Source of the DNA: a virus | Length of the DNA: 64,000 bases | Direction: 5' to 3' (one strand) | Virus record (IMG/VR): IMGVR_UViG_3300027746_000697 | Location: 32,001 to 96,000 of that record | In this document: piece by piece, positions 1 through 64,000 of the stretch | How positions within the stretch are numbered: position 1 is the first letter of the stretch | How the letters are laid out: each line of letters starts with the position of its first letter | Translations under genes and position numbers: made by a program | Notes under the pieces: generated by a model | What the model saw: the letters and a program-made list of their open reading frames with translations, nothing else | Databases searched by the model: none | What the model was told of the DNA's origin: nothing

Positions 1-1
1 T

Positions 2-121
2 CTCAAAGACGATTTCAACGGAGTGCCCTACATATCTGGTCTTGACGAACTTATGGAGCAGAGGTTTGCTGTGTTTGTCACAGAAGGGAAAAATCGAAAC
101 ATTGTTTTTCATCAAAAGTAA
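2..121 (+). CDS. 3' end of hypothetical protein (truncated at window start)
   Basis: Open frame LKDDFNGVPYISGLDE...IVFHQK ending in TAA at 119-121. Confidence 0.6.
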   Translation, partial: LKDDFNGVPYISGLDELMEQRFAVFVTEGKNRNIVFHQK

Positions 122-221
122 TAAATACTGTTAGTAAAATCAATACACTAATAGGCTCACTGACAGGCAATTAATCATACACTGGGAACAAGCCCGGACA
201 CATTAATTCATAACCTCAAGG

Positions 222-668
222 ATGAGCCCAATAATGGCTGTTAAAGAAACTGCACGATCAATACAAGCACAAATGTCCACGTTGCCAGAGCGTGTGGCAG
301 TAGTTGAAACTAAAGTAGATGCCATGATTGTCTGTATTGAGTCTATCAAAGACTCTCAAAAAGACATTCGAGCCGATGTAAAAGACATGCACGACTGTTT
401 GGACAACACCCGTGAAATGCTGGCAGACAAGCTGGAAAAAATGCAGGAAGAATATCGTGCCAACAGTAGTAAGTTTTTTGAACACGCTGAAAAGCTACAT
501 GCAGAAGATATAGCTACAGATGAGAAGTTAGCTGGTAAAATAGCCGAATTAGAAAAAGTCAAAAGCAAATTTACAATGTATGCCATGGCCGCACTGGCAT
601 TTGCCGCTGGCACAGGTTGGCTCAACTCAGTTCAGTTCCCACACTTATTAAAGTTTCTTGGCTTGTGA
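222..668 (+). CDS. coiled-coil protein with C-terminal hydrophobic anchor (hypothetical; start may be 234 or 273)
   Basis: ORF track; heptad-like charged body, hydrophobic tail MYAMAALAFAAGTGW. Confidence 0.6.
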   Translation: MSPIMAVKETARSIQAQMSTLPERVAVVETKVDAMIVCIESIKDSQKDIRADVKDMHDCLDNTREMLADKLEKMQEEYRANSSKFFEHAEKLHAEDIATDEKLAGKIAELEKVKSKFTMYAMAALAFAAGTGWLNSVQFPHLLKFLGL

Positions 669-687
669 TTCTGTTAAATACAGTACC

Positions 688-1395
688 ATGTATGCTAACG
701 AAACTCACTCAGACCTTGCACCCACTCACAATCAGCTGAATCCCAGCCTGTGGGACGGCACTGAACTCAAACTGGAAATTCGTTATAAACTGCTACAAAT
801 TGCCAAGCACTTTATAGACTACATCAATATACCCAATTTAGATCTTACTGACATTACTATCAGCGGCAGTAATGCTAGTTTTGGTTATAGTAAGCACAGC
901 GACATAGATCTACACTTGATAGCCAACATGCCCAAGGATCACTCAGATCTCAAAGAGCTATTCAATGCTAAGAAGAATCAATACAACAGTACATACCGCA
1001 TCACACTCAAAGATATACCTGTAGAAGTATATGTACAAGATGCCGCAGAGCCGCATCACAGTGCAGGCATTTTCAGTGTGTTGGACAGCAAGTGGTTAAG
1101 CGAGCCCAAAGAGCTAACACCCAATGTAGACCCAAAAGAGATTAAAAAGAAAGCCCGCAACTACTCTGGAAAGATAAACCAATCATTACGATCAAACGAC
1201 TTAAATACTGCAAAGGAAACAATGGATCATATCTATCGTTTACGCAAAGCTGGCTTGGAAGCTGGCGGCGAATACAGCATTGAGAATTTGGCATTTAAGC
1301 TATTGCGTTCCAGGGGACAAATAGACAAACTGCGCAAGCGCATTGATCACTTACAAAGCAAACAACTAAGCCTCGGGGAACAAGATGAAGATTAA
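688..1395 (+). CDS. Pol-beta-superfamily nucleotidyltransferase-like protein
   Basis: GS...DxD motif (ISGSNASFGYSKHSDIDLH) plus third acidic strand VEVYVQD; TAAATA motif just upstream of ATG 688. Confidence 0.7.
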   Translation: MYANETHSDLAPTHNQLNPSLWDGTELKLEIRYKLLQIAKHFIDYINIPNLDLTDITISGSNASFGYSKHSDIDLHLIANMPKDHSDLKELFNAKKNQYNSTYRITLKDIPVEVYVQDAAEPHHSAGIFSVLDSKWLSEPKELTPNVDPKEIKKKARNYSGKINQSLRSNDLNTAKETMDHIYRLRKAGLEAGGEYSIENLAFKLLRSRGQIDKLRKRIDHLQSKQLSLGEQDED

Positions 1396-2197
1396 AGATA
1401 TTCTAGAACATAAAAAAGGTCACAGAGCCAAGCTCTATACTAAAAAGCCACAACAACAAACCACTAAACCAGGTATGCCTCAAGTGGATGTCAATGAAGA
1501 TGGCGAGGCGTACAAAGTTATGCAAAACGATCCAACCAAAGGATTGACTTTGGCCAAGCCCGATGGCACACAACTTATTCTTCCTCCGGAGAAGATGGCT
1601 TCAGTAATGGCTGACCCAACTGACCCAAACAAATTCACTATGAATCCAGATGCAGTTGCGGACACACAGACTGATCCTAACAAACCAATGGGTCCTGAAG
1701 TGGGCAAAGAGGTTGAAATTGCGGCCGCAGAAGATATCGGCGCTCACGACGACATGGGAGATGACTTTATCAAAGACGTCAGTGTGAAACCACATGTAAG
1801 TGGTAGTTACAATTACGAAAACCAAGACGACAGTTTCAGTATGACTCCTGAAGAGTTCATGACTGGGCTTGCACAAACAGCACGTGAGAACGATACAGAT
1901 CTAAGCCCAAATGACATGGAGTCCGCAAAGAAGTTTATAGTTCCTGATGGTCAAGGCAATGTTGACTTAGTGTTAACTATGCAAAAAATGTCCAAGGCGT
2001 TTGACAATCCAGAATTTTTAAAGATGATTGACGACTTAAAAGCAATGGTAGGCGATGCACCTGATGTGCCTACAAGTCAACAGCCATCAGATAGACCCAC
2101 TTCAATCAAACCAGTAACACCAAGTGCAGACACAGCATCTAGACAAGCTGATGACGAGTTGTTAGAAAAAATGAGAACCATCGCAGGATTGAGATAA
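1385..2197 (+). CDS. hypothetical acidic protein, putative virion/internal head protein
   Basis: ORF track; N-terminus MKIKDILE resembles those of neighbouring genes. Confidence 0.6.
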   Translation: MKIKDILEHKKGHRAKLYTKKPQQQTTKPGMPQVDVNEDGEAYKVMQNDPTKGLTLAKPDGTQLILPPEKMASVMADPTDPNKFTMNPDAVADTQTDPNKPMGPEVGKEVEIAAAEDIGAHDDMGDDFIKDVSVKPHVSGSYNYENQDDSFSMTPEEFMTGLAQTARENDTDLSPNDMESAKKFIVPDGQGNVDLVLTMQKMSKAFDNPEFLKMIDDLKAMVGDAPDVPTSQQPSDRPTSIKPVTPSADTASRQADDELLEKMRTIAGLR

Positions 2198-2460
2198 TGA
2201 AAATCAACGAAATACTTAAAGAAAACGATCCAACCGCACAAATAGCGGCAGATGCCCAGGCTATGGGACAAGCATTCAAATCCGGACAAATGGCTCCTAA
2301 ACAATTTGCTCCTGGTGAGATTAGTCTTTCACAGATATTTTCTCATCCTAAGTTTCGAGAAACTGTTGGACAGATGCATAAAAAATATCCTAATAATCAA
2401 GATCAAGCACAAAGAGCCGCGGAAGAAGTTATTAAAGGTTTAATTAGGCAAGGGCAGTAA
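2197..2460 (+). CDS. hypothetical protein, putative internal head protein
   Basis: TAATG coupling with upstream gene; N-terminus MKINEILKE. Confidence 0.6.
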   Translation: MKINEILKENDPTAQIAADAQAMGQAFKSGQMAPKQFAPGEISLSQIFSHPKFRETVGQMHKKYPNNQDQAQRAAEEVIKGLIRQGQ

Positions 2461-2714
2461 TGAAAATTAGTGAACTTTTAGACGGTTACGAACATAGTCC
2501 AAAGAACGAAAAGATATACAGCCTGCTTGACGGTTTTGATATATGGACTACTAACGAAGAGGCCAAACTATTAGCCCGTCTAAAAGAACCTGTTAAACTT
2601 AGCCAGCTGAGCGAGCAGGATCAATTCAAAGTTCAGGTCATGATACGCAAGAGTTTGATAACTAAAATAGGAATGAACGATCCTAGTGTAGTTGCAAATG
2701 AAAAAATCACATAA
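2460..2714 (+). CDS. hypothetical protein
   Basis: TAATG coupling; N-terminus MKISELL. Confidence 0.6.
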   Translation: MKISELLDGYEHSPKNEKIYSLLDGFDIWTTNEEAKLLARLKEPVKLSQLSEQDQFKVQVMIRKSLITKIGMNDPSVVANEKIT

Positions 2715-3153
2715 ACCTAAACCTAAATTTATTAAAGAACTCGTCGAACATTTTGATGTTGATCTTAACAAATCTCTGCCTATAAGCATACAGCCCAACG
2801 GCGATATTGTTTACAAAGATTACGTAATTAAATTAAACAAATTTAAGAACTGGGCTTTGCACTACAAATCCGGCCCAATTATAGAGCAGTTTTATCTTAA
2901 AACTTGTGCTCTTATGGCCGCAAGAGCATACCATCGGTTGGACCTTAACAAATTCAACAGTATCAAGCAATTAGACAGACACTATTGGTCGCACTATTGT
3001 GACACACTGGTGTTTAAAAACAACATTGCCAACAAAGCCATAGACTACGATAGATATTTGATACTGTTAAATAAGTTAGAATACAGCCAAGATAAGTCAG
3101 ATTTTTACAAAAATCAAATATCGCAGTCTTTTAAATGGACTTTCGCCAGCTGA
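2698..3153 (+). CDS. hypothetical protein
   Basis: ORF track, overlaps upstream gene in operon-like arrangement. Confidence 0.6.
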   Translation: MKKSHKPKPKFIKELVEHFDVDLNKSLPISIQPNGDIVYKDYVIKLNKFKNWALHYKSGPIIEQFYLKTCALMAARAYHRLDLNKFNSIKQLDRHYWSHYCDTLVFKNNIANKAIDYDRYLILLNKLEYSQDKSDFYKNQISQSFKWTFAS

Positions 3154-3192
3154 AAAGTATAAATACACAATAAGATATCTTAGGACGCCATC

Positions 3193-4191
3193 ATGCAAAT
3201 TAGAGAATTATCAAAACCTGTTACAAGCTCAAGACTTAACGAAAGTTTGGCTAAAAACTTTGGATACAAATTGAAACTGGAACAGTTCAACGATATTCAA
3301 CTTTCAGACGTGCAAAACAAACTACGCACTGAAATGAGCCAACTTGAAATGAATGAAAGTTTTGACTCGTTGAGTGGTAGCCCAGCTTACCAAAAGACTC
3401 GTGCTTTGCTTGACGTTATCAATCAAGAAATCATGGAGCGTGAAGAAGGCAAATGCGGCGATTGCCATAAGAGTCCATGTGCATGTGATATTGATGAATC
3501 TCAAGACGAAGAAACAACAATGAAAAAACAAAAGAAAAATGAAAGTGTTAACCAATACAGAGCAAATGCAATTGGTCAAAGAGCCCGTGGCTTTTCAGTA
3601 CCACAAAGTTGGATCAATGGCGCAATCAATAGAATCCATTTAGGTGAAAGTGACAATGCTGAACTCAAAGCAGAACTATCTATTCGTTACGACTTAACAG
3701 AATCACAAGCAAGTTATATTCTTGCTGAAGGCGAGGAAGACAAGGCCGAAATCATCATGGCTACAAAAGACATGGTAGACCGTATCACAGGCTGGCTAGA
3801 AGATGTAGCCGCAATGAAAGCAGAACAACTGCTTGAACTAATGGACTCTATAAGAGAAACCCAAGGAAGTGATGTTGCACAACAATATCAAGATGCAGTC
3901 AAACCTGCATTAGAGGCAATTTACACAGCATTAGAAACTTCAAGAACCGGTCTATCAACAGGCTTATCATTAGTGTCAGGCGGAGAAGCTCCAACCATGG
4001 GCGCACCGGCAGCACCAGCAGGTGGTTTACCATCCATGGGTGGTGATGCAATGGCAGGCATGGCCGCTGACATGTCAGGCGCCGCACCAGCAGAAGCAAC
4101 TCCTCCAGCACCAGAAGTAGGCAGAGAAAAAAGAGAAAGCATTGACTACAGCCGTAAGTTAGGCATGTTGTTGGCTTCAAAAAAAAAATAA
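3193..4191 (+). CDS. hypothetical structural/scaffold-like protein; possible -1 frameshift extension to 4541
   Basis: TATAAATA at 3158-3165; acidic helical protein with Pro/Ala linker; ends in a 10-A run. Confidence 0.65.
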   Translation: MQIRELSKPVTSSRLNESLAKNFGYKLKLEQFNDIQLSDVQNKLRTEMSQLEMNESFDSLSGSPAYQKTRALLDVINQEIMEREEGKCGDCHKSPCACDIDESQDEETTMKKQKKNESVNQYRANAIGQRARGFSVPQSWINGAINRIHLGESDNAELKAELSIRYDLTESQASYILAEGEEDKAEIIMATKDMVDRITGWLEDVAAMKAEQLLELMDSIRETQGSDVAQQYQDAVKPALEAIYTALETSRTGLSTGLSLVSGGEAPTMGAPAAPAGGLPSMGGDAMAGMAADMSGAAPAEATPPAPEVGREKRESIDYSRKLGMLLASKKK

Positions 4192-4208
4192 TTGAGAACA
4201 TAGAACCC

Positions 4209-4541
4209 TTGGAGCGTATCCTTTGGGTTCTTCAATCAGACGCAAACAATCAAGGCCCCAACGGTATTGAAGGCAATCTTCGATGGGACACTATAAACAC
4301 TGAACTGGCCAACAGAGACATGCCCACATTAGGCGACAATGATGCAGAAGCATATGATGCGTTCAGTGCTCGCTGGGATGATCCGCAAGAAGGCCCGCTA
4401 CTAAAAAAATTCATAGATAGATTTGATGGCCAAGGCGTTGTATTAAAAACCAATAATCAAGAAGACAGACAGCAACAAGGCGGCGAACCAACCGGCGAAG
4501 TTGAAAAAATGGCTAAACGTGCAACCAAATTAGGCAAATAA
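4209..4541 (+). CDS. hypothetical protein (likely the -1 frameshift continuation of 3193..4191)
   Basis: Only a TTG start and no clear RBS; frame is open back to the A10 run at 4179-4188. Confidence 0.55.
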   Translation: MERILWVLQSDANNQGPNGIEGNLRWDTINTELANRDMPTLGDNDAEAYDAFSARWDDPQEGPLLKKFIDRFDGQGVVLKTNNQEDRQQQGGEPTGEVEKMAKRATKLGK

Positions 4542-4544
4542 ACA

Positions 4545-4573
4545 TTGACACCCAGGGTTGTATAACGTATAAT
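4545..4573 (+). promoter_or_regulatory. sigma70-type promoter
   Basis: TTGACA-17 nt-TATAAT exact consensus. Confidence 0.8.
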
Positions 4574-4580
4574 ACGCTAT

Positions 4581-5297
4581 ATGACTCTATTAACTGAAAG
4601 ATATGACTACACTCCCTTAAACAGAGAAAGTGTAGAAGGCAAGCGTTTATACGCAACACCAGACGGTGGCAAACTGCCCAGCGTTACCACAATCCTAGAC
4701 AAAACTAAACCAGCAGAAAAAGTTGCGGCCTTACAAGCATGGCGCAGAGCTGTGGGTGAAAAGAAAGCCACTGAGATTGTTACTGAAGCCGCAAGCCGTG
4801 GCACACGTATGCACAAATACTTGGAAGACTACATTGTGCAAGGCACACTTAATGATCCAGGCTCAAACCCATACAGTGTGCAAAGCCATAAGATGGCTCA
4901 ACACATCATCGAGCACGGACTCAAAAACGTCAACGAAGTATGGGGTGTTGAAGTTGGCCTATACTACCCTGGTTTATATGCGGGAACTACTGATTGTGTG
5001 GGACTTCACTTGGGTGAAGGTGCTATCATGGATCATAAGCAATCCAACAAGCCAAAAAAAGACGAGTGGATTGAAGACTACTATTTACAAATGGTTGCTT
5101 ACGCTCTAGCACACAACAAAGTACACGGCACTAACATACAAAAAGGTGTAGTGTTTATGTGCGTTAAACCGCCCGAAATCAAGCCTATGACCTGGGGAGA
5201 ACCAGCATACCAGGAGTTTATCTTAACACCGGATAAATTTGGGCATTGGGAAAAACAATGGTGGAATAGGGTTGAGCAGTACTATAACCAGAACTGA
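4581..5297 (+). CDS. PD-(D/E)XK exonuclease (Cas4/MGME1-like phage exonuclease)
   Basis: LPSVTTIL, RGTRMH, YAGTTDC, IMDHKQS, QMVAYALA motifs. Confidence 0.8.
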   Translation: MTLLTERYDYTPLNRESVEGKRLYATPDGGKLPSVTTILDKTKPAEKVAALQAWRRAVGEKKATEIVTEAASRGTRMHKYLEDYIVQGTLNDPGSNPYSVQSHKMAQHIIEHGLKNVNEVWGVEVGLYYPGLYAGTTDCVGLHLGEGAIMDHKQSNKPKKDEWIEDYYLQMVAYALAHNKVHGTNIQKGVVFMCVKPPEIKPMTWGEPAYQEFILTPDKFGHWEKQWWNRVEQYYNQN

Positions 5298-5324
5298 TAA
5301 ATATTCTATATAGAGGATATTCTC

Positions 5325-7244
5325 ATGGCTGTGGTACAAATTAGTCGGATTCAGGTTCGACGCGGAAGAATTAATAGTGGCACTGGACTGCCTCAATTGG
5401 CGTCAGGTGAAATGGCATGGGCCATTGATAGTCAAGAACTGTACATTGGAAACGGCGCAGTTAGTGAAGGGGCGCCAGCAGTTGGCAATACCAAGGTTCT
5501 TACTCAAAAAGATCTTGAGACGCAATTCAACATTCTCAACACCATCAAGCACATTTACCATGCTACTGATTCCAGTATAGTCACAGGCCCTACAGCAAAT
5601 AATCCCACCACACGGTTATTACAAGATAAGTTAGATGATTTAGTATCCGCATACGATTTTGGTGTTACAGGCAACGGTGTTGCTGACGACACAGTTGCAC
5701 TACAACGTGCTATCAATCAGTTATTTTTAAACCCCACTACTAAATCTTCAGGCACATCGGTCATTGCCAAACGAACTAGAGTAACATTAGCGTTACAACC
5801 TGGCGTGTACAATATTTCATCCACACTGTATGTTCCTGCATACGCAAGCATAGTTGGTGCTGGCTCAGATAAAACTTTTATATATTACAATCCAGTGTCC
5901 ACAGTTACAGGTGCTACTATCAACGGACAAAATATTTTAACTACCACCGGAGCAACTCTTCGCATGGTTGGAGCACTGATAACAGGCAACGGTATTCCTG
6001 TTGGTGCCAGCATTGTCAGCGTTGTTGCAGGAGTCAGTGTGACCTTGAGTGCAAATGCCACAGTTACACAAACTGCTGTTGCATTTACTGTTACCCTGAC
6101 CAAGTCTGCTGTGGAGTTTGTCAATGACACTTCGACCATTGGCAATCCATCGCTGATAGCAACAACTACCAATACCAACCAACCACGCGGCATACAATTG
6201 GAAGGCATGACTATCCATGCACCAACAGGAAAAAATGGATGCCTAACATTAAACTGTGTTAAAGACAGTAAATTTGTAGATTTAAATTTGCAAGGCGATT
6301 GGGCCGGTGTAGTAAATACCAAAAACATTGGCATTGCATTAAACAGTTTTAGTAGTTTGGTTACTTGTTCTGCTAACTTGTTTAAAGATATTCGATTTGT
6401 AAACTTTACCTACGCAGTATATGCAAAACAAGATATCATTGATAACACTTTTGAAAATTGTTTCTTTGATAACGGTTATCAAAGTTTTGTGTTGGGTGAA
6501 GGAGTCAACCCATCATTGAATATTGTTGGATCGTTGTATGGTCCACGAAATACCAACATTATTAATTGCAGATTTAACAACATTAAAAGACATGCTGTTT
6601 ATTTGGATGTTGGAACAAACAACACCACTAGAAATTGCATATACAAAAACGTAGGCAATGACGGCGGCACTGATAGTTTAAGTGCTGTCTATCCTCAGAT
6701 ATACTTTGCCACGCATGGTAACGCAAGTGTTAGTGATATATCAGATAGACATGGAGAGATGGCAACTTCATTAAATTTAACAGTAAAATATGTGCCTGAG
6801 TATGCTGGGCATGGTTCATATACTCCACAAACTTTTAAACGAATAACTTTGGGTTATAGAACCACTGCTGATTTGGCATTTAGATTGCCGTGTTCAACTG
6901 ATTCGTTTGGTGTTCCTGTAGAAAGTATTTTACATCACATTGATTATTTTTACAAAAGCACAGCACAAAACTTTACTAGACAAGGCACTATAAAAATTGT
7001 AGCAGACATTATCAATGCAAAAATTCAATTGAGCGACGAATACAATTTTGCAGGTACTGATCCATCCGGTAGTAACCAAATGTTGCTAGATTTTACTGCC
7101 AAATTTCTTGATGCCACAGGCGCAGTGTATACTGGTGCGGCAGGGCAAGTTCCATCGTCTATTGGAATTTATTACACCAATCTTGCTTGGGGAAGCCAAA
7201 CTGATCAAGGTTACTTTAACTACTCATATTCAAGTATTTTATAA
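5325..7244 (+). CDS. tail/baseplate-associated protein with pectate-lyase-like beta-helix
   Basis: N-terminal QISRIQVRRG...LPQLASGEMAW; DFGVTGNGVADDTVALQRAI beta-helix cap; TAAATA upstream. Confidence 0.7.
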   Translation: MAVVQISRIQVRRGRINSGTGLPQLASGEMAWAIDSQELYIGNGAVSEGAPAVGNTKVLTQKDLETQFNILNTIKHIYHATDSSIVTGPTANNPTTRLLQDKLDDLVSAYDFGVTGNGVADDTVALQRAINQLFLNPTTKSSGTSVIAKRTRVTLALQPGVYNISSTLYVPAYASIVGAGSDKTFIYYNPVSTVTGATINGQNILTTTGATLRMVGALITGNGIPVGASIVSVVAGVSVTLSANATVTQTAVAFTVTLTKSAVEFVNDTSTIGNPSLIATTTNTNQPRGIQLEGMTIHAPTGKNGCLTLNCVKDSKFVDLNLQGDWAGVVNTKNIGIALNSFSSLVTCSANLFKDIRFVNFTYAVYAKQDIIDNTFENCFFDNGYQSFVLGEGVNPSLNIVGSLYGPRNTNIINCRFNNIKRHAVYLDVGTNNTTRNCIYKNVGNDGGTDSLSAVYPQIYFATHGNASVSDISDRHGEMATSLNLTVKYVPEYAGHGSYTPQTFKRITLGYRTTADLAFRLPCSTDSFGVPVESILHHIDYFYKSTAQNFTRQGTIKIVADIINAKIQLSDEYNFAGTDPSGSNQMLLDFTAKFLDATGAVYTGAAGQVPSSIGIYYTNLAWGSQTDQGYFNYSYSSIL

Positions 7245-7462
7245 ACCAAATATTTCCACCGTTGGGCTAGACAAGTTTAAAAAATGCGTATATAATTTAG
7301 TTTACGCTAATGATAAGGACTTTGCTAGCCCATCATCGTTTTGTTAACACCGCAAAACCCGCATAAATTGGTGTTTATGAAGAAGAATATTTGAACGCGA
7401 TTTTGCCACTAAATACTTCCTCATAAGGTTAATTACAAGATGAATGGTAGGTTTCGACAACA

Positions 7463-9808
7463 ATGAATAAAATTACAGTAATAAAAAGAAACGGTGATAG
7501 AGAACCGTTAACAATTGAAAAATGGCAAGCCCAAGTAGCAAAGGTCTGTAAGAGCATAGCTGACGTTAGTCAGAGTATGATAGAAATCAAAGCACAACCT
7601 CACTTTTATGATGGCATCACCACAGAAGAAATTGACGGTATCACGCTTAGAGCAATTGTGGATCTTATTGACGTGGAAAACAATCCAGACGTTGGACATG
7701 TTAATTATCAATATGTCGCAGGCAAACAGCGACTCAGCATGTTGCGTAAAGATGTTTACGGTAGCTACGCAGTTCCAGAACTTTTTGGTATTGTGCAACG
7801 TAATGTGGCAACTGGATTATACACAAGTGAATTACTTGAATGGTACAGTGAAGAAGATTGGAATCGAATGGACGAAATGCTGGATCACGAAAAAGATGAA
7901 CAGTATTCATATGCGGCCATTGAACAGTTGATTGAAAAGTATCTAGTAAAGAATCGTAGTACTAAACAAACTTACGAAACTCCACAAATTAGATATATGA
8001 TTGCAGCCGCAACAATCTTTCATAAAGAAGAGCCAAACAGTGCTCGAATGAAATATATCAAGGAGTATTATAATGCCGCAAGTGACGGACTATTTACGTT
8101 GGCCACGCCAGTGTTGGCAGGGCTTGGTACGCCTACTAAGCAATTTAGTAGTTGTGTGCTTATTCGCTCGGATGATGATTTGGACAGTATTTTCGCGTCA
8201 GGCGAAATGATGGCCAAGTATGCCAGCAAACGTGCTGGCATTGGTTTAGAGATTGGACGTTTACGCCCATTAGGCAGTCCCATCAGAGGTGGTGAGATTA
8301 TGCACACAGGTATGATACCGTTCCTGAAAAAATGGTTCGGAGATTTGCGTTCATGTTCACAAGGAGGTATCCGCAATGCTAGTGCTACTGTATTCTATCC
8401 TATTTGGCATCTTCAGTTTGATGATCTTATTGTGCTTAAGAACAACCAAGGAACAGAAGAAACCCGAGTCCGTCATATGGATTATGGGGTTGTGCTTAGT
8501 GCTTTCTTCTGGAGACGATTTAAAAACAAAGAACAAATAACATTCTTTGATCCCAACGAAGTTCCAGACTTGTATGAAGCATTTTATAAAAACACTGAGT
8601 TGTTCGAAGAGCTGTATGTCAAGTATGAAAAACAAAAAGGTCTTCGTAAGAAGACCATGAGTGCTGAAGAAGTATTCAAGAGTGGCATACTGAAAGAGCG
8701 TACTGATACTGGTCGTATCTATCTAGTGTTTATTGACAATGTACAGAACCAAGGACCATTTGATCCCGAGTATCATACAATTTACCAGAGTAACCTATGC
8801 TGTGAAATACTATTACCTACTAAGTCTTTTAAGCGTCTCGATGATGCTGATGGTCGCATCGCTTTATGCACTCTTGGTTCTATCAACTGGGGAGCCTTCC
8901 GTAACCCAGAAGACATGCGCCGGGCTTGTCGCATTTTGCAACGTAGTCTGTGCAACATACTTGATTACCAAGACTTCCTAAGCATACAAAGCAAACTAAG
9001 CAATGATGAAATCCAACCATTGGGCATTGGTGTCACTAACTTGGCCTACTGGCACGCCAAGCGTGGGCACAAGTATGGCGAGAAAGATGCACTACAAGAT
9101 GTCAAAGCATGGATGGAGCATCAAGCATTTTATCTAACAGAAGCCACAGTTGAACTGGCTCGAGAACGTGGCCCTTGTACTACCAGTCAACACACACGTT
9201 ACGGTCAAGGCATATTCCCCTGGGAATTACGAGCAAAGGGTGTTAATGACTTAGCAGACTTTACTCCAGAACTTGATTGGGAAACATTACGTACTAATAT
9301 GAAACAGTACGGTGTTCGCAATGCCACACTAATGGCCATTGCCCCAGTCGAAAGCTCAAGTGTTGTTATAAACAGCACTAATGGAATTGAGTTGCCCATG
9401 AGCTTGATCTCAGTTAAAGAAAGCAAAGCAGGATCATTTGTACAAGTTGTTCCTGAATACCATAAACTTAAAAACAAATATCAACTCATGTGGGATCAAA
9501 AAGACTGTGATGGCTACTTAAAAACCAGTGCAGTACTTGCGGCTTATGTTGATCAAAGCATCAGCACCAATACGTTTTATAATCCAGCACACTTTGCAGA
9601 TCGTAAAGTACCAACCACACTGATTGCCAAAAACTTGATGCAGGCACACATGTGGGGATTGAAAACATTCTACTACAGTTTGATCAACAAGCAAGGCAGT
9701 AAACAAGTTGCTGAGATTGCTCCTGAACAAACACAAGTAAACGGAGTTCAAGTGAATGGCTATCACTTTGATGAACTTGAGGACGACTGTGAGGCATGCA
9801 AACTATGA
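7463..9808 (+). CDS. nrdA: ribonucleoside-diphosphate reductase alpha subunit (class Ia) with ATP cone
   Basis: VIKRNG ATP cone, FSSCVLI, QSNLCCEI, GLKTFYY, C-terminal CEACKL. Confidence 0.95.
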   Translation: MNKITVIKRNGDREPLTIEKWQAQVAKVCKSIADVSQSMIEIKAQPHFYDGITTEEIDGITLRAIVDLIDVENNPDVGHVNYQYVAGKQRLSMLRKDVYGSYAVPELFGIVQRNVATGLYTSELLEWYSEEDWNRMDEMLDHEKDEQYSYAAIEQLIEKYLVKNRSTKQTYETPQIRYMIAAATIFHKEEPNSARMKYIKEYYNAASDGLFTLATPVLAGLGTPTKQFSSCVLIRSDDDLDSIFASGEMMAKYASKRAGIGLEIGRLRPLGSPIRGGEIMHTGMIPFLKKWFGDLRSCSQGGIRNASATVFYPIWHLQFDDLIVLKNNQGTEETRVRHMDYGVVLSAFFWRRFKNKEQITFFDPNEVPDLYEAFYKNTELFEELYVKYEKQKGLRKKTMSAEEVFKSGILKERTDTGRIYLVFIDNVQNQGPFDPEYHTIYQSNLCCEILLPTKSFKRLDDADGRIALCTLGSINWGAFRNPEDMRRACRILQRSLCNILDYQDFLSIQSKLSNDEIQPLGIGVTNLAYWHAKRGHKYGEKDALQDVKAWMEHQAFYLTEATVELARERGPCTTSQHTRYGQGIFPWELRAKGVNDLADFTPELDWETLRTNMKQYGVRNATLMAIAPVESSSVVINSTNGIELPMSLISVKESKAGSFVQVVPEYHKLKNKYQLMWDQKDCDGYLKTSAVLAAYVDQSISTNTFYNPAHFADRKVPTTLIAKNLMQAHMWGLKTFYYSLINKQGSKQVAEIAPEQTQVNGVQVNGYHFDELEDDCEACKL

Positions 9809-10905
9809 GTAAAGCACAATACAATTTAAACACCAAGACAGACTATCTTAATCGCAAGATGTTTTTGGACCCAGCTGGTCCTGTAACTATTCAACGATTT
9901 GAAGAAGTCAAATACAAAAAGATTGCAGACTTTGAAGCCACAGCACGTGGTTTCTTTTGGCAACCAGAAGAGATCAGTCTTACTAAAGATTCAAATGATT
10001 TCAAAGATGCCAGCGAAGCAATCAAACATATCTTTACCAGCAACCTGCTACGTCAAACAGCATTGGACAGCTTGCAAGGTCGCGGCCCAAGTCAAATCTT
10101 TATGCCAGTAATCAGTTTGCCTGAACTAGAAGCATTGGTGTACAACTGGACATTCTTTGAAACCAACATTCATTCAAAAAGCTACAGCCATATCATTCGC
10201 AATATTTATAATGTGCCCAAAGATGTGTTCAACACCATCCATGACACACAAGAAATTGTTGACATGGCCAGTTCAGTGGGCGACTACTACGAAGCACTAC
10301 ATGTGGTCAACTGCCGTAAACAGCTAGGCGAGGCAGTTACTGAAAAAGAACATATCCGAGCAATCTACATGGCACTACATGCCAGTTATGCGTTGGAAGC
10401 ATTCCGCTTTATGGTTAGCTTTGCTACCAGCTTGGCCATGGTAGAGAACAAAATCTTCATTGGCAACGGCAACATTATCAGTTTGATTCTGCAAGACGAA
10501 CTGCTACACAAAGGCTGGACAGCTTATTTGATCAATCAAGTAGTCAAAGAGGACACTAGGTTTGCCGAAATCAAAGCAGAATGCGAACAAGAAGTGTATA
10601 ATTTGTACATGGATGTTATACGCGAAGAAAAAGAGTGGGCCACTTACTTGTTTAAAATGGGGCCGGTGATTGGACTCAACGCAAATATCTTACGCGACTT
10701 TGTGGACTACACCGCGGTGGATGCTCTTAAACAGATTGGTATCAAGTACAACAACCCAGCACCAAAGTCAACTCCAATACCGTGGTTCAACAAGCATACA
10801 GATACCAGTAAGAAACAAACAGCACTACAGGAAAGCGAAAGCACAAACTACGTTATCGGAGTAATGAGTGAAGCATTAGACTACGATGACTTGCCAGCAT
10901 TATAA
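9805..10905 (+). CDS. nrdB: ribonucleoside-diphosphate reductase beta subunit
   Basis: FFWQPEEI, ETNIHSKSYSHI, LEAFRFMVSF, DELLH di-iron motifs. Confidence 0.95.
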   Translation: MSKAQYNLNTKTDYLNRKMFLDPAGPVTIQRFEEVKYKKIADFEATARGFFWQPEEISLTKDSNDFKDASEAIKHIFTSNLLRQTALDSLQGRGPSQIFMPVISLPELEALVYNWTFFETNIHSKSYSHIIRNIYNVPKDVFNTIHDTQEIVDMASSVGDYYEALHVVNCRKQLGEAVTEKEHIRAIYMALHASYALEAFRFMVSFATSLAMVENKIFIGNGNIISLILQDELLHKGWTAYLINQVVKEDTRFAEIKAECEQEVYNLYMDVIREEKEWATYLFKMGPVIGLNANILRDFVDYTAVDALKQIGIKYNNPAPKSTPIPWFNKHTDTSKKQTALQESESTNYVIGVMSEALDYDDLPAL

Positions 10906-10913
10906 GAGAAAAG

Positions 10914-11156
10914 ATGATCACAGTATATTCAAAGAACAACTGTCCGTTTTGTGACAGAGCAAAAGCACTATTAGAAAGTAAATCAATTCCATTCAAAGTA
11001 ATTAAAATGGAAGATGAACCGGACGCTCGTGGATTCCTAATGGATCAAGGTTTGCGTTCAGTTCCACAAATTTTCAAGGACGGCGTTCTCCTTCCTGGCG
11101 GCTATCAAGGCCTTGCAGGTAAAGACGAAGAATTTTTCAACACACTCAAAGGGTAA
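10914..11156 (+). CDS. glutaredoxin
   Basis: CPFC active site, RSVPQIF, GGY; follows nrdB. Confidence 0.9.
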   Translation: MITVYSKNNCPFCDRAKALLESKSIPFKVIKMEDEPDARGFLMDQGLRSVPQIFKDGVLLPGGYQGLAGKDEEFFNTLKG

Positions 11157-11158
11157 AC

Positions 11159-11449
11159 ATGTTAATCAATAAAGGTATCGCAACGGGCGAAGTAGTTACA
11201 ATCAAAACAACAGCAGGCGAAGAAATTGTTGCCAAACTGGTGGACGAAAATGTAATGGGTGTTACAGTAAATAAACCATTAGTTCTAACAGCAGGACAAA
11301 AGGGCATTGCACTTGTGCCATTTTTGTTCACAGTTGAAATGGATACAAACGTCACTATTTCACGTGCAACTATTATGGTACTAGCACCAACTGCAAAAGA
11401 TGCTTCGGATCAGTATATTCAAAATACCACCGGCATTGCTTTGAAATAA
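11159..11449 (+). CDS. hypothetical protein, possible Sm/LSm-like fold
   Basis: GEVVTIKTTAGEEIVAKL beta-rich pattern typical of phage Sm-like proteins. Confidence 0.5.
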   Translation: MLINKGIATGEVVTIKTTAGEEIVAKLVDENVMGVTVNKPLVLTAGQKGIALVPFLFTVEMDTNVTISRATIMVLAPTAKDASDQYIQNTTGIALK

Positions 11450-11457
11450 ATATAAAC

Positions 11458-12450
11458 ATGCCAGCTGTAGCCCGCCAAGGAGACCCAACAACAACCGGAC
11501 ATGGTTGTGATGGAACCACGACCGTAACTGGACCAACTGGCGCAGTAGCCAAAGTCTATGCTAACGATATTGCTGTAGAATGTAAAGGCAATCCAACTGC
11601 CGCACATACTATCAAATCTGGTAATAACTGTGTTCCTCATGGAGCTGTGATCAATGTCGGGTCTGGCAATGTGTTTGTTGGTGAGGTTCCGGTTGCCCGA
11701 GTAGGGGACAGTACAGACGGCGGTAAAATTACGGCTGGTTCAGGCACTGTGTTTATCAACGGAGAAGGCGGCGCCTTTGGCGGCGGCGTTGGTATTGACG
11801 GTGGTACCGGCAACGTGGCAATTGGACCTGGAGGCGGTGGCACAGTTCCAAGAGACCCAGGCTGGGATTATGCGGCACATTCGTTTTTTGAAAACAATCG
11901 TCATGATTATCAATACTTTGCCGCGGAGTATGCCGGAATGGACTATTTGCCTAAGACCGGCAACGCGGCTTTACCGCTTGATACTCGAAGAGAGTTGTTA
12001 CGAGATTATGCAATAAACGTATTAGGTTGGGCCCCAGATGCAGTTATCCCAACGGGCCCTGATGGAGAAGTATCTTTTACGGACCCTAATTATCATCCTC
12101 CAGTAAAATTACAAGATTATATTAATACAGTTGCAACAGAAAAAGGTTATCTCGATAGTCAAGGAAAAAGTACCTTGCCATTAGACTACCAACAAGCGAT
12201 AGATCAGGCACAATTGGCATCTCTTGCTCCATACATTCAAGCACAATTAGCAAGAGTGAATAATGGCGAGCAAACTTTGGTAAATCCCAGTATTCCGCCA
12301 ATAGAGGAAATCGCTGCCGCGGCCGCGGCCGCTGTTGCTAATAGTGCAAGTAATCCTTATAGAAATGAACCAAATCTGATTGGCGGACCAGTACAGGATC
12401 CTGCACCTGCACCTGCAACACCTGAGCCAGAATGGTTTACAAATAATTGA
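11458..12450 (+). CDS. PAAR-domain spike tip protein with long C-terminal extension
   Basis: PAVARQGD...HG, GSGNVFV, PVARVGD repeats in first ~100 aa. Confidence 0.8.
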   Translation: MPAVARQGDPTTTGHGCDGTTTVTGPTGAVAKVYANDIAVECKGNPTAAHTIKSGNNCVPHGAVINVGSGNVFVGEVPVARVGDSTDGGKITAGSGTVFINGEGGAFGGGVGIDGGTGNVAIGPGGGGTVPRDPGWDYAAHSFFENNRHDYQYFAAEYAGMDYLPKTGNAALPLDTRRELLRDYAINVLGWAPDAVIPTGPDGEVSFTDPNYHPPVKLQDYINTVATEKGYLDSQGKSTLPLDYQQAIDQAQLASLAPYIQAQLARVNNGEQTLVNPSIPPIEEIAAAAAAAVANSASNPYRNEPNLIGGPVQDPAPAPATPEPEWFTNN

Positions 12451-12516
12451 CATTTATTTTTAAGCCCTGTATACTAGGTATAAGTACTCTGTACTTCATA
12501 TAAAGGATTATTAAAA

Positions 12517-12711
12517 ATGGCTACAAATAAACACGCAGAATTTACAGCAATCGTAGAAGCAATGGAAGCAGACTTTGAAAAGTTTTATGACAAGGAAGTT
12601 GGCGCCGCAGGTACCCGTGTACGTAAACATTGTCAAGATCTTGCCAAATTGTGCAAAGAAACACGTAATGATGTAACAGCAGTTAAAAACGCACGAAAAG
12701 AAGTAAAATAA
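12517..12711 (+). CDS. histone H1-like (Hc1-family) small protein
   Basis: FEKFYDK.VGAAGTRVRK..QDLAKLCKETR pattern. Confidence 0.7.
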   Translation: MATNKHAEFTAIVEAMEADFEKFYDKEVGAAGTRVRKHCQDLAKLCKETRNDVTAVKNARKEVK

Positions 12712-12749
12712 TCCACTAAATACTGTACACTTTTATTAGGAGGTGTATT

Positions 12750-12869
12750 ATGTTAGAAACTTTATTTTGGTTAGCACTTGGTGCTTTCATTGGTTGGAAT
12801 TTTCCTCAGCCTGGTTTTGCTAAGAACATTCAAGCAAAAGTAATGGGCATGTTTAAAAAGGCAGAGTAA
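12750..12869 (+). CDS. small membrane protein (39 aa)
   Basis: RBS AGGAGG; MLETLFWLALGAFIGWNFPQP...; below ORF-track cutoff. Confidence 0.7.
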   Translation: MLETLFWLALGAFIGWNFPQPGFAKNIQAKVMGMFKKAE

Positions 12870-12917
12870 ACGAAACTAACGCCTTAGGCGTTATATTAGT
12901 ATACTAGGAAACATACT

Positions 12918-13226
12918 ATGAAAAAACTATTAGCGATCTTATTAATGACTATTAGCGTTACGGCGATGGCACAACATCACGGACACTATGGTCATCATAA
13001 CAACTATTACAGAGGTGGTAACGGGTGGGGGTGGGTAGCACCAGCAGTTATTGGGGGTGTTGTAGTTTACGGAATGACTCGTCCACAGATTGTTCAACAA
13101 CCTCCTGTAATAGTACAACAACCAAATCAAATAATTGTACCTTATGCGGCTCCTCAAGGATTTCATTGGGAACAAATTTTAGATGCTAATTGTAACTGCT
13201 ATAGATTAGTATTGGTACAAGGATAA
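12918..13226 (+). CDS. secreted Pro/Gln-rich hypothetical protein
   Basis: Signal peptide, GWGWVAPAVIGG segment. Confidence 0.65.
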   Translation: MKKLLAILLMTISVTAMAQHHGHYGHHNNYYRGGNGWGWVAPAVIGGVVVYGMTRPQIVQQPPVIVQQPNQIIVPYAAPQGFHWEQILDANCNCYRLVLVQG

Positions 13227-13227
13227 T

Positions 13228-13614
13228 ATGGCATATTCAGACAAAGTAATAGATCATTATGAGAATCCACGTAATGTAGGATCGTTTGATAAAAACGATC
13301 CTACCGTGGGCACTGGCATGGTAGGAGCTCCGGCATGCGGTGATGTAATGAAACTACAAATAAAAGTAGACGAAACTGGTATTATTACCGATGCCAAATT
13401 TAAAACATATGGCTGTGGATCGGCAATTGCCAGCAGTTCTCTTGTTACCGAAATGATCAAAGGCATGACTCTTGAACAGGCTGGTAGCATTAAGAACAGC
13501 GAGATTGCAACAGAACTTGCTCTTCCTCCGGTCAAAATACATTGTAGTATATTGGCCGAAGATGCCATAAAAGCGGCCGTACATGATTATCGTAACCGAC
13601 ACAGCACAAACTAA
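13228..13614 (+). CDS. iscU: Fe-S cluster scaffold IscU
   Basis: MAYSDKVIDHYENPRNVG, APACGDVM, GCGSAIASSS, LPPVKIHCS. Confidence 0.95.
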   Translation: MAYSDKVIDHYENPRNVGSFDKNDPTVGTGMVGAPACGDVMKLQIKVDETGIITDAKFKTYGCGSAIASSSLVTEMIKGMTLEQAGSIKNSEIATELALPPVKIHCSILAEDAIKAAVHDYRNRHSTN

Positions 13615-13909
13615 AATCAAAAAGAATTTAGAAAAACGTGGCAAGGGCGTGGGTATTCGTATCGGCGTTCGAACTACAGGGTGCAGTGGATTGGCCTACA
13701 CTATGGAATACGTGGACGAATACACTGCCGAAGTTGGTGTAACCAATTTTGGCCATCCAGACTTTGTGTTATTAGTAGATGCCAAAAGTCTAGCCTACTT
13801 AAACGGCTTAACAATGGATTGGGTTCGCAACGGACTCAATGAAGGTTTTGATTTTATCAATCCCAACGAACGAGATCGTTGCGGATGCGGTGAATCATTT
13901 CGAGTATAA
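13583..13909 (+). CDS. iscA: Fe-S cluster assembly protein IscA
   Basis: TTGCSGLAY and CGCGESF motifs. Confidence 0.95.
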   Translation: MIIVTDTAQTKIKKNLEKRGKGVGIRIGVRTTGCSGLAYTMEYVDEYTAEVGVTNFGHPDFVLLVDAKSLAYLNGLTMDWVRNGLNEGFDFINPNERDRCGCGESFRV

Positions 13910-13981
13910 CAATCCTTGACTTAGTCAAATTTTATTAGTATAATACTAGTACTGTTATTACTTTTGGAGATTATTTTGAGT

Positions 13982-14365
13982 ATGCATTTAGAAGGTCCGT
14001 GGCTCAGTACCACCGGCAAAAAGAAAGGCAAAAAGAAATTCGCTTCGGCAAAACATGCTAGAAAAGCACGTGAGCAAGAAGAAAGTTGGAAAGAACTACA
14101 AAAACGATGGGCCATAGAAGCTGAGGATAAAAAACGTAAACGAGCATTGTCAAGTGAGATTTACAAGTCACCTAAACTTACATATCGCGGATCAGATGCT
14201 CCCCGTATTCCCAGTAGAGATTCTGGTAGTGGTGTAGCTACATTGGCTCCAGCCAAGGTTTATACAGGAACTATGGTGAAAGGCATTGCCACCATGCATA
14301 AGAGCAACGCAGTACCGGTGTTCAGTGATGAACAAGCAGTTGACATATCTCGTATGAGACGTTAA
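13982..14365 (+). CDS. basic hypothetical phage protein
   Basis: Sigma70-like promoter (TTGACT..TATAAT at 13916-13944); C-terminal GIATMHKSNAVPVF. Confidence 0.65.
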   Translation: MHLEGPWLSTTGKKKGKKKFASAKHARKAREQEESWKELQKRWAIEAEDKKRKRALSSEIYKSPKLTYRGSDAPRIPSRDSGSGVATLAPAKVYTGTMVKGIATMHKSNAVPVFSDEQAVDISRMRR

Positions 14366-14534
14366 ACTATAAACTTAGTATTTTAACCTTGTACACAGAT
14401 GATAATTACATATTACCCTGATAGGTTTTGGGGTAATAAAGCAGTAGGCTTTTAACGCACAAGGAGATGTATCGAAGCCATTTGTTAAATGACGGGACCA
14501 GCAATTCCGTGATCCAGCGTAAAGGAGAAAGAAA

Positions 14535-15065
14535 ATGATACGCATCATAAAAGCAGTAGTATTTTTACTAGCAATAACGCTAGTGATATTCGCAGGGTAT
14601 AGAGCAGTTAATTATAAATTTGATACCCTTAAAACGGCCCGTGAACAAGCGAGCCCAGTTACAGCACAATTAAGACAAAAACAATTAGATTGTCTTGCTC
14701 GTAACATATACCATGAAGCCGGCTACGAGTCCTTTGAAGGCAAAGTAGCGGTTGCACAAGTTACAATCAACAGAGCAGAAAGCGGTCAATTTCCGTCTGA
14801 CATCTGCCAAGTTGTATATCAAAAGAATGTAGTGTACGAAAAAGTGCTTTGCCAGTTCAGCTGGTATTGTGAAGGCCCTAGTGCTAAAAAGCCTATGAAT
14901 GGTCCAGTGTATACAGAAAGTATGGAAGTAGCCAAAAAAGTATTACTTGAAGGATTTAGACTGCCTTCAATTAAACATGCACTTTACTTCCATGGCGATT
15001 ACATCAACCCTAAATGGGGTAAACAACCTGTGGCGAAAATTGGCCGACACATTTTTTATAATTGA
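14535..15065 (+). CDS. SleB-like cell wall hydrolase (Hydrolase_2)
   Basis: CLARNIYHEAGYE, VAQVTINR, CQFSW, ALYFH, IGRHIFY; N-terminal TM. Confidence 0.9.
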   Translation: MIRIIKAVVFLLAITLVIFAGYRAVNYKFDTLKTAREQASPVTAQLRQKQLDCLARNIYHEAGYESFEGKVAVAQVTINRAESGQFPSDICQVVYQKNVVYEKVLCQFSWYCEGPSAKKPMNGPVYTESMEVAKKVLLEGFRLPSIKHALYFHGDYINPKWGKQPVAKIGRHIFYN

Positions 15066-15073
15066 GGACTAGT

Positions 15074-15415
15074 ATGAACATGAACATTGAAAAATTCAAA
15101 GCAGAACTACATAACTTTTTTGACCTTAATCTATTGGTTAAGAATATCAAAGAACATGCACCCAACATTTCAGCAGAAACTATGGGCTGGATTGCAGTAG
15201 TGCTGATGCATCTTGCTACAATTCCAACATTGTTGGCAGTGTTAACGGGACTAACTGAGAAAATGCCTCCAGTGGATTTGGTATTGTTTGCATGGAGCGG
15301 ATTATTTTGCTTTTTTGTCAAAGCCACTATCCAAAAAGATGTGTTAAACATTGTTACAATTGGGTTTGGATTCTTTGTTCAAGCCGCTCTTTTAGCCTTA
15401 ATAGTGTTCAAGTAA
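15074..15415 (+). CDS. membrane protein (3 TM)
   Basis: Hydrophobic segments; follows the hydrolase. Confidence 0.6.
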   Translation: MNMNIEKFKAELHNFFDLNLLVKNIKEHAPNISAETMGWIAVVLMHLATIPTLLAVLTGLTEKMPPVDLVLFAWSGLFCFFVKATIQKDVLNIVTIGFGFFVQAALLALIVFK

Positions 15416-15448
15416 CGATAAATATTAGATAATTAAGGAGCACCTAAA

Positions 15449-16024
15449 ATGCCATCAGGATTTCAAAACGACACAAATCAGCTACAAGCTGAAATGTACA
15501 GAGCAACAATCACAATGAGTAATACAACCTATTACCCAACCGCAGACACAGACGATAACGGTGGAGTTACTCCCAGCGCATCAGACAGTTTTGCCACATT
15601 GCCAACTACACTGGCCAAGGGCAAGGCCCGTGCCAGAGGTAACATGCGTTTCCGCAATGTGGTAAATCGTCTAACAGGCCTGGGCGATTGCCAAATTCGT
15701 GATATTACTATTACAGAAGCCAACGGCGATGCACAAGCAACCAGTTTAGCATTCACTGTGGCCTACGATAGACCAAGTCTTATCACTGTTAGCGGCACAT
15801 CAGTTGACGGAACCACAGCAATTACCACAACAGCGTTGGCTGTTAAAGATGCTGTTGCACGTGGCGTCAGAGACGTGACTGTGGCCAATACACGAGTATA
15901 TGACGGCACAAATGCACAAGATACACAAATGACTCTTACTGTGACCACAACAGGCGCAACTGCTACACAGACATACGGAACTGTGGCAGTTACCTTAATT
16001 GACGAAACAACACTTTTTGATTAA
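15449..16024 (+). CDS. Thr-rich putative virion protein
   Basis: TAAATA motif and AAGGAG RBS upstream; Thr/Ala-rich beta composition. Confidence 0.6.
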   Translation: MPSGFQNDTNQLQAEMYRATITMSNTTYYPTADTDDNGGVTPSASDSFATLPTTLAKGKARARGNMRFRNVVNRLTGLGDCQIRDITITEANGDAQATSLAFTVAYDRPSLITVSGTSVDGTTAITTTALAVKDAVARGVRDVTVANTRVYDGTNAQDTQMTLTVTTTGATATQTYGTVAVTLIDETTLFD

Positions 16025-16033
16025 GATTATCTG

Positions 16034-17248
16034 ATGATTTTAGCCTGGTTACTACTTCTTACTGGCTTAACAATATCTGCGGTTGCAATCTACTATTCTG
16101 TAGTAGGCCTGACCGCAATATTTTCTGCGGCCGTGATTCCGATTATTATCATGGGGTCCGCTCTTGAAGTTGGTAAACTTGTTTGCGCTTCCTGGTTAAA
16201 AGCCAATTGGGAACGTGCTCCTGCGTACATGAAGTACTACATGATATCAGCAGTGATTATCCTAATGCTTATTACTTCAATGGGAATCTTTGGATTCCTT
16301 TCAAAAGCTCACAACGACCAAAATCTAGTAAGTGGTGATGTGCAAAGTAAGATTGCCATCTACGACGAAAAAATTCGAACAGAACGAGAAAACATTGAAG
16401 CCAATCGTAAAGCACTCAAGCAAATGGATGCTACTATTGATGAAACTATTTCTCGTAGTAAAACAGATCAAGGTGCTGTAAACGCCAATGCAATGCGTCA
16501 GCGCCAAGCCAAAGAAAGAACACAGATACAAGCTGACATCACTAAATCTCAAAAATCCATTGCCGCCTTGAACGAAGAACGTTCTCCGATTGCCGCCGAA
16601 GTTCGCAAAGTAGAAGCTGAAGTAGGTCCAATCAAATACATTGCCAAGTTCATTTACGGAGAACATGGCGCAGATGAAAACATGTTGGAAAAAGCAGTAA
16701 CATGGATCATTGTTCTTATTGTTGTGGTATTTGACCCACTTGCAGTTATCATGTTATTGGCCGCACAAATGACGTTTGGATGGCGCAAAGAAGAACCAGC
16801 AGTAGTGGAAGCACCAGTTAAACTTGAGCCATCATATTCCAAGGATGAAGGTCCGTTAACTGATGATCAAATAGAGCAAATTAAGGCAACTGTAGAGGCA
16901 CCAAAAGAAGAAACTAGCGAAACACCGTTGACTGCACTAGGAGGTGATATAACAGCACCGGAGGAACCTTTAGTAACAATGACTGCTACCGAAGAATCAG
17001 AGCTAGCAAAGTGGAACAAGATGATAGAGCAAGCTGATGCATTATTAGCCCAAGAAGCTATAACTCAAGAAGAAGCTAAACGATATCGTTCCGAAATAGC
17101 AACTGCTGACAGCTACACAGAAGTAACAGGAGACAGGCTTAAACCCGATCTAACAGAAGTTATTGAACCTGAGTCAGAAGAGTCAAAAAAAAAGACTTAT
17201 ATGATCAAGGACCGTACGGGACAGATACTAGTAAAGGCTCGAGAATAG
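16034..17248 (+). CDS. membrane protein with coiled coil; possible -1 frameshift extension to 17532
   Basis: Three N-terminal TMs, coiled coil, VGPIKYIA, FDPLAV TM; A_AAA_AAG at 17188-17194. Confidence 0.7.
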   Translation: MILAWLLLLTGLTISAVAIYYSVVGLTAIFSAAVIPIIIMGSALEVGKLVCASWLKANWERAPAYMKYYMISAVIILMLITSMGIFGFLSKAHNDQNLVSGDVQSKIAIYDEKIRTERENIEANRKALKQMDATIDETISRSKTDQGAVNANAMRQRQAKERTQIQADITKSQKSIAALNEERSPIAAEVRKVEAEVGPIKYIAKFIYGEHGADENMLEKAVTWIIVLIVVVFDPLAVIMLLAAQMTFGWRKEEPAVVEAPVKLEPSYSKDEGPLTDDQIEQIKATVEAPKEETSETPLTALGGDITAPEEPLVTMTATEESELAKWNKMIEQADALLAQEAITQEEAKRYRSEIATADSYTEVTGDRLKPDLTEVIEPESEESKKKTYMIKDRTGQILVKARE

Positions 17249-17298
17249 GCTACATACAGAACGAAGAACAACAAGCATCAAATTCAATTTGGAATAGA

Positions 17299-17532
17299 AT
17301 GATAGAACGCACCGGTATGAAACCCATCGATGAGTTGTACACATATTATTCACAAGGTGGATTTGAGCAAGTTGTGATAGATAATATCGTGGAACCTGAG
17401 TTAGCAGATTTCGTAGAGAAAACTAAAACAGACGGTCCAAGGTTTAATAGTTATCCAAAAGATAAATTAGAATATTTCGCAAGAAGGATATATGAACTTA
17501 GGAAAAATAACCCTGATAACACCGCCGGATAA
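17299..17532 (+). CDS. hypothetical protein (probable frameshift continuation)
   Basis: Frame open from the slippery site at 17185 through YIQNEEQ to TAA 17532. Confidence 0.5.
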   Translation: MIERTGMKPIDELYTYYSQGGFEQVVIDNIVEPELADFVEKTKTDGPRFNSYPKDKLEYFARRIYELRKNNPDNTAG

Positions 17533-17902
17533 GTTGTTCAATATGAACCTTAGCTACTTGTTAATCAAGCCATCTACTCAAGTTAAAGAGCAATTTCAGA
17601 TCATATTAAGCCAAATCTTAGAAGATGTAAACGTGTTTGTTTACGACGAAGACGATCACGACATTGGCTGGTTGCTGGGTATTGCACAACAAGTCGAAGT
17701 TATAATTATTGATGTTGATAATTGTGATTTAATCACAAGCCATTTTATTACATTTTTATTGGCTCATCCTAATTCTTACTATATAACTGTTGATGATACT
17801 ATTCCGTATAAATTAATTAGTAAGAATAGAATATATAATCTAGACTGGATTATTGAAAAAATAAAACAAGATGAGGATGACGCAGATGCTGAAGAAGATT
17901 AA
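17492..17902 (+). CDS. hypothetical protein
   Basis: ORF track with AAGGA RBS. Confidence 0.65.
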
Positions 17903-18116
17903 AGGAACCGGAGTTACTGTTAGGGATAACGAAAATATCAATCAAACTTTGAGAAGGTTTAAAAAGAAGATTGAAGAAGCAGGAATCCTAGACGACCTAC
18001 GCAAACACGAGTTTTACGAAAAACCCACAACCGAACGCAAACGTAAAAAAGGTGCGGCCAAAGCTCGTTGGAGAAAGAAACTCGAAAGTCAGCAATTACC
18101 TAAAAAAATGTATTGA
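17886..18116 (+). CDS. rpsU: ribosomal protein bS21 (phage-encoded)
   Basis: [19 protein letters not shown]...[21 protein letters not shown]. Confidence 0.9.
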
Positions 18117-18141
18117 CACAGCATCTGTATTATGTTATAAT
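18113..18141 (+). promoter_or_regulatory. sigma70-type promoter
   Basis: TTGACA-17 nt-TATAAT. Confidence 0.8.
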
Positions 18142-18169
18142 TTAAGCTCACAATAAAGAAAGAGCTTAA

Positions 18170-18754
18170 ATGGCAAATACAGACGTGATGATTGATTTGG
18201 AGACGCTTAACACTACTCCGGATGCAACCATACTTACAATCGGTGCAGTAAAATTTGATCCGTTTGGCAGAGAATTACAAGAACCAAAAATGGACAGTTT
18301 TTACTGCCGAGTAGACACAGATAGCTGTGACCGAATTGGACTAACTACCAACGATGATACCATTGCTTGGTGGGCCAGTCAAAGCAAAGAAGCTCAAGAT
18401 GCGGCTTTTGATCCCACTGATAGACTTGATATAGAAGAAGCGTTTGCTCGTCTGTACAAGTTCTGTTGGGGTGCTAAACGTGTTTGGAGTAATGGTTCTA
18501 CATTTGATATTATCATTTGCGAGCATGTGTATCGCAAAATCAATCGTGCTATACCTTGGAAGTTTTGGGAAGTACGTGATGTGCGTACAGCATTTGATCT
18601 TGGCATTAATCCACACCGTCCGCCAGTCACAGCTCATCATGCATTGGAAGATGCTTGGAATCAAGCAGTTGGAATTCAAAATGTCTACAACACACTACGC
18701 ACTAGCACAACCAGTGCCGGCGATTATATCGCACCATTTGCAAATCAAAGGTAA
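18170..18754 (+). CDS. DEDDh 3'-5' exonuclease (DexA/Rv2179c-like)
   Basis: MIDLETL, WSNGSTFD, RDVRT, HHALEDA. Confidence 0.85.
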   Translation: MANTDVMIDLETLNTTPDATILTIGAVKFDPFGRELQEPKMDSFYCRVDTDSCDRIGLTTNDDTIAWWASQSKEAQDAAFDPTDRLDIEEAFARLYKFCWGAKRVWSNGSTFDIIICEHVYRKINRAIPWKFWEVRDVRTAFDLGINPHRPPVTAHHALEDAWNQAVGIQNVYNTLRTSTTSAGDYIAPFANQR

Positions 18755-18757
18755 TAT

Positions 18758-19042
18758 ATGGACAGTCAAACTAAAGAAGTAATGGACATTCTCCAAGAAG
18801 AATGTGCTGAAGTAATTCAAGCAGTTAGTAAAATCAGCAGATTTGGACTAGACAATTTCAAACCAGGAAAACCCAAAACTAACAGAGAACACTTGGAAGA
18901 AGAATTGGGCGATTTGTATGCTATGATTGAAATTCTACAAGAACTAGATGTAGTTAGCTGGACTAACATTGAAAAAGCCGCAGAAGCCAAGCGTGAAAAA
19001 CTTAAAATTTGGTCCAATATCTTTAATTCAGAGAACATCTGA
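18758..19042 (+). CDS. MazG-like nucleotide pyrophosphohydrolase
   Basis: LQEECAEVIQAVSK...LEEELGD. Confidence 0.8.
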   Translation: MDSQTKEVMDILQEECAEVIQAVSKISRFGLDNFKPGKPKTNREHLEEELGDLYAMIEILQELDVVSWTNIEKAAEAKREKLKIWSNIFNSENI

Positions 19043-19054
19043 GATAAATAAATT

Positions 19055-19111
19055 TGTAAAACGCCGTAAGGGTTTTACATATTCTTGCTTAATTTAAAGG
19101 AGAAAATTATG
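19055..19111 (+). promoter_or_regulatory. ROSE-like RNA thermometer 5' UTR of dnaK
   Basis: Hairpin TGTAAAAC-GCCGTAAGG-GTTTTACA, then TTCTTGCTT pairing over SD AAGGAGAA. Confidence 0.55.
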
Positions 19112-21013
19112 AGCAAAATCATCGGTATCGATTTAGGTACAACAAATAGCTGTGTAGCAATCCTAGAAAATGGAATTGCCAAAGTAATTGAAAACAGCGA
19201 AGGTGCTAGAACAACACCATCAATCATTGCGTATACAGAGAAAGAAATTCTTGTAGGCGCAACAGCAAAACGACAAGCAGTCACAAACCCAAAGAACACT
19301 ATCTACGCAAGCAAGCGTCTTATTGGGCGCAAGTTTGACGAAAAAGAAGTACAGAAAGACATTGACTTGATGCCATACAATATTATCAAAGCTGATAATG
19401 GTGACGCATGGATTGAAGCCAACGGTGAAAAACTTGCACCACAACAAGTGTCAGCTGAAGTATTGCGTAAAATGAAAAAGACAGCGGAGGATTATCTTGG
19501 TACAGAAGTTACTCAAGCAGTTATCACAGTTCCTGCATACTTTAACGATAGCCAAAGACAAGCAACTAAAGATGCTGGCCGCATTGCCGGCTTGGAAGTA
19601 CTGCGTATTATTAACGAACCTACTGCGGCAGCTCTTGCTTATGGTGTTGATAAAGCTGATAAAAGAGACAGGAAAATTGCTGTTTACGACCTTGGTGGTG
19701 GTACATTCGACATATCAATCATTGAAATTGCAAATATTGACGGCGATAAACAAATTGAAGTACTAAGCACCAACGGCGACACCTTCTTGGGCGGTGAAGA
19801 CTTTGATCAAGTTATCATGGATCACTTGGTTGACGAGTTCAAGAAAGACAGCGGCATTGATCTTAAGAAAGACATGCTGGCCTTACAACGCCTCAAAGAG
19901 TCAGCGGAAAAAGCCAAGATTGAATTGTCCAGCGCCGCCAGTACCAGTGTTAACTTGCCATACATCACAGCAGACGCAACTGGTCCTAAGCACATGAATG
20001 TAACTATCAGTCGTGCTAAGTTTGAAGGCATGGTTGAGCAACTTATTGAGCGTTCAATTGCTCCATGTAAGATTGCCATGACTGATGCCAAAGTAACTGC
20101 CGCAGACATTGACGAGGTTATACTGGTTGGTGGACAAACACGTATGCCTAAAGTACAAGAAGCAGTTGAGAAACTGTTTGGCAAGTCTCCACGCAAAGAC
20201 GTTAACCCAGACGAAGCAGTGGCCGCAGGTGCCGCGATTCAAGGTGCAGTGTTGGCCGGCGACAAGACGGATGTGCTGTTGCTGGACGTGACACCATTGA
20301 GCCTAGGTATTGAAACAATGGGCGGTGTGTTTACCAAGTTGATTGCCAAGAACACAACAATTCCAACCAAGGCCAGTCAAACATTCAGCACTGCGGATGA
20401 TAATCAACCAGCTGTGGACATCAAAGTAGCACAAGGCGAGCGTGAACTATTCAAGTTCAACAAAGCACTGGGTGAATTCAAGTTAGATGGTATTAGTCCA
20501 CAACCACGTGGCATGCCGCAAATTGAAGTTACGTTTGATATTGACGCAAACGGAATTATGAATATCAGTGCCAAAGATAAAAGCACCGGTAAAGAAAACA
20601 AGATCACTATTAAAAGCGATAGCGGATTATCAGAAGCTGAAATCCAGCGCATGGTACGTGAAGCGGAAGACAACGCAGAGTCTGATAAGAAAATACGTGA
20701 GTTAATTGATGCACGTAACAGTGCAGAATCAACTACACACGGCATCAAGAAAGACTTTGAAGAATTCAAAGATCAGTTGACTGAGGAAGAAAAGACTGCA
20801 TACGAAACTGCATTCAAAACTGTCGAAACAGCAGTTTTAGGTGAAGACGTAGAAGCCATTACTACATCAGTTACTGCATTTTTTGAAGCGGCCGGTCCTG
20901 TAATTGCTAAAAAGCAAGCCGCAGAACAGGCCAAAACTGCACCACAAACTCAAGGTGGTGAACAAACTGTGGATGCGGCCTTTACAGAGGTTGACCCCGC
21001 AGACAAAAAGTAA
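19109..21013 (+). CDS. dnaK: molecular chaperone DnaK
   Basis: [32 protein letters not shown] motifs; RBS AAGGAG. Confidence 0.97.
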
Positions 21014-21026
21014 TATAATGTAACAT

Positions 21027-21082
21027 GCAGGACGCCTTAGGGGTCCTGCGAGGTTCTTGCTTATTTAAAGGAGAAAATTATG
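21027..21082 (+). promoter_or_regulatory. ROSE-like RNA thermometer 5' UTR of hsp20
   Basis: Hairpin GCAGGAC-GCCTTAGGG-GTCCTGC, then TTCTTGCTT pairing over SD AAGGAGAA. Confidence 0.6.
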
Positions 21083-21502
21083 AACCAACTTAGAACTATT
21101 GACGCCGCTCACTTGGCTAATCTTAGCAGAGCACTTGTGGGATTTGATCGTTATTTTAACGGACAATTTCCCAACACTAATGGTAACTATCCACCACACA
21201 ACATTGTAAAGTATGATGAAACACATTACAGTATTGAAGTGGCAGTTGCCGGCTTCACCAAAGAAGAAATCAATGTAACTGTTGATCAAGATCAATTAAC
21301 TATCATCGGCAAACAACACATAACCGACGACAGTAAAGAGTACTTGCATCGAGGGTTAGCGGCTAGAGACTTTGAACAGACATTTACTCTTGCTGAGTAT
21401 ATGGAAGTCAAAGGTGCTGAAGTTAAAGATGGTATGCTCAAAATTCAAATAGAGCGTATTATTCCAGAGGCACTCAGACCTCGGCATATTGAAATTAAAT
21501 AA
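21080..21502 (+). CDS. small heat shock protein (Hsp20/IbpA-like)
   Basis: YPPHNI, IEVAVAGF, YLHRGLA.RDF, DGML.I. Confidence 0.93.
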   Translation: MNQLRTIDAAHLANLSRALVGFDRYFNGQFPNTNGNYPPHNIVKYDETHYSIEVAVAGFTKEEINVTVDQDQLTIIGKQHITDDSKEYLHRGLAARDFEQTFTLAEYMEVKGAEVKDGMLKIQIERIIPEALRPRHIEIK

Positions 21503-21550
21503 TTGTAAATAACAATGGGGGAGGAAACTCCCCCAACATCGGAGAACTAA

Positions 21551-21853
21551 ATGGCAGGCACGGATATTCAACTAGAAGAGAAAATTAAAGTAGTAGTAAG
21601 CGAACCTAAAAGATGGAAGGTTATCCTGCTCAACGATGATTCAACTCCAATGGATTTTGTTGTTTCAGTATTAATTGAAATTTTTAAACATAACCCTGAT
21701 ACTGCTCACGCTGTCATGGCAGAAGTACATGAAACCGGAAGTGGAATTGCCGGAATTTATAGCTTTGAAATTGCCGAAGCCAAAGCCGTTGAAGCAACCA
21801 ATCAAGCTCGTACTAGCAACCATCCTTTACAGATTAAATTGGAAGAAGAATGA
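21551..21853 (+). CDS. clpS: ATP-dependent Clp protease adaptor ClpS
   Basis: KVILLNDDSTPMDFVV, VHETG, EIAEAK, HPL. Confidence 0.9.
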   Translation: MAGTDIQLEEKIKVVVSEPKRWKVILLNDDSTPMDFVVSVLIEIFKHNPDTAHAVMAEVHETGSGIAGIYSFEIAEAKAVEATNQARTSNHPLQIKLEEE

Positions 21854-22395
21854 GTCTGCGAGATATTACCAAAGACCTTCATCACAAGGCAGAGACAACA
21901 ACATTTGCCAAGATGCTTCTTAGCGGCAAAATTGAAAAATCACACTATAGAAACTATCTGTATAATCTATTAGCAATATACGATCCAATTGAATGGTATT
22001 GTAAGCGGCAAGGTTTTTTTACAAATTTACACGAGTTGCCAAGATTGAAATCAATCCTTGCAGATTTTCTTGAACTGGATGAATGCGAATATTACTATTT
22101 AACTCCTGCTACTCTAGAGTATCAGGCATACTTGCACAAGCTGGCCAACGATCCAGAGCGTAAACATCTTATTAAAGCACACTTGTATTGCAGACACATG
22201 GGCGATTTATTTGGTGGTCAGATTATTAAGAAACAAGTAGCACATATTTCAAGTGGCAAATTTTATGAATTTGAAAATGCTGACACTATGAAGACTGCTA
22301 TTCGTTCAATGCTAACAGATGACCTTGGAGACGAAGCTCGTGTGGCGTTTGAGTACGCTATCAAAATGATGCGGGATCTCTACCATGGAGAGTAA
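21850..22395 (+). CDS. heme oxygenase (HemO/Ho1-like)
   Basis: LRDITKDLHHKAE, HLYCRHMGDLFGGQII, EARVAF. Confidence 0.9.
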   Translation: MSLRDITKDLHHKAETTTFAKMLLSGKIEKSHYRNYLYNLLAIYDPIEWYCKRQGFFTNLHELPRLKSILADFLELDECEYYYLTPATLEYQAYLHKLANDPERKHLIKAHLYCRHMGDLFGGQIIKKQVAHISSGKFYEFENADTMKTAIRSMLTDDLGDEARVAFEYAIKMMRDLYHGE

Positions 22396-23068
22396 TGTCT
22401 GGGATACATTGATCAAGATTGAGCAGTATCTTGAGTCACAATTTTACGCAACTGGTAGCATTATACACGAACCGGGTATGGCTCGCTTCAATCAACCAGG
22501 CTGGGTAAACAAAGTATGGGCAAGTAGTCGTTATCGTCGTGCCCATATCGATGTGGTAGATGCACGTGAAACAAAAGGCTTGTGGATGATGCATTGTTGC
22601 ATTTTCCCACATACCCACAATCCTGCTCCAATTTTTGGCTTTGATGTCATAGCAGGTAAAAACAAAATTACTGGTTGTTTTATCGACTACAGTCCAGCTG
22701 GCGATGCAGAACATCCTATGATTGAATACTTTGGCAAAGAAGTTGGCCGCTACGAGTGGAATAAAAAACGCAAACTGCCTGAGTGGGCAGAGCGCATTTT
22801 CAGCGAGCACATGGTGGCCGCCGGCAACGTAAGCGATGAAACTGAACTTAACCAACTCACAAGTCTGGCACATATCCTAGTAAATCATTACTTAGACTCA
22901 GTATCTGAAACTAATAATACAACCAACAATACTACAGAATCACAGAATTATTATTGTGAGAATCAAAAGCAAAACCCACATACTCCTAAAGTTATGGTTA
23001 GTTTAGGGCTTAGTGAGGAAGATGTACAGGTTTTTATTCAGGATTGCTTGTTCCCCGAAATACGATAA
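22385..23068 (+). CDS. ferredoxin-dependent bilin reductase (PcyX/PcyA-like)
   Basis: RRAHI, MMHCCIFP, PIFGFDVI, DYSP, QNYYCENQKQNPHT; adjacent to heme oxygenase. Confidence 0.85.
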   Translation: MESNVWDTLIKIEQYLESQFYATGSIIHEPGMARFNQPGWVNKVWASSRYRRAHIDVVDARETKGLWMMHCCIFPHTHNPAPIFGFDVIAGKNKITGCFIDYSPAGDAEHPMIEYFGKEVGRYEWNKKRKLPEWAERIFSEHMVAAGNVSDETELNQLTSLAHILVNHYLDSVSETNNTTNNTTESQNYYCENQKQNPHTPKVMVSLGLSEEDVQVFIQDCLFPEIR

Positions 23069-23078
23069 ATATTTTACT

Positions 23079-24695
23079 ATGAATATTCTCGATATAATCA
23101 CCGAAACAGCCATGTCTGCTGGCGAACTTCAAAAACATAACTATCTCAGTAATTTTGCCCAATTAATAAAATTAGGAACCCCTATAAAAATTGTAGCAAG
23201 CAAGCAAGATAAATTTGGAGAAACTGTTATAATCTCTAAAACTACAGCAATGCAAGCAATAAAAGACATCCTTATGGGCCGCGCAACAAGTTTACCGCTG
23301 AGTCGAGAAAGCATAAAAATTGTAAATGCATTACCTTCTAATGCTACAGCTAAATCTAAAATACTGCTAGTACCTATTACTGCTATAGAAAAGTCTATGC
23401 AAATTAAAGGAAAAACTAGCGATTTTAACATAGGCGGAATTGGAGAAATATGTTTAGGAGTTGCGGCAACTGCTAGATTTTTAAAATTAGCAGAATTAAT
23501 TGATGTGATGGATTTTATAAATTTTGCTAATGAGTTAAAAGTAACTCCATTTGTTGGAAAAACTGGAAAAATTGGAAACTCATTAAAATTAACATATTCC
23601 GGACCACTATATCATACTAACGGTAAAACAGATAAATTATTTTGTGTAATTGTTGCGCCAGGCCGCGACGTTAAAACATTCCTGCAAATAATGAAAAATC
23701 CTGAGTCTGCGCCACAAGCAGTTCAATCAGTTATATCATCATCTGTGGTATACGCTAACGATGCTAAAAAAATATCTGTAGGTATTAAAAGAACTTCTGA
23801 AGATCCTAATATTAATAATATTGAAATTGTAGCAGACGGACAAAGCGATAATAAAGGAACAAAAGCAGATTTAGTAATGAATATCGACCAGTCTCGAATT
23901 ACACTTATTAGTGCTAAAACAGGCCCAAGTCAACTTGGGCAAGCATCGGGCAAAGAATTTTCTAAACAAGTTGACTTCTTTCAAACTGTTTTCGGAGTTG
24001 ACATAAGCGGATTAAAGAAAACTTGGATTCCAGACGGCAAAGCCGACAATACTCCTACACTTACTATTGCTTGGCAAAAACATGCAATTCCTAAAGTATT
24101 ACGATTAACAGGCGGCGACAGTGTTCAAAAAGAAGCAAGTTTAGTACAATCGATAGCTAAAGGATTAATAAGATATGCTAACGACCAAACAGACACGGGT
24201 GAAGTAGAGACCGTAGATATTGTCAAATTAATCACAGATGTTGGACAGCCTGGTTATACTTTAATGAGAATTGACTCAAGGTTGGAATCAGCATTATCAA
24301 AAGTTGACTTACACGGAAGCCATACAGAACGCGGTGTTGCTGTATCTGGTAATGTTAATGGAAAAATGATTAGTTTATTTAGGGCTTGGAGTTATTACAG
24401 TCCGGCAGGAAAAACTACCAGAACTGCCATTGCTGGAGGCCCGTTGTTAGATACGTTAGCTGTATTGACTCCTGAGCAATATAGACAAGAAACTCCAACT
24501 CTAGTAGTTAGACCATCAAAAGAAAAAACTGCGGTTAAAACTGTACCAGTTAAAAAAACTGCGGTTAAAACTGTACCAGTTAACAATGTTCCTGTTGACA
24601 CAACTACAGATAACTCCGTTGTAGTGGAACCATCATCTACACAAGACATCGATGACCCAATGCAAGCAGAATCTATAATACGTCTAAAGTTTTAA
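23079..24695 (+). CDS. large hypothetical protein, putative virion-packaged
   Basis: TAAATA upstream; N-terminus MNILDIITE; possible degenerate PD-(D/E)XK (KADL..ISAK); KTAVKTVPV repeat near C-terminus. Confidence 0.6.
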   Translation: MNILDIITETAMSAGELQKHNYLSNFAQLIKLGTPIKIVASKQDKFGETVIISKTTAMQAIKDILMGRATSLPLSRESIKIVNALPSNATAKSKILLVPITAIEKSMQIKGKTSDFNIGGIGEICLGVAATARFLKLAELIDVMDFINFANELKVTPFVGKTGKIGNSLKLTYSGPLYHTNGKTDKLFCVIVAPGRDVKTFLQIMKNPESAPQAVQSVISSSVVYANDAKKISVGIKRTSEDPNINNIEIVADGQSDNKGTKADLVMNIDQSRITLISAKTGPSQLGQASGKEFSKQVDFFQTVFGVDISGLKKTWIPDGKADNTPTLTIAWQKHAIPKVLRLTGGDSVQKEASLVQSIAKGLIRYANDQTDTGEVETVDIVKLITDVGQPGYTLMRIDSRLESALSKVDLHGSHTERGVAVSGNVNGKMISLFRAWSYYSPAGKTTRTAIAGGPLLDTLAVLTPEQYRQETPTLVVRPSKEKTAVKTVPVKKTAVKTVPVNNVPVDTTTDNSVVVEPSSTQDIDDPMQAESIIRLKF

Positions 24696-24764
24696 TCTTG
24701 CAGTAACAATAAAAGTAGTAGTTATCGATAAATACTGGTATAATAACTTAACCGGGAGCTAATT

Positions 24765-25934
24765 ATGACTATCGTGGATCAAATCAATATTAGAAATCAA
24801 GCAACCACAGAAGGTACTGTGGGTGCTGATGGCACATACAGTGCTGAGACAAGTCAAACTACCACTGCTGACGCAGGGTACGATGACACAAGTGTACATG
24901 CAGAATACGAAAACAGCGTCAAAGCAGAAGTTGCAGTTGGCGCAACAGCCGGTGACGAAACAGCCGGCGGCAGTGTAGAAGTAAGTGCCAGTGCAGAAAT
25001 TACACAAAGCGCACACATTGAAGCAGGCCTAGACGGCAACAATGCATATGTTGATGTTGGAGCCAAAGACATGGCAGAAGCACATGTAACTGTGGATGCA
25101 GAAGCACATGCTGGTCCAGTCAGTGCAGAAGTTAGTGGCGATGCTTATGCTAAATCAGGCGTAAGTGCTGAAGCCAGTGCCCGTGCAGGTGACGGAGGTG
25201 TTCAAGCACAAGGCGAAGTATTTGCAGGTAATGCAGTGGGTGTTGATGCCAGTGCTACTGGAGGAGTTAGTGGTGTATCAGGAACGGTTGGCAGTGGAGT
25301 CAGTATTGGTGAACAAGTTGGTGTAGGCGGCGGCGGCCAAGCTACATTTGCAGATGGCACAGCAACCGTTGGAATCAGCGGAGAAGTTGCAGTGTTGGTG
25401 GGTGTTGAAGTTGACTTGTCTGTTAGTGTAGACACTAATCAAGTTGCAGATGATTCTGTTGCACTTGCGGCCGCAACAGAAGAACAATACCGAAGAATTG
25501 CACAAGAAGCTCAACGTCAATTTGATGAAGTGGCTCGTAATGCACAAATTGCTGCCGAAGAAGCACATCGTCAAGCAGAAGCCGCGGCCGTGGAAGCTCA
25601 ACGTGTGGCTGACGAAGTGGCTCAAGCTCAACGTGTGGCTGAACAACAAGCCGCAGAAGCTCAACGTGTAGCACAAGAGCAAGCTGAAATTGCTCGTCGC
25701 CAAGCAGAACAAGCTGCCGCAGAAGCTCAACGTGTAGCACAAGAGCAAGCCGCCGCCGCGCAACGCTTTGCAGAACAACAAGCCGCTGACGCCAAACGAG
25801 TTGCAGATGCTGCCGCTGCCGAAAGCAAACGAATTGCAGATGCTGCCGCAGATGAAGCTCGTAGACAAGCAGATGCTGCCAAACGAGCATTAGAAAATGC
25901 TGGCAAAAAGATGGATCCAAGACGCTGGTTCTAA
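24765..25934 (+). CDS. hypothetical protein: Gly/Ala/Val beta-rich N-terminus plus Ala/Gln/Glu coiled-coil repeats
   Basis: EAQRVA repeats; TAAATA and GGAG upstream. Confidence 0.7.
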   Translation: MTIVDQINIRNQATTEGTVGADGTYSAETSQTTTADAGYDDTSVHAEYENSVKAEVAVGATAGDETAGGSVEVSASAEITQSAHIEAGLDGNNAYVDVGAKDMAEAHVTVDAEAHAGPVSAEVSGDAYAKSGVSAEASARAGDGGVQAQGEVFAGNAVGVDASATGGVSGVSGTVGSGVSIGEQVGVGGGGQATFADGTATVGISGEVAVLVGVEVDLSVSVDTNQVADDSVALAAATEEQYRRIAQEAQRQFDEVARNAQIAAEEAHRQAEAAAVEAQRVADEVAQAQRVAEQQAAEAQRVAQEQAEIARRQAEQAAAEAQRVAQEQAAAAQRFAEQQAADAKRVADAAAAESKRIADAAADEARRQADAAKRALENAGKKMDPRRWF

Positions 25935-25950
25935 ATTATATAACTGTATA

Positions 25951-25978
25951 GAAAATAGGACCTTTGGGTCCTATTTTC
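25951..25978. terminator. intrinsic terminator (bidirectional type)
   Basis: GAAAATAGGACC-TTTG-GGTCCTATTTTC. Confidence 0.75.
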
Positions 25979-26100
25979 ACGACTAAGTGTTGAAAAATTA
26001 ACACTGTTGAAAAATCAACATGTTGTAATAATAACAGCAGAGTTTAATATTTGTAATTTCATGAATAAATAATTTTAATAACAAATAGGAACGAGATAAC

Positions 26101-26532
26101 ATGCTGGACGGAGTCAAACAAGCTACGACTGCACTTAAAACAGCACAAAGTGCAGGCAAAGAATTAGGAGCAGTTGTATCAAGCCAACAGGCTGATATGG
26201 AAGCTACCGTTCAGCGCGAGCATGAATCCCGTATAAAATCTAAACTAGCAGAGCAACATCGAAAATCAACTCTTGAGTATAGAGCTCTTGAAAAATTTGA
26301 GATTAAGATGAAGTACGAGCGAGATGTGGCTAGACTAAAGGCTGAAACTATTCAAAAATACGGCAAGGATGCGTGGATCAAAGTAGAAGCTGAAAAAGCT
26401 GTTATAGAAAAAGAATATAAAGCTGAATTATCTGCAATGGATCGAGACCGACAAAAACAAATTGATGTGTTGTGCTGGTGTTTTGTAGCTGGCACATTAG
26501 TTACTTACTTTTTTAAACTATACAAAATATGA
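26101..26532 (+). CDS. coiled-coil protein with C-terminal TM
   Basis: ORF track. Confidence 0.6.
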   Translation: MLDGVKQATTALKTAQSAGKELGAVVSSQQADMEATVQREHESRIKSKLAEQHRKSTLEYRALEKFEIKMKYERDVARLKAETIQKYGKDAWIKVEAEKAVIEKEYKAELSAMDRDRQKQIDVLCWCFVAGTLVTYFFKLYKI

Positions 26533-26609
26533 GATTACCACAAATTGTTCTGATATTAACATTATTAGTCACTGCGTTCTTGATATGGATGGAATGGCAA
26601 TTAAAGTAA
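26529..26609 (+). CDS. small membrane peptide (26 aa)
   Basis: ATGA overlap; MRLPQIVLILTLLVTAFLIWMEWQLK. Confidence 0.45.
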   Translation: MRLPQIVLILTLLVTAFLIWMEWQLK

Positions 26610-27311
26610 TTAACGTAGACGTGCCAGACCCACTAATCTAAACAGGCCCAACCACATCCAACCTATATCAAATTCAAACCAGCGGCGACTGAGACGAGGA
26701 TTTGCGGGTTCCAAATGATGATTATTGTGCAGACATTCACCGCCAATAAGAATGCCCCAAGGCATAATATTTTTACTTTTATCCTTAGTTTCGCCATTTC
26801 TATATCCTATCCAATGTCCAACACCGTTGATAACACCTGCGGCCCAGAACGGAATCCATATCATTTGCACACCCCATATAACTAGGCCCCACGGTCCAAA
26901 GAACAGGCAGTCTATGACCAGCATTAGAAGAATACCAAGGCGGCTATGGGGTGTGTAAATGACCCGTTCAATCCAATCCTCAGGTGTGCCTACACCATAT
27001 TGTTGAATCATTTCTTTGTCTTTACTTGCTGAGTGATATAAAACTGCTCCCTTAAACAACACACGCCAAATACCGTATATGTGCGGAGTATGAGGGTCGC
27101 CTTCTTGATCACTAAATCTATGATGTTTTCTATGGATAGCTACCCACTGCTTGGTAACCATTCCGGTTGTGAGCCACAGCCAGAATCGCATAAAATGCTC
27201 CAATACAGGGTGGAAAATAATTCCTTTGTGAGCTTGTCCTCTGTGTAAATACAGAGTAACGCATATTATAGTAATATGCGTCATAGCCAAAGTTGCTATA
27301 AGTTCTATCAT
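26610..27311 (-). CDS. fatty acid (delta-9-type) desaturase
   Basis: His boxes HRGQAH, HRKHH, HNNHH; WFEFDIGW. Confidence 0.92.
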   Translation of the reverse strand: MIELIATLAMTHITIICVTLYLHRGQAHKGIIFHPVLEHFMRFWLWLTTGMVTKQWVAIHRKHHRFSDQEGDPHTPHIYGIWRVLFKGAVLYHSASKDKEMIQQYGVGTPEDWIERVIYTPHSRLGILLMLVIDCLFFGPWGLVIWGVQMIWIPFWAAGVINGVGHWIGYRNGETKDKSKNIMPWGILIGGECLHNNHHLEPANPRLSRRWFEFDIGWMWLGLFRLVGLARLR

Positions 27312-27338
27312 GCAATATTTATCCTACTAAAGACCACT

Positions 27339-27974
27339 ATGAAAACCATAGCTTTGTTTGTACATGATCCAAAATGCTCTGTACAAAGTGCAAACGGCAT
27401 TATGCGGGCACTGAGTCCACATTACAGATTTAAACTATTTGGGAAAAATCCCCTAGAAGATGTGTTCTTTGATGATGTTGATATGATAGCAATTCCTGGA
27501 GGAATTGGGGACTCGGAATCTTTTCATTATCTGCTTAGAAACAGTGGAGACTTGATCCGTCAATTTGTCAGCAAGGGTGGCAAATATCTAGGCATTTGTA
27601 TGGGTGCATATTGGGCCGGCAGTTGTTATCTCAATGTGTTAGACAGTGTGGATGCTGTGCAATACATCAAGCAACCTGGAACAGACACACGTCGCCCACA
27701 TGCCAAAGCCGTTGATGTAACGTGGAATGGTGTACAGGATAAGATGTTCTTCTATGACGGATGTGCGCTAGTCGGTGATGTTACTAAATTTACAACGGTT
27801 GCCACGTATGCCAACGGTGATGCCATGGCCATTGTACAGAATAATATTGGGTTAATAGGATGCCATCCTGAGAGTGAACAATTTTGGTACGACGGATACA
27901 GTTGGTTAAAAGGAAAACATCAAGATCACCATCATGCACTATTGCTTGAATTTGTTGATAACTTGATGAAATAA
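27339..27974 (+). CDS. BPL-N / class I glutamine amidotransferase-like protein
   Basis: IPGG, GKYLGICMGAY nucleophile elbow, GCHPE. Confidence 0.8.
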   Translation: MKTIALFVHDPKCSVQSANGIMRALSPHYRFKLFGKNPLEDVFFDDVDMIAIPGGIGDSESFHYLLRNSGDLIRQFVSKGGKYLGICMGAYWAGSCYLNVLDSVDAVQYIKQPGTDTRRPHAKAVDVTWNGVQDKMFFYDGCALVGDVTKFTTVATYANGDAMAIVQNNIGLIGCHPESEQFWYDGYSWLKGKHQDHHHALLLEFVDNLMK

Positions 27975-27977
27975 AAA

Positions 27978-28073
27978 TGCTCACTTTCGAAAGTCTAGGA
28001 TTCCCGGCCCAGCCACTCGCGCCAGCAGCCGGCGCACACTCCGTTACGAATAACGGGTCCTAAGGTGTGTTCT
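27978..28073 (-). ncRNA. candidate structured RNA (GC-rich, possible pseudoknot)
   Basis: Minus strand ACAC-CTTAGGA-CCCGTTA(TTCG)TAACGG-AGTGT, GCGCC..GGCGC, TCCTAG complementary to the TAGGA loop, ACTT(TCGA)AAGT. Confidence 0.45.
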
Positions 28074-28085
28074 TTAATAAAGTAT

Positions 28086-28868
28086 TTACCTTCCTATATA
28101 TACTTTAGGCTCTGCTTCGGATTGTCGCTGTTTTTCAGACTTGGGAAATAGCTCGTTACCGTATTGAGGATATTTTTGCTGTCGATCGTAAGCTACCCAC
28201 ATAAAAACTCCACCCATGACAAATATTATAAACACGATTGCAATGCCTATTATGAAATCTTCTCTAATTTGTTTCATTCGTGCCGCACGTCTACGATCTT
28301 GTATAGCTTGACGTTGCATCTGACGAGTAATAAGAACACTTTGTTCCTTGCCCATCTGTTTCATCATTTCTTCTACTTCAGTGTATAAAGCTCCTAGTTC
28401 TTTGGGACTTTGATACACCATCAATTCACGCAACTCTACTTCCATTTGTTGTAATTGCTTTTTCATCAGGACACGCTGTAAAGCACGTTTGCCTAAACTT
28501 GCGTCACCTGTGTACACTTCAGTTTTTGCTCTGCGCTCTTCTTCTTCAAACACCGCTATGCATTTGTAAAAGTTATCGTAGTATGTGCCAAGGTGATTAC
28601 CAATTTCTGTATAGATACCAGTGTGCTCGTCTGCATTGGCTTTTTTGTTTAATGTAATTACCCGATTTTTTTCTTCTATGAAAGCATTTTTCTGTGCCAC
28701 CGTGGGAGGTTTTTCAGGTGGATGTAATTTTTGAAACTGTGCATCAAGATCTTTAATCACATCCTTTACATCACCAGCCGCGCCTTTGATGTCTTTGTAA
28801 AGTTTACACCCAGCCTTAACAGCGGAGACTGCTCCGTTGGCCAAAGCAAATAGTGTAATTGGATCCAT
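28086..28868 (-). CDS. hypothetical membrane protein with coiled coil
   Basis: MDPITLFALANGAVSAVK N-terminus; C-terminal TM. Confidence 0.7.
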   Translation of the reverse strand: MDPITLFALANGAVSAVKAGCKLYKDIKGAAGDVKDVIKDLDAQFQKLHPPEKPPTVAQKNAFIEEKNRVITLNKKANADEHTGIYTEIGNHLGTYYDNFYKCIAVFEEEERRAKTEVYTGDASLGKRALQRVLMKKQLQQMEVELRELMVYQSPKELGALYTEVEEMMKQMGKEQSVLITRQMQRQAIQDRRRAARMKQIREDFIIGIAIVFIIFVMGGVFMWVAYDRQQKYPQYGNELFPKSEKQRQSEAEPKVYIGR

Positions 28869-28873
28869 ATTAA

Positions 28874-29107
28874 TTAAACGTAAAGGTCTATAGTGCCTAC
28901 CTTGAATATTTCCATAAGCACATGATTTTCGTGCGATCTTTTCAAATACACATCATACAAGTAATCTCTAAAATGTATTTTTTCAGTTAGTTGTTTATTA
29001 TATTCAGTCCAACGCTCTTCATTCTTTCTTGCATGAACATCGGCCAGTATGCCATCCACATTTGCATAACTTGGCTGCACAATTGGGAACCATGTGACAG
29101 CATCCAT
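28874..29107 (-). CDS. hypothetical protein
   Basis: ORF track, coupled to neighbours. Confidence 0.55.
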   Translation of the reverse strand: MDAVTWFPIVQPSYANVDGILADVHARKNEERWTEYNKQLTEKIHFRDYLYDVYLKRSHENHVLMEIFKVGTIDLYV

Positions 29108-29448
29108 TATGATTTTTCCTTGCGTTCCTTCTCTTCGGCTCTGGAATAATAATAAAGTATTTTGCCCCGCAATTCAGCTGAATCGGCTGCGCCTGTCCAT
29201 TCTGCAAGACGATTCCAAATCAACACAAGTTGTTTACTGTCACACTTGTCTCCATTTTTTGTTAACCATATTGATAGTTGCTGATGTCGTAGGCTAGGAT
29301 CATGTAATGTGTATGCAATGTTATAAAAATTAGATACTGAACATGTTTTAGTATCCGTGGCAACAACACCGCCTATGCAATCATCACAGGATTGACCTAC
29401 ACTAGACGCACCCAACAACGATAATAAAAATATTATTCGCCATTTCAT
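29107..29448 (-). CDS. secreted hypothetical protein
   Basis: Signal peptide, Cys pairs. Confidence 0.6.
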   Translation of the reverse strand: MKWRIIFLLSLLGASSVGQSCDDCIGGVVATDTKTCSVSNFYNIAYTLHDPSLRHQQLSIWLTKNGDKCDSKQLVLIWNRLAEWTGAADSAELRGKILYYYSRAEEKERKEKS

Positions 29449-30164
29449 TGCGACATCTCTGATGTGGCTAGATTAATTCTAGTTTTAACCACACTCAGTT
29501 CTGTTGGTTCTGTTTTGAATCCAACAGACACATATCCGTCAAAGTCTCCAATCTCTGGAGGAATACCACCACGACAGATAAACGTGGCGCCTTGCTTGAC
29601 TTCCCATTCTGAAGTCTTGCCAGTAACTTCTAACTTATCGCATATAACTTCACCGTTGAGCATGCCAATGATTGCGGCATTACGTGCAGGATCTTTGCTG
29701 AACAAACTGGAAACTAATCCGTCTAATGTGTTATCTCTGCCTCTGGGGCCAAACGCCAACATAGTTACTCTGGTGTTGACAACTAGACTGGCTTTGTGTA
29801 CTACAACTGATACTGCTTCTAGATCTTTTTGTAGACTCACAGCAACTGGTATGAGATGATTTACTTCTTTGAGGTTGGTGATCTTACTGCTTTGGGTTAT
29901 GGCATTTAGGATAACTGTTCTGCTGTCCCAAGCAAAATAACCAAAGAAGAACACACTGGCCAACAGTATAACTTCAAACAGTTTAAATGGGCTATCAACC
30001 CATTTGATCAAATCTATTGCTTTGTCCAGCATTGATGATGCTGATTTGGTAGTGCTACTAACATCAATCACAATAGGAGAATTAGCGGCCTTCTTAACAG
30101 GCGCTTTCTTAACAGGCGCTTTCTTAACAGGCGCTTTCTTAGCAGGTGTTTTTTTGATGACCAT
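29445..30164 (-). CDS. membrane-anchored hypothetical protein with KKAPV repeats
   Basis: 15-nt tandem repeat at 30091-30135 encodes KKAPV; one TM. Confidence 0.65.
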   Translation of the reverse strand: MVIKKTPAKKAPVKKAPVKKAPVKKAANSPIVIDVSSTTKSASSMLDKAIDLIKWVDSPFKLFEVILLASVFFFGYFAWDSRTVILNAITQSSKITNLKEVNHLIPVAVSLQKDLEAVSVVVHKASLVVNTRVTMLAFGPRGRDNTLDGLVSSLFSKDPARNAAIIGMLNGEVICDKLEVTGKTSEWEVKQGATFICRGGIPPEIGDFDGYVSVGFKTEPTELSVVKTRINLATSEMSQ

Positions 30165-30202
30165 TGATTCGCTCCCAACTTATACTACTGTTTTGATAAT
30201 GG

Positions 30203-30580
30203 TTACTTCTTCCCACCATTGTTACTTTGTTTCTCTTTGAACTTTTCCAACTCTTGCACACGCCATACTAGAGTGTCTAACACTGCTTTGTTGGCACCGC
30301 TTCTTGATAGTGCTTCTGTGTTAGCCTGCATGAAGTCTTGGCGCAGTTTTTCACGAACCAGTTCAGCACCCATGTTCGGTGCTTGTTTGTTGTCTGATGT
30401 CACCACCAACTGCATCTTGCCTTCAAGAATGGTCAACTGTGTATGAACCGCACTCAGCGCATTCATCAAGTACACCACACAGGCAAACATGATGGGCAAT
30501 ACTGCAAATGTTACCTTTTCAATCAGCGCACCTTTGGCTTCGCCAGCACTCATCTTTTCTTTGATTTGTTCCAATTCCAT
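30203..30580 (-). CDS. hypothetical membrane protein
   Basis: AAGGAG RBS; one TM. Confidence 0.6.
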   Translation of the reverse strand: MELEQIKEKMSAGEAKGALIEKVTFAVLPIMFACVVYLMNALSAVHTQLTILEGKMQLVVTSDNKQAPNMGAELVREKLRQDFMQANTEALSRSGANKAVLDTLVWRVQELEKFKEKQSNNGGKK

Positions 30581-30741
30581 GGTTTTCGCTCCTTTTGGAT
30601 TGTTTGTTCGCGGATTTGCTACTGAAAAATCGATTCGCTCCCGACTTGTTCCTTCAATAATATTTAGCTTTTAAAGCACCAATTCTCTTGCTATACTAAA
30701 TACAAGGCACTATAATAGTGTTTTAATAGGAAAATAAGTAA

Positions 30742-30945
30742 ATGGCAACAGGTAAAGTAAAATGGTTTAATGAAACCAAAGGTTTTGGGTTTATTACTCC
30801 AGACAACGGCGGTGAGGATTTATTTGCTCACTACTCAGCGATTCAGACATCAGGATTCAAAGTTCTGCAAGAGAATCAATCAGTAAGTTTTGACGTAGTA
30901 CAGGGTCAAAAAGGCTTGCAAGCCGCAAATATTCAACCGCAGTAA
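30742..30945 (+). CDS. cold-shock protein (CspA family)
   Basis: [15 protein letters not shown] (RNP1), LFAHYSAI (RNP2). Confidence 0.95.
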
Positions 30946-30967
30946 TTAGGATAATACGGAGAGCATC

Positions 30968-31033
30968 ATGGCCCAGAAGAAAAGAACACCAATGGAACGT
31001 GCGGCTCGCCGTGCTACCAAAAAGAAACGTTGA
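30968..31033 (+). CDS. 21-aa basic peptide
   Basis: GGAGAG RBS; MAQKKRTPMERAARRATKKKR. Confidence 0.45.
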   Translation: MAQKKRTPMERAARRATKKKR

Positions 31034-31041
31034 TTTAAAAA

Positions 31042-31435
31042 TTGTTGTAATCCCTTCAAAACGAAGGCATGTTGGACGAGGGTTCGATTCCCTCCATCTC
31101 CACCAAAAAGGTTTTTAATGGATCAGTGGGACGAGTACTTTCCTCCTTTGAATTTATGGAACTATAGCCTACATTGGCAATGGTTCAATGATCCAATAGA
31201 AGAAGAAAATCTTTCTGATGGGGATGACCAGGTTTCGACAGCGTGAGATAGTAGAGACGGCAACACGATAGGCGATGGACGTAATCCAAGCAAAAACCGT
31301 AAATGCAAACGCAAATACATTTGAGTATTTCAAAGTTCCAGCTTCAGTAGCTTTTTCAGCTAATGATGCAGACTTTGCAATGGTAGCCTAAGAAACTACA
31401 ACTCCGGGGCTGGTTAGCCTTGTAAACCAATAACC
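31042..31435 (+). ncRNA. ssrA: tmRNA, circularly permuted two-piece form
   Basis: T-arm and 3' acceptor strand GAGGG-TTCGATT-CCCTC-CATCTCC-A-CCA (ends 31105) precede 5' strand GGGGATG (31220) with G3:U70; tag frame 31305-31391 ANANTFEYFKVPASVAFSANDADFAMVA*. Confidence 0.88.
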
Positions 31436-31464
31436 AAAAAAGGCACTTTCGAGTGCCTTTTTTC
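31436..31464 (+). terminator. intrinsic terminator after tmRNA
   Basis: AAAAAAGGCACT-TTCG-AGTGCCTTTTTT. Confidence 0.85.
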
Positions 31465-31534
31465 TTGACCTCATGCAATATAGAATATATACTAGTCTTA
31501 GTGACTGACGTCATTATATTAAAAGGAATTAATT

Positions 31535-31987
31535 ATGAAAAAATTAGCAATCGCATCAATGTTGGCCTTGGCCGCATTTTCAGCAAGTGCTGTAGAAGTT
31601 GGCGTTAATGGTAGTTATGATTTTGGCGGTGCAAATGACCGTCCAGGCGCTGGTATTACCATTGGACAGAAATATAACAAATTTGGAATCACTGCTGGCT
31701 TTGATCGTTACACCAAAGGTACTGATCAAAACAAGTGGAACCTAATGGGTTCATATGATGTTGCTACTGTGGCTGGTGCTACTGTTGCAGTCAAAGCTGG
31801 TGCAATGTATATTGACAACACTGGCAGAGTAGCAGACGGCTATGCCGCATTGGTTGGTGCTGGCGTAAGCTACCCACTTAGCAAAACTGTTGCCTTAACT
31901 GCTGATTATCGTTATCAAGCAGGTCAATCGCGTGTAAACACATTTGACGGTAGCACTGTTTTATTTGGTGGCAAGTACTCGTTCTAA
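31535..31987 (+). CDS. outer membrane beta-barrel protein (OmpA/Ail/Lom-like)
   Basis: Signal peptide ASA, alternating beta strands, GAGVSY, C-terminal YSF. Confidence 0.8.
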   Translation: MKKLAIASMLALAAFSASAVEVGVNGSYDFGGANDRPGAGITIGQKYNKFGITAGFDRYTKGTDQNKWNLMGSYDVATVAGATVAVKAGAMYIDNTGRVADGYAALVGAGVSYPLSKTVALTADYRYQAGQSRVNTFDGSTVLFGGKYSF

Positions 31988-32002
31988 TTTAAAAATTAGA
32001 TT

Positions 32003-32028
32003 AAAAAAGGACCTTCGGGTCCTTTTTT
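32003..32028 (+). terminator. intrinsic terminator
   Basis: AAAAAAGGACC-TTCG-GGTCCTTTTTT. Confidence 0.85.
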
Positions 32029-32031
32029 ATT

Positions 32032-32080
32032 ATTAAAAAAATCAATAAGCATTATAGAAATAATTATTGCAAAAATCTAT
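32032..32080 (+). promoter_or_regulatory. OxyR-like operator upstream of rubrerythrin
   Basis: ATTA-N7-CAAT-N7-ATAG-N7-TATT plus ATTG-N7-CTAT abutting TTGACC. Confidence 0.5.
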
Positions 32081-32133
32081 TGACCCACAGGTGTAATAGG
32101 CTATATACTAGTACAAACACACAAGGAGACACT

Positions 32134-32583
32134 ATGTCAATAACATTGAAAAATTTGGAGTCAGCACTTGCTGGCGAGTCTATGGCTCACATCAAGTATC
32201 GTTACTTTGCAAAGATCGCTCGCGAAGAAGGCTTCGAGGATGTTGCAAAACATTTTGAGCACACAGCAGATCAAGAAATTCTACACGCATGGGGCCATTT
32301 GGAACTGCTAGTCGGTAAGCCAACAACCCGCGAGTGCTTGGAGAAAGCTATCGAAGGTGAAACATATGAGTTTACTACAATGTATCCAGAGTTTGAACGA
32401 AATGCCCGTGCCAGCCACAATCATCAAGTTGAACAAGAAATGCAAGGACAAATTGTCGAAAGCAAAGAACACGCAGAAGCATTTAAAGCTGTGTTGGCCA
32501 AGGCAGAAAAACGTTTTTCGGCTTTGAAGCGAGTTGAAGAGCGTCATGCCAATGCTTACAAACAAGTTTTGGAGACACTATAA
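32134..32583 (+). CDS. rubrerythrin
   Basis: NLESALAGESMA..KY.YFA.IAREEG, QEILHA, AIEGETYEFTTMYP, VEERHA; RBS AAGGAG. Confidence 0.92.
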   Translation: MSITLKNLESALAGESMAHIKYRYFAKIAREEGFEDVAKHFEHTADQEILHAWGHLELLVGKPTTRECLEKAIEGETYEFTTMYPEFERNARASHNHQVEQEMQGQIVESKEHAEAFKAVLAKAEKRFSALKRVEERHANAYKQVLETL

Positions 32584-32717
32584 TGGAACACGTATGTATT
32601 GTATGTGGACATGTCCACGATGAAGAGATAGAAGGCCAATGGGAAACATTGCCTAACGAATTCGTCTGTCCAGAATGCGGTGTAGGTAAAGAAGACTACA
32701 TAGAAGTATTATTCTAA
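32583..32717 (+). CDS. rubredoxin
   Basis: CIVCG...WETLPNEFVCPECGVGKEDY; below ORF-track cutoff. Confidence 0.9.
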   Translation: MEHVCIVCGHVHDEEIEGQWETLPNEFVCPECGVGKEDYIEVLF

Positions 32718-32755
32718 ATAAAATGTGTTAAAAAGGCCATATTACCAATATGGTC

Positions 32756-32784
32756 TTGACACAAAGACTAAATAACTATATAAT
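32756..32784 (+). promoter_or_regulatory. sigma70-type promoter P1 of tRNA island
   Basis: TTGACA-17 nt-TATAAT, with a TAAATA motif inside the spacer. Confidence 0.85.
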
Positions 32785-32849
32785 AAGAACATGCACAAGC
32801 AACTGCCTGTGTAAGGTGTTGTAGAAATACAACAAAGAAAGATTTCAAA

Positions 32850-32930
32850 AGTGGTTGACTATGATGCTGAAAGGCATTATAATCAACCACTGAGTGGTTG
32901 ACTATGATGCTGAAAGGCATTATAATCAAC
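32850..32930 (+). repeat. exact 38-bp direct repeat, each copy a sigma70 promoter (P2, P3)
   Basis: AGTGGTTGACTATGATGCTGAAAGGCATTATAATCAAC at 32850-32887 and 32893-32930; TTGACT-17-TATAAT. Confidence 0.85.
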
Positions 32931-32984
32931 ACAAGACACTAGCATTCCGCTAGTAAATTTTAAGAGAGTAAACGAGAACACAAA

Positions 32985-33134
32985 ATGCAATCTTGCAATA
33001 GACATCAACAATTTAATACGATGCCCAAACAGGTAGGCGTTATAGCCTCTTATTGGTTGTCGATTAATGCGGGAAGTCTATCATCATTAGATCGCACACC
33101 AGAGATTCGCAGGGTCCGGGAGACCGTAGTGTAA
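32985..33134 (+). CDS. putative attenuator leader peptide (49 aa, all 20 amino acids)
   Basis: MQSCNRHQQFNTMPKQVGVIASYWLSINAGSLSSLDRTPEIRRVRETVV*; 3' end overlaps the antiterminator. Confidence 0.6.
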   Translation: MQSCNRHQQFNTMPKQVGVIASYWLSINAGSLSSLDRTPEIRRVRETVV

Positions 33135-33198
33135 AGTAAAACATACACCGCAAACTTCAAGGACCCTAGGATTAAAAACCCTGGGGTTTTTTGTTTTT
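33111..33198 (+). terminator. attenuator: mutually exclusive antiterminator and intrinsic terminator
   Basis: Terminator AAGGACCCTAGG/CCTGGGGTTTTT plus U tract (33159-33198); AGGGTCC (33111-33117) is the exact complement of its 5' arm GGACCCT. Confidence 0.7.
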
Positions 33199-33337
33199 AG
33201 ACGCTGAGATTGCCAAGGCAGTCGTTGAAGCAAAGTGTGGAGATACCAGTAACGAGGACTGGGCTAGGCACTATAAACATCTAGCAAACGGGCGGCCTGT
33301 AGGATGAAGCACTTCTTCTAGTGTGAAAAATTACAGC

Positions 33338-33405
33338 GTATTAAAGCATATTCCAAAACTAGAATGTTTAGGGGATAAGGCCACAAGCCGAGTATGCTTT
33401 AATAC
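33338..33405 (+). repeat. TAAAGCAYA-type inverted-repeat cassette A
   Basis: GTATTAAAGCATATTC / GAGTATGCTTTAATAC 16-bp stem. Confidence 0.6.
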
Positions 33406-33470
33406 ACACTCTTCACCTCCGCTTTGAACGCGGTTGACATCATAGAGGGAGAGTGTTACAATTAAAGTAT

Positions 33471-33556
33471 GGAGTAGAAGCATCAATGGTGATGCAGTGG
33501 ACTGTAAATCCGCCGTCGTAATGGCACGCCTGGTTCGATCCCAGGATACTCCACCA
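33471..33556 (+). tRNA. tRNA-Tyr(GTA)
   Basis: Cloverleaf, GTGGA-CTGTAAA-TCCGC, long variable arm, CCA. Confidence 0.9.
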
Positions 33557-33562
33557 AGTTTA

Positions 33563-33637
33563 GGTCTGTTCGTATAGAGGTTATTACTGTGGATTGTCTA
33601 TCCACTTACGGGGGTTCGATTCCCCCACAGACCGCCA
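33563..33637 (+). tRNA. tRNA-Asp(GTC)
   Basis: GTGGA-TTGTCTA-TCCAC; CCA. Confidence 0.88.
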
Positions 33638-33644
33638 ATTTTAT

Positions 33645-33720
33645 TCCGCAGTAGCTCAGTTGGTAGAGTAGATGACTGTTAATCATTTGGTCCCTGGTTC
33701 GAGCCCAGGCTGTGGAGCCA
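33645..33720 (+). tRNA. tRNA-Asn(GTT)
   Basis: GATGA-CTGTTAA-TCATT; CCA. Confidence 0.93.
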
Positions 33721-33779
33721 ATAAAGTAATCAAATATACTAGTTTGTCAATAAATATTGAAATATTTAAGGATTAGTGT

Positions 33780-34526
33780 ATGCTTGATTACGAATGGATG
33801 TTTTATTTTTATTTAATAATATGGTTTATATCTTGCAGTGTTTATGCAATTTACATTCACAGAGCACATGCTCATGGATCAATTACTGTAAGTTCAAACT
33901 TTAGTTATTTTGCTAGAACGTGGTTATGGTACATAGGATTTTGGTATCCTGGTGATTCTGTTCGTTCATTTGTAGCCGGACATAGAAAGCATCATGCTAC
34001 TTCTGATACCGTTGATGACCCGCATAGTCCATTGTATTATAGCAAACAAGAACTGTTCTTTACACAAAAACCGAGTCCAACTAGTCCAGCGTATTATTTA
34101 ACACCTGATGAAATTGAAAAATGGGCATCGGATGTGCCTATATACACGGATTGGTTAGAACACCAATTTGCAAAATATTCTAACTATAGATATCCAGTTG
34201 GCGGAATTTTAGTGTTAATAATGTTTGGAGTTTGGGGACCAGTTGTTGGGTGTTTCCTGTTATTTTTTATACAGATACTCCTTCGGTCACATAATTATCT
34301 AAGTCATACAATAGGTTATCGAAATAGACCAGCAAAAGGTGCTGATCGTTCTCGAAATATATTTCCAATAGGACTGTTGTTTTTTGGAGAAGAACTTGCG
34401 GCAAACCATCATGATGATACCACTAAAGCAAAATTTTCAGAAAAATGGTGGGAATTTGATCTTACATGGGGAATTATCGTGATTTTGAAATTTTTTGGTC
34501 TAGTTAAATTAAACTCTACCAAATAA
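33780..34526 (+). CDS. second fatty acid desaturase-like protein
   Basis: HRAHAH, HRKHH..SDT..DPHSP, GEEL..NHH, WWEFD. Confidence 0.85.
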   Translation: MLDYEWMFYFYLIIWFISCSVYAIYIHRAHAHGSITVSSNFSYFARTWLWYIGFWYPGDSVRSFVAGHRKHHATSDTVDDPHSPLYYSKQELFFTQKPSPTSPAYYLTPDEIEKWASDVPIYTDWLEHQFAKYSNYRYPVGGILVLIMFGVWGPVVGCFLLFFIQILLRSHNYLSHTIGYRNRPAKGADRSRNIFPIGLLFFGEELAANHHDDTTKAKFSEKWWEFDLTWGIIVILKFFGLVKLNSTK

Positions 34527-34534
34527 TATAATAC

Positions 34535-34610
34535 GGGGGTGTAGCTCATTTGGGAGAGCGCCTGCTTTGCAAGCAGGATGTAGCAAGTTCGATCCTTGTC
34601 ACCTCCACCA
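34535..34610 (+). tRNA. tRNA-Ala(TGC)
   Basis: CCTGC-TTTGCAA-GCAGG; G3:U70; CCA. Confidence 0.93.
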
Positions 34611-34615
34611 ATTTT

Positions 34616-34689
34616 CCTCTTGTAGTTAAATGGTATAACAGTCGGCTGATAACCGGCCATTACAAGTTCGATTCTTGTCGAGAGGACCA
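34616..34689 (+). tRNA. tRNA-Ile(GAT)
   Basis: GTCGG-CTGATAA-CCGGC; CCA. Confidence 0.9.
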
Positions 34690-34693
34690 AGTT

Positions 34694-34755
34694 TAGGATA
34701 GCAACAGCAAATTTAAAAACTCTTTTATTGAAAAAAAGCCAAAAATGCTATCCTG
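34694..34755 (+). ncRNA. CAGCA-module RNA copy 1
   Basis: TAGGATAGCA-ACAGCAA...AAAAA-TGCTATCCTG closing stem. Confidence 0.65.
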
Positions 34756-34763
34756 TTTTATAC

Positions 34764-34838
34764 ACTGTCGTCGTCTAGTGGCTAGGACGCTACCCTTTCA
34801 AGGTGGAGAAGCGAGATCGATACTCGTCGACAGTACCA
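34764..34838 (+). tRNA. tRNA-Glu(TTC)
   Basis: CTACC-CTTTCAA-GGTGG; T-loop ATCGATA; CCA. Confidence 0.88.
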
Positions 34839-34845
34839 ATTTTAT

Positions 34846-34923
34846 CTCTGTGTAATGTCAATCTGGTAGACGGCCTGATCTGGAGTCATGAGGATGTACG
34901 TTCGAATCGTACCATGGAGACCA
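34846..34923 (+). tRNA. tRNA-Pro(TGG), atypical anticodon loop
   Basis: CCTGA-TCTGGAG-TCATG (C33, A37); canonical T-arm; CCA. Confidence 0.7.
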
Positions 34924-34928
34924 ATTTT

Positions 34929-35002
34929 GCCCTTTTAGTATAATGGTATTACACCTGTTTTGTAATCAGGTTACGGCAGTTCGATTCTGTCATAGGGCAC
35001 CA
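34929..35002 (+). tRNA. tRNA-Thr(TGT)
   Basis: CCTGT-TTTGTAA-TCAGG; CCA. Confidence 0.85.
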
Positions 35003-35006
35003 AGTT

Positions 35007-35063
35007 TAGGATGCGAACAGCAAATTCAAAAATTCAACTTTTAATTGAAAAATAAGCATCCTG
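35007..35063 (+). ncRNA. CAGCA-module RNA copy 2 (Lys-UUU anticodon-arm mimic)
   Basis: TAGGATGC-GAACAGCAA...TTCAA-CTTTTAA-TTGAA...GCATCCTG. Confidence 0.65.
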
Positions 35064-35082
35064 TTTTATAAAAGGAAATCTA

Positions 35083-35211
35083 ATGGCACACAAGCAACAA
35101 GGTATTCTAACACGCAGTCCCCAATGGTGGAAACATCTTAAGGATTGGAAACGAGTGTTCTGGAAATCAGAACGCCAAGCACAAAAACGAAATATCAACA
35201 AAGGAGAATGA
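35083..35211 (+). CDS. small basic hypothetical protein (42 aa)
   Basis: AAAGGA RBS; MAHKQQGILTRSPQWWKHLKDWKRVFWKSERQAQK... Confidence 0.6.
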   Translation: MAHKQQGILTRSPQWWKHLKDWKRVFWKSERQAQKRNINKGE

Positions 35212-35293
35212 CATGAAACGTGCTAAACGTTAGTGTCATCTTTGACCCCGTATGGTCTTAGATGGCACGTAAAAGAAAATATTTACGATCCAT

Positions 35294-35368
35294 CCACGCT
35301 AAACTTTAGTGGCGAAGTACCCGGCTCTTAACCGGACTAACTGAGTTCGATTCTCAGAGCGTGGACCA
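35294..35368 (+). tRNA. tRNA-Lys(CTT)
   Basis: CCCGG-CTCTTAA-CCGGA; CCA. Confidence 0.85.
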
Positions 35369-35371
35369 TAT

Positions 35372-35446
35372 GGGGGTATAATTCAAAGGCTAGAATAGCC
35401 GGCTTTTAACCGGTCTATCAGGGTTCGAGTCCCTGTGCCCCTACCA
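35372..35446 (+). tRNA. tRNA-Lys(TTT)
   Basis: GCCGG-CTTTTAA-CCGGT; CCA. Confidence 0.9.
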
Positions 35447-35547
35447 TATAAAAACACATTACGGCGTAGGTCCAGAGATAACTTCATACTCGGCCGTAGC
35501 AGGATACAGAAGCAGACCTAAACCTGTTGTATAGTGTGGTTCTATAT

Positions 35548-35622
35548 GGTAACGTAGCATAACGGTCGTGCACCTCCTTCATACGGAGCAAGGTGTGAGT
35601 TCAAATCTCACCGTTACCACCA
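35548..35622 (+). tRNA. tRNA-Met or Ile2 (CAT)
   Basis: CCTCC-TTCATAC-GGAGC; CCA. Confidence 0.85.
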
Positions 35623-35660
35623 AACACAAAAATAAATATTCCACAACAGAGGATATGTGT

Positions 35661-36272
35661 ATGGGTGTACATGGATATTTTTCAACACCAATTTATGATA
35701 GTATGCTTGTGGGCGATGAATTAATTGCTGTACAAGCGGAGTTGGATCAAGTGGTTGCAGATTTGAAAGCAAAAGATTCATTTCAACATAATGAGTCTTG
35801 GTTACCAAACACACATAAATTATCCGACACAACTTTTGCGCAGAATTTATTATTAGATTACAACACTAAACATTTTGTAGATGCTTTGAAATTTCATGTT
35901 TTTGAATATGTAAAAATTTTAGATGTGCCTAAAAATAAAGTTGAGCAATTCAGCATTAGACAGTCTTGGATGACCAACACCGGAAAACACGAGTTTGCAC
36001 ATACACACAATCATGGAAGTGTTGATATTGCAGGCGTGTATTACTACAAAACAAGTGGTAAAGATGGTAATATAAATTTCATGACTCCAGTTTCACAGTT
36101 TTCAACATATCTATTAGAACATCTCCCAAACAACATATCTTACGAGCCTAAAGTTGGCAAGTTCATTTTGTTTCCAGGTTGGATAGATCACGGCGTTCCT
36201 GCAAATTACACAGATGATGAACGCATTAGTATTTCGTTTAATATAAATTTTAAACGTCCAGAATTTTCATAA
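35661..36272 (+). CDS. 2OG-Fe(II) oxygenase (TIGR02466-like)
   Basis: SWM...HTHNH...AGVYY...ILFPGWIDHGV...RISISFN; AGAGGA RBS; the ORF-track start overlaps a tRNA. Confidence 0.85.
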   Translation: MGVHGYFSTPIYDSMLVGDELIAVQAELDQVVADLKAKDSFQHNESWLPNTHKLSDTTFAQNLLLDYNTKHFVDALKFHVFEYVKILDVPKNKVEQFSIRQSWMTNTGKHEFAHTHNHGSVDIAGVYYYKTSGKDGNINFMTPVSQFSTYLLEHLPNNISYEPKVGKFILFPGWIDHGVPANYTDDERISISFNINFKRPEFS

Positions 36273-36274
36273 GA

Positions 36275-36519
36275 TGTTAGTAAAAGACTCAAGGTGTTCG
36301 GAAGTTTCGAAAGAGAAGATATAAAAGGTCGGAAGCCTTTAATATTTGGCAGTTATAAATTGCACTTCAGCCGGGCGGTGGATCAGGGCATACAGTCTGG
36401 GAGATCCTCAAAGGCAAATGACGCTCCATGTTTGCTAGACAAGTAGAGCGCGACTGTATGCCGCGGGTAGCCAAGTTTTCCTTGACAGGGACCAAAACTC
36501 TCAGAGTCTTTTACTAACA
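36275..36519 (+). ncRNA. candidate ~245-nt structured RNA
   Basis: Perfect 16-bp closing stem TGTTAGTAAAAGACTC/GAGTCTTTTACTAACA; internal 11-bp GGCATACAGTC/GACTGTATGCC. Confidence 0.6.
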
Positions 36520-36526
36520 CTTTTAT

Positions 36527-36601
36527 GCAGGATTAATTCAGTGGTAGAATGTCTCGTTGCCAACGAGAATGTCAGGAGTTCGACCCTCCTATCCTGCTCC
36601 A
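36527..36601 (+). tRNA. tRNA-Gly(GCC)
   Basis: TCTCG-TTGCCAA-CGAGA; TCCA end. Confidence 0.9.
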
Positions 36602-36652
36602 TAATATGGCTCCCAGACTTGTTCACATAGTGTCCTCTGGGAGTTTTCTTTT

Positions 36653-36715
36653 TAGGATAGCAACAGCAAACATTAAAAATCTTTTCTTGAAAAAAAGCCA
36701 AAAAATGCTATCCTG
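36653..36715 (+). ncRNA. CAGCA-module RNA copy 3 (Ser-UGA anticodon-loop mimic)
   Basis: Near-identical to copy 1; CTTTT-CTTGAAA-AAAAG. Confidence 0.65.
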
Positions 36716-36724
36716 TTTTATTGT

Positions 36725-36800
36725 TGGGGTGTCGCCTAGTGGCCTAAGGCAACGGTCTTTGAAATCGTCATCATGAGTTCGAATCTCATCTCCCCTGCCA
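36725..36800 (+). tRNA. tRNA-Gln(TTG)
   Basis: ACGGT-CTTTGAA-ATCGT; GCCA end. Confidence 0.85.
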
Positions 36801-36806
36801 AATTAT

Positions 36807-36882
36807 ATCCCTGTGGTGAAATAGGAAATCATCAAACCCTGCGAAGGTTTAGTCTCAGGTTCAACTCCTGATGGGGATGCCA
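36807..36882 (+). tRNA. tRNA-Arg(GCG)
   Basis: AAACC-CTGCGAA-GGTTT; GCCA end. Confidence 0.82.
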
Positions 36883-36888
36883 ATCTAT

Positions 36889-36964
36889 GGTGTCTTTAGT
36901 GTAGTGGCCTGCACCCTGCTCTGTGAAAGCGGTAGTACCGGATCGATACCGGTAAGGCACCCCA
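36889..36964 (+). tRNA. tRNA-His(GTG)
   Basis: G-1:C73; CTGCT-CTGTGAA-AGCGG. Confidence 0.88.
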
Positions 36965-36973
36965 ATTTTTAAT

Positions 36974-37065
36974 GCCAGCGAGACTTGACAGTCAGAGAGG
37001 TTTTATAAACCTTTTAGCGCCAGATTAGCGTTCTTGAGAGGGTTTGATTCCCTCCGCTGGTACCA
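36974..37065 (+). tRNA. atypical tRNA with TAT anticodon (Ile-UAU), long variable arm and minimal D-arm
   Basis: GCCAGCG/CGCTGGT-ACCA; GAGGT-TTTATAA-ACCTT; variable arm AGCGC..GCGTT; T-arm GAGGG-TTTGATT-CCCTC. Confidence 0.7.
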
Positions 37066-37067
37066 AT

Positions 37068-37141
37068 GCTCTTATAGTTAAATGGAAGAACGCCTCTTTG
37101 GTATGGAGGTAATGAAAGTTCGATTCTTTCTGAGAGCACCA
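37068..37141 (+). tRNA. tRNA-Thr(GGT)
   Basis: CCTCT-TTGGTAT-GGAGG; CCA. Confidence 0.85.
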
Positions 37142-37146
37142 AACAT

Positions 37147-37222
37147 GCTACTTTAGCTGATGTGGTCATAGCGGCGGTCTGAAGAACCGTTGAAAGAGGT
37201 TCGATTCCTCTAGGTAGCACCA
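37147..37222 (+). tRNA. tRNA-Phe(GAA)
   Basis: GCGGT-CTGAAGA-ACCGT; CCA. Confidence 0.88.
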
Positions 37223-37228
37223 CTCAAT

Positions 37229-37305
37229 GCCCCAGTGGCGCAATTGGTAGACGCGGCTCTCTCAAAAGGAGTGTGTTCCCCGTTCGAGTCGGGGCTGGGG
37301 TACCA
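37229..37305 (+). tRNA. tRNA-Leu(CAA), short variable region
   Basis: GCTCT-CTCAAAA-GGAGT; 77 nt; CCA. Confidence 0.85.
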
Positions 37306-37323
37306 TATTATTAGGAGATTGAT

Positions 37324-37530
37324 ATGAAAGCAGTTACATTTAAAAATCGTATGAACAATGAACAATTTCTATGTGATGACGTTCGAACTGTTCAGCATAT
37401 TGATGGAGTAGAATATTTACTTGTGCATAAGTTAGCACAAGATAGAAAATTTCTAATGCGTAAAGATGCATTAGAGAAAGTTAATACCGCTGTCGTTCAA
37501 CGGAGAGGACAACACTCTTCTAAAGTGTGA
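37324..37530 (+). CDS. hypothetical protein overlapping tRNA-Arg(TCT)
   Basis: AGGAG RBS; IDGVEYLLV motif; last 45 nt lie inside the tRNA. Confidence 0.6.
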   Translation: MKAVTFKNRMNNEQFLCDDVRTVQHIDGVEYLLVHKLAQDRKFLMRKDALEKVNTAVVQRRGQHSSKV

Positions 37531-37560
37531 ATGAGGGTTCGACTCCTTCCAGCGGTGCCA
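37486..37560 (+). tRNA. tRNA-Arg(TCT)
   Basis: ACACT-CTTCTAA-AGTGT; GCCA end. Confidence 0.88.
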
Positions 37561-37567
37561 AGAATTA

Positions 37568-37642
37568 CGGCCATTGGTGAAATGGATATCATCTCTGTCT
37601 TCGAAACAGAGGGTGTGGGTTCGATTCCTGCATGGCCGGCCA
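37568..37642 (+). tRNA. tRNA-Arg(TCG)
   Basis: TCTGT-CTTCGAA-ACAGA; GCCA end. Confidence 0.88.
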
Positions 37643-37709
37643 TTTAACGGTTGACAACTATAGTAATTGGCAATACAATTAAGTCATGTTTAACCAATGA
37701 AAGAAAAAC

Positions 37710-38264
37710 ATGAATCATTTACGTACTAGATATAAAGCTGATTGGTACGATAAAAAGATCGAACAGAATAAGGTAATTCAGGACGATCTTATTAGTATTA
37801 TTAACAAGTATAAGGAACCTAATTTTCCTTGGTCAGAAGATATGCTGAGATATCTCGAGAATGAAAACTTACTCGAAATTGCCATACCTACAGTTAACAA
37901 AGGTATTAGTGTAGTGTTAGGGGAAGGTATGGATTTTGATAATCATGGGGATGCTAAACTATCAATCGCAAGATTTCATTCAGGCGGTTCTAGTTACGCA
38001 TCTGGCATTAAATGTAAGTATAAGGAATTTATATTAGCATACGTATATGAACCTATACAAAAGAAATCGTATTATTTTGCCTTTCCAAAAAAGTATAACG
38101 AACATACTATTCCGTTTGATAAAAACACAGGTGCACCAAAGCGTAATAATTATATGTGGGACTACGAATGTTCCACGTTTGAAGAAATGGCAAACTACAA
38201 TATAGGATTAGGACTAGTTGAACAAATACCTAAAAATACATTTGACAATTTCTTTTTTGCATAG
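37710..38264 (+). CDS. hypothetical protein (possible nuclease-like insertion)
   Basis: Own sigma70-like promoter (TTGACA..TACAAT, 37651-37679); possible D...DAK motif. Confidence 0.55.
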   Translation: MNHLRTRYKADWYDKKIEQNKVIQDDLISIINKYKEPNFPWSEDMLRYLENENLLEIAIPTVNKGISVVLGEGMDFDNHGDAKLSIARFHSGGSSYASGIKCKYKEFILAYVYEPIQKKSYYFAFPKKYNEHTIPFDKNTGAPKRNNYMWDYECSTFEEMANYNIGLGLVEQIPKNTFDNFFFA

Positions 38265-38321
38265 TATAATAGTCATATACTAAGCAATTAGTGTTGTTCT
38301 TTAAAAATTTAAATCAAATAT

Positions 38322-38396
38322 GGAGCCATCGTCTATCGGTTAGGACATCTGGTTTTCATCCAGGCAAGCGGGGTTCGATTCCCCGTGGCTCTTCCA
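38322..38396 (+). tRNA. tRNA-Glu(TTC), second copy
   Basis: TCTGG-TTTTCAT-CCAGG; CCA; promoter TTGACA..TATAAT at 38242-38270. Confidence 0.88.
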
Positions 38397-38524
38397 TATA
38401 CGTGCTCTTTGAGTAGCTACAGTGGAACACCGAGAAACTTGCCAATGTCGACCAAAGCAAGGACCGGCCATGAAGAGAAGGGCTACCGTGGATTCAAGCG
38501 CCGCAGAGAGCACCTATATGGAAT

Positions 38525-38598
38525 ATATAAAAGCACACTAAGCAACACCCAACTGACTGGGATAGTAAGATGGCATTGCCCTTAGTGTGTTTTTATAT
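38525..38598 (+). repeat. TAAAGCAYA-type inverted-repeat cassette C
   Basis: ATATAAAAGCACACTAAG / CTTAGTGTGTTTTTATAT. Confidence 0.6.
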
Positions 38599-38675
38599 GC
38601 CCCGGTGGTGAAATTGGTAAACACAGCGGTCTTAGAAGCCGTAAGCTGAGAGTTCGAGTCTCTCCCAGGGCACCA
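38599..38675 (+). tRNA. tRNA-Leu(TAG), short variable region
   Basis: GCGGT-CTTAGAA-GCCGT; 77 nt; CCA. Confidence 0.85.
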
Positions 38676-38680
38676 AATTA

Positions 38681-38770
38681 GGAAGCGTGGCAGAGTCCGG
38701 CTTATTGCAACAGTCTTGAAAACTGTCGGCTCGAAAGGGTCCGTGAGTTCAAATCTCACCGCTTCCGCCA
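38681..38770 (+). tRNA. tRNA-Ser(TGA)
   Basis: ACAGT-CTTGAAA-ACTGT; long variable arm; GCCA. Confidence 0.92.
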
Positions 38771-38783
38771 TAATAAATAGTGT

Positions 38784-39335
38784 ATGAAAAATACGTTCCA
38801 TCATAGATTAAATATCCCAGTTAAATTTACACCAGTGTTTTTAGAAGATGCTCCTGTAATTTCTAATTACGATACAAATTTAATTAATAAAGAATTTTTA
38901 AATTGGATAGAATCTCTAAATTTAGAAATTAGCGGTTCGGAGTTATTCCATTTAAAACCAAATAATGATAAGAATCCAGATAGTTTACCAATTCATCTAG
39001 ATACTGGTGGATTTGATAATCATATTAAATTAAATTTTGTATACTGTAACACGACATCTAAAATGAATTGGTTTACTTGCAACGATATAAGTAAATTACA
39101 AGTTTTAAAAACGCCCACTGATACAGAATATACTTTAGCAAACGCAGAAGATTGCGAGTTAGTGTACTCAGCACAAATAGGACAACCAAGTTTAGTTAAT
39201 GCTGGCATGTTACATAGTGTATCGCCTGTAGAGTCTGAAAGGTATTGTTTTTCGTTTACTTTAATAAAAGACGGCAATATAATTACTTGGGAACAAGCAG
39301 AAGAAATTTTTAAAGAATATGTATCCTTAGTGTAA
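38784..39335 (+). CDS. hypothetical protein, cupin/2OG-oxygenase-like
   Basis: PIHLD...LVNAGMLHSV...RYCFS. Confidence 0.65.
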   Translation: MKNTFHHRLNIPVKFTPVFLEDAPVISNYDTNLINKEFLNWIESLNLEISGSELFHLKPNNDKNPDSLPIHLDTGGFDNHIKLNFVYCNTTSKMNWFTCNDISKLQVLKTPTDTEYTLANAEDCELVYSAQIGQPSLVNAGMLHSVSPVESERYCFSFTLIKDGNIITWEQAEEIFKEYVSLV

Positions 39336-39394
39336 TGGCAGCATTACAGTCTCCAAAACTGTCGGTCGGGGTTCGAGTCCCTGAGGGTACGCCA
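39321..39394 (+). tRNA. tRNA-Trp(CCA)
   Basis: ACAGT-CTCCAAA-ACTGT; GCCA. Confidence 0.9.
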
Positions 39395-39400
39395 AATATT

Positions 39401-39485
39401 GCGACTGTGGTGAAATAGGTAGACACAAGAGACTTAAAATCTCTCGCTTTCGGGCGTGCCGGTTCGATTCCGGCCAGTCGCACCA
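39401..39485 (+). tRNA. tRNA-Leu(TAA)
   Basis: AGAGA-CTTAAAA-TCTCT; variable arm; CCA. Confidence 0.93.
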
Positions 39486-39511
39486 AGATATAGTAATAAG
39501 TAAAAGAACAA

Positions 39512-39601
39512 GGAATGGTCCCATAATGGTATTGGAGCGGATTGCTAATCCGTCGAGTGGTGAAAGCCGCTTTCTGAGTTCGAGTCTCAGTCATTCCGCC
39601 A
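39512..39601 (+). tRNA. tRNA-Ser(GCT)
   Basis: GCGGA-TTGCTAA-TCCGT; long variable arm; GCCA. Confidence 0.88.
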
Positions 39602-39621
39602 AGTTATATAAAAAGGAAAAT

Positions 39622-39852
39622 ATGTTAAAACCAAATAAGACATTCAAATTAAGTAAGACAACCAAACGTATGCTGTGTAGTATTACTAACACAGAACAAC
39701 GTAATCAGTACAAGCGAATGATGATCGATGCAGAACTTTGTGCGGCCATTGTTCCAAAGAGTATTAAATCGGATCGTGGTGCTCCACGTGGCAATGGTCC
39801 GACTGGATATCAAACTAACGATACTGGAACTGCCAGTACCAGCACCGCTTGA
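39622..39852 (+). CDS. hypothetical protein
   Basis: AAAGGA RBS; MLKPNKTFKLSKTTKRML...YKRMMIDAEL. Confidence 0.65.
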   Translation: MLKPNKTFKLSKTTKRMLCSITNTEQRNQYKRMMIDAELCAAIVPKSIKSDRGAPRGNGPTGYQTNDTGTASTSTA

Positions 39853-39870
39853 AATAAGTAATACAGTTTT

Positions 39871-39946
39871 GCCGCTTTAGCTCATTTGGTAGAGCAGCCG
39901 CCTTGTAAGCGGCAGGTGGTCAGTTCGAATCCGACAAGCGGCACCA
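39871..39946 (+). tRNA. tRNA-Thr(TGT), second copy
   Basis: GCCGC-CTTGTAA-GCGGC; CCA. Confidence 0.93.
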
Positions 39947-40145
39947 ACCCCCGGCTACACTTCTACGTTAAGGAAGTGCGTGATTGCAAATACGATAATT
40001 GCACGGTGCATTGGATCTACCGCAAGGCTCTCTTTAAGGGCGACTTGAGAAATCACAAAGGCAGGGACGTTTCCCGTCTAAATAGAAAAGAACGTGGACA
40101 GAGTAACCGCTCAGTCTAGGGCTCATGTGGTGTGAGTAGCTAGAC

Positions 40146-40332
40146 ACTTTATTAAAGCATACTTGAATCCCACATAGTGAACAGATCAGGTTTGGCATCC
40201 CGGGCAGTTGAACAATAGTTTGACAACGCCAAATACGCCATAGTATGTTTTAATAAAGTACATTTAACTGGTCTATAAGATCAGTAGTAAGGACAGGGCA
40301 CCAGCAGTAGCGAAAGCCATAAATGTGCTTTA
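40146..40332 (+). repeat. two abutting TAAAGCAYA-type inverted-repeat cassettes (D, E)
   Basis: ACTTTATTAAAGCATACT/AGTATGTTTTAATAAAGT (40146-40259) and TAAAGTACATTTA/TAAATGTGCTTTA (40254-40332). Confidence 0.6.
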
Positions 40333-40340
40333 CTCAACAT

Positions 40341-40414
40341 GCGGGATTAGTTTAATGGTAAAACAGCAGATTTCCAATCTTCGGTCGGGGGTTCGATTCC
40401 CCCATCCCGCTCCA
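40341..40414 (+). tRNA. tRNA-Gly(TCC)
   Basis: GCAGA-TTTCCAA-TCTTC; TCCA. Confidence 0.9.
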
Positions 40415-40428
40415 AACTAAGGAATAGT

Positions 40429-41022
40429 ATGAAGGTATATCACGAAGATTATCTTTACGGATTTGACTTAGAATCTATCAACAATGATAAACTAGTTGAA
40501 TTTTGTCTTGAAGTCGAGCAATTTTTATTACAACAGTTACCTCCAGTTGATCCTGGTTGGTACGGAAGTGTATCAAGTGCTCACAACATGTCATACAATC
40601 TTCTTACATTTCCAAACAAAGAATTAAACAAGTTATATCATTCTATAAAAGAAAACGTAATCCCGTTATTAGATGCGGATACTACTTATGTGATAAAAAG
40701 CTGGTTAAATGTTTATCGTGCAGGACAAAAAATTGATTGGCACGGCCACTGGGCTGAAGAAAGCAAAGTATGGCATGGATTTTATTGTGCCCAAGTTGGG
40801 GACAGTGCAACCTATTATAAGATTCCAGAAGTTAAAGAAGTCATAACTGTTACTAGTAATGAAGGTTTATTAGTAATTGGCAAGAGTGCAGGAGATAAAC
40901 ATCGTAGCTCTGATTGGCATGATAATGCAATGCCCAGAATCACACTAGCATTTGATATTATTCCTATAGAGTCTATCGATAATAAACTATCTGTAAATCA
41001 TTATTTGCCGTTTAAATTATGA
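40429..41022 (+). CDS. 2OG-Fe(II) oxygenase-like protein
   Basis: SWLNVY...WHGH...HGFY...HRS...RITLAFD. Confidence 0.75.
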   Translation: MKVYHEDYLYGFDLESINNDKLVEFCLEVEQFLLQQLPPVDPGWYGSVSSAHNMSYNLLTFPNKELNKLYHSIKENVIPLLDADTTYVIKSWLNVYRAGQKIDWHGHWAEESKVWHGFYCAQVGDSATYYKIPEVKEVITVTSNEGLLVIGKSAGDKHRSSDWHDNAMPRITLAFDIIPIESIDNKLSVNHYLPFKL

Positions 41023-41267
41023 TCGATTATATAACAACATTTTTTGCAATTTTTTTACTCGATATTGTTTACACATACTACTTAAGATGTGTACAATACA
41101 ATCAAGTATTAAAAGCCAGTGGATGGAGTGTAGCCTGTTATGTACTAGGTAGTATAGCAGTTATAAATTATACCACTAACCATTGGCTAATTATTCCTGC
41201 AATGGCAGGTGCCTTTTGCGGTACGTTTGTTGGAATGAAAATTAAAAAGAAACAATTCGGAGTGTAG
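41019..41267 (+). CDS. small membrane protein
   Basis: Three hydrophobic segments, GAFCGTFVG; stop lies inside tRNA-Pro. Confidence 0.65.
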   Translation: MIDYITTFFAIFLLDIVYTYYLRCVQYNQVLKASGWSVACYVLGSIAVINYTTNHWLIIPAMAGAFCGTFVGMKIKKKQFGV

Positions 41268-41334
41268 CACAGCCTGGTAGTGCGCCTGGTTTGGGACCAG
41301 GAGGTCCAAGGTTCGAATCCTTGTACTCCGACCA
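41258..41334 (+). tRNA. tRNA-Pro(TGG), canonical copy
   Basis: CCTGG-TTTGGGA-CCAGG; CCA. Confidence 0.93.
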
Positions 41335-41341
41335 TAGTTAT

Positions 41342-41417
41342 CGCGGGGAGGGTCCGGTCACCAGCGTGGTCTCATAAGCCATTGCCATCCTTGGTTCAAA
41401 TCCAAGCCCCGCAACCA
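41342..41417 (+). tRNA. tRNA-fMet-like (CAT)
   Basis: CGCGGGG/CCCCGCA-ACCA with C1:A72 mismatch; GTGGT-CTCATAA-GCCAT; atypical D-arm. Confidence 0.78.
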
Positions 41418-41422
41418 ATTAA

Positions 41423-41497
41423 CTCGCTATAGTACAATGGATAGTATAGGGGTTTCCTAAACCTTTGATCCAAGTTCGATTCTTGGTGGCGGGACCA
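41423..41497 (+). tRNA. tRNA-Arg(CCT)
   Basis: GGGGT-TTCCTAA-ACCTT; CCA. Confidence 0.88.
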
Positions 41498-41498
41498 A

Positions 41499-42080
41499 TT
41501 ATAATAAATTGTTAATTTTGTTGAATACAAGCACATTGTCAATTGGATCTAGATGATTTAAAGACCCTTGCTTGTTTTTAAATAGATGAGAAAATTTAAG
41601 CATATTGGGAAACTCGTATAACCCTTCCCAATCGATAACAGACACATGTATTACTTTATCATTCACCGGTGCTAGCGTATGCATCACCTTTTCGCAAAGT
41701 AAATGATGAATATATTTTGCATGTTCAAAGTCAAAATACTTTTCAAAATACTCAATCATAGGTTTTAAACTGCTATCCGCAAGAGAGTGTTTTTTGATAT
41801 CAGTATAGATTAAATCGCAATTTTTATGTAACGGATCGCTATAATGTATAGGATGATGTTCTATATGTATTCTATACGGGCTAGTATGTGCTACTACAAT
41901 CTTGTCAAAAGATAATAAGTCTACTGATTCTAATTGTTTTAACACTTTATATTCGCCACAGCCAGCTTGTGCTAAATTAGTAACATTGTGTATTTTAGAC
42001 AACATATTAGGCCAACCTTCTCCTTGATATTTTACAGTCCAGTCAGCCGCAAAACTATCACCACAAATTAACAAGTTCAT
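41499..42080 (-). CDS. SGNH/GDSL-like hydrolase
   Basis: ICGDSF, NLAQAGCG, C-terminal NH. Confidence 0.7.
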   Translation of the reverse strand: MNLLICGDSFAADWTVKYQGEGWPNMLSKIHNVTNLAQAGCGEYKVLKQLESVDLLSFDKIVVAHTSPYRIHIEHHPIHYSDPLHKNCDLIYTDIKKHSLADSSLKPMIEYFEKYFDFEHAKYIHHLLCEKVMHTLAPVNDKVIHVSVIDWEGLYEFPNMLKFSHLFKNKQGSLNHLDPIDNVLVFNKINNLL

Positions 42081-42748
42081 ACTATATCCAAGTTAACAAC
42101 GCCGGTGGCATCATTAGCAATAAATTTATTAATAGATTCATATATTGCATTGTGAACAGATTCACTGCCTATATGATTTGGCCTTGGATCATCGATTAAC
42201 ATTTGTTTCAATTCGTTGCCTTTAAGATTCATTTCTTTTATTTCTCGTTTTGAAAAATAAACTAGTCCAGGTCTAATTTCGTTTTCGAAGGTAGTAGCAA
42301 ACGTATGTTTTTTATAATTAAGATGGAAATCTTGTTCCCAAGGCCATGTAAAAGTTGATGACTGATTGCTAGGAGAACTCCAAAGCACTATCAACTTAGA
42401 TTGTGAACATAGTTCTTTAAATCGTTTTAACGTGTATAGATAGTGTTCAAATGCCAACTCATTATTATAAAAATATTCAAAATAATCGGCTAATAATTTT
42501 TCTTGTTTTTCTAAAGGCAGATTTCGAATAGATCCGGTATAAGGAAACATATAATCGTTCCATACTACTATCACAATGTCTTTACTGGTTAATTTTTCAT
42601 GTACTGCCAATAACGCTAACAACATGTCAGAGTTGGATGTATTAGATTTGGCAAGATTTGTCACTTGATAGTTTTGATTAAGTTGGGTCACCCAACTAAT
42701 TGGGTTGTTCTCATTAACTGCATAGCTTCCGCCAAATATATAAATCAT
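42077..42748 (-). CDS. SGNH-like hydrolase
   Basis: IFGGSY, NLAKSNTSN, RPNH. Confidence 0.6.
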   Translation of the reverse strand: MIYIFGGSYAVNENNPISWVTQLNQNYQVTNLAKSNTSNSDMLLALLAVHEKLTSKDIVIVVWNDYMFPYTGSIRNLPLEKQEKLLADYFEYFYNNELAFEHYLYTLKRFKELCSQSKLIVLWSSPSNQSSTFTWPWEQDFHLNYKKHTFATTFENEIRPGLVYFSKREIKEMNLKGNELKQMLIDDPRPNHIGSESVHNAIYESINKFIANDATGVVNLDIV

Positions 42749-42790
42749 GAAATATTTATGGCAGGCTTATTTTAAAGGATAAGTATTTGA

Positions 42791-44689
42791 ATGAAAACTA
42801 TACAACTTTTATCGCTCACCGGCTGGAACGATTTTATCCCAGTTCTTTGGCCAAGTGCAAAAACATTTTATGAATTGTATGGTAAATATCCTGAAAATTA
42901 TAACTGGATATTGCCTACAACCGAAATTCATAGAGATATAGAAGAAAATCAACGTGAATTGTCATTGAATCCTCCAGATGTGCTAGGCGTAAGTTTGTAT
43001 GTATGGAATTATGACAGAACCATGTCATTATTAAAATGGGCAAAAGAACAATGGCCAAATTGTCTAATTATTACGGGCGGCCCACACCAATACTTTAAAC
43101 ATCACCCCGACTGGTTTCGAAAAAATTGGTTTATTGATGCAAGTTTGCCCAGCGAAGTATACGGAGAGATTGCCATCACTGACATATTAAACAATTTGAA
43201 GGATGATAATACCATCAGCTGGAATACCGTTGAACAAATGGTTTATCCTAGTAAGGATCGTTCAATGATGTTGAAGAGTCCAAAAGCATCTTACAAACGA
43301 GATTTTAAATGGAATTATTCTGCTTTTGAAGCACAGCAAGAACATATACAACAGTATATTGATTACTACTATGCAAATTCAGAAAATCCAGCGTTGCATA
43401 GTAAACTTGAAACAACTAGAGGTTGCCCGTATGAATGTACGTTTTGTGATTGGGGCGGCGGCATTGGCACCAAAGTAATTCTGAAAGACTTAGATTGTGT
43501 CAAAAAAGATTTAGACGTATTGTTAAGTTATGATATTAGCAGTGTGTATGTATGCGATGCTAATTTTGGAATCAACGGAGAACGAGATGTTGGCATAGTT
43601 CAATACATTGCAGATAAGAAAAACGCTTCTCTGAAAGATCGATTTCCAAATGTACAATATGGCGGATATGCTAAAACTAACAAACACTTTCATTTTTTAA
43701 AAAGAATCTTTACTATTGAGGCTATTAATAAAATGTCGTATGTGTACAAGATGTCCCAACAGTCATTTAACACTAACATATTAGCTAATATCAAACGTAC
43801 AGATTTACGGGTGAACGAACATTTTGAATTAGCGGATTATCTTCGAACAGAATTTGGTTACGAAGCCACTATTGAAATTATTATAGGACTACCGGGTACT
43901 ACATTAGATACTTGGTATAACGAATTTAACATACCATACGAAAAACAAATACTAGTTCGAGCATATGAATGGTACTTGTTACCCGAAGCCGAAAGTTTTG
44001 AAAAAGAGTACAGAGATAAATGGGGTATTAAAACAGCTCTCAAACGTGCGGATCAGCTTATTGATGGCATTCCCAGTGAGATTGTTGTTGAAGGTGGTAC
44101 ATTTTCAAGAAATGATTACAAAGAATTTACAACTGCGTATGCACTATATATTTTCTTTAATCAGAGTGGAGTCTATAAGAAATCTATCAAAGAGTTATTG
44201 AAAATAAAAAATATAAAATTTGGAGATTTCTTAAGACAATTTTATAATGAATGTTATCCGTTGTTAAAATTGGCCAGTTTAGAATCATTCACACATTTTG
44301 AAAAACATCTAGACGAAGTGGTTTCGGACGAGATAAACGAAACATTTCATAATTTAACATGGTTAAACAACCACGGCCCGCAGGTACATAGATTCATTTA
44401 TTTTATTATAGAATATTTCAAGCACTATGAAATGCTTGGTCCTATTGTTGAAAAATGGTTTATTGAAAATGGTGTAAACCCATCGTTAGTGCAAGGTGAA
44501 GCCGAGACAATATATAGCGCAAAGCGATTAAATACCACTAGAGGGTTTATTAAAAAAATATCTTTTGATTTTTATAAAGACGAAAGAGAATTTTATGAGG
44601 ATGTTATGCGGTCAAGCCAATATACTTATGGAAATTTGTTAGTAGCCGAAAAACGTGTCCTGAGTGCTAATATAACTTGGGGATTTTAA
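42791..44689 (+). CDS. cobalamin-binding radical SAM enzyme
   Basis: PDVLGVSLYVWN, ITGGPH, ETTRGCPYECTFC (CxxxCxxC), DANFG, IIGLPG. Confidence 0.88.
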   Translation: MKTIQLLSLTGWNDFIPVLWPSAKTFYELYGKYPENYNWILPTTEIHRDIEENQRELSLNPPDVLGVSLYVWNYDRTMSLLKWAKEQWPNCLIITGGPHQYFKHHPDWFRKNWFIDASLPSEVYGEIAITDILNNLKDDNTISWNTVEQMVYPSKDRSMMLKSPKASYKRDFKWNYSAFEAQQEHIQQYIDYYYANSENPALHSKLETTRGCPYECTFCDWGGGIGTKVILKDLDCVKKDLDVLLSYDISSVYVCDANFGINGERDVGIVQYIADKKNASLKDRFPNVQYGGYAKTNKHFHFLKRIFTIEAINKMSYVYKMSQQSFNTNILANIKRTDLRVNEHFELADYLRTEFGYEATIEIIIGLPGTTLDTWYNEFNIPYEKQILVRAYEWYLLPEAESFEKEYRDKWGIKTALKRADQLIDGIPSEIVVEGGTFSRNDYKEFTTAYALYIFFNQSGVYKKSIKELLKIKNIKFGDFLRQFYNECYPLLKLASLESFTHFEKHLDEVVSDEINETFHNLTWLNNHGPQVHRFIYFIIEYFKHYEMLGPIVEKWFIENGVNPSLVQGEAETIYSAKRLNTTRGFIKKISFDFYKDEREFYEDVMRSSQYTYGNLLVAEKRVLSANITWGF

Positions 44690-44692
44690 ATT

Positions 44693-45337
44693 ATGAAAAA
44701 TGCTGTTGAATGTTTAAACTTCAAAGTTGATTTGAATCAACTACGTTCTTACTACAACGAACTTAAAGCATCGTATCAAGAATACAATTGGTCTTATATG
44801 GATAATCCTGAAGATATCCGGGACGACATTTATAATTTTAATAATCAATATAACAAAAAACGCAATGCATTTGGGTGGGCTATCACTGTGCCTGAAATAC
44901 TGAGCGATAATAAAAAAGTTGTACCGTGGACTAATATACATAAAGATTTTGTATATGGTGCTGAACATTTGGCAACTGAAAAACAAACACCTATGGTTTT
45001 TGGTATAGTTAAAAAAATACTAGAAATATTTCCGTATGCAAAACAAGTTAGTTTAACTGTGTTTGTACCGGGTGCGCATATTGTTCCACACAAAGACGAA
45101 GATTACTTAATTAGAGTACATATTCCAATTTACACAAGCAAGGATGCCAAGTGGTTAACATGGAACGGTTACCAACCTCTTGACAAGGTTGGGCAAGCCT
45201 ATCTGTGCGACACTAGAGATATTCATAGTGTATACAACGATGGCGATTCTGATAGAGTTCACTTGTTATTTGCCATAGAATCACAGTATGAAGAACATAT
45301 TAAAAGCATAACTGGTATACTAAAGACAGATGAATGA
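44693..45337 (+). CDS. Asp/Asn beta-hydroxylase-family 2OG-Fe(II) oxygenase
   Basis: PGAHIVPHKD, RVHIPI, HSVYN...RVHL. Confidence 0.85.
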   Translation: MKNAVECLNFKVDLNQLRSYYNELKASYQEYNWSYMDNPEDIRDDIYNFNNQYNKKRNAFGWAITVPEILSDNKKVVPWTNIHKDFVYGAEHLATEKQTPMVFGIVKKILEIFPYAKQVSLTVFVPGAHIVPHKDEDYLIRVHIPIYTSKDAKWLTWNGYQPLDKVGQAYLCDTRDIHSVYNDGDSDRVHLLFAIESQYEEHIKSITGILKTDE

Positions 45338-46010
45338 AATTAAAGAATTTTATTCTCGACTACAATTTCCAGGTACTTATACTATTGTAGATTTAGAATT
45401 TTATGACAGCATAGTATGTAATGACTATCTAAAAATATTTGATGATGCAGTATCCGGAGCAAGTTCAGTTTTAGATATTGGGTGTGGAAGTGGTTTCATT
45501 ATTAATTTTCTAGCACGAAGATATCCCAACATATCATTTGATGCTGTTGATTTTAGTGACAGTATTGATATTGCCAAACGGTTTAGTAAAGATCATGGCA
45601 TCTATAATATTAATTATTATAAAGAAGATTTTTTAACTTGGAATACTGATAAAACTTACGATTTAATTTTGTCTAACGGTGTACTGCATCATATTCCAGA
45701 ATATAAACAGGCCATAAGTAAAATACATACTTTAGCAACTGATAAAGTTGTGATTGGTATTTACAACAAGTACGGAAAAGTATTAAAACGTATTGCAAAA
45801 GTACAATACGTATCAAATATATTATACATAGATCAAGAGCAGTGTCCGTTTGAAATGGCATTTACTGATAAAGAATTTAAAAGTTTATTTGATATATTTG
45901 ATATCCACACAGCGTATCCAAGTTTCCAAAATAAATTAATCGATTTTATAAACTTGTTTAATGCCAAAAACGGCGGACTAACCATTTATTCCATGAGCTT
46001 GCCAAAGTAA
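45330..46010 (+). CDS. class I SAM-dependent methyltransferase
   Basis: VLDIGCGSG, AVDFS, YDLILSNGVLHH. Confidence 0.88.
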   Translation: MNEIKEFYSRLQFPGTYTIVDLEFYDSIVCNDYLKIFDDAVSGASSVLDIGCGSGFIINFLARRYPNISFDAVDFSDSIDIAKRFSKDHGIYNINYYKEDFLTWNTDKTYDLILSNGVLHHIPEYKQAISKIHTLATDKVVIGIYNKYGKVLKRIAKVQYVSNILYIDQEQCPFEMAFTDKEFKSLFDIFDIHTAYPSFQNKLIDFINLFNAKNGGLTIYSMSLPK

Positions 46011-46039
46011 TTGACATTACGACAACTTGCCTATATAAT
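46011..46039 (+). promoter_or_regulatory. sigma70-type promoter
   Basis: TTGACA-17 nt-TATAAT. Confidence 0.8.
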
Positions 46040-46059
46040 ACAACTTTAACGGAGCATAT

Positions 46060-46320
46060 ATGAAACAACGCATATTCAATCAAGTACGTAAACCGCTTGA
46101 CCTTAGTCGCGGCCCTGGAATTGATACAGAAATTTGTACCGTTCAAGCTGGCGGAAATAGATTCAATCTGGTGCTGATTGCCAGCGAACGTGCAAGAGAA
46201 ATCCGCCGTCAAAATAAAGAAAGTGACAAGCGTGAACATGTTCACAGCATTGTGACAGCACTGGAAGAAATTCAACGTGGTGAAATCGAACCCCGTAAGT
46301 ATCTCAACAAAGTGAGATAA
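46060..46320 (+). CDS. rpoZ: RNA polymerase omega subunit-like protein
   Basis: GNRFNLVLIASERAREI...VTALEEIQRGEI. Confidence 0.75.
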   Translation: MKQRIFNQVRKPLDLSRGPGIDTEICTVQAGGNRFNLVLIASERAREIRRQNKESDKREHVHSIVTALEEIQRGEIEPRKYLNKVR

Positions 46321-46327
46321 TAACTTT

Positions 46328-46402
46328 GCCTGGTTAGCTCAGGGGTAGAGCAACGCCTTTACACGGCGAAGGTCCGCGGTTCGAAACCGTGACCAGGTAC
46401 CA
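46328..46402 (+). tRNA. tRNA-Val(TAC)
   Basis: ACGCC-TTTACAC-GGCGA; CCA. Confidence 0.9.
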
Positions 46403-46408
46403 AATAAT

Positions 46409-46485
46409 GTGGGTGTGCCGCTGAATGGTTAGGCCCCGGATTGCAAATCCGTATTATGCAGGTTCGAGTCCTGTCACCCACTCCA
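46409..46485 (+). tRNA. tRNA-Cys(GCA)
   Basis: CCGGA-TTGCAAA-TCCGT; U73; CCA. Confidence 0.88.
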
Positions 46486-46488
46486 AAT

Positions 46489-46618
46489 TAGGATACTAAC
46501 AGCATATTTTACATTCCAAACTTTGAGTTGTAGGTTCGAATCCTACCTTCCAATCAAGCCTAAACAGCAGTTGGTTGTAGATCAATGGTAGATCAAAAGT
46601 CGTAAAAAATGTATCCTG
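46489..46618 (+). ncRNA. CAGCA-module RNA copy 4: YrlA/Y-RNA-like circularly permuted tRNA mimic
   Basis: TAGGATAC..CAGCA / GTATCCTG closing stem enclosing T-arm GTAGG-TTCGAAT-CCTAC, loop-closed acceptor-like stem and D-arm GATC-AATGGTA-GATC. Confidence 0.72.
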
Positions 46619-46695
46619 TTTAACCAAAATATAGTGACAAGAGACAGTAGAGATACTATAATAGTCGTATAGCAAGTAACACTGCTAAGAAGTTT

Positions 46696-46847
46696 TAGGA
46701 TCGGTTCAGCAACATCAATTAAACTGATGGTCGGCTTAATCGGCAGGTACTGGTGGAGGGGCTTGTCCCCATTGAAACTGGTGCTGAGCCGCGTCGACGA
46801 GGTGAGTTAGTTTTCTCACTTGAAACAAAAAGGCAAAAACGATCCTG
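46696..46847 (+). ncRNA. CAGCA-module RNA copy 5
   Basis: TAGGATCG-GTTCAGCAA...AAAAA-CGATCCTG; long nested hairpin cargo; promoter GTGACA-17-TATAAT at 46634-46662. Confidence 0.65.
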
Positions 46848-46853
46848 TTAGTT

Positions 46854-47085
46854 TTGGATGACTACAGCAATTTAAACTACTAACGTAACTGCTATAGAAG
46901 GTGGTCGAAGGACACAGTAGAAATACTGTTCTAGAAATAGACGCTCAAGAAATAGATAGACTGGCAAAGCACCAGATATGATTCGCATACAGAAAAACAT
47001 GCGATAGGCAACATGAATGTTGCTAGGGTCTGGGTGCCGTAATTGGCCAGACCAGAATACTAAACAAATTGGCACGATCATCCTG
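46854..47085 (+). ncRNA. CAGCA-module RNA copy 6 (multi-hairpin cargo)
   Basis: GGATGA-CTACAGCAA...TCATCCTG; several short hairpins, three AGAAATA motifs. Confidence 0.6.
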
Positions 47086-47094
47086 TTAAAGTTT

Positions 47095-47150
47095 TAGAAT
47101 GTTAACAGCAACTTTAAATTTCACTATAATCGAAAATAAAATACATTCTG
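47095..47150 (+). ncRNA. CAGCA-module RNA copy 7 (5' leader of Ro-like gene)
   Basis: TAGAATGT-TAACAGCAA...ACATTCTG, ending just before AAAGG RBS and ATG 47165. Confidence 0.65.
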
Positions 47151-47164
47151 TAAAGGTAATCAAA

Positions 47165-48574
47165 ATGAACGCATTTGTAAACGCAGTAGCAAACCAAGAA
47201 GCCCGTACTGAAAACGGTATGAAGGCACGTAAGTCAACAGCTTCGGCTTGTGTTGACTTGTTCTACAAGATCGGCGCAAGCCGTGGCAAGGACATCACAG
47301 GCGACTTCACAGCCGCTTATGTGGAAAACTCTGATGTAGCACTACGCATCGCACAATGGGCACGTGATGTCCGTGGTGGTGCAGGTGAACGTCAACTGTT
47401 CCGCGATATTCTAGTTCATCTAGAAAAGCGTGACCCAGACGCCGCTTTGGCTCTTCTAAAGAAGGTTCCAGAAGTTGGTCGTTGGGATGACATCTTTGTC
47501 TTCCAGGGCCCAGTCCTGAAGTCAGCCGCTTATACCATGTTGGGTGATGCCCTACGTGCTAAGAACGGTTTGGCTGCAAAGTGGACTCCTCGTAAGGGGC
47601 AAATTGCCGCTGAAGTTCGTGCCTTCTTTGGCATGACTCCAAAGCAATACCGTAAGTCATTGGTAACAATGACCACAGTTGTTGAAACCCAAATGTGTGC
47701 AGGAGATTGGGACAACATCAACTTCAGTCACGTGCCAAGTGTTGCGTCACGCAACTACAAGAAGGCATTCAACCGTCACACAACTCTGTTCGCAGAGTAT
47801 GTGGCCCGGTTGGTAAGTGGTGATAAGACTGTTAAGGTTAACGCCAACGCAATCTTCCCACATGACGTGCTGAAGGGAATCGCTCACAGCTACACCAAGC
47901 TGGACAAGACAGAAACCGACCATGTGATCGCACAATGGGATGCTCTGCCAAACTATGTAGGTGACGCAAGTATCCTGCCTCTAGTTGACGTAAGTGGTAG
48001 TATGACCTGCGCCGCAGGTAAGAACACACAAGTACGTTGTTTGGACGTTGCAGTTAGCCTTGGTTTGTACTTGGCAGATAAGAACAAGGGAGTGTTCAAG
48101 GACACATTCTTGACTTTCTCAAGCAAGCCACAACTGGTTACTCTAAAGGGTAACATTGTTGACAAGGTAACCCAAATGTCTAAGAGCGACTGGGAAATGA
48201 GCACTAACCTAAATGCGGCTATGAACAAGATTCTAGACGTAGCAGTTAAGGGCGCAGTACCAGCAAGCGATATGCCAGCCATGTTGCTGATCTTGTCAGA
48301 CATGCAGTTCAACCAATGCGCCAAGTTTGACGACAGCGCAATGCAAATGATCGAACGCAAGTTTGCAGATGCAGGTTACACTGTGCCACAGATTGTTTTC
48401 TGGAACCTAAACAGTTCAGACAACGTGCCTGTGGCGTCAGACAAGAGTGGTGCCGCATTGGTAAGTGGATTTAGTCCAAGTATCATGACTAGCTTGCTAG
48501 CCGCTGATATGGATCAATTCACTCCAGAAGGCATCATGCTTAAGACTGTAATGAGTGATCGTTACGCTCTGTAA
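47165..48574 (+). CDS. Ro60/TROVE-like RNA-binding protein with vWA domain (DUF2828-type)
   Basis: TENG, RDVRGGAGER, GRWDD, AAKWTPR, MIDAS DVSGSM, STN, ILSDMQF, IVFWNL, VSGFSP. Confidence 0.82.
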   Translation: MNAFVNAVANQEARTENGMKARKSTASACVDLFYKIGASRGKDITGDFTAAYVENSDVALRIAQWARDVRGGAGERQLFRDILVHLEKRDPDAALALLKKVPEVGRWDDIFVFQGPVLKSAAYTMLGDALRAKNGLAAKWTPRKGQIAAEVRAFFGMTPKQYRKSLVTMTTVVETQMCAGDWDNINFSHVPSVASRNYKKAFNRHTTLFAEYVARLVSGDKTVKVNANAIFPHDVLKGIAHSYTKLDKTETDHVIAQWDALPNYVGDASILPLVDVSGSMTCAAGKNTQVRCLDVAVSLGLYLADKNKGVFKDTFLTFSSKPQLVTLKGNIVDKVTQMSKSDWEMSTNLNAAMNKILDVAVKGAVPASDMPAMLLILSDMQFNQCAKFDDSAMQMIERKFADAGYTVPQIVFWNLNSSDNVPVASDKSGAALVSGFSPSIMTSLLAADMDQFTPEGIMLKTVMSDRYAL

Positions 48575-48791
48575 GAACTGCTGGCCCACCTTAGCCTAGG
48601 CTGAGAACCCAGCATCCGCGATACACGAAATGTGGGATGGGCTGTGTATCCGGGGTTTGTTACTCTTCCTGACACAAAAAAGAGTAACACTAATTCGTTG
48701 TTTTATTACAACACCAATCCAGTTAACTTGAGGTTGACTGGATTTCTTTTTGATGCTATAATATACACATACTAGCAAACAGGAGCGATAA

Positions 48792-48983
48792 ATGGGTTTC
48801 AAAATTTTGGGCAGAACACAAGACATCATGCAAGGCTACGGACCTATCCCAAAAATGGAGGGCCCTTTTTACTTTAACGGACGTATCTTGTATTATGATC
48901 CAAAAGAAGGTAAGTACTGGGATCCCAAGACGGATTTTTATGTTCCGCATGATGAATATTTTCGAATAGTAGGATTGATGTAA
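48792..48983 (+). CDS. hypothetical phage protein
   Basis: AGGAG RBS, promoter TTGACT..TATAAT; EGPF...LYYDPKEGKYWD. Confidence 0.7.
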   Translation: MGFKILGRTQDIMQGYGPIPKMEGPFYFNGRILYYDPKEGKYWDPKTDFYVPHDEYFRIVGLM

Positions 48984-49450
48984 TGCCAAAATGCTATCAA
49001 TTAATTGGAGTTCCTGCCGCTGGTAAAAGTACTTGGGTTAATAGTCAAGAATGGACTGTGGGTATGGAGTATGTAAGTACAGATCATCATGTGGAAGTTT
49101 ATGCCAAGGAGCAAGGTAAGACTTATTCCGAAGTATTCACAGAATACATGCCCACAGCAGTTGAACTAATGGCACAAGAAGTTGTAGAAGCACGAGAAGC
49201 AGGTCGAGATATAATTTGGGATCAAACCAGCACCACTGTTAAAAGTCGTGCTCGTAAGTTTAACATGTTGCCGGACTACTATCATATTGCGGTAGTGTTT
49301 CGAACACCCGAGCATAAAGAACTAGTTCGCAGATTAACTAGTCGTTGGGAGTCTGGAAAAATCGTGCCTGAACATGTTGTTGCTAGCATGATTGCCAGTT
49401 GGGAAGAACCTACTGAAGAAGAAGGCTTCAAAGAAATTTGGAGAGTTTAA
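48983..49450 (+). CDS. P-loop kinase (AAA_33, polynucleotide-kinase-like)
   Basis: GVPAAGKST, STD, IWDQT...R. Confidence 0.82.
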   Translation: MPKCYQLIGVPAAGKSTWVNSQEWTVGMEYVSTDHHVEVYAKEQGKTYSEVFTEYMPTAVELMAQEVVEAREAGRDIIWDQTSTTVKSRARKFNMLPDYYHIAVVFRTPEHKELVRRLTSRWESGKIVPEHVVASMIASWEEPTEEEGFKEIWRV

Positions 49451-49459
49451 GGAAAAATT

Positions 49460-49705
49460 ATGACTATTAGAGAGTATGAAAGTATACAAGGCGATAACTT
49501 AGAAGAATCTGATATGGCTCAACTGTTGTCGACCACCGCAAACGCAGACGCGGTAGCTCGAATAAGAGCACAACTGCCAACAGGTCCTAGTTTAAGTCAT
49601 TGCGATGAATGTGGGGAAGAAATCCCCAAAGCAAGACAACTAGCAGTTAAAGGCTGTAAAATGTGTATTGATTGTCAAATCGTAAGTGAACGTATGAAAC
49701 GTTAA
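49460..49705 (+). CDS. DksA/TraR C4-type zinc finger protein
   Basis: CDECGEEIPKARQLAVKGCKMCIDCQ. Confidence 0.9.
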   Translation: MTIREYESIQGDNLEESDMAQLLSTTANADAVARIRAQLPTGPSLSHCDECGEEIPKARQLAVKGCKMCIDCQIVSERMKR

Positions 49706-49714
49706 GGAGGCAGT

Positions 49715-50227
49715 ATGCCGTGGATTGAAAATATTCCGTTGGAAAATGTAGCAAAAGGACAGCATCACGATTGCGGCGCCAACAGTATGCTGATACAGAT
49801 TTCAGATCATGACATGGCGTTTCCCTCACCTAAACATCAGTTCAAAGAAGTACATCAATTTACTTTTTTGGATATTGAAGAAGATGGTATGACCAATACC
49901 GGTGGAGGAATGATTGATCTAAGTGAGTTTGCTATTACAGATGAACAAGCAGAACAACTTGTCCGTTTGTTGCAACACGCATGGGAAAATCGTATGAATG
50001 TTGTGGTTCACTGTCACGCTGGCATTTGCAGATCGGGTGCGGTTTGTGAGGTTGGAGTCATGATGGGATTCAATGATTGCGAGCGTTTCCGTAGTCCTAA
50101 TCTTTTGGTCAAACACAAAATGATGCGACTATTGGGTTGGACGTATGACAGCGAAGAAAAGCCATATGATGTAAATGGCACTACCAACGAATGGGGGTTT
50201 ATTACCCCAAATAAAGTAGTTGACTAA
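49715..50227 (+). CDS. Cys-dependent (CX5R) phosphatase
   Basis: FLD, VHCHAGICRSGA, PN. Confidence 0.82.
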   Translation: MPWIENIPLENVAKGQHHDCGANSMLIQISDHDMAFPSPKHQFKEVHQFTFLDIEEDGMTNTGGGMIDLSEFAITDEQAEQLVRLLQHAWENRMNVVVHCHAGICRSGAVCEVGVMMGFNDCERFRSPNLLVKHKMMRLLGWTYDSEEKPYDVNGTTNEWGFITPNKVVD

Positions 50228-50275
50228 TTACTGTGTAGATGCTATAATACTACATTAAACAGTGAAAGGCATCAA

Positions 50276-50446
50276 ATGGCTGGCAAAGCAAAATCGGTTT
50301 ACTTGACGGTGACTACCATGCAACACAAATCCGTGTTTCATCGTGTGTTTTTTAATGCTAAAGACTTTAACGAGTATGTTAATTCCGAAGAGTTCAAAGC
50401 AAAATATCCAACAACTGAATTTAAAATTGTAAAAGAAACTTACTAA
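50276..50446 (+). CDS. small hypothetical protein (56 aa)
   Basis: Promoter TTGACT..TATAAT and AAAGG RBS; MAGKAKSVYLTV...VKETY. Confidence 0.65.
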   Translation: MAGKAKSVYLTVTTMQHKSVFHRVFFNAKDFNEYVNSEEFKAKYPTTEFKIVKETY

Positions 50447-50461
50447 CAAAAGGAGCATAAT

Positions 50462-51067
50462 ATGCCAAGTGTATTCTTAGTAAGCGACACGCACTTTGGA
50501 CACATGGGTGTATGCCGCTTCACACGTAACGATGGTGTTACAAAACTTCGCCCATGGGACTCAGCAGAGGAAATGGACGAAGCAATGGTTAAAGCGTGGA
50601 ACGAACGGGTAAAACCCACTGACAAAGTTTACCATTTAGGTGACGTTGTTATCAATCGTAAAGCGTTAAAAATCTTATCCAGGCTTAACGGTGATAAAGT
50701 GTTAATTCGTGGTAACCACGATATCTTTAGGGACGACGAGTATCGCTTGTACTTTAGAGAACTTAGGGCTTATCACGTTATGAATGGCATGATTCTTAGC
50801 CATATTCCGTTACATTCGGATTCCTTGGGTCGTTTTGGAACCAACATTCACGGACATACTCACGCAAATCGTGTGAAACGAGCCCGTGGAGTTGATGCTA
50901 GAACTGGAGCTGTTCTGTACAGCGAAGAGAACGATGTGCGCTACCATTGTGTATGCGTGGAACAAACTCCGGACTTTGCTCCAATTCTGTTTGAAGATGT
51001 CATAAAGAACATCGAAGCAGAAGGTGGATCAATAGGATTCAAGAGTGGCAACGGACCTACTATGTAA
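50462..51067 (+). CDS. calcineurin-like metallophosphoesterase
   Basis: SDTHFGH, HLGD, RGNHD, SHIP, HGHTH. Confidence 0.9.
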   Translation: MPSVFLVSDTHFGHMGVCRFTRNDGVTKLRPWDSAEEMDEAMVKAWNERVKPTDKVYHLGDVVINRKALKILSRLNGDKVLIRGNHDIFRDDEYRLYFRELRAYHVMNGMILSHIPLHSDSLGRFGTNIHGHTHANRVKRARGVDARTGAVLYSEENDVRYHCVCVEQTPDFAPILFEDVIKNIEAEGGSIGFKSGNGPTM

Positions 51068-51080
51068 TATAGTAGTGTTT

Positions 51081-51109
51081 AAAATAGGCTCTTCGGAGCC
51101 TATTTTTTT
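51081..51109 (+). terminator. intrinsic terminator
   Basis: AAAATAGGCTC-TTCG-GAGCCTATTTTTTT. Confidence 0.85.
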
Positions 51110-51137
51110 GATTAGAATTTTGCGCTATAAATATATC

Positions 51138-51728
51138 ATGGATTTAAAAAATATTTTTGTGTTTGATACTGATTTTTCCACAATCATTGAGGATCTCCCG
51201 TGGATGGTGTTGGAGAATCTTGACTGGAAAACTAGCGTACCATATTTTCTGCCCAACGGTGATGCTTGGGCCAATTGGACTCCTAATTGGTGTAGAGAAT
51301 TAAAATCAATAGTAGACAGCAAGTTTTTCAAAATAAACCCGGTAGCTAGTATAGAGTTATATCAAATGTTCATCCACAACATGCCAAAGGGCATAGATCC
51401 GTCCAACACAATACACAGGGATTGGCCAATGTTCAACACTTGGGCCGCTGTTGTAATGCTCAAAGGCAACGGAGGTTTAAATTTTTACGAAGAATATGAC
51501 AATAAGTCATTGTTGCATACGGTCAAGTTCAAAGTGGGGAGAATTTTGATTTTTCCTAGCATATATTGGCATCGAGTTGACTTGGTTACAGAAGATCGCA
51601 TCAGCGTGGGTATGCTGTATAACAGCAATAATCTAGTACCCAATATGGCAGATGTGTTGCCATTATGTACGTGCAAATTGCGTACAACCCAGTTAATTTG
51701 CGACGGAAGCCATTCACATTTGAATTAA
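51138..51728 (+). CDS. 2OG-Fe(II) oxygenase with C-terminal CDGSH iron-sulfur motif
   Basis: IHRD, IFPSIYWHRV, RIS; LCTCK..TQLICDGSH; TATAAATA upstream. Confidence 0.7.
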   Translation: MDLKNIFVFDTDFSTIIEDLPWMVLENLDWKTSVPYFLPNGDAWANWTPNWCRELKSIVDSKFFKINPVASIELYQMFIHNMPKGIDPSNTIHRDWPMFNTWAAVVMLKGNGGLNFYEEYDNKSLLHTVKFKVGRILIFPSIYWHRVDLVTEDRISVGMLYNSNNLVPNMADVLPLCTCKLRTTQLICDGSHSHLN

Positions 51729-51821
51729 AATAGCAGTTTAAACTCATAAGCGTTTAGCTCAAATGAATAAATATACTATAATGATCAATCAATTTGATTA
51801 AAGAATATTGGAGATAAACGC

Positions 51822-53060
51822 ATGTCGCTACGTATTAGACGAGGAACAGAAGCTCAGAGACCAAGTGCCGCCTTTGACTTAGGTGAAATAGTATGGACTA
51901 CGGATACCAATAAATTATACGTTGGAGACGGGGTTAATCTTGGCGGCAAGAACATTTTAGCGACTAGTGCAGGAACTGGACTAATATGGAACGCTGTTAC
52001 ACAACGATTGGATTTTAACGGATCGGGCACAGGAATTGTAAATATACAAGCAGATACTAACCCATCGTTAGGCGGCAATTTAAATTTAAATAGTAGAAAT
52101 ATCACTGGGATCGGCAGTATTACAATATCTGGTACGTTATCTGTTACTGGATTAGGTTCAAATTTAAACTTAAATACGCGAAACATTACTGGTTCCGGTA
52201 ATATTAACACAACAGGCACTGCCACATTTACTGGTAATCTTACGTCAAATAACGTTACCACTACCGGCTCGCAAATCAATACATTCAACGGCCCAAGTAT
52301 TTTTTCACTAAACGGTGCCGACAACAAGATTGTAACAATTGCCCCGCAAACTACTGGACAACCGTCGTTGGACATTATACAGATAATGCCGTTCACACAA
52401 GGCGTAGCATTCAGCGGAATGCGTGGAACATTAGCATCTCCACAAATTTCTCAAGTAGGTGACGGGCTAGGTTCTGTACAATTCCGTGTCAAATATACAA
52501 CTACTCCAGTTGCTCCGTCTGACGGATTTGCAGGAGTTGCTGGAATAGTTGGTAATGTCACTGACATGGGTAACGGCAGTACAATTTCACCTTCGGGAAA
52601 ACTACAATTTATGTTAGTTAATCCTATTACACCAAATGACTTTGCAACTGTTTATCTAAGCGAGTTTACTGCTCCAGGTGTATGGACAGCTCCTGGATTT
52701 ATTTCTAAATCTAAAATTAGCCAAGCTGGTATTGGATATGGCACAGGGGCTGGCAGCACTGCGGTACAAGGCACTAGCAGAACAACTTCAGTCACTATCA
52801 ATGCACCATGCGGGACTATCACATTGTTTAATACAACGGCTACTGCTGGACAGTTGACTACATTTACTGTTAATAACACTATAGTCGATCCAACCGACGT
52901 GGTAACTGTGAGCATAAAAACATCCGCAGGATTCCATATGGTTGGAGTTACAAGTACAACTACTGATGCATTTACAGTTAGTGTTTATACTCCAAATGCT
53001 GTTGCAGTAGCTGAAGCTCCTGTATTAAATTTTGCAGTTGTAAAATCAGTAGCTGCCTAA
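51822..53060 (+). CDS. tail fiber-like virion protein
   Basis: LRIRRGT...GEIVWTTDTNKLYVGDG N-terminal module, LGGNLNLN repeats. Confidence 0.75.
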   Translation: MSLRIRRGTEAQRPSAAFDLGEIVWTTDTNKLYVGDGVNLGGKNILATSAGTGLIWNAVTQRLDFNGSGTGIVNIQADTNPSLGGNLNLNSRNITGIGSITISGTLSVTGLGSNLNLNTRNITGSGNINTTGTATFTGNLTSNNVTTTGSQINTFNGPSIFSLNGADNKIVTIAPQTTGQPSLDIIQIMPFTQGVAFSGMRGTLASPQISQVGDGLGSVQFRVKYTTTPVAPSDGFAGVAGIVGNVTDMGNGSTISPSGKLQFMLVNPITPNDFATVYLSEFTAPGVWTAPGFISKSKISQAGIGYGTGAGSTAVQGTSRTTSVTINAPCGTITLFNTTATAGQLTTFTVNNTIVDPTDVVTVSIKTSAGFHMVGVTSTTTDAFTVSVYTPNAVAVAEAPVLNFAVVKSVAA

Positions 53061-53121
53061 TATCATAATTAAAAGCCCTTGCACGTTAGGATACTAAATA
53101 TCCTACAACAAGGGCTTTCTA

Positions 53122-53853
53122 ATGAATAGATTTATTACAGATCCAGAAAATTATACGTTTGCCAATCTTCAAAATTACGACTGGGATGTAATACAAACTA
53201 ATATTACCGTGGATTCTTCTAAAATGATGGAATGGTTTAATTCCATAGAAGACCAATTTACCGATTGTTGTTATAGTCCACTTGGCGATATGGATTTAAC
53301 AGACCCAGCTAAGAAAGAATTTGCACTGTCATTTATCCCAAACAATTTAGTTTGGGGATTACCGTTACAATGGACACTTCAATGGTCTTACGACAGACCG
53401 GGTAAACTTCCATTTTTACAACTTGCAGACCCTGCACAATTTCCAGAAATTTCAGATCCAGACTTTCAAAAAAAGTTTAATAAAAATCTTCCAAAGTACT
53501 TGTTTGGTATGTATAAAACATACTATAATACGTTTGGTCCAGAATGTTTTGAAGTAACACGTTTAGTAAAAATGAATCAAGACGTGGGATTACGGACTCA
53601 TGTGGATATACAGAATCCAGAATTTTTAATCAGAATGCATTTGCAAATTCAGGTAGATGAAAATGCGTGGTGGAAATTTGGCGACAACATGGAAAGAAAA
53701 TATACATTTGAACAAGGAAGAGTTTATTTGTATAATACCGCAGTTAAACACGCGGCACGGAACGAAAGCTCTGCCCCTTGGATTATGTTGCACAATAATC
53801 CAATTGCAAGCTCAATTGATAAACTTTTAAAAACTTCTATGCACATAGGATAA
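53122..53853 (+). CDS. Asp/Asn beta-hydroxylase-like 2OG oxygenase
   Basis: THVD, RMHL, YNTAVKHAARN. Confidence 0.75.
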   Translation: MNRFITDPENYTFANLQNYDWDVIQTNITVDSSKMMEWFNSIEDQFTDCCYSPLGDMDLTDPAKKEFALSFIPNNLVWGLPLQWTLQWSYDRPGKLPFLQLADPAQFPEISDPDFQKKFNKNLPKYLFGMYKTYYNTFGPECFEVTRLVKMNQDVGLRTHVDIQNPEFLIRMHLQIQVDENAWWKFGDNMERKYTFEQGRVYLYNTAVKHAARNESSAPWIMLHNNPIASSIDKLLKTSMHIG

Positions 53854-53854
53854 T

Positions 53855-54733
53855 ATGACAGTTACTGGCAAAACACTTAGAGAAGCCCTTCAACTTAATG
53901 CAGTAGTTCCTCACCCTTTAGACTTGTGGCCGTATCGACACACAACTATGATTCCAAATCAAAGTTTTGATTGGTCTGGCACTGATCATGAAACATTGTA
54001 TAAACGTAATCTTAGAAATTTGCCAGACAACTGGATTTATAGAACCAAGAAAATTACCTATAACTATAACGAGCAGGGACTTAGGATGCCTAAAAGTGTC
54101 TATGCTGTCGATAAAGATTATATTTTATTTTCAGGTACTAGCTATACACAAGGTTTAGGAGTAGCAGAAGAAGATAGATTTTGTAATCGTGTAAGTGCAG
54201 AATTGGGGTTAGATTTTATCCCGCATGGTGGGCCAACATTCACTATTAAAACAAATGCTATTTCTTTTTTTAATTTTTTAGACACTAACATGCCTCTGCC
54301 TAAAATATTTGTTATGGAATATCACAAAACCAATTGTTGGACATATTACTCTGAAAATAATTTTGTTCATATACATAACTCGCACGGTACACTAAAACAT
54401 TTACCCGAAGGTAAACAATTTACTAGTCACATCGAGTCTTATAAAAAAATAGCAGAGACTGACCATTTTTTACACGAATCGAATTTATATCGCAATATGA
54501 TGAAAGCAACTTGTAAACGTTTAGGAATAAAATTTGTAGAAGTTAGTTTTGACGAACCTACTGAACCCTTTATCACTGAGAACGGAATTAAACGTGTAGA
54601 TATGAGTTCGCATAGTGACGATATAAACTATTGTTTTGGTAGAGATGTACGGGTGCGGCCAGAAGGATATTATTCTCATCCAGGTATCGGTTTACACGGA
54701 GAAGCGGCCGAGCTAATTTTATCTCAAGTATGA
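53855..54733 (+). CDS. SGNH-like hypothetical protein
   Basis: YNYNEQGLR, FSGTSYTQGLGV, HPG. Confidence 0.6.
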   Translation: MTVTGKTLREALQLNAVVPHPLDLWPYRHTTMIPNQSFDWSGTDHETLYKRNLRNLPDNWIYRTKKITYNYNEQGLRMPKSVYAVDKDYILFSGTSYTQGLGVAEEDRFCNRVSAELGLDFIPHGGPTFTIKTNAISFFNFLDTNMPLPKIFVMEYHKTNCWTYYSENNFVHIHNSHGTLKHLPEGKQFTSHIESYKKIAETDHFLHESNLYRNMMKATCKRLGIKFVEVSFDEPTEPFITENGIKRVDMSSHSDDINYCFGRDVRVRPEGYYSHPGIGLHGEAAELILSQV

Positions 54734-55377
54734 GTAACTTAATTTTATTCACTTCGGGTAGCACTACTGATCCAAAGGAAATATCTCATCCTTGGGAATT
54801 TATTAACAGTTGTGCAGAGCAATCAGTAGACGAAATTAAACTAACGTCAACTGACATTGTACTAGATGTGTTTCCTGGAAATACAATAGCACATTATACT
54901 GTTACAGCATTACCTGCAAGAATAGCAGGAGCAACTCTAATTTCCGCTAATTTCAATCCTTACTCATATATCGAACTGTTTAACAAATATAGACCTACGT
55001 ATATTAGTTTAATTCCAAAACACTGGGATTTACTTTCTAAAACCAAGGGCTGGGATAATTTTGATATGAACTGTGTTAGATATATGGTAACTGGTAGCGG
55101 AACATGTTCACAAACTATGATTGATTCATTCCTAAGCAGAGGCGTACAGCTAGTTGCCAATTGGTATGGCATGACTGAAATGCCTCCGCCGGTATTCATA
55201 GGCTACAACTCCGAAACCTTTGACTTCGATACTGCAAAGAATTATAACGTTGAGTTTGATAACGGTGAATGTATTATTAACGGTTGGCGCACAGGCGATA
55301 TATTTGATGTGAATGAAAAAAAGTTTATATCACGAAAAGATACAGCAAATGGAAAAACTTGGAAATCTAACATTTAG
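54730..55377 (+). CDS. compact AMP-binding (acyl-CoA ligase-like) protein
   Basis: FTSGSTTDPK, YGMTE, GWRTGD. Confidence 0.8.
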   Translation: MSNLILFTSGSTTDPKEISHPWEFINSCAEQSVDEIKLTSTDIVLDVFPGNTIAHYTVTALPARIAGATLISANFNPYSYIELFNKYRPTYISLIPKHWDLLSKTKGWDNFDMNCVRYMVTGSGTCSQTMIDSFLSRGVQLVANWYGMTEMPPPVFIGYNSETFDFDTAKNYNVEFDNGECIINGWRTGDIFDVNEKKFISRKDTANGKTWKSNI

Positions 55378-55927
55378 ACCTTTAGTTGATTCCGATCGTT
55401 TAGCATTGGCAACTTTTTGTGTAGAGTGCGAAAAACTTGGATACGAAAACAATAAATCGTTTGAGTCAATTAAACTTGATAAAATGAAAATGCCTTACGG
55501 ACAATTCTTTGTTGGGTTGGATCAAGATAAAATTGTTACGTTTGCTGGAGTGCATCATCTGCCAGAGCTAGGTAATAATGCATGGAGATGTTTATTTCGT
55601 GGAGCACAACTTCCGGGGTATACTCCAACATGGAGTATTAACATTTTTAAAAGTTGGATACATTTATCTCACTTACTGTATTATCAAATTAAGCTAGTTC
55701 AACAATTAGATCCAACTGCTGAATTTTACATTAGCACAAATGTAGACAACAAAAAAGCGGGAGTAAGTTCCCGCTTGGATAAAACTATAATGCCTAGACT
55801 AGTTAAGCAAGGTATGTTTACCTTACATAACAAAGACATTATACTATATAATACTCTTCAAAATGTTTGGAAATTAAACACAGAAACGTATCTCAGTGAA
55901 CGCAATCTTTATATTGAAAATTCATGA
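55349..55927 (+). CDS. GNAT-like hypothetical protein
   Basis: FRPL..D, FAGVH, WRCLFRGA. Confidence 0.5.
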   Translation: MEKLGNLTFRPLVDSDRLALATFCVECEKLGYENNKSFESIKLDKMKMPYGQFFVGLDQDKIVTFAGVHHLPELGNNAWRCLFRGAQLPGYTPTWSINIFKSWIHLSHLLYYQIKLVQQLDPTAEFYISTNVDNKKAGVSSRLDKTIMPRLVKQGMFTLHNKDIILYNTLQNVWKLNTETYLSERNLYIENS

Positions 55928-56547
55928 GTTTCTAAATAACTAGTAAATTCTTCAGGAACTCTAAAAATCAAATGAACACGGTCCGTATCGCCACCATTTA
56001 TTGTTGCATGTGGAATAGATACGTTTGTTAAGTACGCGAATCCTGGCTCCATCAGGAACTTTTCATCTTCGTACTCAAAGAAACTTTGAGAATTTGACTT
56101 AACAGGAAAATGTATTTTTACATAGTCGCCAGTATCTACATGGAATCCCAATCTTGTCTCTGGAGGATGCACTACCATCAATGCCTGAGTAGCTTGTATA
56201 TTTGCAAAGTAATCAACAATTTTCTTCCCAAACCCAAATAGCAACTCAGTTGGCACATCGTAATTTCCGCTCATCTGCTCACGGGCCATTTCATCCGTCA
56301 CACCTTCTTTATACGCCGGGCATGGTTTAGTAGGATCTTTCAAATCGCTTTGTATGGCCCAATTATAAAATCCGTCCACGTGATGAATACTTTTATCAAT
56401 AGGATTAGTATCTGGCGTATAAACATCGGCAACTGCCCACTTCATGTGCTGGTACTTTTCTTCTAAAGTGTTATAATAATCGAGTAGTTCTTGGAAATCA
56501 AATTTAAGATTATCCATTCTTTTTATTTTAAAATCAAATTGATACAT
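55909..56547 (-). CDS. Asp/Asn beta-hydroxylase-like 2OG oxygenase
   Basis: FHVD, KIHFP, PHATIN...RVHL. Confidence 0.8.
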   Translation of the reverse strand: MYQFDFKIKRMDNLKFDFQELLDYYNTLEEKYQHMKWAVADVYTPDTNPIDKSIHHVDGFYNWAIQSDLKDPTKPCPAYKEGVTDEMAREQMSGNYDVPTELLFGFGKKIVDYFANIQATQALMVVHPPETRLGFHVDTGDYVKIHFPVKSNSQSFFEYEDEKFLMEPGFAYLTNVSIPHATINGGDTDRVHLIFRVPEEFTSYLETHEFSI

Positions 56548-56998
56548 GGGTAGTATTCCTTAATAAATTGTATACGTGTTGGTTATATTTATAATCATGG
56601 AATTTGCTATGATTATTAGTGTTCCTGTATTCTTCTATAAATGCCGCTATAGCCGGCGATCGTGATTGACCTTTTGCACAGTATACGTGAACCGTGCTAT
56701 TATCTTCTATATTGTCTATAAACGATTTCATAGTAGCGGCTTGTTCTTTAGTACAAGCAATAGCATTATAGGGTATAGGAACATATTCGTGTATCCATTT
56801 TCTTCTATCTTTTTCAACATCGTCAAACACCAAATTTAATACATTACCATGTGGCTGTTTAAAATATGGTATAGCATGAATCCAGCCCGTAGCATGAATA
56901 CAAATAAAATATTCGTTAGGAAACTCATCTACATTTTGATCTGTAAATGTAGTAACTTCTTCAAAACCATATCTAGAATAAACTTGAATTGTTAACAA
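56534..56998 (-). CDS. CX5R phosphatase-like protein
   Basis: FDD, VYCAKGQSRSPA, N..VY. Confidence 0.72.
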   Translation of the reverse strand: MLTIQVYSRYGFEEVTTFTDQNVDEFPNEYFICIHATGWIHAIPYFKQPHGNVLNLVFDDVEKDRRKWIHEYVPIPYNAIACTKEQAATMKSFIDNIEDNSTVHVYCAKGQSRSPAIAAFIEEYRNTNNHSKFHDYKYNQHVYNLLRNTTHVSI

Positions 56999-57569
56999 TT
57001 TCTTTCACCTTGTCTATTGGAACTTTGAAGAATAAATGTACTCGCGTAGTATTACCTTCGTTACTTGTACTATGAGGGACTGAAGTATTTACAAGATACA
57101 TTTTTCCTGCTTTCATAGCAAACTTCTCATTGTTAAAAATAAAATAACTAGAGTCATTAGCAATTAAAGGAATATGTATTTTAAAATAATTATCGCTATC
57201 AATGTGTGTTCGGATTTTTGTTCCTGGAGGATGCGCCGCAATACTAATTTGTCTAGCGTAAGGAAACACATCAAGTATCCATTCAGCAAATCCAAAAACT
57301 AATTGAGTATTACGATAAACTTCGCCGCCTTGTTTGTGTATATTATAAGGGGGACACGGTATAGATAAATCTTCTAGATTACTTTGTACTCCCCACCCGT
57401 ATACACCTTTAATATTATCTTGCAAATCAGCATCGTTTACACTAGACAAGTTTTCGTCTGCGGTCCATTTCAAGTGCGAGTACTTATACTCTACAGTATC
57501 TAAATACTCTAAAGCCCAATCCATATTAACAGGATTATTAAGTTGTTTAACTAAAAAGTCGTTGTACAT
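56973..57569 (-). CDS. Asp/Asn beta-hydroxylase-like 2OG oxygenase
   Basis: THID, KIHIP, PHSTSN...RVHL. Confidence 0.8.
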   Translation of the reverse strand: MYNDFLVKQLNNPVNMDWALEYLDTVEYKYSHLKWTADENLSSVNDADLQDNIKGVYGWGVQSNLEDLSIPCPPYNIHKQGGEVYRNTQLVFGFAEWILDVFPYARQISIAAHPPGTKIRTHIDSDNYFKIHIPLIANDSSYFIFNNEKFAMKAGKMYLVNTSVPHSTSNEGNTTRVHLFFKVPIDKVKEIVNNSSLF

Positions 57570-58197
57570 CTTCTGTCCATACCTTTCCATACAAATGAAC
57601 TCTATTGCCTGTGCCTTTATTTTCTATGCTATGAGGCAACGTTGTATTAACAATATAAACCCAACCCGGCTCCATAAACATCTCTTGTCCGTCAATAATC
57701 CAATTACTAGAATTATCAACATATATAGGAATATGTATACGTATTTTATCAGGACTATCCTGATGTGTAATTAATTTAGTTCCAGGTGTGTGATCAGTTA
57801 CTACCCATTTTTTACTGCGCAGTGGTAAGTTACTAACAATGTCGTATGCATATCCATTAAAACACTTACGTGGATTAAGCATGTCGTCATCGTTATGATC
57901 TCTATATTCAATTTTTGCTTGCCCTTGCTCAAACGGCAATGGCCCGTCTACATCGCTACCCCAACACAGCGTATAGTATCCAGCATCATCCGGAATAATA
58001 TGTCCGGTCTCTCCAGTCATATCTACAATAGGTTCCTGCCATACGTGTTGATGCTCGCCCATTATAAACTTCCAACTGCCGTAATTATTTTCAAGTTCTG
58101 TATACCAAGATCTAAGTTTATCAATATCTATTTTAAACCAAGGCTTTATTTTGAATCCAAGGTCGACAGATTCATGTTTTTCTATGTAACGTTTCAT
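57547..58197 (-). CDS. Asp/Asn beta-hydroxylase-like 2OG oxygenase
   Basis: THQD, RIHIP, PHSIEN...RVHL. Confidence 0.8.
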   Translation of the reverse strand: MKRYIEKHESVDLGFKIKPWFKIDIDKLRSWYTELENNYGSWKFIMGEHQHVWQEPIVDMTGETGHIIPDDAGYYTLCWGSDVDGPLPFEQGQAKIEYRDHNDDDMLNPRKCFNGYAYDIVSNLPLRSKKWVVTDHTPGTKLITHQDSPDKIRIHIPIYVDNSSNWIIDGQEMFMEPGWVYIVNTTLPHSIENKGTGNRVHLYGKVWTEDVQRLFS

Positions 58198-58919
58198 TCA
58201 TTAGTCATATTGATTACATCTAAAATATGCCAATCAGCTATACGTGTAATAATATGGGCTCGCCTAAATTCCGAGTCATTGCTCGTGCCGTGCCAATCAC
58301 CTGTATTAAGGATATAAATTTTACCTAATTTAAAATGATATGAAGTAGCAGTCTCTCTATTTTCCCCAAATGTAAAACAAGCATTTTCATTTGTTTCAAT
58401 TGGTATATGCAATTTTAAAACTTTACTGTCAATGTGCTGTTTAATATACATACCAGGATAGTGCAAGGTTATAATCGCCTGACGAAACGCATCTCGGCCA
58501 AGTGTTTCAACTATCTCTTTAAAATATCCGTATTCGAATTTTTCCATTATTTTAGCATCGTGGAAAAATGTATCTTTATTAACTTCAGGGAACAGCTCTA
58601 AATTTGCTTGGGTCGGCGGAGGAAGTGGCTCATCTCTATCCACAGGCCATGCTAGTGTTAGTCCTTCAATTGGACCGCAGTAATATCCACAGTAACCTTT
58701 CTCTACTAGCTCTTTACTTTTTTCCAAATCCAGTTTATGAGTGTTATCATTAAACCCAAAAAATAAATGTGGGAATTTAGACTGTACATCAGTCCACCAT
58801 TCAGTTAACTTAACTGGATCTAAATCATAGTTGAGTTCTATAAGATCCCAGTCATTTGTATTGTATAGCAAATCAAGTGTTATGTCTTTTGGATCATAAT
58901 TTTTAATAAATCTTTCCAT
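58194..58919 (-). CDS. Asp/Asn beta-hydroxylase-like 2OG oxygenase
   Basis: QHID, KLHIP, WHGTSN...RAHI. Confidence 0.8.
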   Translation of the reverse strand: MERFIKNYDPKDITLDLLYNTNDWDLIELNYDLDPVKLTEWWTDVQSKFPHLFFGFNDNTHKLDLEKSKELVEKGYCGYYCGPIEGLTLAWPVDRDEPLPPPTQANLELFPEVNKDTFFHDAKIMEKFEYGYFKEIVETLGRDAFRQAIITLHYPGMYIKQHIDSKVLKLHIPIETNENACFTFGENRETATSYHFKLGKIYILNTGDWHGTSNDSEFRRAHIITRIADWHILDVINMTNE

Positions 58920-58920
58920 C

Positions 58921-60417
58921 TTATATCCCCATGTTAACATATTTATTGGTACTTGCATACCGGGGATGTGTTAAATTTAGATTGTTTTCAACTCTGTATT
59001 TCAAATCTTGTGCAAGATAATCTTGCCCGTACAATACAAGATCTTTAGGAATTAATGTTTCAAATTTTAGATATTTCTGTTCAACAATTTCAGGCTCTAC
59101 ATTCCAATGCAACATCATGCTGGCCCATATGTTAGTAGTCCATAGTACTTTGACTCCGGACTGTTTGTTAATTTCTTCAAATAATTTTTCAGGATCGTTA
59201 ACAAGATCTATGACAAAGTAATTGTGCTTTAATATTCGATACCTATCCCATAGTTCTTTAAACTCTTCTGCACTGCCAAATTCTTTTTTGATTTCACTAA
59301 GCCAAAAATCTTTGTAGTTGCCCCGATACGTACTTGAGAAATTATATTCTAAATCATGTTCTAACAACCACTCGTCAAAGTTTAATCCATCCCAAGTTTC
59401 TAATAAATGTTTTTTAAAATTTAAACTAGATTCGCACCAATCATAATAATTTACAATAGTATTTTCGTGGAATTTATTATTGCGTAGTAATGCAATAGTT
59501 TTAAACCCTGCTGCCGCTGAGAAAATACTATCGACAGCCGCCGGTGCCCTTACTCCTTCACCACTAAGACGTTCTGTGTTATATGCGTATACGCGATTCT
59601 TTTCAATAAATTCCTGATAGGCTAGTTTACGTATCCATGCTCTCTGAGTATAATTTTCTATTTTGTCTACAGACTCTTCGTCTTGTAGATTTTTCCATAC
59701 AGTTTCTAATAAGTCTGGGTTATCGTAAGGATACAAGAATGCCTTACACTCACGCATTTCAAAATCAAAATTATCAATTTGTATGTTATTTGTCAATGCT
59801 AATGCAATCCAATTAGCACCTTCCTCAACTACTGTTGGCCTTACAGTTCCTTCGGAAGATTTAATCCACGCTGGCGTATAGTCAGAACTCATAGTTTGCT
59901 CGCTAAGACTATACTGAGGGTACTCGGGTTTTCTATCCCAAAAGTAACCTTGTTCCAGATATTCAGGACTGCCCAGGCGTTTCCAAGTTTTGATGTTAAC
60001 CACTAACAACTGGCGATGCAATCCTGGATACCTATCTTCTCTGGCCATAATATGACCCATGACAAAAAATTCAGGATTGTTTTTAAAATAATCTACAGCT
60101 TTAGTAATAAACTTATACAGTTTTGGAAACATCATGCCTTGTGCGACAATGATACAAATGTCATCACCTGCTGTGTCGCTGTCGTCTAATATTTTTTTAA
60201 CACTATCATTAAAACCTCTGTACTTGCACAAATTAATTTGTAGGCTCTGATTAAGCATCCAATAAGTCATATCGAATGTTCTTTTGCGTACAAACTCATT
60301 GGGGATATCTCGGCTGAGATCTAACATGCCTATTCCAACTTTGGGGATACTACCTGGAGAAACCGCAAAGTATCGTTCTCCAGTAGAAACAGAATTCCAA
60401 TCTCGTATTTGTGTCAT
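58921..60417 (-). CDS. hypothetical protein (498 aa)
   Basis: Long ORF coupled to flanking oxygenase genes. Confidence 0.7.
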   Translation of the reverse strand: MTQIRDWNSVSTGERYFAVSPGSIPKVGIGMLDLSRDIPNEFVRKRTFDMTYWMLNQSLQINLCKYRGFNDSVKKILDDSDTAGDDICIIVAQGMMFPKLYKFITKAVDYFKNNPEFFVMGHIMAREDRYPGLHRQLLVVNIKTWKRLGSPEYLEQGYFWDRKPEYPQYSLSEQTMSSDYTPAWIKSSEGTVRPTVVEEGANWIALALTNNIQIDNFDFEMRECKAFLYPYDNPDLLETVWKNLQDEESVDKIENYTQRAWIRKLAYQEFIEKNRVYAYNTERLSGEGVRAPAAVDSIFSAAAGFKTIALLRNNKFHENTIVNYYDWCESSLNFKKHLLETWDGLNFDEWLLEHDLEYNFSSTYRGNYKDFWLSEIKKEFGSAEEFKELWDRYRILKHNYFVIDLVNDPEKLFEEINKQSGVKVLWTTNIWASMMLHWNVEPEIVEQKYLKFETLIPKDLVLYGQDYLAQDLKYRVENNLNLTHPRYASTNKYVNMGI

Positions 60418-61130
60418 TGTCTATTAGTATAATAACTACTTCTTAATACGTAAAAGAAATCTCTTATACGTCTACCTAATTCATAATGAATAATCATATG
60501 TATTCGTGGCTTATCGCTGTTGTTGACTACTGCATGAACATTACTAATATCCATTAGGAATGCACTACCGTTATCATCAAACGGTACACGACCAAAATCT
60601 TTCATAACCATTTCACATCCGTCTGGCATGTTAAGACTAATGTTACATACGCTTAGTCTTTTTTGATCATTGGGTCTATCTTGATGCGGCAATATATATC
60701 CGCCAGGCTCTAATAACATGAATCTCACACGATTTAAATATTCAGCCGGCCAAACATCTGTCAAGAATTTTTTAGTTACAGGACATTGATCTGCCACCCA
60801 AGTCCATTCTAGTTGTTTTAGCGTGTCTTCTCTACGATCTCCGTATTGCCCTAAACTTTGTGTATCTTCATTAAGTCCGTGCAATGTAAGGCTTCCCCAA
60901 CCATTGCCATAGTCTTCTCTATGTGGGTGAAACTTATCTAGCAAGGCTTCTGCTTCGGCATGCATTTCTTTCCATGGCTGGTTATCTAATGCACTGAGTC
61001 TAAACCAAGGCCACCCAGATTCCATTATGATCCATTTTGGATCAAACATATCATGGTATTGTATGTTGTAATTGCCAGAATTTTCTTGCCAAAATTCTTC
61101 TAGTTGTTTAGTATGTGGTTTCATGATCAT
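60414..61130 (-). CDS. Asp/Asn beta-hydroxylase-like 2OG oxygenase
   Basis: WGSLTLHG, RVRFMLLEPGGYILPHQD, HAVVN...RIHM. Confidence 0.85.
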   Translation of the reverse strand: MIMKPHTKQLEEFWQENSGNYNIQYHDMFDPKWIIMESGWPWFRLSALDNQPWKEMHAEAEALLDKFHPHREDYGNGWGSLTLHGLNEDTQSLGQYGDRREDTLKQLEWTWVADQCPVTKKFLTDVWPAEYLNRVRFMLLEPGGYILPHQDRPNDQKRLSVCNISLNMPDGCEMVMKDFGRVPFDDNGSAFLMDISNVHAVVNNSDKPRIHMIIHYELGRRIRDFFYVLRSSYYTNRQ

Positions 61131-61163
61131 ATAGTTTGCTACACTACTTATGTAAATATCTCA

Positions 61164-62161
61164 TGCTCTGTAAATTATTAGAAAATCAAATATGTATAAG
61201 ATCCGACGGCCAGTTCAGACTTTGCTGTATTAGTACAGAAGAGTCAAATGTTGAATCAATTACTACACATACCATTGAAGATTGGGTTTCTAGTAAAACT
61301 GTTACAAATGCTCGCAACCAGTTTGCAAATAATGAATGGCCTGATGCTTGTGTTAAATGTCGATTGCAAGAAGCGTCTGGGCAATACAGCAAACGATTAA
61401 CAGCAATGGAGTATGGTCCAGGAATAACGCATTTGGATATTCGTTTTGGCAATAGTTGTAATTTAAGTTGCAGTATGTGCTGGCCAGCTTCTTCTTCGTC
61501 ATTGGTATACGAGCATCAAAAGTTGTTAGATAACAATATTGAATCGCCGTGGGGTACTGGTCAGTTTACCGTTTTGAATTGGTATGAAGACAAGTATGCA
61601 GAATTATTTGCAAACATACCTACATTAAAAGAAGTATACTTAACAGGTGGCGAACCTATGATGGTAAAAGGACTAATACATTTTATTCGACTACTTAATA
61701 GTGATGTCATTTTACGATTCAATACTAATGGAACTATATTAAATCCAGAATTACTTAATGAGATAAAACGATTTAAAGAAGTTAACATGAGTTTTTCTGT
61801 TGACGGAGTTGGAGTTGTAAACAATTATATTCGTTGGGGCAGTGATTGGAATACTATCTGCAACAATATAAAAACATGCCAGGATGCAGGGTTTGATGTG
61901 AGCATATCTCCAACTGTACAGATTCTGAATGAAATATATATGGTTCAATTACACAATTGGGCTATGCATCAAAGTATTCCAGTTTTTAAAAATAAACTGA
62001 TAAACCCTGCGCATTTTAATACCGACAATGCAATATGGCATGGCGGCAGTCAAGAGATGCAAGAAACATTTAAAAAATATATAAGAATTTTAGACTCTTC
62101 ACGTGGGTGTAATATAAAAGATTACTTACCGGAGATTGCACAATCATATGGAATTAATTAA
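61164..62161 (+). CDS. radical SAM protein with N-terminal SPASM/twitch-like Cys cluster
   Basis: RLCC, CVKC, GNSCNLSCSMC (CxxxCxxC), GGEP, NTNG, SVDG. Confidence 0.85.
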
Positions 62162-62606
62162 AGAAAATAAAGAAAAACATCGATCTACTTATTTTTGTGG
62201 AGACCGTTATCGTAAAGTATGGACCAATACTACCTCTAAGTGGATTAGAGATCATGTGCAATTGCTCAAAGAACATATACCCGGTTATGTGTTAGATTTT
62301 GGAGAGAATTGGATTGAATATAGTGTTATCCCAGGAACCCCTGTAAATACTATTCCACATACAGATGATTTCATATTACGAATACATGAATTTTGTTTAG
62401 AAAACATCCAACAAACAAAACCATATGTTCATGGCGATTGGGTACTAAGTAATATGCTAATACACGACAATGTTATTCGATTATGCGACTGGGATAATTT
62501 TGGCATATACTCCGAAGAAGAGATAACGCAAAAATTATACTCAGACTTGTTATCAGCATTTGGTGAAAGATATTTAAAGGTTATACATGACTCCGCAAGC
62601 GTTTAG
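62148..62606 (+). CDS. kinase/phosphotransferase-like protein
   Basis: HGDWVLSN...LCDWD. Confidence 0.65.
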   Translation: MELIKENKEKHRSTYFCGDRYRKVWTNTTSKWIRDHVQLLKEHIPGYVLDFGENWIEYSVIPGTPVNTIPHTDDFILRIHEFCLENIQQTKPYVHGDWVLSNMLIHDNVIRLCDWDNFGIYSEEEITQKLYSDLLSAFGERYLKVIHDSASV

Positions 62607-63810
62607 TTATCCAACTATTGGTCCTAACAACATGATATACGTGCCTCCTTATGGGCTTACAGAAAGCATTGATTACATGTTAAAGATAAATCCAATTACG
62701 TTTGAAGTCACAAAAATACCATTGCAAGTTAATGATAGTACAGAAAAATGGCAGTATGGGGTTGTTGTTGGGGACAAAATTATATTTCTTCCATACAACG
62801 AACAAAACATTCTAATTGTTAACTGTGTTGACGATTCGATAGAGTATGTTAATTTTTCATTAGAAGGTCGTGGAAAATATATCAAGGCACATGTACACAA
62901 CAATAAAGTAATTGCACTTCCTTACGGAGAATATGAACCATTCAATTATATTTGTTCTTTTGATGTTGATACAAAATCGTTACTGTTGAAGAACATAGTA
63001 TGTGACGTTGATGACGAAAAGAAATGGCACACTAGTCAATATTTAAATGGCAAGATATATGCTGTGCCAAGGGGTGAAAGATGGCTGGGCAATTATTTTC
63101 CTTATATGATAGAACTAGACTGTGATACATTAAGATATAAATTAACCAACTTATCTAGCCTATGGGAAGATTATGACCAAGAAGAGTACACAAATAAAAA
63201 ATATACAACACTTGCTAAAGTAGGTGATAAATTGTATGCTCCACCGTACAGTGAAAATCCTAATTTTGATATCATGTTAAAATTTGATAAACAATGGACT
63301 CATGAGCGTACCGGGTTAAAAGGAACTTCTCGAAAGTACTATACCCATAGTGTAACTAGTAATGGTAAAATTTATTGCCCGCCTGCCGGGCATGAAGAAG
63401 ACTGGAGTGATATGCTAGTTATTGATGCAACTACTGATACCTGGAAAACTATCCCGCTTAACGTAGGCAAAGAAAGTAAAAAATACTTTACAGGTTGGGA
63501 AAACAGTAAAGGCAAACTATACTATATCCCACGTGGCGGCTGCGTGTGTATGCCAACTGAATCGTGGAAAGAGCTTGGCGACTTGGCCGAGGTATTAGTT
63601 GTTGATTCCAAAGACGATTCATTTTATACTGTAGACATTAGTGAATATTTTAAAGACAACACAACTATTGAAAAGTTCAACTCATCTGTTATAGTCGATG
63701 ATAAAATATTTGCATTTCCTTACGGACAAAGCGAAACTTTTCATACGGTGTTAGTCTTCGATACAATTAGCGAAACTGTAATTAAAGAGATTAACTTAAA
63801 TGAAGTATAA
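62587..63810 (+). CDS. beta-propeller repeat protein
   Basis: Repeated (G/N)KIYxxP(Y/R)G units. Confidence 0.7.
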   Translation: MTPQAFSYPTIGPNNMIYVPPYGLTESIDYMLKINPITFEVTKIPLQVNDSTEKWQYGVVVGDKIIFLPYNEQNILIVNCVDDSIEYVNFSLEGRGKYIKAHVHNNKVIALPYGEYEPFNYICSFDVDTKSLLLKNIVCDVDDEKKWHTSQYLNGKIYAVPRGERWLGNYFPYMIELDCDTLRYKLTNLSSLWEDYDQEEYTNKKYTTLAKVGDKLYAPPYSENPNFDIMLKFDKQWTHERTGLKGTSRKYYTHSVTSNGKIYCPPAGHEEDWSDMLVIDATTDTWKTIPLNVGKESKKYFTGWENSKGKLYYIPRGGCVCMPTESWKELGDLAEVLVVDSKDDSFYTVDISEYFKDNTTIEKFNSSVIVDDKIFAFPYGQSETFHTVLVFDTISETVIKEINLNEV

Positions 63811-64000
63811 AGCGTTCGAAGACTTTTACAAAGAAGAACCAATTAAACATTTGGTCTTACACAATCACAACAACGTGTTAGTTAGTCCTCCGTTTGCTAC
63901 AGAACAATGTAAAGACTATAGTAAAGTAATGTGTAAAGACGGGGACAAGACTTGGTTTATAGAATTAGACTTGCCTCCAGCTACTAGTAAATTTAATGCC
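63800..64000 (+). CDS. hypothetical protein, truncated at window end
   Basis: MKYKAFEDFYKEEP...SPPFA open to the end; resembles upstream propeller repeats. Confidence 0.55.
   Translation, partial: MKYKAFEDFYKEEPIKHLVLHNHNNVLVSPPFATEQCKDYSKVMCKDGDKTWFIELDLPPATSKFNA

Follow-up and report, generated by a model that had tools for sequence, protein, structure and literature searches.

Attenuators that respond to translation

The closest precedent among described systems for the locus reported here is the uORF of whiB7 (wblC), found in mycobacteria and other Actinobacteria, in which a terminator and an antiterminator follow a leader ORF whose composition is mixed. In the sections of the whiB7 study cited here, shortage of many amino acids, tRNAs, or synthetases leads to ribosome stalling and read-through, and genes tied to 18 of the 20 amino acids were recovered as hits (PMC10274678). 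According to the same sections, the Mycobacterium smegmatis uORF encodes 19 of the 20 amino acids, its content sets which of them are sensed, and the response to Trp or His starvation is weakened or abolished in versions without the respective codons; the uORF is enriched in Ala and varies in the amino acids that it holds, the M. tuberculosis version being without several (PMC10274678). We compare with it a leader in the genome of an uncultured giant lake phage that, together with its counterparts in many relatives, probably yields more tRNA when ribosomes read it too slowly, a reading built on sequence comparison. The two leaders have no sequence relationship. In the sections cited, whiB7 is a drug-resistance transcription factor controlled within the cell, whereas the phage leader precedes an array of tRNA genes; unlike in whiB7, completeness for all 20 amino acids is itself conserved in the phage leaders (69 of 79 unique sequences). 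The phage leader would thus work like the whiB7/wblC family but is not a member of it, given the tRNA genes downstream and the lack of Ala enrichment (5.5% of leader residues compared with 7.1% of the phage proteome). A sequence-only reading of this DNA had proposed a universal sensor of tRNA depletion and knew of no description of one; this statement needs qualifying, given that a multi-amino-acid sensor of the same logic is reported for whiB7 in the sections cited (PMC10274678). A published description of a leader switch with all 20 amino acids before phage tRNA genes was not found in our literature search.

The enterobacterial leaders trpL, hisL, leuL, thrL, ilvL, and pheL sense one to three amino acids via codon runs and, by means of a protector (1:2) pairing, terminate RNA that is not translated. 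The phage leader resembles the trp/his type in its short ORF, mutually exclusive helices, and intrinsic terminator, and in a predicted logic in which ribosome position decides the outcome and complete translation leads to termination. The distance from the stop codon to the end of the terminator is ~64 nt, which we take to be similar to that in trp. In contrast to the trp/his type, codon runs are absent, and the genes downstream encode tRNAs, not biosynthetic enzymes; folding of the window sequence revealed no protector pairing. The pheM leader of the pheST operon, which senses only Phe, is likewise a leader-peptide attenuator acting on the translation apparatus, but its target is a synthetase. 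T-box riboswitches, in which terminator read-through tracks the state of tRNA and which also control translation-apparatus genes, work without an ORF by direct binding of one uncharged tRNA; an Rfam scan of positions 30000–48000 of the phage DNA at E values up to 1 matched no family, the T-box included, between 31563 and 33471. For attenuators of the vmlR type in Bacillus subtilis, we know of no description of selection for amino-acid completeness. These attenuators share with the phage leader a small upstream ORF and a terminator and are read through when ribosomes slow, as predicted for the phage leader, but they have antibiotics as inducers and resistance factors as targets, as described in the sections cited (PMC9226507).

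The leader cassette in the window

The features of the cassette are listed in Table 1 with their positions in the window, the whole 64-kb stretch of DNA that was analyzed.

Table 1. Positions of the leader cassette and its flanking features in the window
Feature	Position	Strand	Description
Promoter 1	32756–32784	+	TTGACA-17-TATAAT, 12/12 consensus matches
Promoter 2	32855–32883	+	TTGACT-17-TATAAT, 11/12; in first repeat copy, 32850–32887
Promoter 3	32898–32926	+	TTGACT-17-TATAAT, 11/12; in second repeat copy, 32893–32930
5' leader-RNA hairpin	32938–32954	+	Predicted fold; CUAGC-loop-GCUAG
Leader ORF	32985–33134	+	49 codons, ATG start, 20 amino acids, 38 distinct codons
Antiterminator	33104–33173	+	Predicted three-tier long helix, -25.1 kcal/mol
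Intrinsic terminator	33162–33198	+	Predicted 9-bp hairpin (33162–33188), -13.9 kcal/mol, then T6GT5
Spacer	33199–33433	+	Conserved non-coding stretches only; small ORF of relatives absent
Extra promoter	33434–33462	+	TTGACA-17-TACAAT, 11/12, TG before -10
tRNA array	33471–46482	+	33 tRNA genes and one sub-threshold match; few ORFs interspersed

The three consensus promoters that the sequence-only reading had placed before the leader ORF are present, the second and third within an exact 38-nt tandem repeat (repeat family D13), and the -10 hexamer of promoter 3 ends 58 nt before the ATG. The Shine-Dalgarno sequence of the leader ORF is weak (AAGAG/GAGAA type) and accompanied by an A-rich stretch; its weakness is a point against an attenuator. 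The ORF encodes the peptide MQSCNRHQQFNTMPKQVGVIASYWLSINAGSLSSLDRTPEIRRVRETVV, and recounting confirmed that it contains all 20 amino acids and the number of distinct codons given in Table 1, with Glu, at codon 40, as the last new amino acid. No codon occurs in a run, and each amino acid is used about one to three times over the 49 codons. Taken alone, the all-20 content of one 49-mer is weak evidence, and it is the relatives that decide: a random 49-mer of phage composition is complete with a probability of 3.9%, and 409 of 12,742 sliding 49-residue windows in the long ORFs of the phage (3.2%) are complete. The leader is the only complete one among the 86 ATG ORFs of 40–60 codons in the window. 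At least 38 distinct codons are expected by chance in 5.5% (uniform codons) or 0.1% (phage codon usage) of cases, and jointly with all-20 content in 0.03–0.6%. Once the peptide is given, synonymous diversity has a mean z of only +0.71 relative to uniform choice; selection for many codons beyond amino-acid diversity is no more than weak by this measure. The matches between Leu, Arg, and Ile codons of the leader and phage anticodons had been named correctly. The broader proposal that rare leader codons mirror the array fails, however, given that phage tRNAs can read 42 of the 49 codons (43 with the Cys tRNA found by Rfam), or 86–88%, compared with 87.6% for phage genes generally.

The predicted long helix and the terminator compete for the same RNA. 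Codons 40–49 form the 5' strand of the antiterminator, in which AGGGTCC (33111–33117, codons 43–45) is the complement of GGACCCT (33161–33167) in the terminator 5' arm; this heptamer lies in the antiterminator 3' strand, so that the terminator 5' arm overlaps that strand. The predicted fold (z = -3.67) recovers the pairing of the two heptamers and its proposed extension through GGAG/CTTC and GTGTA/TACAC, places the stop codon (33132–33134) at the apex, and also pairs 33104–33108 with 33169–33173. A strong intrinsic terminator between the ORF and the tRNA genes, as initially read, is supported by the hairpin followed by a T-run to 33198. A simple terminator scan, which allows loops of up to 8 nt, missed this hairpin because of its 9-nt loop but does report a version with an 8-nt loop in a relative (L012). 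Folding of 32933–33136 of the window revealed no strong capture of the antiterminator 5' strand (z = -1.59). Given that no trp-like 1:2 anti-antiterminator was found in the window sequence, untranslated transcripts would read through, making for a leaky default.

The array downstream was described as 34 tRNA genes. ARAGORN identifies 31 in the window, and Rfam adds a Tyr-like tRNA (33471–33553, anticodon GTA by reading) and a Cys tRNA (46409–46482, anticodon GCA by reading); all 20 amino acids are thereby covered by 33 genes, but the 34th is only a sub-threshold Rfam match (34847–34919). In most relatives, the region after the terminator contains an ORF of 48–63 amino acids with its own ribosome-binding site that starts 8–15 nt past the terminator, as in L025 and L012; searches of Pfam and PHROGs with this small ORF returned nothing significant. 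The window instead has a strong extra promoter 8 nt before the first tRNA gene, by which the switch would be bypassed here at least in part, and this promoter is a point against the attenuator reading. No comparable promoter lies between the terminator and the first tRNA gene in L007, L025, and L036, and the only comparable one in L012 (10/12) is located after the first tRNA.

Conservation of the leader and its competing helices

Comparison with relatives demonstrates that the parts of the cassette, their geometry, and their link to tRNA arrays are conserved. We pooled a search with the terminator motif, which is blind to the peptide, with a peptide search and obtained 103 viral loci with 79 unique leaders of 42–53 codons, with each ORF started at the in-frame ATG farthest upstream that kept it within 54 codons. 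A rule preferring the shortest ORF with 36 or more codons was dropped, as it picked the internal Met13; a longest-ORF rule gave 69 complete leaders of 80. The leader ORF is open in 37/37 loci found by peptide (L026 is cut by the contig end) and 78/80 found by motif; of the two others, L134 is a chance match without a terminator and L195 has only 89 nt upstream. Indels inside the ORF are multiples of three, and the single +2/+1 frameshift, around GGGTCC, is compensated in the alignment. The element heads tRNA arrays, as proposed: a same-strand array follows at 35/35 and 59/61 loci with enough downstream DNA in the two sets, with a tRNA at most 1.2 kb from the leader in 59 of the 61. One copy is present per record in four records of 266–400 kb, three of which are 95–100% complete. 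One to three near-consensus promoters lie within 400 nt upstream in 74 of 76 unique leaders, with 40–80 nt from the -10 hexamer to the ATG in 55 unique leaders; 16 relatives are of a leaderless type, in which transcripts would start at or near the ATG. The 5'-terminal hairpin of the leader RNA is kept with different stem sequences in the alignment.

Neither blastn in distant mode with positions 32700–33480 nor tblastn with the leader peptide matched any of 50,697 phage records, a collection from which records very close to the window may be missing; no cultured carrier is known from it. Among 185,579 cellular species genomes, the motif matched 33 times, and the only true member (L263) lies on a contig of 6.2 kb that had been binned with a Polynucleobacter MAG. 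Contigs from four metatranscriptomic libraries cover the leader, two of them bridging the terminator (33111–33337 and 33158–33407); such contigs are compatible with DNA carry-over, do not report RNA ends or regulation, and are not taken as evidence of expression.

The competing helices are likewise conserved. The antiterminator 5' strand was outside the search motif, and GGACCCY pairs with an upstream strand in 76 of 77 unique variants, a complementarity that the initial reading had suggested checking. In 77/77 variants the stop codon is enclosed in the antiterminator, 15–28 nt past the outermost 5' partner and 25–34 nt before GGACCC, and in 77/77 the antiterminator exceeds the terminator in predicted stability (means of -27.6 and -15.0 kcal/mol, respectively); the latter is nearly invariant (predicted -13.9 to -16.2 kcal/mol). 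RNAalifold on a MAFFT alignment (A1) recovered the terminator and not the antiterminator because two GGGTCC classes are out of register; sequences were therefore folded singly and pairs were counted on a second alignment (A2). Of 532 cells in the antiterminator columns, 99.1% are paired; none of 500 shuffles reaches the observed covariation; one covarying pair (columns 25:97) is AU in 41 sequences, GC in 28, GU in 3, and other in 4.

Completeness of the leader and the proposed switch

We consider it likely that the locus is a ribosome-mediated (leader-peptide) transcription attenuator that heads the phage tRNA array and whose ORF is stocked with every amino acid. We infer translation of the leader, termination, read-through, a polarity in which slow translation favors read-through, and the nature of the signal during infection. 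The strong tandem promoters would give a transcript carrying the 49-codon ORF, with its last ten codons as the antiterminator 5' strand and the terminator 5' arm in the 3' strand. A ribosome keeping pace would reach the stop codon at the apex and hold the 5' strand, such that the terminator forms and transcription ends at ~33198; the stop geometry predicts that the terminating ribosome covers the 5' strand and does not reach the terminator. If a scarce aminoacyl-tRNA delayed the ribosome within about the first 39 codons, or if no ribosome loaded, the more stable antiterminator would form first and the tRNA genes would be transcribed. Given that every amino acid is present in the leader, more tRNA should be made whenever any decoding tRNA runs short, and less when decoding regains its speed, a negative feedback on tRNA supply.

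The leaders are under selection for completeness at the level of the compared sequences. Complete leaders number 69 of the 79 unique sequences, compared with 2.5 expected from phage proteome composition, 3.0 from pooled leader composition, and 9.1 under a stricter null in which residues identical to the window peptide are fixed and the rest resampled; these nulls correct only partly for shared ancestry. The sequence-only reading had suggested testing whether completeness is kept while the peptide drifts, and it is, with identities down to 12–30%. Among leaders with less than 50% identity to the window peptide, 32 of 41 are complete (maximum of 12 in 200,000 simulations), including leaders at 21–33% identity. 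Single linkage at 50% identity gives 10 clusters, 7 of which consist mostly of complete leaders (binomial 1e-9); at 40% identity, nearly all leaders merge into one cluster, which leaves no test. Among 71 close relatives, 59 are complete compared with 33.6 +/- 3.0 expected from column shuffling, and Tyr, His, and Cys shift position without being lost. Ten of the 79 leaders are without one or two amino acids, and in a protein-database set 13 of 72 are incomplete, 12 of them without Cys. Usually Glu is the last of the 20 amino acids to appear, ~10 codons ahead of the stop, and with the last 12 codons excluded no more than 11 of the 79 leaders remain complete. Sensing of Glu would thus hinge on exactly how far the ribosome reaches, as this position lies at the edge of the zone in which a stall should still leave the antiterminator intact. 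Overall, the comparative evidence upholds the ORF, the helices, the array link, and the completeness of the proposed universal sensor; the failed codon mirroring, the bypassing promoter, and the incomplete leaders speak against it.

The competing helices alone would respond to any delay, and the leader could thus be a general translation-coupling attenuator that reports ribosome availability or speed, e.g., after host shut-off, with its all-20 content otherwise caused, perhaps by avoidance of repeats or stall-prone runs. The lack of codon runs and the expected read-through of untranslated RNA are consistent with such a gauge, and attenuators such as vmlR answer general translation inhibition in the sections cited (PMC9226507). 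We nevertheless regard this as unlikely, given that completeness far exceeds expectation through deep divergence, which a pure gauge of speed does not need, and that Tyr, His, and Cys move rather than disappear.

An ordinary small gene whose 49-residue peptide acts in trans, with the long helix only stabilizing the mRNA 3' end, would likewise combine strong promoters with a conserved open frame and a terminator, and the peptides do share a conserved core (W and DRTPE). Some leader peptides act in trans, as reported for peTrpL in the sections cited (PMC7298713). However, entropy at codon positions 1, 2, and 3 is 1.13, 1.07, and 1.20, and this lack of codon periodicity, with no excess of variation at third positions, argues against a folded functional peptide. 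Moreover, the C-terminal residues change by frame shift while the RNA string GGGTCC stays, and the leader peptide has no significant match in Pfam or PHROGs. A fixed peptide function leaves the position-independent retention of every amino acid unaccounted for and does not explain exclusive covarying helices or the constant site before tRNA arrays, making this explanation quite improbable.

Less probable still is an incidental ORF within a structured RNA that is non-coding and serves as a small RNA or as a signal in tRNA-precursor processing. The stretch TTTAATACGATGCCCAAACAGG is invariant at the nucleotide level, synonymous sites included, as are many others, which counts against the attenuator reading; the z-score of the predicted fold and a possible long-range helix between the start-codon region and codons 36–38, with one covarying pair, also favor a structured RNA. 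The 22-nt and 18-nt invariant stretches have no complementary or repeated copy elsewhere in the window. On the other hand, the frame is open over 42–53 codons in 78/80 motif-found loci at identities down to 12%, all indels are in frame or compensated, and the Rfam scan at E up to 1 found no family between 31563 and 33471. Passive inheritance of a chance all-20 content in an ancestor is very improbable: although a single 49-mer is complete 3.9% of the time and close relatives share most residues, fixing the shared residues predicts 9.1 complete leaders and not 69, and leaders at 21–33% identity are still complete.

An attenuator stocked with every amino acid would bear on the long-standing question of what large tRNA sets are for in phages and when they are put to use. 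Phage tRNA genes would gain their first described regulatory device, and the leader would be a rare sequence selected for composition, one of everything, and not for order; the reading suggests that jumbo phages measure the decoding capacity of the cell directly and adjust tRNA supply by feedback. If the switch works, shortage of aminoacyl-tRNA could be followed live with the ~270-nt cassette as a compact reporter. More tentatively, the leader may be a counter-defense alarm in which the cutting of any tRNA by a host anticodon nuclease or another tRNA-depleting defense stalls the ribosome at the corresponding leader codon and the whole replacement set is transcribed within seconds, a scenario that we consider doubtful. 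Amino acids missing from a leader are more often without a visible tRNA in the array (5 of 7 missing compared with 64 of 449 present cases; Fisher p = 0.001 in a small sample in which ARAGORN misses some tRNAs), and a related closed-loop reading is that the products of the array itself switch the leader off again.

Components of the putative attenuator in the window

The leader, a short ORF between promoters and a tRNA array, had been proposed in the sequence-only reading to act as a sensor for all tRNAs, and the underlying observations on the promoters, the ORF, its 20 amino acids and 38 codons, the terminator and the competing helix are all correct (table). Comparative evidence supports the core of that interpretation, a ribosome-mediated attenuator, and several of its side claims were not supported. 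Promoters 2 and 3 lie inside an exact 38-nt tandem repeat, and the leader ATG is preceded by an A-rich stretch and a weak Shine–Dalgarno sequence (AAGAG/GAGAA); given the 58 nt between the -10 hexamer and the ATG, we infer a 5' UTR of about 50 nt that contains a hairpin. The first Glu of the leader is codon 40. In the predicted fold, codons 40–49 form the 5' strand of the antiterminator, the stop codon is at its apex, and the three tiers pair AGGGUCC:GGACCCU, GGAG:CUUC, and GUGUA:UACAC. GGACCCU is doubly used, as antiterminator 3' strand and as terminator 5' arm.

Features of the leader region and tRNA array (window coordinates unless a locus is named)
Feature	Position	Strand	Remarks
Promoter 1, sigma-70 near-consensus	32756-32784	+	12/12 matches
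Promoter 2, sigma-70 near-consensus	32855-32883	+	11/12 matches
Promoter 3, sigma-70 near-consensus	32898-32926	+	11/12 matches
5' hairpin, predicted	32938-32954	+	between promoters and leader ORF
Leader ORF, 49 codons	32985-33134	+	20 amino acids, 38 distinct codons
Antiterminator, three-tier helix	33104-33173	+	predicted fold, -25.1 kcal/mol
Terminator hairpin	33162-33188	+	-13.9 kcal/mol; T6GT5 next
First tRNA, Tyr-like (GTA), long variable arm	33471-33553	+	Rfam; missed by ARAGORN
Sub-threshold tRNA candidate, odd anticodon arm	34847-34919	+	Rfam, below threshold
tRNA Cys (GCA)	46409-46482	+	Rfam; missed by ARAGORN
tmRNA, permuted (two-piece), betaproteobacterial type, phage-encoded	31013-31482		1.5 kb upstream of leader
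Rubrerythrin-like (167 aa) and rubredoxin-like (44 aa, two CxxC pairs) genes	32080-32717		directly upstream of promoters
Small post-terminator ORF in relative L025	L025:3225-3386		
Small post-terminator ORF in relative L012	L012:3223-3396		

A ribosome at the apex stop codon would cover the whole 5' strand of the antiterminator and fall short of the terminator, which would then fold and stop transcription near 33198. If the ribosome lags upstream or is missing, the antiterminator, which is the stronger helix and is made earlier, would fold and the polymerase would read through. We found no protector pairing of the trp 1:2 hairpin kind in the fold of the window leader, so untranslated RNA should read through.

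Two further elements were noted within the ORF. RNAalifold predicts a long-range helix between 32986-32993 in the start-codon region (UGCAAUCN) and 33089-33096 (NGAUCGCA, codons 35–38); it has one covarying pair among close relatives only (GU 10, AU 8, UA 6; 2/26 broken) and might restrict each transcript to a single round of translation or serve as a pause signal. The stretch TTTAATACGATGCCCAAACAGG (33012-33033, codons FNTMPKQ) is identical in the window and 34 of its 37 closest relatives, with a single-base difference in each of the remaining three; synonymous sites share in this invariance, as do the rare codons ACG and CCC, and neither a repeat nor a complement of the stretch was found elsewhere in the window.

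The array comprises 33 tRNA genes and one sub-threshold candidate and covers 20/20 amino acids when the tRNAs detected only by Rfam are counted. The matches named between rare leader codons and array tRNAs are real, but the claimed mirroring fails: phage tRNAs can read 42/49 leader codons (43 with the Cys tRNA) versus 87.6% for phage genes. Synonymous codon diversity beyond the demand of the peptide is just weakly raised. A promoter with 11/12 matches at 33434-33462, directly before the first tRNA, sets the window apart from the four relatives scanned, so here the switch would add to tRNA transcription rather than be its sole control. The names of the rubrerythrin-like and rubredoxin-like genes rest on a reading of their translations; the former product matches at least 599 viral stretches.

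Retention of the amino acid set and of the competing helices

Taken alone, the single copy in the window is not very unusual and at most suggestive. A random 49-mer of phage composition is complete, that is, contains all 20 amino acids, in 3.9% of cases, as are 3.2% of sliding windows in the long ORFs of the phage; the probability of 38 or more distinct codons in 49 is 5.5% if codons are uniform and 0.1% under phage usage, and the joint probability is 0.03-0.6%.

A peptide search of viral contigs recovered 37 loci (72-98% identity; loci in other contigs are given L numbers), all with an intact leader ORF and 36 complete; the 37th, L026, has 19 amino acids and its ORF is cut by the contig end. 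Indels in the DNA alignment are all multiples of three apart from a compensated +2/+1 frameshift flanking GGGTCC (RRVRE versus YPGSQE), which keeps the RNA string, restores the frame, and retains the same stop codon at the helix apex. A protein-database search added 44 peptides, and the pooled unique peptides are complete in 59/72 cases; 12 lack Cys (one of these also Leu) and one lacks His. Column shuffling, which ignores shared ancestry, predicts 33.6 ± 3.0 complete of 71 (maximum 44 in 5000 shuffles) against 59 observed, an excess that arises because Tyr, His, and Cys shift position between leaders rather than vanish.

A peptide-blind search, in which a 17-nt motif from the terminator 5' arm was run against viral contigs, returned at least 120 stretches, of which 80 were kept as loci. 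Among the matches listed, an ATG-initiated ORF ends 20-29 nt before the motif in 78/80; the two exceptions are L134, a chance match with no terminator, and L195, which has only 89 nt upstream. Many of these peptides are just 12-35% identical to that of the window. With the start set at the farthest upstream in-frame ATG that gives no more than 54 codons, the pooled 103 loci among the matches listed comprise 79 unique leaders of 42-53 codons. In the test suggested by the earlier proposal, completeness is kept while the peptide drifts: 69/79 are complete, including leaders at 21-33% identity, and the other ten lack F (3), C (2), W, D, V, K, or E plus Y. Under nulls that do not model the leader tree, 2.5 complete leaders are expected from proteome composition, 3.0 from the leaders' own pooled composition, and 9.1 when residues identical to the window peptide are fixed and the rest resampled. 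Below 50% identity 32/41 are complete (maximum 12 in 200,000 simulations), and 7/10 clusters at 50% single linkage are mostly complete. Given that completeness persists at 21-33% identity, simple inheritance cannot account for its retention; on this comparison, completeness is a property under selection. Entropy is nearly equal at codon positions 1, 2, and 3 (1.13, 1.07, and 1.20 bits), which is more in line with a reading frame maintained open and complete than with a folded protein.

Antiterminator/terminator complementarity is conserved as well. When 77 unique variants were folded one by one, with the upstream strand lying outside the search motif, GGACCCY paired with that strand in 76 and the stop codon lay inside the antiterminator helix in all 77, at 15-28 nt past the outermost 5' partner and 25-34 nt ahead of GGACCC. 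Predicted stability favours the antiterminator over the terminator in 77/77 variants (means -27.6 and -15.0 kcal/mol; antiterminator range -33.7 to -20.4). The lowest tier consists of seven pairs, and 99.1% of the resulting 532 cells in a 76-sequence alignment are paired; the sole variable pair of this tier (AU 41, GC 28, GU 3, other 4) covaries to a degree reached in 0/500 shuffles. Since the T/C position faces a G in the terminator, where either letter pairs, the matching upstream A/G change speaks for the antiterminator specifically. The apical hairpin is lineage-specific in sequence, yet it forms every time with the stop codon inside.

Amino acids predicted to be sensed and the closest precedent

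Stalling at any of roughly the first 39 codons would have an equivalent effect, so the leader should sense whichever amino acids this segment encodes. The last missing amino acid is typically supplied about 10 codons ahead of the stop, and it is Glu in 43 of the 69 complete leaders; 59/79 are complete without the last 8 codons and 11/79 without the last 12. Ribosomal unwinding extends roughly 8–10 nt beyond the A site, and a stall at the late Glu codon could plausibly just spare the antiterminator.

In 24 loci that extend 5 kb or more downstream, amino acids missing from the leader tend to have no tRNA in the visible array (5/7 versus 64/449 leader-present amino acids; Fisher p = 0.0011), a tally of small numbers in which arrays are cut at locus ends and ARAGORN overlooks some tRNAs; L160 Lys and L135 Cys are counter-cases.

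The logic of the phage leader is that of leader-peptide attenuation, and the mycobacterial whiB7 uORF attenuator is the nearest published case, which makes the assertion that no such sensor was known too strong. The whiB7 study (PMC10274678) reports that knock-down of genes tied to 18/20 amino acids switches the attenuator on, that the Mycobacterium smegmatis uORF encodes 19/20 amino acids, and that once its Trp or His codons are removed the uORF responds more weakly, or no longer, to starvation for the amino acid concerned; it provides experimental proof of the principle of multi-amino-acid sensing. New here are the conservation of completeness itself, the tRNA array as target, and a jumbo phage family as owner. 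Judged by abstract openings, none of the top-ranked full-text matches in the literature deals with attenuation or a leader peptide upstream of tRNA genes in phages.

Genomic context in relatives

The leader is constantly at the head of the array although tRNA order varies widely. Where downstream DNA is present, every peptide-found locus (35/35) carries a tRNA array on the same strand, beginning 423-771 nt past the leader ATG. Of the 61 motif-found loci among the matches listed whose downstream DNA reaches 1200 nt or more, 59 show such an array no farther than 1200 nt from the motif; the other two are the chance match L134 and L160 (first tRNA at 1231 nt). The element occurs once in the window's own 116-kb record and once in each of four records of 266-400 kb, of which CheckV rates three as 95-100% complete; a fifth large record has no match to a stricter element pattern. 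One to three near-consensus promoters lie within 400 nt upstream in 74/76 unique leaders. In 16 of these 74 (e.g., L119, L123, L137, L151, and L155) the gap from the -10 hexamer to the ATG is just 6-11 nt, so that the leader mRNA would be leaderless or nearly so. In four relatives scanned for promoters between terminator and first tRNA, L007, L025, and L036 have no comparable one, and the one in L012 (10/12) is located after the first tRNA.

Most relatives encode a conserved Lys/Glu/Arg-rich ORF of 48-63 residues with its own ribosome-binding site, without significant Pfam or PHROG match; as it starts 8-15 nt past the terminator, it would be the first thing under control of the switch. It is absent from the window (33199-33433), L002, L011, L017, and L019. 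In the divergent relatives L119, L124, L165, and L169, the place after the terminator is instead taken by a shared stretch richer in GC (type GTAGTA.GTGTGA.AGGGAACGCGA.CCTGC), possibly a further structured RNA that the switch controls. ARAGORN places a tmRNA 0.85-7.8 kb upstream in five peptide-found and six motif-found loci. Contigs from RNA libraries span the leader, two of them crossing the terminator, although contigs cannot reveal transcript ends.

The element was not found in any cultured phage of the searched collection, and 33 motif matches in 185,579 species genomes include a single true member, L263 (JBBAKF010000113.1, 6.2 kb), on a small contig assigned to the bin of a Polynucleobacter MAG. 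Taken together, L263, the beta-type tmRNA, and the lake-water origin of the sequencing runs hint weakly at freshwater Betaproteobacteria as hosts.

Follow-up and report, generated by a model that had tools for sequence, protein, structure and literature searches.

The locus raises the question of whether seven similar elements, the first of them within a tRNA array and the last lined up in front of a DUF2828-type gene, are genes for small RNAs that belong with the protein encoded beside them, and if so what kind of RNAs these are. We analysed a 64,000-nucleotide stretch of DNA from a large phage (the window; positions 32,001 to 96,000 of IMG/VR record IMGVR_UViG_3300027746_000697), from a contig that holds an estimated 32% of the genome only. 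A sequence-only reading of the window had proposed a distinct Y-RNA-like class, tied to a Ro60-like protein, in which one handle carries interchangeable modules.

All seven elements lie where that reading had placed them, on the + strand, as direct reading and a regular-expression scan both confirm (the coordinates given here include a U.G closing pair and the CUGU end). The closing stem, the unpaired motif and the A-rich opposite strand are all present, in the form (U)AGRAU-NN/NN-AUYCUG with ACAGCA(A/U), and CUGU, the predicted RNA end, directly follows the stem in 7/7 copies. The stems are GGATAGCA/TGCTATCC (twice), GGATGC/GCATCC, GGATAC/GTATCC, GGATCG/CGATCC, GGATGA/TCATCC and GAATGT/ACATTC, again as first listed, and the cargo does range from about 35 to 210 nt. 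Copy 1 (34694..34756), a short form with stem UAGGAUAGCA/UGCUAUCCUG, ACAGCAA, an inner U/A hairpin, the A-rich strand and the CUGU end, lies 4 nt past a tRNA-Ile on its 5' side and 7 nt ahead of a tRNA-Glu on its 3' side; it scores 59.7 bits with R1, a covariance model built solely from this phage clade (its E-values are rough), and 17.7 bits with the Rfam family RF01414 (Class I RNA). The corresponding scores are 63.5 and 23.0 bits for copy 2 (35007..35064; stem GGAUGC/GCAUCC; RF01414 alignment full-length, 1-56), a short form that starts 4 nt after the end of a tRNA-Thr, and 53.9 and 18.3 bits for copy 3 (36653..36716), a short near-duplicate of copy 1 with a tRNA-Gln 8 nt past its end. Copy 4 (46489..46619; R1 36.5 bits), with a tRNA immediately 5' of it, is YrlA-like, its handle enclosing a tRNA-like cargo with a T arm, GUAGGUUCGAAUCCUAC, and then a D arm, GUAGAUCAAUGGUAGAUC. 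Copy 5 (46696..46848) has the handle GGAUCG/CGAUCC around a structured cargo of about 130 nt, copy 6 (46854..47086) has GGAUGA/UCAUCC around a multi-hairpin cargo of about 210 nt, and copy 7 (47095..47151) is a short form with stem GAAUGU/ACAUUC (R1 70.3 bits; RF01414 18.3 bits). Short forms in the window measure 57-64 nt.

The 5' pattern GRAT-N-CAGCA is found by regular expression at 13 places in the window, and a complementary closing strand stands downstream at only seven of these, which are the elements. When the 116.6-kb contig was scanned in full with a looser pattern, nine more matches came up, 0/9 with a GRAU...AUYCUGU handle; the two of them that were read both lie inside ORFs.

The elements exceed chance, as is seen from their strand bias and from the covariation of their stems. 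Across 80 related loci and the window together, the strand of the DUF2828 gene holds 229 elements and the opposite strand 7. Of the stem cells in 28 aligned model hits 96.6% pair, the figure for shuffles being 74% (0/500 of which reach 96.6%), and 7 of the 8 stem pairs show changes on both sides; since this alignment was fitted to a covariance model, the control with a slid partner strand carries the weight, and in it pairing is 32-48% against 96.6% in register. At columns 4/158, 25 of the 26 distinct rows retain a G-C pair, the inner pairs covary, and the closing stem is retained in the predicted folds of 7/7 window copies. Miniature mobile repeats of the MITE type, spread in phage genomes and lacking any RNA function, would likewise end in inverted repeats, vary in their internal cargo and be present many times per genome, and the near identity of copies 1 and 3 would suit them. 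However, such repeats would not explain the orientation bias, stems that vary among copies with pairing retained, a conserved motif that is asymmetric, or copies at orthologous positions in relatives; moreover, in a complete 372-kb relative the R1 search found no copy outside the 3-7 kb upstream of the gene, where 5/5 matches lie on the gene's strand. We regard a mobile-repeat origin as very improbable.

What lies inside the handle differs greatly among copies. The A/U-rich interiors of the short copies are weakly structured, with z-scores of -1.1 to +0.2, i.e., no better than shuffled sequence. The cargoes of copies 5 and 6 are structured (fold z -3.23 and -2.41, respectively); orthologues of copy 5 in relatives show compensatory change at 6 of 21 predicted pairs, and copy 6 is represented among relatives by 44 distinct orthologous sequences. 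Copy 4, the only one of the seven with a tRNA-like domain, scores 26.9 bits (E 0.0022) against the Rfam YrlA family RF02553, below the gathering score of 69, and a mycobacteriophage copy beside a DUF2828 gene scores 39.8 bits, also below 69. These two are the best sub-threshold YrlA matches and both have T and D arms, as do 7 of the 10 aligned long forms (window copy 4 counted). In the cmscan alignment of copy 4, ACAGCAUAU is placed on the model's acggCgaAU, a stretch that corresponds to the GNCGAA Ro60-site region of Chen 2014 (PMC4201824). In some relatives the position of copy 4 is taken by a 51-52-nt short form, from which it follows that the cargo is exchangeable; this replacement supports the proposal of one handle with interchangeable modules.

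The weak folding of the short copies would also fit a quite different view, that the elements act in cis, as signals in the tRNA-array transcript or the gene leader (processing punctuation, promoters or attenuators), and are not stable, particle-forming RNAs, and the same can be said of copies 1-4 lying 4-8 nt from tRNA ends. On the other hand, the strict single-stranded motif, the covarying stem and the large folds, the tRNA-like domain among them, better fit a trans-acting RNA. Further evidence on this view comes from other phages and from copy 7 (below).

The gene that follows copy 7 (47165..48574, + strand) encodes a protein of 469 aa whose domain matches are DUF7788 (1.7e-47) and DUF2828 (1.9e-27); no other Pfam family, TROVE included, matches at E <= 0.01, and a sequence search of the PDB gave no match at E <= 1. 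Its AlphaFold model (pLDDT 91.5, pTM 0.90) is a helical-repeat ring with a vWA domain, and the 13 best Foldseek matches of this model in the PDB are all Ro60, from Thermus phage phiLo (9kop and 9l5y), Xenopus (2i91, 1yvr, 1yvp), human (9nen) and Deinococcus (2nvo), with alignments of 499-544 columns, query TM-scores of 0.39-0.63 and E-values of 9.5e-9 to 1.1e-5. Next come vWA domains alone, at E > 1e-3. The MIDAS motif (D275-S277-S279, T347, D379) consists of residues that are invariant in 66 homologues, and mycobacteriophage homologues are already annotated 'Ro-like RNA binding protein'. With Ro60/TROVE proteins (1yvp, 2i91, 2nvo, 9l5y) the model has the whole-length fold in common, an N-terminal helical-repeat ring and a C-terminal vWA domain with MIDAS, but 12-18% of residues are identical in the structural alignments, no match exists at the sequence level, and the phage protein is shorter (469 aa versus about 500-540). 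Judged by its predicted structure, then, the protein is a full-length structural homologue (paralogue) of Ro60, and at the level of the fold the earlier assignment to a Ro60/TROVE-like protein is borne out. The locus is flanked by two genes, one methyltransferase-like and the other polynucleotide-kinase-like.

If the RNAs belong with this protein, handle and gene should be found together elsewhere. R1 finds the handle near DUF2828, or in the same genome, in Listeria, Aeromonas, Ralstonia, Campylobacter, Staphylococcus, Salmonella and cyanobacterial phages. When it was run on the DUF2828 loci of an initial 12 distant phages, the 14 top-ranking matches (E <= 0.2), which come from 7 of the 12, all lie on the gene's strand at places also found by regular expression, and the first opposite-strand match ranks fifteenth. 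Copies located by regular expression, by eye or by both lie within 3-4 kb of the gene in 13 of 16 distant phages, those of Vibrio 6E35.1a, Lak-B6 and Staphylococcus Alsa_1 (variant CAGC(C/U)AA) by regular expression or by eye only. The remaining three have R1 matches at other genomic sites: GAP32 (37.5 and 36.8 bits, both within a tRNA array 200 kb from the gene), pEa_SNUABM_49 (38.9, 33.6 and 28.1 bits) and AsFcp_2 (a weak match of 21.5 bits). When the RNA pattern alone served as the starting point, 34 of 80 loci had DUF2828, as did 8 of 10 whole contigs checked among the others. As a control, five tRNA-array phages, 0/5 of them with DUF2828 (789 kb in all), gave a single R1 match of 17.7 bits (E 0.77). 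The handle thus recurs with DUF2828 in distant phages and is nearly absent from these five, in agreement with the co-occurrence that had been suggested as a check, and the pairing of RNA and protein gene recurs in many unrelated phages.

The linkage is genome-wide and not always one of adjacency. Because the GAP32 RNAs sit in a tRNA array so far from the gene, adjacency could partly reflect the placing of both features near tRNA genes, and this arrangement speaks for cis-acting signals; against them stand the near-empty control phages and the tandem copies that lie beside the gene, with no tRNA between, in Campylobacter, mycobacterial and Staphylococcus phages. Linkage that is sometimes only genome-wide might also mean that these are real small RNAs whose handle is read by another factor (an RRM protein, a tRNA-processing or -modifying enzyme, or PNPase), with DUF2828 connected only through a shared pathway. 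The two genes that flank the window's locus would fit this, as would the RRM protein CIBP/Rnp1A, the only protein described in PMC7919456 as proven to bind Class I RNA directly. Yet the commonest layout, in very different phages, is of tandem copies running straight into or out of the DUF2828 gene on the same strand, which is the known Ro60/Y RNA pattern (PMC4201824 and PMC12135203), and the annotated loci examined have no neighbour gene in common besides DUF2828. We consider a different reader of the handle unlikely.

Within the window copies 4-7 do run in tandem into the DUF2828 gene, and the last adjoins the RBS region as described, its end lying 14 nt before the ATG at 47165 with AAGG between. 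A promoter-like site, GTGACA-17-TATAAT (46634..46662, + strand), lies between copies 4 and 5 and, as a consensus match only, might serve copies 5-7 and the gene. Four metatranscriptome runs yielded contigs that fall on these copies and the gene, error-free on copy 5; they indicate presence in RNA libraries, not transcription. A second promoter-like pair, TTAACA-17-TATAAT (47102-47130; 11 of 12 consensus positions), lies inside copy 7, and a loosely defined pair is kept in 26 of 62 orthologues of the last copy. In 62 of 72 loci, 12-16 nt separate the last copy from the start codon, and Aeromonas phage LAh_6 has an identical copy 7 stem at the equivalent place. Despite this conserved spacing, the evidence favours neither the presence nor the absence of translational autoregulation by copy 7, because of the promoter-like site inside it. 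That site and its 26 counterparts count in favour of cis-acting signals, but promoter-like hexamers in only 26 of 62 orthologues count against them; taken with the evidence above, we think it improbable that the elements are such signals.

In our judgement the seven elements are probably Y-RNA-like small RNA genes, each with a handle for the DUF2828/DUF7788 Ro60 paralogue and a replaceable module, the binding being what we infer. The handle is a stem of 6-10 bp between the 5' and 3' ends, in which 5' (U)AG... pairs with ...CUG 3', with an unpaired (U)NACAGCAA right after the 5' strand, an A-rich strand opposite and the CUGU end, and it is the putative binding site of the neighbouring protein. 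The module is a 4-5-bp hairpin in the short forms, a permuted tRNA-like T-arm/D-arm domain in copy 4, as in bacterial YrlA, and a larger fold in copies 5 and 6. Copies 1-4, within the tRNA array and a few bases from tRNA ends, may be released by tRNA processing, and copies 5-7 and the gene are possibly transcribed from the promoter-like site in front of copy 5. On the model of Ro60/Y RNA particles, loading or gating of the ring would fall to the handle and recruitment of other factors to the module; in the infected cell, tRNA and other structured RNA might in this way be quality-controlled, repaired or protected. Of the Y-RNA-like class first proposed, the tie to a Ro60-like protein, the single handle and the interchangeable modules stand (from the protein fold, the YrlA-like copies, co-occurrence and the exchange at copy 4); its distinctness is not established and rests on the finding that no Rfam family reaches its gathering score on any of the seven copies and on a limited literature search.

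Comparison with bacterial and phage Y RNAs (YrlA, RF02553; Yrl1/Yrl2 of Thermus phage phiLo; partner Ro60/Rsr) shows much in common (PMC4201824; PMC12135203). They too are small RNAs encoded on the same strand beside a gene for a Ro60-fold protein, with paired 5' and 3' ends, a conserved unpaired motif after the 5' strand, a variable module that is sometimes a permuted tRNA-like domain, and several paralogous RNAs per locus; phiLo Ro60 is reported to bind two upstream Y-like RNAs and also PNPase (PMC12135203). Here the ends pair in 7/7 copies, with covariation, and copies 4-7 run on the same strand into a DUF2828-type paralogue, not a TROVE-annotated orthologue, the protein partner being of the DUF2828/DUF7788 branch where that of Y RNAs is Pfam TROVE. 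The Ro60-site motif of Y RNAs is given as GNCGAA(N0-1)G or CGAA (Chen 2014, PMC4201824; Hu 2025); GNCGAA/CGAA is absent from all seven copies, which have CAGCA(A/U) at the equivalent place; the motif here is ACAGCAA. Chen 2014 (PMC4201824) requires a tRNA-like domain in at least one RNA per species; in the window copy 4 has one, 1 of 7. Most copies are minimal forms of about 55 nt without a tRNA-like part. Unlike Y RNAs, moreover, the phage copies number up to seven or more and are often interleaved with tRNA genes.

The short forms have a second and unexpected likeness: their handle is very similar to the Class I RNAs of social amoebae, which are themselves unexplained. For 15 of the 17 copies in the stretches scanned from four phages, no Rfam family fits better than RF01414, sub-threshold and with full-length alignment; the scores are 17.7-23.0 bits for the window copies, with a maximum of 29.6 bits for Aeromonas phage LAh_6, short of the gathering score of 41.5. 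Class I RNAs (PMC7919456) likewise have a terminal stem of about 6 bp with conserved pairing but not sequence, a conserved G on the 5' side that pairs with the C of CUG(U) on the 3' side, the motif ..UUACAGCAA straight after the 5' strand, a variable A/U-rich remainder, a length of about 55-60 nt and many paralogues. The phage copies have the short covarying stem with its 5' G-3' C pair and, by sequence, the CUGU end and the length of about 60 nt. The Class I motif is the 11-nt CCUUACAGCAA next to the 5' strand (PMC7919456); in 26 phage copies from 13 phages CAGCA is invariant and the next A nearly so (consensus CUUACAGCAA), and the window copies read NAACAGCAA or UUCAGCAA, the first two or three positions differing from Class I. 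The phage copies can hold a large cargo, unlike Class I RNAs, and they lie in a phage genome with bacterial-type promoter-like sites, whereas Class I genes have a DUSE promoter element, are thought by the authors to be transcribed by RNA polymerase III and are reported as unique to Dictyostelia (PMC7919456). The resemblance may reflect either homology or convergence. A dictyostelid DUF2828 protein is 32% identical to the phage protein, and from this and the match of the short copies we suggest that Class I RNAs may themselves be partners of a Ro paralogue.

The window lies on a viral contig of 116.6 kb (39.7% G+C) that CheckV rates about 32% complete; since close relatives of the phage are found on contigs of up to 372 kb, this contig is only part of the genome of a large freshwater phage. 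Among the genes of the window are 31 for tRNAs and one for a permuted tmRNA. Reading of the sequence and a regular-expression scan confirmed the family of seven elements proposed by the sequence-only reading, all on the + strand, at 34694-34756, 35007-35064, 36653-36716, 46489-46619, 46696-46848, 46854-47086 and 47095-47151 (copies 1 to 7). Each has a closing helix, (U)AGRAU-NN(NN) against (NN)NN-AUYCUG, followed by two or three bases and an unpaired CAGCA(A/U), a variable interior, an A-rich stretch 5' of the 3' strand and a CUGU terminus; we refer to the constant parts as the handle and to the enclosed module as the cargo, which is short in copies 1, 2, 3 and 7 and long in copies 4 to 6. The six stem variants listed earlier are all present and all complementary. 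By regular expression the 5' half-pattern occurs at 13 places in the window and has its closing strand at seven, which are the seven elements only. A looser, contig-wide expression gave nine extra matches, none with a GRAU...AUYCUGU handle; the two of these that were read, at window positions 29087-29510 and 61391-61446, lie inside coding sequence and were rejected. The words themselves are weak evidence when taken alone (ACAGCAW, 50 against 27.5 expected; ATYCTGT, 27 against 20.4). Minimum-energy folds retain the closing stem in 7/7 copies; copies 1, 2, 3 and 7 gain nothing over shuffled sequence in folding, while copy 5 (z -3.2) and copy 6 (z -2.4) do better than it. For the cargo of copies 5 and 4, RNAalifold predicted the closing stem, a few hairpins and little else, and Rfam at gathering thresholds found only tRNAs and the tmRNA in the whole window. 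Copies 1-4 are separated from tRNA ends by 4-8 nt.

The gene downstream of copy 7 (47165..48574, +) encodes a 469-aa product that matches Pfam DUF7788 (1.7e-47) and DUF2828 (1.9e-27) as well as PHROG 850, 'RNA-binding protein' (2e-139). It has no match to the TROVE profile at E <= 0.01, and a sequence search of the PDB returned nothing at E <= 1, so that a relation to Ro60 is visible from fold search only. An AlphaFold model built from 66 diverse homologues (pLDDT 91.5, pTM 0.90) was compared with the PDB by Foldseek. Each of the best 13 matches is a Ro60 structure, the sources being phage phiLo, Xenopus, human and Deinococcus, with 499-544 aligned columns, query TM-scores of 0.39-0.63 and E values from 9.5e-9 to 1.1e-5; isolated vWA domains rank below them, at E above 1e-3. 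Because these top matches are all Ro60, and the MIDAS motif (D275, S277, S279, T347 and D379) is invariant among the 66 homologues, the earlier label 'Ro60/TROVE-like' is borne out for the predicted fold.

The DUF2828/DUF7788 family is large (6215 cluster representatives at E <= 0.001) and occurs in 706 phage records, among them Felix O1-like, Listeria, Campylobacter, Vibrio, Staphylococcus and Enterococcus phages; in mycobacteriophages, some homologues bear the annotation 'Ro-like RNA binding protein'. A protein atlas search gave DUF2828 clusters that were all viral. Outside phages we found the family in plants, green algae, fungi, one dinoflagellate and the Amoebozoa Cavostelium, Nematostelium and Flabellula. 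The dinoflagellate (Durusdinium) protein is fused to leucyl-tRNA synthetase and another family match has an extra PF13563 domain, fusions that point to tRNA-related work for the family.

Exchange of cargo is seen among close relatives, for which we collected 80 loci encoding proteins 87-94% identical to that of the window. With the window included, the handle expression found 229 elements on the gene strand and 7 on the opposite strand, 221 having the UG tail. One to four copies lie within the kilobase upstream of the gene in 55 of the 58 loci with at least 1 kb of upstream sequence, and where at least 120 nt are available (72 loci) the distance from the end of the last copy to the start codon is 12-16 nt in 62. 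At the position of copy 4 some relatives have a short form of 51-52 nt instead, so cargo has been swapped on a constant handle; forms at other loci measure 111-128 nt. In 7/10 aligned long forms, the window copy included, a D arm comes after a T arm (GGUUCGAAUCC) whose stems covary. In the short forms, an inner hairpin of 4-5 bp shows compensatory changes (UUUUC/GAAAA, CUUUU/AAAAG, UUCA/UGAA and UCUU/AAGA) when the listed sequences are read by eye.

For more distant phages, MAFFT did not align the 3' strands, and a covariance model (R1) was therefore built on 33 short copies, all from the window's clade, to which Infernal aligned the remaining copies. Searched with filters off against the surroundings of DUF2828 genes in 12 distant phages (96.7 kb), R1 gave 14 best matches (E <= 0.2) that are all on the gene strand and all at places found by regular expression: Listeria LMTA-57 (47.0 and 44.5 bits), Aeromonas LAh_6 (six, 37.1-21.8 bits), Ralstonia RSP15 (25.4), Synechococcus BUCT-ZZ01 (24.7), Staphylococcus S-CoN_Ph8 (23.7), Campylobacter CP30A (23.6 and 20.4) and Felix O1 (21.5). 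No opposite-strand match ranks higher than 15th (18.9 bits, E 0.39). Covariation of the stem, claimed earlier for the window, was measured on 28 model matches, whose alignment is fitted to the model itself: pairing is found in 96.6% of stem cells, while shuffles give 74% (0/500 reaching the observed value) and sliding of the partner column gives 32-48%. Changes on both sides occur in 7/8 stem pairs.

Copies found by expression or by eye lie no more than 3-4 kb from the gene in 13 of the 16 distant phages. They stand in tandem upstream in Listeria (3), Aeromonas LAh_6 (7), Campylobacter (2), BUCT-ZZ01 (3), Enterococcus (1) and Lak-B6 (1) phages, in tandem downstream in a mycobacteriophage (3), S-CoN_Ph8 (3) and Alsa_1 (3, with the variant AUACAGC(C/U)AA), among neighbouring tRNA genes in Felix O1 (4) and RSP15 (2), and on both sides of the gene in Synechococcus B3 (at least 5), where the downstream ones adjoin tRNA genes. 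The three phages with no nearby copy have R1 matches elsewhere: GAP32 within a tRNA array 200 kb from the gene (37.5 and 36.8 bits), pEa_SNUABM_49 away from the gene (38.9, 33.6 and 28.1 bits) and AsFcp_2 only weakly (21.5 bits), 10.6 kb upstream. In a complete 372-kb relative, R1 matches at five places, every one of them upstream of the gene at a distance of 3-7 kb.

Two annotations in these genomes deserve comment. Phage B3 has an annotated pseudo-tRNA at 5863-5972 with handle copies (variant UCAGCCAUU) on both sides; its D arm precedes its T arm, with a long insert between them, and rather than being a broken tRNA it may represent a tRNA-like module that goes with the handle. In LAh_6 the deposited CDS at 2905-4392 overlaps two RNA copies at its 5' end and its protein match begins only at 3001, so the start at 2905 was probably called too early.

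Searching from the RNA side, we scanned IMG/VR with the RNA pattern only, which gave at least 120 stretches, from which 80 loci with 89 matches, mostly of the same phage clade, were kept. All four free stem positions are paired in 80 of the 89 matches listed. DUF2828 is encoded at 34 of the 80 loci listed, and in 8 of 10 whole contigs tested from the remainder; the two contigs without it are rated 67% and 24% complete. As a negative control we used five tRNA-array phages, 789 kb in total and with DUF2828 in 0/5, on which R1 gave a single match (17.7 bits, E 0.77). In this small sample, then, the near-absence of the handle argues that it tracks the protein and not tRNA arrays.

Only 14 nt separate the end of copy 7 from the ATG at 47165. 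Its stem and position are the same in Aeromonas LAh_6, and in a Vibrio phage the ribosome-binding site and start codon lie within a mini-handle; both would fit control of translation by bound protein. Alternatively, the copy 7 region may act as a promoter, for it contains the promoter-like TTAACA-17-TATAAT, and 26 of 62 copy 7 orthologues have some promoter-like sequence.

Lake metatranscriptome contigs from four runs in four studies match copies 5-6 and the gene with no differences, which records presence in RNA libraries only; positions 46582-46678, most of 46000-46580 and 48716-48900 have no contig cover and are uninformative, and depth cannot rank the parts. Contig starts differ (46701 and 46709), so we claim no transcript ends. 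Inside the copy 6 cargo, two contigs, from separate runs belonging to different studies, skip 127 nt (window 46876-47004), and one contig of one run skips 105 nt (46914-47020). These skips most likely represent related strains with a shorter module, though RNA processing may also account for them.

The surroundings contain several genes whose similarities are hints of RNA modification and repair: 2OG-Fe(II) oxygenase-like genes within the tRNA array (35568-36272 and 40429-41022), a tRNA-methyltransferase-like gene upstream of the RNA cluster (45330-46010) and a polynucleotide-kinase/ATPase-like gene downstream of the Ro-like gene (48983-49450). Elsewhere, Listeria phage LMTA-57 has an RtcB-type 'tRNA-splicing ligase' (6850-8061) 1.3 kb downstream of its DUF2828 gene, and GAP32 has an RNA ligase (1504-2769) directly upstream; a ligase in this position recalls the Salmonella rsr-yrlBA-rtcBA repair operon. 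Other RNAs of the window include the permuted two-piece tmRNA at 31013-31482 (tmRNA_permuted 134 bits and beta_tmRNA 120 bits in Rfam; tag peptide ANANTFEYFKVPASVAFSANDADFAMVA by ARAGORN) and a tRNA-like sequence at 34847-34919 (25.7 bits against the Rfam tRNA gathering score of 29) not called by ARAGORN. A G+C-rich intergenic stretch of about 230 nt in A+T-rich surroundings (36290-36520), just upstream of tRNA-Gly, may be another structured RNA; against Rfam at E <= 10 it gave no convincing family, only a 12-bit snoRNA-like match. Directly 3' of the DUF2828 stop codon lies a further G+C-rich segment without the CAGCA handle (48575-48700), followed by a terminator-like hairpin (48716-48744).

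Dictyostelium Class I RNAs have been known since 2004 and are an orphan class with a developmental phenotype and no mechanism. Their Rfam family, RF01414, is the best family for all four short window copies, with full-length alignments (1-56) scoring 17.7, 23.0, 18.3 and 18.3 bits for copies 1, 2, 3 and 7 against a gathering score of 41.5. It is also best for 2/3 Listeria copies (23.1 and 19.6 bits), 7/7 Aeromonas LAh_6 copies (29.6-19.1 bits) and 2/3 S-CoN_Ph8 copies (22.4 and 22.4 bits), in total 15/17 copies of the stretches scanned in four phages, all below threshold; the long copies 4-6 have no RF01414 match. As described by Kjellin et al. 2021 (PMC7919456), Class I RNAs are about 60 nt long, with an end-joining stem of about 6 bp conserved in pairing and not in sequence, an invariant 5' G that pairs with the C of the terminal CUGU, an 11-nt motif adjoining the 5' strand and a variable remainder; the same account states that homologues were not found beyond Dictyostelia. 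The 11-nt motif reads CCUUACAGCAA in the RF01414 consensus and CUUACAGCAA in the phage consensus (26 copies, 13 phages). A dictyostelid, Tieghemostelium lacteum, encodes a DUF2828 protein (KYR00564.1, 504 aa, on a 1.2-Mb scaffold) that is 32% identical to the window protein over residues 24-468 (E 2e-67).

It is possible, at a confidence somewhat short of even, that the phage CAGCAA RNAs and the dictyostelid Class I RNAs are one ancient class and serve the DUF2828 branch of the Ro60 superfamily as its cognate ligands. The link is weakened by the sub-threshold scores throughout, by the failure to find a D. discoideum DUF2828 homologue (T. lacteum was the only dictyostelid to surface), by the spread of DUF2828 in lineages from which no such RNA is reported, and by the fact that the proven direct Class I binder is an RRM protein. 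The pull-down with a Class I RNA (DdR-21) described in the Kjellin preprint (10.1101/2020.04.05.026054) names GuaB, NdkC, the RRM protein CIBP and DDB_G0281243, of unknown function. A limited literature search found no paper linking Class I RNAs with Ro60, Y RNA, TROVE or phage, and none of the papers it found naming DUF2828 concerns RNA according to title and opening of abstract. The phage elements are a plausible bridge to this orphan eukaryotic class. If the two are one class, a second Ro/Y-type ribonucleoprotein system would extend across phages, giant viruses and eukaryotes, and an RNA class orphaned for twenty years would gain a testable candidate for its protein partner and a possible role in RNA surveillance.

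DUF2828/DUF7788 appears to have its own simple, computationally recognisable RNA handle, which can carry tRNA-like or other modules. The handle RNAs offer a route to an assay for an uncharacterised protein family and a set of natural modular RNA scaffolds, and phages of laboratory hosts would allow study of roles of a Ro-type particle in infection, for example in tRNA repair, as anticodon-nuclease decoys or in PNPase control. Taken with its RNAs, DUF2828 indicates a system parallel to the Ro60/Y RNA particle.

Ro60 and Y RNAs form a conserved RNA-surveillance particle that is still poorly understood. In 254 bacteria and 22 phages, Chen et al. 2014 (PMC4201824) found YrlA RNAs no further than 4 kb from Ro60 genes annotated as TROVE; these RNAs combine a tRNA-like domain with the motif GNCGAA. 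Hu et al. 2025 (PMC12135203) showed that the Ro60 protein of phage phiLo binds host PNPase as well as two Y-like RNAs that are encoded upstream and contain CGAA motifs. Against the YrlA family (RF02553), copy 4 scores 26.9 bits and a mycobacteriophage copy 39.8, compared with a gathering score of 69, and the alignment places ACAGCAUAU on the model's acggCgaAU, so that CAGCAA stands at the position of the Ro60-site motif as a different word. The phage elements differ from YrlA in that they lack its motif and fall below its gathering score, and their partner belongs to a different branch of the protein superfamily; they are predicted to work like Y RNAs while standing, by motif and score, outside YrlA. 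The earlier Y-RNA-like interpretation is well supported computationally, by the Ro60 fold, by co-occurrence and by covariation, and its protein-binding part stays a prediction. We conclude that the elements belong to a Ro60/Y RNA kind of system, with a handle and a protein branch of its own and with predicted binding between the two.

Follow-up and report, generated by a model that had tools for sequence, protein, structure and literature searches.

Ro60 and the Y RNAs constitute a conserved RNA-surveillance system, the protein of which is an autoantigen in humans. To our knowledge, RNA partners in bacteria and phages were previously known solely for proteins of the TROVE type. With regard to tRNAs, the red alga Cyanidioschyzon merolae harbours circularly permuted genes, in which the 3' half is encoded upstream and a linker runs across the acceptor ends, and these mature into complete decoding tRNAs. 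The bacterial YrlA RNAs carry on their 5' strand a GNCGAA(N0-1)G motif, which is thought to contact Ro60 (Chen et al. 2014, PMC4201824); the phage proteins listed in Table S2 of that paper are of the TROVE type only. YrlA is described there as bound by Ro60 in vivo and as bearing tRNA modifications. The same paper describes the YrlA of M. smegmatis, with an acceptor stem of 7 bp, as cleaved by RNase P and subjected to CCA addition.

The locus considered here lies in a 64,000-nucleotide stretch of DNA, hereafter the window, which originates from a large freshwater phage. It contains M1, a module of 130 nt (46490-46619, plus strand), in which a 7-bp terminal stem and single-stranded UAACAGCA form a handle, while the body is a circularly permuted tRNA, running from the 3' anticodon-stem strand through the variable loop, T arm, closed acceptor helix and D arm to the 5' anticodon-stem strand (Table 1). 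We propose, with a probability of roughly 70%, that M1 encodes, as a gene or a processed segment, a small non-coding RNA with the architecture of a Y RNA and a length of about 130 nt, whose handle would dock a ring protein and whose tRNA-like body would act as the effector.

Table 1. Elements of M1, further handle modules and the ring-protein gene, with positions on the window.
Feature	Position	Strand	Remarks
Handle stem, 5' strand AGGAUAC	46490..46496	+	Partner strand 46611-17
Handle motif UAACAGCA, unpaired	46497..46504	+	Family consensus N-U/A-ACAGCAA
Connector stem 2, 5' strand UUUUAC	46507..46512	+	Partner 46602-07
Asymmetric internal loop AUUCCAA, facing C 46601	46513..46519	+	Sequence reading
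Anticodon-stem-like helix, 3' strand ACUUU	46520..46524	+	Partner AAAGU 46596-600
Variable loop GAGUU	46525..46529	+	Final U (46529) is position 48
T arm GUAGG-UUCGAAU-CCUAC	46530..46546	+	Match to Rfam tRNA positions 43-63, 14.5 bits
Acceptor-like helix, 3' strand CUUCCAA	46547..46553	+	Begins immediately after T arm; partner 46571-77
Acceptor-closing loop, 17 nt, without CCA	46554..46570	+	Contains second ACAGCA (46564-69)
Acceptor-like helix, 5' strand UUGGUUG	46571..46577	+	Partner 46547-53
U8-A9 connector (TA 46578-79), D arm GAUC-AAUGGUA-GAUC (46580-94), A26 (46595)	46578..46595	+	Sequence reading
AAAGU (46596-600, anticodon-like stem, 5' strand), C, GUAAAA (stem 2, 3' strand), AAU	46596..46610	+	
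Handle stem, 3' strand GUAUCCU, and GU tail	46611..46619	+	Stem strand 46611-17
M2: handle AGGAUCG GUUCAGCAA ... CGAUCCU GUU, non-tRNA cargo, 153 nt	46697..46849	+	
M3: handle UGGAUGA CUACAGCAA ... UCAUCCU GUU, 233 nt cargo	46855..47087	+	6/7 pairs; 7/7 in many relatives
M4: short handle hairpin AGAAUGU UAACAGCAA ... ACAUUCU GU, 57 nt	47096..47152	+	Rfam Dicty_Class_I_RNA, 18.3 bits
Gene of predicted Ro60-fold protein, 469 aa	47165..48574	+	Pfam DUF2828 (PF11443) and DUF7788; PHROG 850 'RNA-binding protein'
Short handle module in tRNA array: AGGAUAG CAACAGCAA ... CUAUCCU GU	34695..34756	+	
Short handle module in tRNA array	35008..35064	+	Model R1 match through handle
Short handle module in tRNA array	36654..36716	+	Model R1 match through handle

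The handle motif of M1 reads TAACAGCA at 46497-504. The body retains the tRNA-invariant bases, namely the T loop UUCGAAU, G53:C61, U8, A14, G18, G19 and A21, and a Levitt pair formed by A15 (46585) and U48; reading of the D loop locates A14, A15, G18, G19 and A21. An earlier note on this DNA had described these elements of a permuted tRNA (ACTTT, the 5-nt variable region, the T arm, TA, the D arm, AAAGT and the module stem), and all were recovered at the positions it gave. Its acceptor, CAATCAA/TTGGTTG, has to be abandoned, as this register is broken in the relatives L016 and L208; the true register pairs CTTCCAA (46547-53) with TTGGTTG (46571-77), and is retained in relatives via compensatory changes. 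The helix, with five of seven pairs and two U.U in M1, is sealed by a loop devoid of CCA, as that note held (17 nt, 46554-70). The second ACAGCA, present in this loop, is not strictly kept, because L216 and L017 carry an A in place of its C. What had been taken for a residual TTCCAA loop remnant is merely the asymmetric internal loop at 46513-19, with no sign of an anticodon-loop origin. The anticodon stem runs directly into the connector stem, and the joined ends yield no 7-nt anticodon loop. A tRNA has a normal-order cloverleaf, an anticodon loop and a free acceptor end; M1 has neither anticodon loop nor CCA, and it was called as a tRNA neither by ARAGORN nor by the Rfam tRNA model (RF00005), which matches the T arm only (14.5 bits).

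The fold was evaluated by comparison with related modules, fetched by patterns that demanded the T-loop sequence and part of the handle motif. A covariance model built from 12 modules (R1) matched 83 modules from 70 sources, and 74 of these matches score at least 46 bits. In the alignment of these 83 modules (A3), which was fitted to R1 and is hence biased towards the structure, 88.5% of the cells are paired, compared with 57.7% in shuffles (none of 500 reaches 88.5%) and 31-44% with slid partners, and the covariation score is 0.654 versus 0.166. Pairing amounts to 98.2% in the handle helix, with changes on both sides at all seven pairs, 99.5% in the T stem, where four of five pairs covary, 93.4% in the D stem, 92.0% in the acceptor helix and 87.7% in the anticodon-stem-like helix, with changes on both sides at 5/5 pairs. 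Connector stem 2 (48-59% paired) is not conserved family-wide, and is retained with an indel in L016, L017 and L095. The acceptor register forms on average 6.31 of 7 pairs across the family, against 2.65-3.40 when shifted. Among the 68 modules that could be parsed, the 15:48 tertiary pair is G:C or A:U in 56 (shuffle mean 27, maximum 40 in 2000 shuffles), the 8-9 connector is UA in 56, and GU follows the closing stem in 45; the first three pairs of the handle stem are A:U or U:A in 63, G:C or A:U in 61 and G:C in 57, respectively.

Closer to M1, paired changes in the acceptor and in the stems of the T and D arms distinguish it from L016 and L017. The nearest homologue, L016, has G15:C48 where M1 has A15:U48, and its acceptor, UUUCCGA/UCGGUUA, is compensatory at two positions. 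The ACAGCA of the handle is invariant in alignment A2. Every handle module of the window and its relatives has an UAACAGCA-type motif after its 5' stem; the fetch patterns required part of this motif. RNAalifold, run on a MAFFT alignment that had not been fitted to the model, predicts the handle, both the T and D arms and a portion of the acceptor. Folding of the single M1 sequence (MFE -24.3 kcal/mol, z -1.14, with 26 of 200 shuffles folding as well) did not recover the cloverleaf, an outcome that is uninformative either way for an A/U-rich tRNA-like RNA. Covariation thus supports the tRNA helices, the handle stem and the 15:48 pair of M1-type modules and, together with the Rfam YrlA alignment described below, bears out the view that a tRNA opened at its anticodon end is grafted on a terminal stem, in a topology of YrlA type.

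The tRNA-like cargo is patchy in close relatives: besides the window, a full module at 55 bits or more is present in 7 of 80 loci only, and the M1 slot is filled by a hairpin of 52-55 nt in eight relatives, so that the cargo is dispensable or exchangeable. Some family members keep a complete anticodon arm, in some cases with N-CCA (L109 and L137, with a GUA anticodon and a long variable arm); N-CCA is encoded right after the acceptor 3' strand in L085, L089, L109, L137 and L197, and many relatives close the acceptor with tight loops of 3-5 nt. A donor tRNA was sought among the 28 tRNAs of the window, none of which resembles either half of M1 beyond the universal D/T elements (best local scores of 10-13 over halves of 30-34 nt).

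With regard to YrlA, the Rfam model (RF02553) aligns with M1 from end to end (46499-46622), with a score of 26.9 bits (E 0.0022 in a 901-nt scan) that is marginal alone and below the 69-bit gathering threshold, at which a scan of the window returned no YrlA match; it also matches 14 of 20 related loci tested, at 25-43 bits, all under 69. M1 shares with YrlA the succession of T arm, acceptor-like stem-loop and D arm and the Levitt pair 15:48. Compared with the YrlA RNAs of Chen et al. (PMC4201824), the likeness comprises a terminal stem formed from both ends, a conserved motif that stays unpaired on the 5' side, a permuted tRNA-like domain with 15:48 covariation, and tandem RNAs adjoining a ring protein with a vWA domain. 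The handle of M1 differs, being AG-stem-NUACAGCAA ... CU-GU instead of GNCGAA(N)G, and its putative partner is a DUF2828/DUF7788 instead of a TROVE protein. No G.CGAA occurs in 46490-46620, where the sole CGAA is that of the T loop, and the earlier note was right that this handle departs from the canonical Ro-binding motif. A nearby TROVE-domain Ro60/Rsr gene is lacking, but the predicted fold of the neighbouring protein is nevertheless Ro60-like. Since it scores under the Rfam cut-off, lacks the motif and has no TROVE gene as neighbour, M1 is better termed a Y-RNA analogue than a YrlA: sequence comparison leaves its identity as YrlA unsupported, and supports a new variant that would work as a Y RNA.

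The handle, with the signature 5' AG-stem-NUACAGCAA ... stem-CU-GU 3', is borne by at least six window modules besides M1. M2 is conserved in most of the 52 relatives examined. Many handle modules lie within tRNA arrays; the tRNA genes of the phage number 31, and it also encodes a tmRNA and enzymes of the end-healing type. The Pfam models of RtcB and of Rnl-type ligases have no match in the record (116 kb, about 32% complete). The array M1-M4 is followed by the ring-protein gene, and the 3' end of M4, which overlaps a promoter-like site (47102-47130) and abuts the ribosome-binding region, is 12 nt before the start codon. M1 starts 7 nt past a tRNA-Cys gene, in the putative transcript of the tRNA-Val/Cys unit. 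The promoters of the locus are of the sigma-70 type, and a promoter-like site at 46634-62 precedes M2-M4 and the ring-protein gene; M1 is located upstream of it and would come from another transcript. A survey of RNA data found 22 runs, and contigs of four RNA libraries from four studies were mapped. They cover M2-M4 and the gene. Positions 46522-46695 are left without coverage, and in X1 one contig stops at 46502; contigs cannot, however, show absence, ends or strand.

The ring protein was analysed by sequence and by predicted structure. A Pfam search at E <= 0.01 retrieved DUF2828 and DUF7788 only, with no TROVE match; a single-sequence phmmer search against the PDB gave no match, and a search of the ESM Atlas returned DUF2828 clusters only. 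An AlphaFold (AF2) model was obtained with a pLDDT of 92.3 and a pTM of 0.91. When it was compared with the PDB using Foldseek, the 13 best matches were all Ro60/TROVE structures (E 3e-8 to 3e-5, 495-551 alignment columns), with TM-scores, normalised to query length, of 0.37-0.64. The four best matches of a profile search against the PDB were also Ro60/TROVE proteins (E 0.023-0.058), and included the MIDAS region of Ro60 at E 0.023. The protein is thus predicted to possess the HEAT-repeat ring and C-terminal vWA/MIDAS domain of the Ro60 family. The 'Ro-like protein' of the earlier note is hence sustained as to fold, the model matching Ro60/TROVE structures, and not as to family, and its reading of the modules as Y-RNA analogues gains support from the topology and from this predicted fold. 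Our literature search found no demonstration of RNA binding by any DUF2828 protein and, in sources other than bioRxiv and PDF supplements, no description of an ACAGCAA handle or of RNA partners of DUF2828 proteins. Work by Burroughs and Aravind in 2016 on RNA repair systems may already treat DUF2828 as Ro-like. Eukaryotic DUF2828 proteins, among the 31 matches listed by each of two protein searches, belong to plants, fungi, diatoms and dinoflagellates; no amoebozoan is among them, in searches that were not designed for one.

Handle modules and DUF2828 genes co-occur. PF11443 is present in 22 of 29 records with handle and tRNA modules (10 of the 12 that are at least 90% complete), compared with none of 14 control genomes, and TROVE was detected in none of the 29, with positive controls detected. 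The same patterns also retrieved 22 records in which no closing stem was recognised; PF11443 occurs in 4 of these 22, and in three of the four the gene is 0-3.2 kb from the match. In phage records as a whole, a DUF2828-like protein is found in 706 of 50,697 (about 1.4%). The DUF2828 gene touches or overlaps the module locus in five records, is 15-140 kb from the module in several, and is missing from 7 of the 29, two of which are 97-100% complete. Among cultured phages, Mycobacterium phage UPIE combines a DUF2828 protein with nearby modules that are, in order, short, tRNA-like (R1 57.4 bits) and short; Ralstonia phage RSP15 has a DUF2828 protein and a module nearby (R1 59.6 bits), and Synechococcus phage BUCT-ZZ01 and Listeria phage WIL-1 both have DUF2828 proteins with handle modules nearby. 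In Serratia phage BF, neither a script nor model R1 detected a handle module within 3 kb of the DUF2828 gene.

In Listeria phage CKA15, three highly transcribed non-coding regions have been reported upstream of an Rsr-like gene, and the one for which coordinates are stated is 492 nt long (PMC12282133). WIL-1, which is related to CKA15, has a ROOL-like RNA (87 bits) at the corresponding place. Given this RNA and the length of 492 nt, the abundant RNAs of CKA15 may be ROOL rather than handle modules, and they were dropped as evidence for the expression of handle RNAs.

In the mechanism that we propose, the ends of M1 would pair in the 7-bp stem, with its conserved 5'-AG and CU-GU-3', and the adjoining unpaired UAACAGCA would complete the handle. 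The interior would fold as a tRNA-like L, with a D/T elbow, a loop-sealed acceptor of seven positions and an anticodon stem fused to the handle. The handle may be the docking site for the phage's own ring protein of putative Ro60 shape (gene 47165-48574), and the same handle on the other window modules would load other cargoes on this protein. As has been proposed for YrlA on Ro60/Rsr, the tRNA-like body would be the effector end, and could attract tRNA-recognising factors or mimic a tRNA, such that the ring would work on tRNA-type substrates. We infer that M1 is transcribed and processed to about 130 nt, that its handle is bound by protein, and that it takes part in tRNA quality control or repair. 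The occurrence of several handle RNAs, one with a permuted tRNA-like body, beside a gene for a protein of predicted Ro60 shape suggests that the Ro/Y-RNA system has a second branch that has not been described before.

Other explanations have been considered. M1 could be a free tRNA decoy, with no ring partner, whose body sequesters or diverts a host factor that binds tRNA, or a defence nuclease directed against tRNA, while the handle would only stabilise the ends or mark them for processing from a tRNA operon. Its position 7 nt past tRNA-Cys, in the tRNA-Val/Cys rather than the protein-gene transcript, the many modules inside tRNA arrays and the two records, 97-100% complete, with modules but without DUF2828 are in line with such a role. 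However, very different phages share the handle sequence, whereas in the stem only the pairing is kept, a pattern that marks a platform recognised by a protein rather than a simple clamp. The same handle also bears cargoes as unrelated as M2, M3 and short hairpins, and DUF2828 is strongly enriched (22/29 versus 4/22 and 1.4% of phage records). Furthermore, an RNA without an anticodon loop cannot decoy anticodon nucleases. We regard a decoy as unlikely, if worth keeping in mind. A role as a processing or regulatory signal, namely RNase P or RNase Z-type punctuation or a sensor for the neighbouring module array instead of a trans-acting RNP subunit, appears improbable. It would accord with the RNase P cleavage and CCA acquisition described for M. 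smegmatis YrlA (PMC4201824), with the N-CCA of the five relatives L085, L089, L109, L137 and L197, and with the overlap of M4 with a promoter-like site next to the ribosome-binding region, but the loop of M1 has no CCA, the tight 3-5-nt acceptor loops of many relatives leave nothing to process, and punctuation does not explain the conserved handle and the DUF2828 link.

It is rather improbable that M1 is a degenerating remnant, in which a tRNA gene, rearranged or inserted into a short handle hairpin, is now decaying and is unexpressed or functionless. The two U.U mismatches of the acceptor helix, the absence of the cargo in the majority of close relatives, whose slot is occupied by a hairpin of 52-55 nt, and the weak thermodynamic signal would suit decay, which would not, however, give the compensatory changes seen against L016 and L017 in the T stem, D stem, acceptor and 15:48 pair; moreover, 74 matches of at least 46 bits, from many unrelated sources, show the same design, and no near donor exists among the window tRNAs. 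By far the least credible possibility is a true circularly permuted tRNA gene, the transcript of which would be circularised or assembled in trans and then processed to a decoding tRNA. As in C. merolae, the 3' half precedes the 5' half, and some members have a complete anticodon arm, some of them also N-CCA (L109/L137); M1 differs from the C. merolae genes in lacking the anticodon loop and CCA, the joining of its ends restores no 7-nt loop, its acceptor is sealed and mispaired at two positions, and it is rejected by ARAGORN and the Rfam tRNA model.

The reading of M1 as a Y-RNA-like subunit would provide a candidate class of RNA partners for a sister protein family of Ro60, DUF2828/DUF7788, present in about 1.4% of deposited phage genomes and in many eukaryotes. 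RNAs of this class can be searched for by a simple signature (AG-stem-NUACAGCAA ... stem-CU-GU) and have modular cargoes, one of which is a tRNA mimic. The class opens to test the ligands of DUF2828, the reason why phages place handle RNAs in tRNA arrays, and the question of whether phages and hosts competing over tRNAs make general use of a tRNA mimic mounted on a ring protein. The same applies to the task for which Dictyostelium builds its Class I RNAs, which are abundant and have lacked an explanation for 20 years. Both Synechococcus phage BUCT-ZZ01 and, in M. smegmatis, the mycobacteriophages of cluster L represent tractable systems.

Two phage systems with a TROVE-type Ro60 offer a direct comparison. 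In the Caulobacter phage CcrColossus, the ring protein gp139 likewise has tandem small RNAs just upstream, with tRNA-like domains (R1 61.9 and 38.7 bits), but it is a TROVE protein (Pfam E 1.2e-17) and the handle consists of a G-rich 5' strand, a CUUCG-type motif and a 3' C-run; as the layout is the same and the handle different, the handle type tracks the protein type. The Thermus phage phiLo also encodes a ring protein, phiRo60, with Yrl1 and Yrl2 in tandem upstream, which differ in being defined by a CGAA motif (PMC12135203).

The Class I RNAs of dictyostelid social amoebae (RF01414) bring in a more distant parallel. According to Kjellin et al. 2021 (PMC7919456), they start with (A)AG, keep the pairing but not the sequence of the 5'/3' stem, and end with CUGU, the C of which is paired with the 5' G; an unpaired motif ending in ACAGCAA directly follows the 5' strand and precedes a variable interior. 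In the 11-nt motif, U3, C6, C9, A10 and A11 are near-invariant, and the only protein demonstrated to bind a Class I RNA directly is the RRM protein CIBP/Rnp1A. In ends, stem, placement of the unpaired motif and variable interior, the phage handle has the same layout, and the short phage modules, of 52-63 nt, compare with about 60 nt for Class I RNAs. M1 itself shows the ends by sequence (AGG ... CCU-GU) and belongs to a family whose handle helix is 98.2% paired, with 7/7 pairs changed on both sides. By eye, the family consensus UAACAGCAA fits the last nine positions of the Rfam consensus at eight of nine, the motif of M1 itself ending in ...GCAU; the two positions before these nine correspond to bases that are paired in the stem of the phage modules, hence are not comparable. 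Beyond tRNA and YrlA, RF01414 is the only Rfam family to match short modules of three phage lineages, with 18.3 bits for M4 of the window, 25.5 for its counterpart in L041, 23.6 for BUCT-ZZ01 and 23.1 for WIL-1; all these matches concern short modules only, lie below the 41.5-bit cut-off and have E 0.7-3.4 per scan. M1 differs from the Class I RNAs of PMC7919456 in its length (130 nt versus 42-65 nt), its tRNA-like cargo, the absence of a DUSE promoter and its bacterial hosts. We tentatively put forward, as a possibility with the odds against it, that phage RNAs with the ACAGCAA handle and the Class I RNAs form one ancient cross-domain class, a platform read by DUF2828/vWA proteins of predicted Ro60 fold. 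If so, Class I RNAs would be the Y RNAs of a second Ro-like system. Its ring would be a dictyostelid protein, perhaps the uncharacterised DDB_G0281243 recovered by Class I pull-down, and some phages may use the platform to deliver tRNA-like molecules that are processed into two pieces and bear a CCA end.

Comparative sequence analysis indicates that M1, a circularly permuted tRNA-like body mounted on a handle, is a real, conserved tRNA-mimicking RNA module, representing a variant of the Ro/Y-RNA kind. Its handle combines a terminal stem (AGGAUAC/GUAUCCU) with the adjacent unpaired UAACAGCA, and is followed by a connector stem (UUUUAC/GUAAAA) carrying an asymmetric loop and by an anticodon-type stem (ACUUU/AAAGU), inside which the variable loop, T arm, acceptor helix, UA, D arm and A26 succeed one another. 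The elements listed in the earlier note, which had proposed a YrlA-like tRNA mimic, were all located as described, except for the pairing of the acceptor helix. The helix proposed there, CAAUCAA/UUGGUUG, loses its pairing in the related loci L016 and L017, and the one directly following the T arm, CUUCCAA/UUGGUUG, which pairs at five of seven positions with two U.U, is preserved in both through double changes (UUUCCGA/UCGGUUA); the latter is in exact tRNA register. M1 was not called as a tRNA by ARAGORN or the Rfam tRNA model, and its single-sequence fold showed nothing remarkable; taken alone, M1 is suggestive, and proof comes from comparison. A second ACAGCA, inside the 17-nt loop closing the acceptor helix, is retained in L016 and altered by one base in L017 and L216; it is possibly a second docking site, or due to chance.

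With regard to the breadth of the family, scanning IMG/VR for an exact pattern (UAACAGCA, then 15-45 nt, then the T-loop sequence) returned at least 126 stretches, with a perfect 7-bp closing stem in 77/127 among the matches listed, while a second pattern yielded 17 stretches, 10 of which, on reading the listing by eye, are modules of the window type whose handles and acceptor sequences differ. Parsing anchored to tRNA geometry gave 83 unique modules, 68 of them passing the thresholds (T stem at least 4/5 pairs, acceptor at least 5/7, D stem at least 3). The acceptor is fully paired (7/7) in 40 of these 68; its pairing averages 6.31 in register and falls to 2.65-3.40 out of register. UA occupies positions 8-9 in 56 of the 68, and a Levitt pair (G15:C48 or A15:U48) occurs in 56 (shuffle mean 27). 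R1, a covariance model built from 12 seed modules, found 83 matches from 70 sources, 74 of the matches scoring at least 46 bits. Pair statistics in the R1-match alignment lie far above both controls, this alignment being fitted to the model, with the T loop and a portion of the motif already required by the fetch patterns; on A2, an unfitted MAFFT alignment, RNAalifold still predicted the handle, both the T and D arms, and some of the acceptor. Connector stem 2, paired at 48-59%, does not extend to the whole family. Many members retain a complete anticodon arm, which places the break at 26/27; many close the acceptor with 3-5-nt loops, and some encode N-CCA after it. L109, L137, L123, L135 and their relatives are tyrosine-like, with an intact anticodon arm (GUA) and a long variable arm; in these the acceptor 3' strand runs directly into A-CCA and then a short linker, so that RNase P-type processing could turn such modules into tRNA-like RNAs of two pieces, ending in CCA. 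Two handle plus tRNA-like modules (R1 61.3 and 50.1 bits) were also noticed in an IMG/VR contig labelled GVMAG, binned as a giant-virus MAG (L132).

M1 shares its type of ends and motif with other modules in the window. A whole-record scan (7-bp stem, three bases, CAGCA, complementary stem, then G) gave 29 candidates versus 6.5 in shuffles (maximum 11), including six of the seven window modules; M3, with its imperfect stem, came from a separate scan. Among relatives of the neighbouring protein, 80 of 256 loci found were kept, and 49 of the 52 with at least 800 nt upstream bear at least one handle module, the last two handle-stem pairs of which covary. The M1 slot is variable: L016, L017, L026 and L056 carry tRNA-like cargo there, and eight other relatives have a hairpin of 52-55 nt; a full tRNA-like module (at least 55 bits by covariance model) is present at 7/80 loci, plus the window. 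The interiors of M2 and M3, large (~130 and ~210 nt), conserved and without match in Rfam, are structured cargoes on M1's handle type. M4 ends 12 nt short of the Ro-like gene's start codon and is overlapped by a promoter-like site; it may represent a handle RNA, this gene's promoter or leader, or an autoregulatory site for its protein. The start in the ORF list, ATG 47099 inside M4, is probably wrong.

Handle modules and neighbouring features (window positions)
Feature	Position	Remarks
Permuted (two-piece type) tmRNA	30980-31463	Rfam tmRNA_permuted 134.4 bits; beta_tmRNA 120.2 bits
tRNA	33471-33553	Rfam (33.4 bits); no ARAGORN call
Short handle hairpins (57-63 nt)	34695-34756, 35008-35064, 36654-36716	Interleaved with tRNA genes, far from Ro-like gene
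tRNA-Ile(UAU), 92 nt	36974-37065	ARAGORN; absent from Rfam calls
Promoter-like site	46011-39	12/12 matches
tRNA-Cys	46409-46482	Ends 7 nt before M1
M1, full unit	46490-46619	
Second ACAGCA	46564-46569	In M1
Promoter-like site	46634-62	11/12 matches
M2	46697-46849	Upstream of gene at 47165
M3	46855-47087	Upstream of gene at 47165; stem pairs 6/7
M4	47096-47152	Upstream of gene at 47165
Promoter-like site	47102-47130	TTAACA, 17 nt, TATAAT; 11/12 matches
Putative partner protein gene	47165-48574	469 aa; Pfam DUF7788 (1.7e-47), DUF2828 (1.9e-27); PHROG 850 'RNA-binding protein'
Downstream genes	48983-51067	AAA_33 kinase, DksA/TraR zinc finger, dual-specificity-phosphatase-like protein, metallophosphoesterase

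The source record in IMG/VR comprises 116,631 bases (judged ~32% complete), of which the window covers 32001-96000, and close relatives reach 345-356 kb, making the source virus a jumbo phage; the metatranscriptomes containing its sequence are lake and freshwater samples. ARAGORN detected 31 tRNA genes and the permuted tmRNA in the window, confirmed by Rfam. Before M1 lie a small RNA-polymerase-omega-like ORF and tRNA-Val, then tRNA-Cys. Downstream of the partner gene, the kinase matches polynucleotide kinase weakly in PHROG, and the four genes may form an RNA end-healing set; no RNA ligase was found in the partial record.

The putative partner protein has no TROVE match in Pfam. Its AlphaFold model, built from 68 diverse relatives (pLDDT 92.3, pTM 0.91), has Ro60/TROVE structures as its 13 best PDB matches, all whole length at 12-18% identity, and a profile search of the PDB likewise ranks four Ro60/TROVE entries first, matched at the MIDAS motif. 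PF11443 is present in 22/29 module-bearing records, and TROVE in 0/29. In a looser comparison set, PF11443 occurs in 4/22 records, in three of which the gene lies 0-3.2 kb from the pattern match, so that these matches are probably modules missed by the script; the deposited-phage baseline for a DUF2828-like protein is 706/50,697 records. In L083 and ~20 near-identical loci from one large sample, a DUF2828 gene is immediately preceded by an element with UAACAGCAA and a T arm, which in L083 ends at contig base 5699, the gene match beginning at 5700; the script found neither D arm nor closing stem in this element.

The promoter-like sites at 46011-39 and 46634-62 suggest two transcripts, one joining M1 to the omega-like ORF and the two tRNAs, the other joining M2-M4 to the protein gene. 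RNA-library contigs from four studies cover M2-M4 and the protein gene, with the highest depth at M2/M3, and none covers M1, an observation from contigs that cannot show absence. Ro60 uses its outer face to bind the stem of the Y RNA, and RNA ends are threaded through its hole. We propose that M1 would be the tRNA-mimic member of a Y-like RNA set, whose common handle would dock on the Ro60-fold ring, and that, by analogy with Ro60/YrlA, the tRNA body would serve to recruit to it either enzymes that recognise tRNA or substrates resembling tRNA. The context (the possible polynucleotide kinase, the two phosphatase/phosphoesterase genes, the tRNAs and the tmRNA) agrees loosely with this mechanism. 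In the accessible text of Chen 2014 (PMC4201824), Ro60 contacts the Y RNA stem and YrlA displays a tRNA-like domain.

Similar arrangements exist in cultured phages. Mycobacterium phage UPIE gp53, annotated 'Ro-like RNA binding protein' and DUF2828 by Pfam, is followed just downstream by short, tRNA-like and short modules, and modules also lie beside the DUF2828 gene in Ralstonia phage RSP15, Synechococcus phage BUCT-ZZ01 and Listeria phage WIL-1; in Serratia phage BF, neither the script nor R1 found a handle module within 3 kb of this gene. By contrast, Caulobacter phage CcrColossus encodes a genuine TROVE protein, gp139, and its tandem tRNA-like RNAs have a different handle, so that two handle types pair with two protein types on a single architectural plan. 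In WIL-1, a ROOL RNA match (L230:2471-3022; E 1.9e-16, 87 bits against a cut-off of 99.1) also precedes the DUF2828 gene by ~1 kb, within a region whose annotation consists of many tiny ORFs, and a 'tRNA splicing ligase' gene lies 1.3 kb downstream. Literature searches found no account of this handle, nor of any RNA partner of a DUF2828 protein; the closest published statement, in the accessible text of PMC12282133, concerns Listeria phage CKA15, where non-coding RNAs that are abundant upstream of an Rsr-like gene are speculated to be possible Y RNAs; a ROOL-like RNA, as in the related WIL-1, may explain them instead.

As for YrlA itself, the Rfam model aligns with M1 end to end, but at 26.9 bits against a cut-off of 69 (E 0.0022, 901-nt scan). 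The YrlA-like reading thus holds for the structural features and fails for membership, since M1 differs in three defining features, namely score, motif and TROVE neighbour; by analogy, M1 would work in the manner of YrlA without being a member. The phage handle is, in layout, strikingly like that of the Class I RNAs of dictyostelids. Four short modules, belonging to three phage lineages, score 18-25.5 bits with RF01414, under its cut-off; DUF2828 proteins are present in plants, fungi, diatoms and dinoflagellates, and a Class I pull-down recovered four proteins, among them the uncharacterised DDB_G0281243. As described in the accessible text of Kjellin 2021 (PMC7919456), Class I RNAs, near 60 nt in length, start with AAG and end with CUGU; next to a short stem, unconstrained in sequence, lies a motif with ACAGCAA at its end, and the interior varies.
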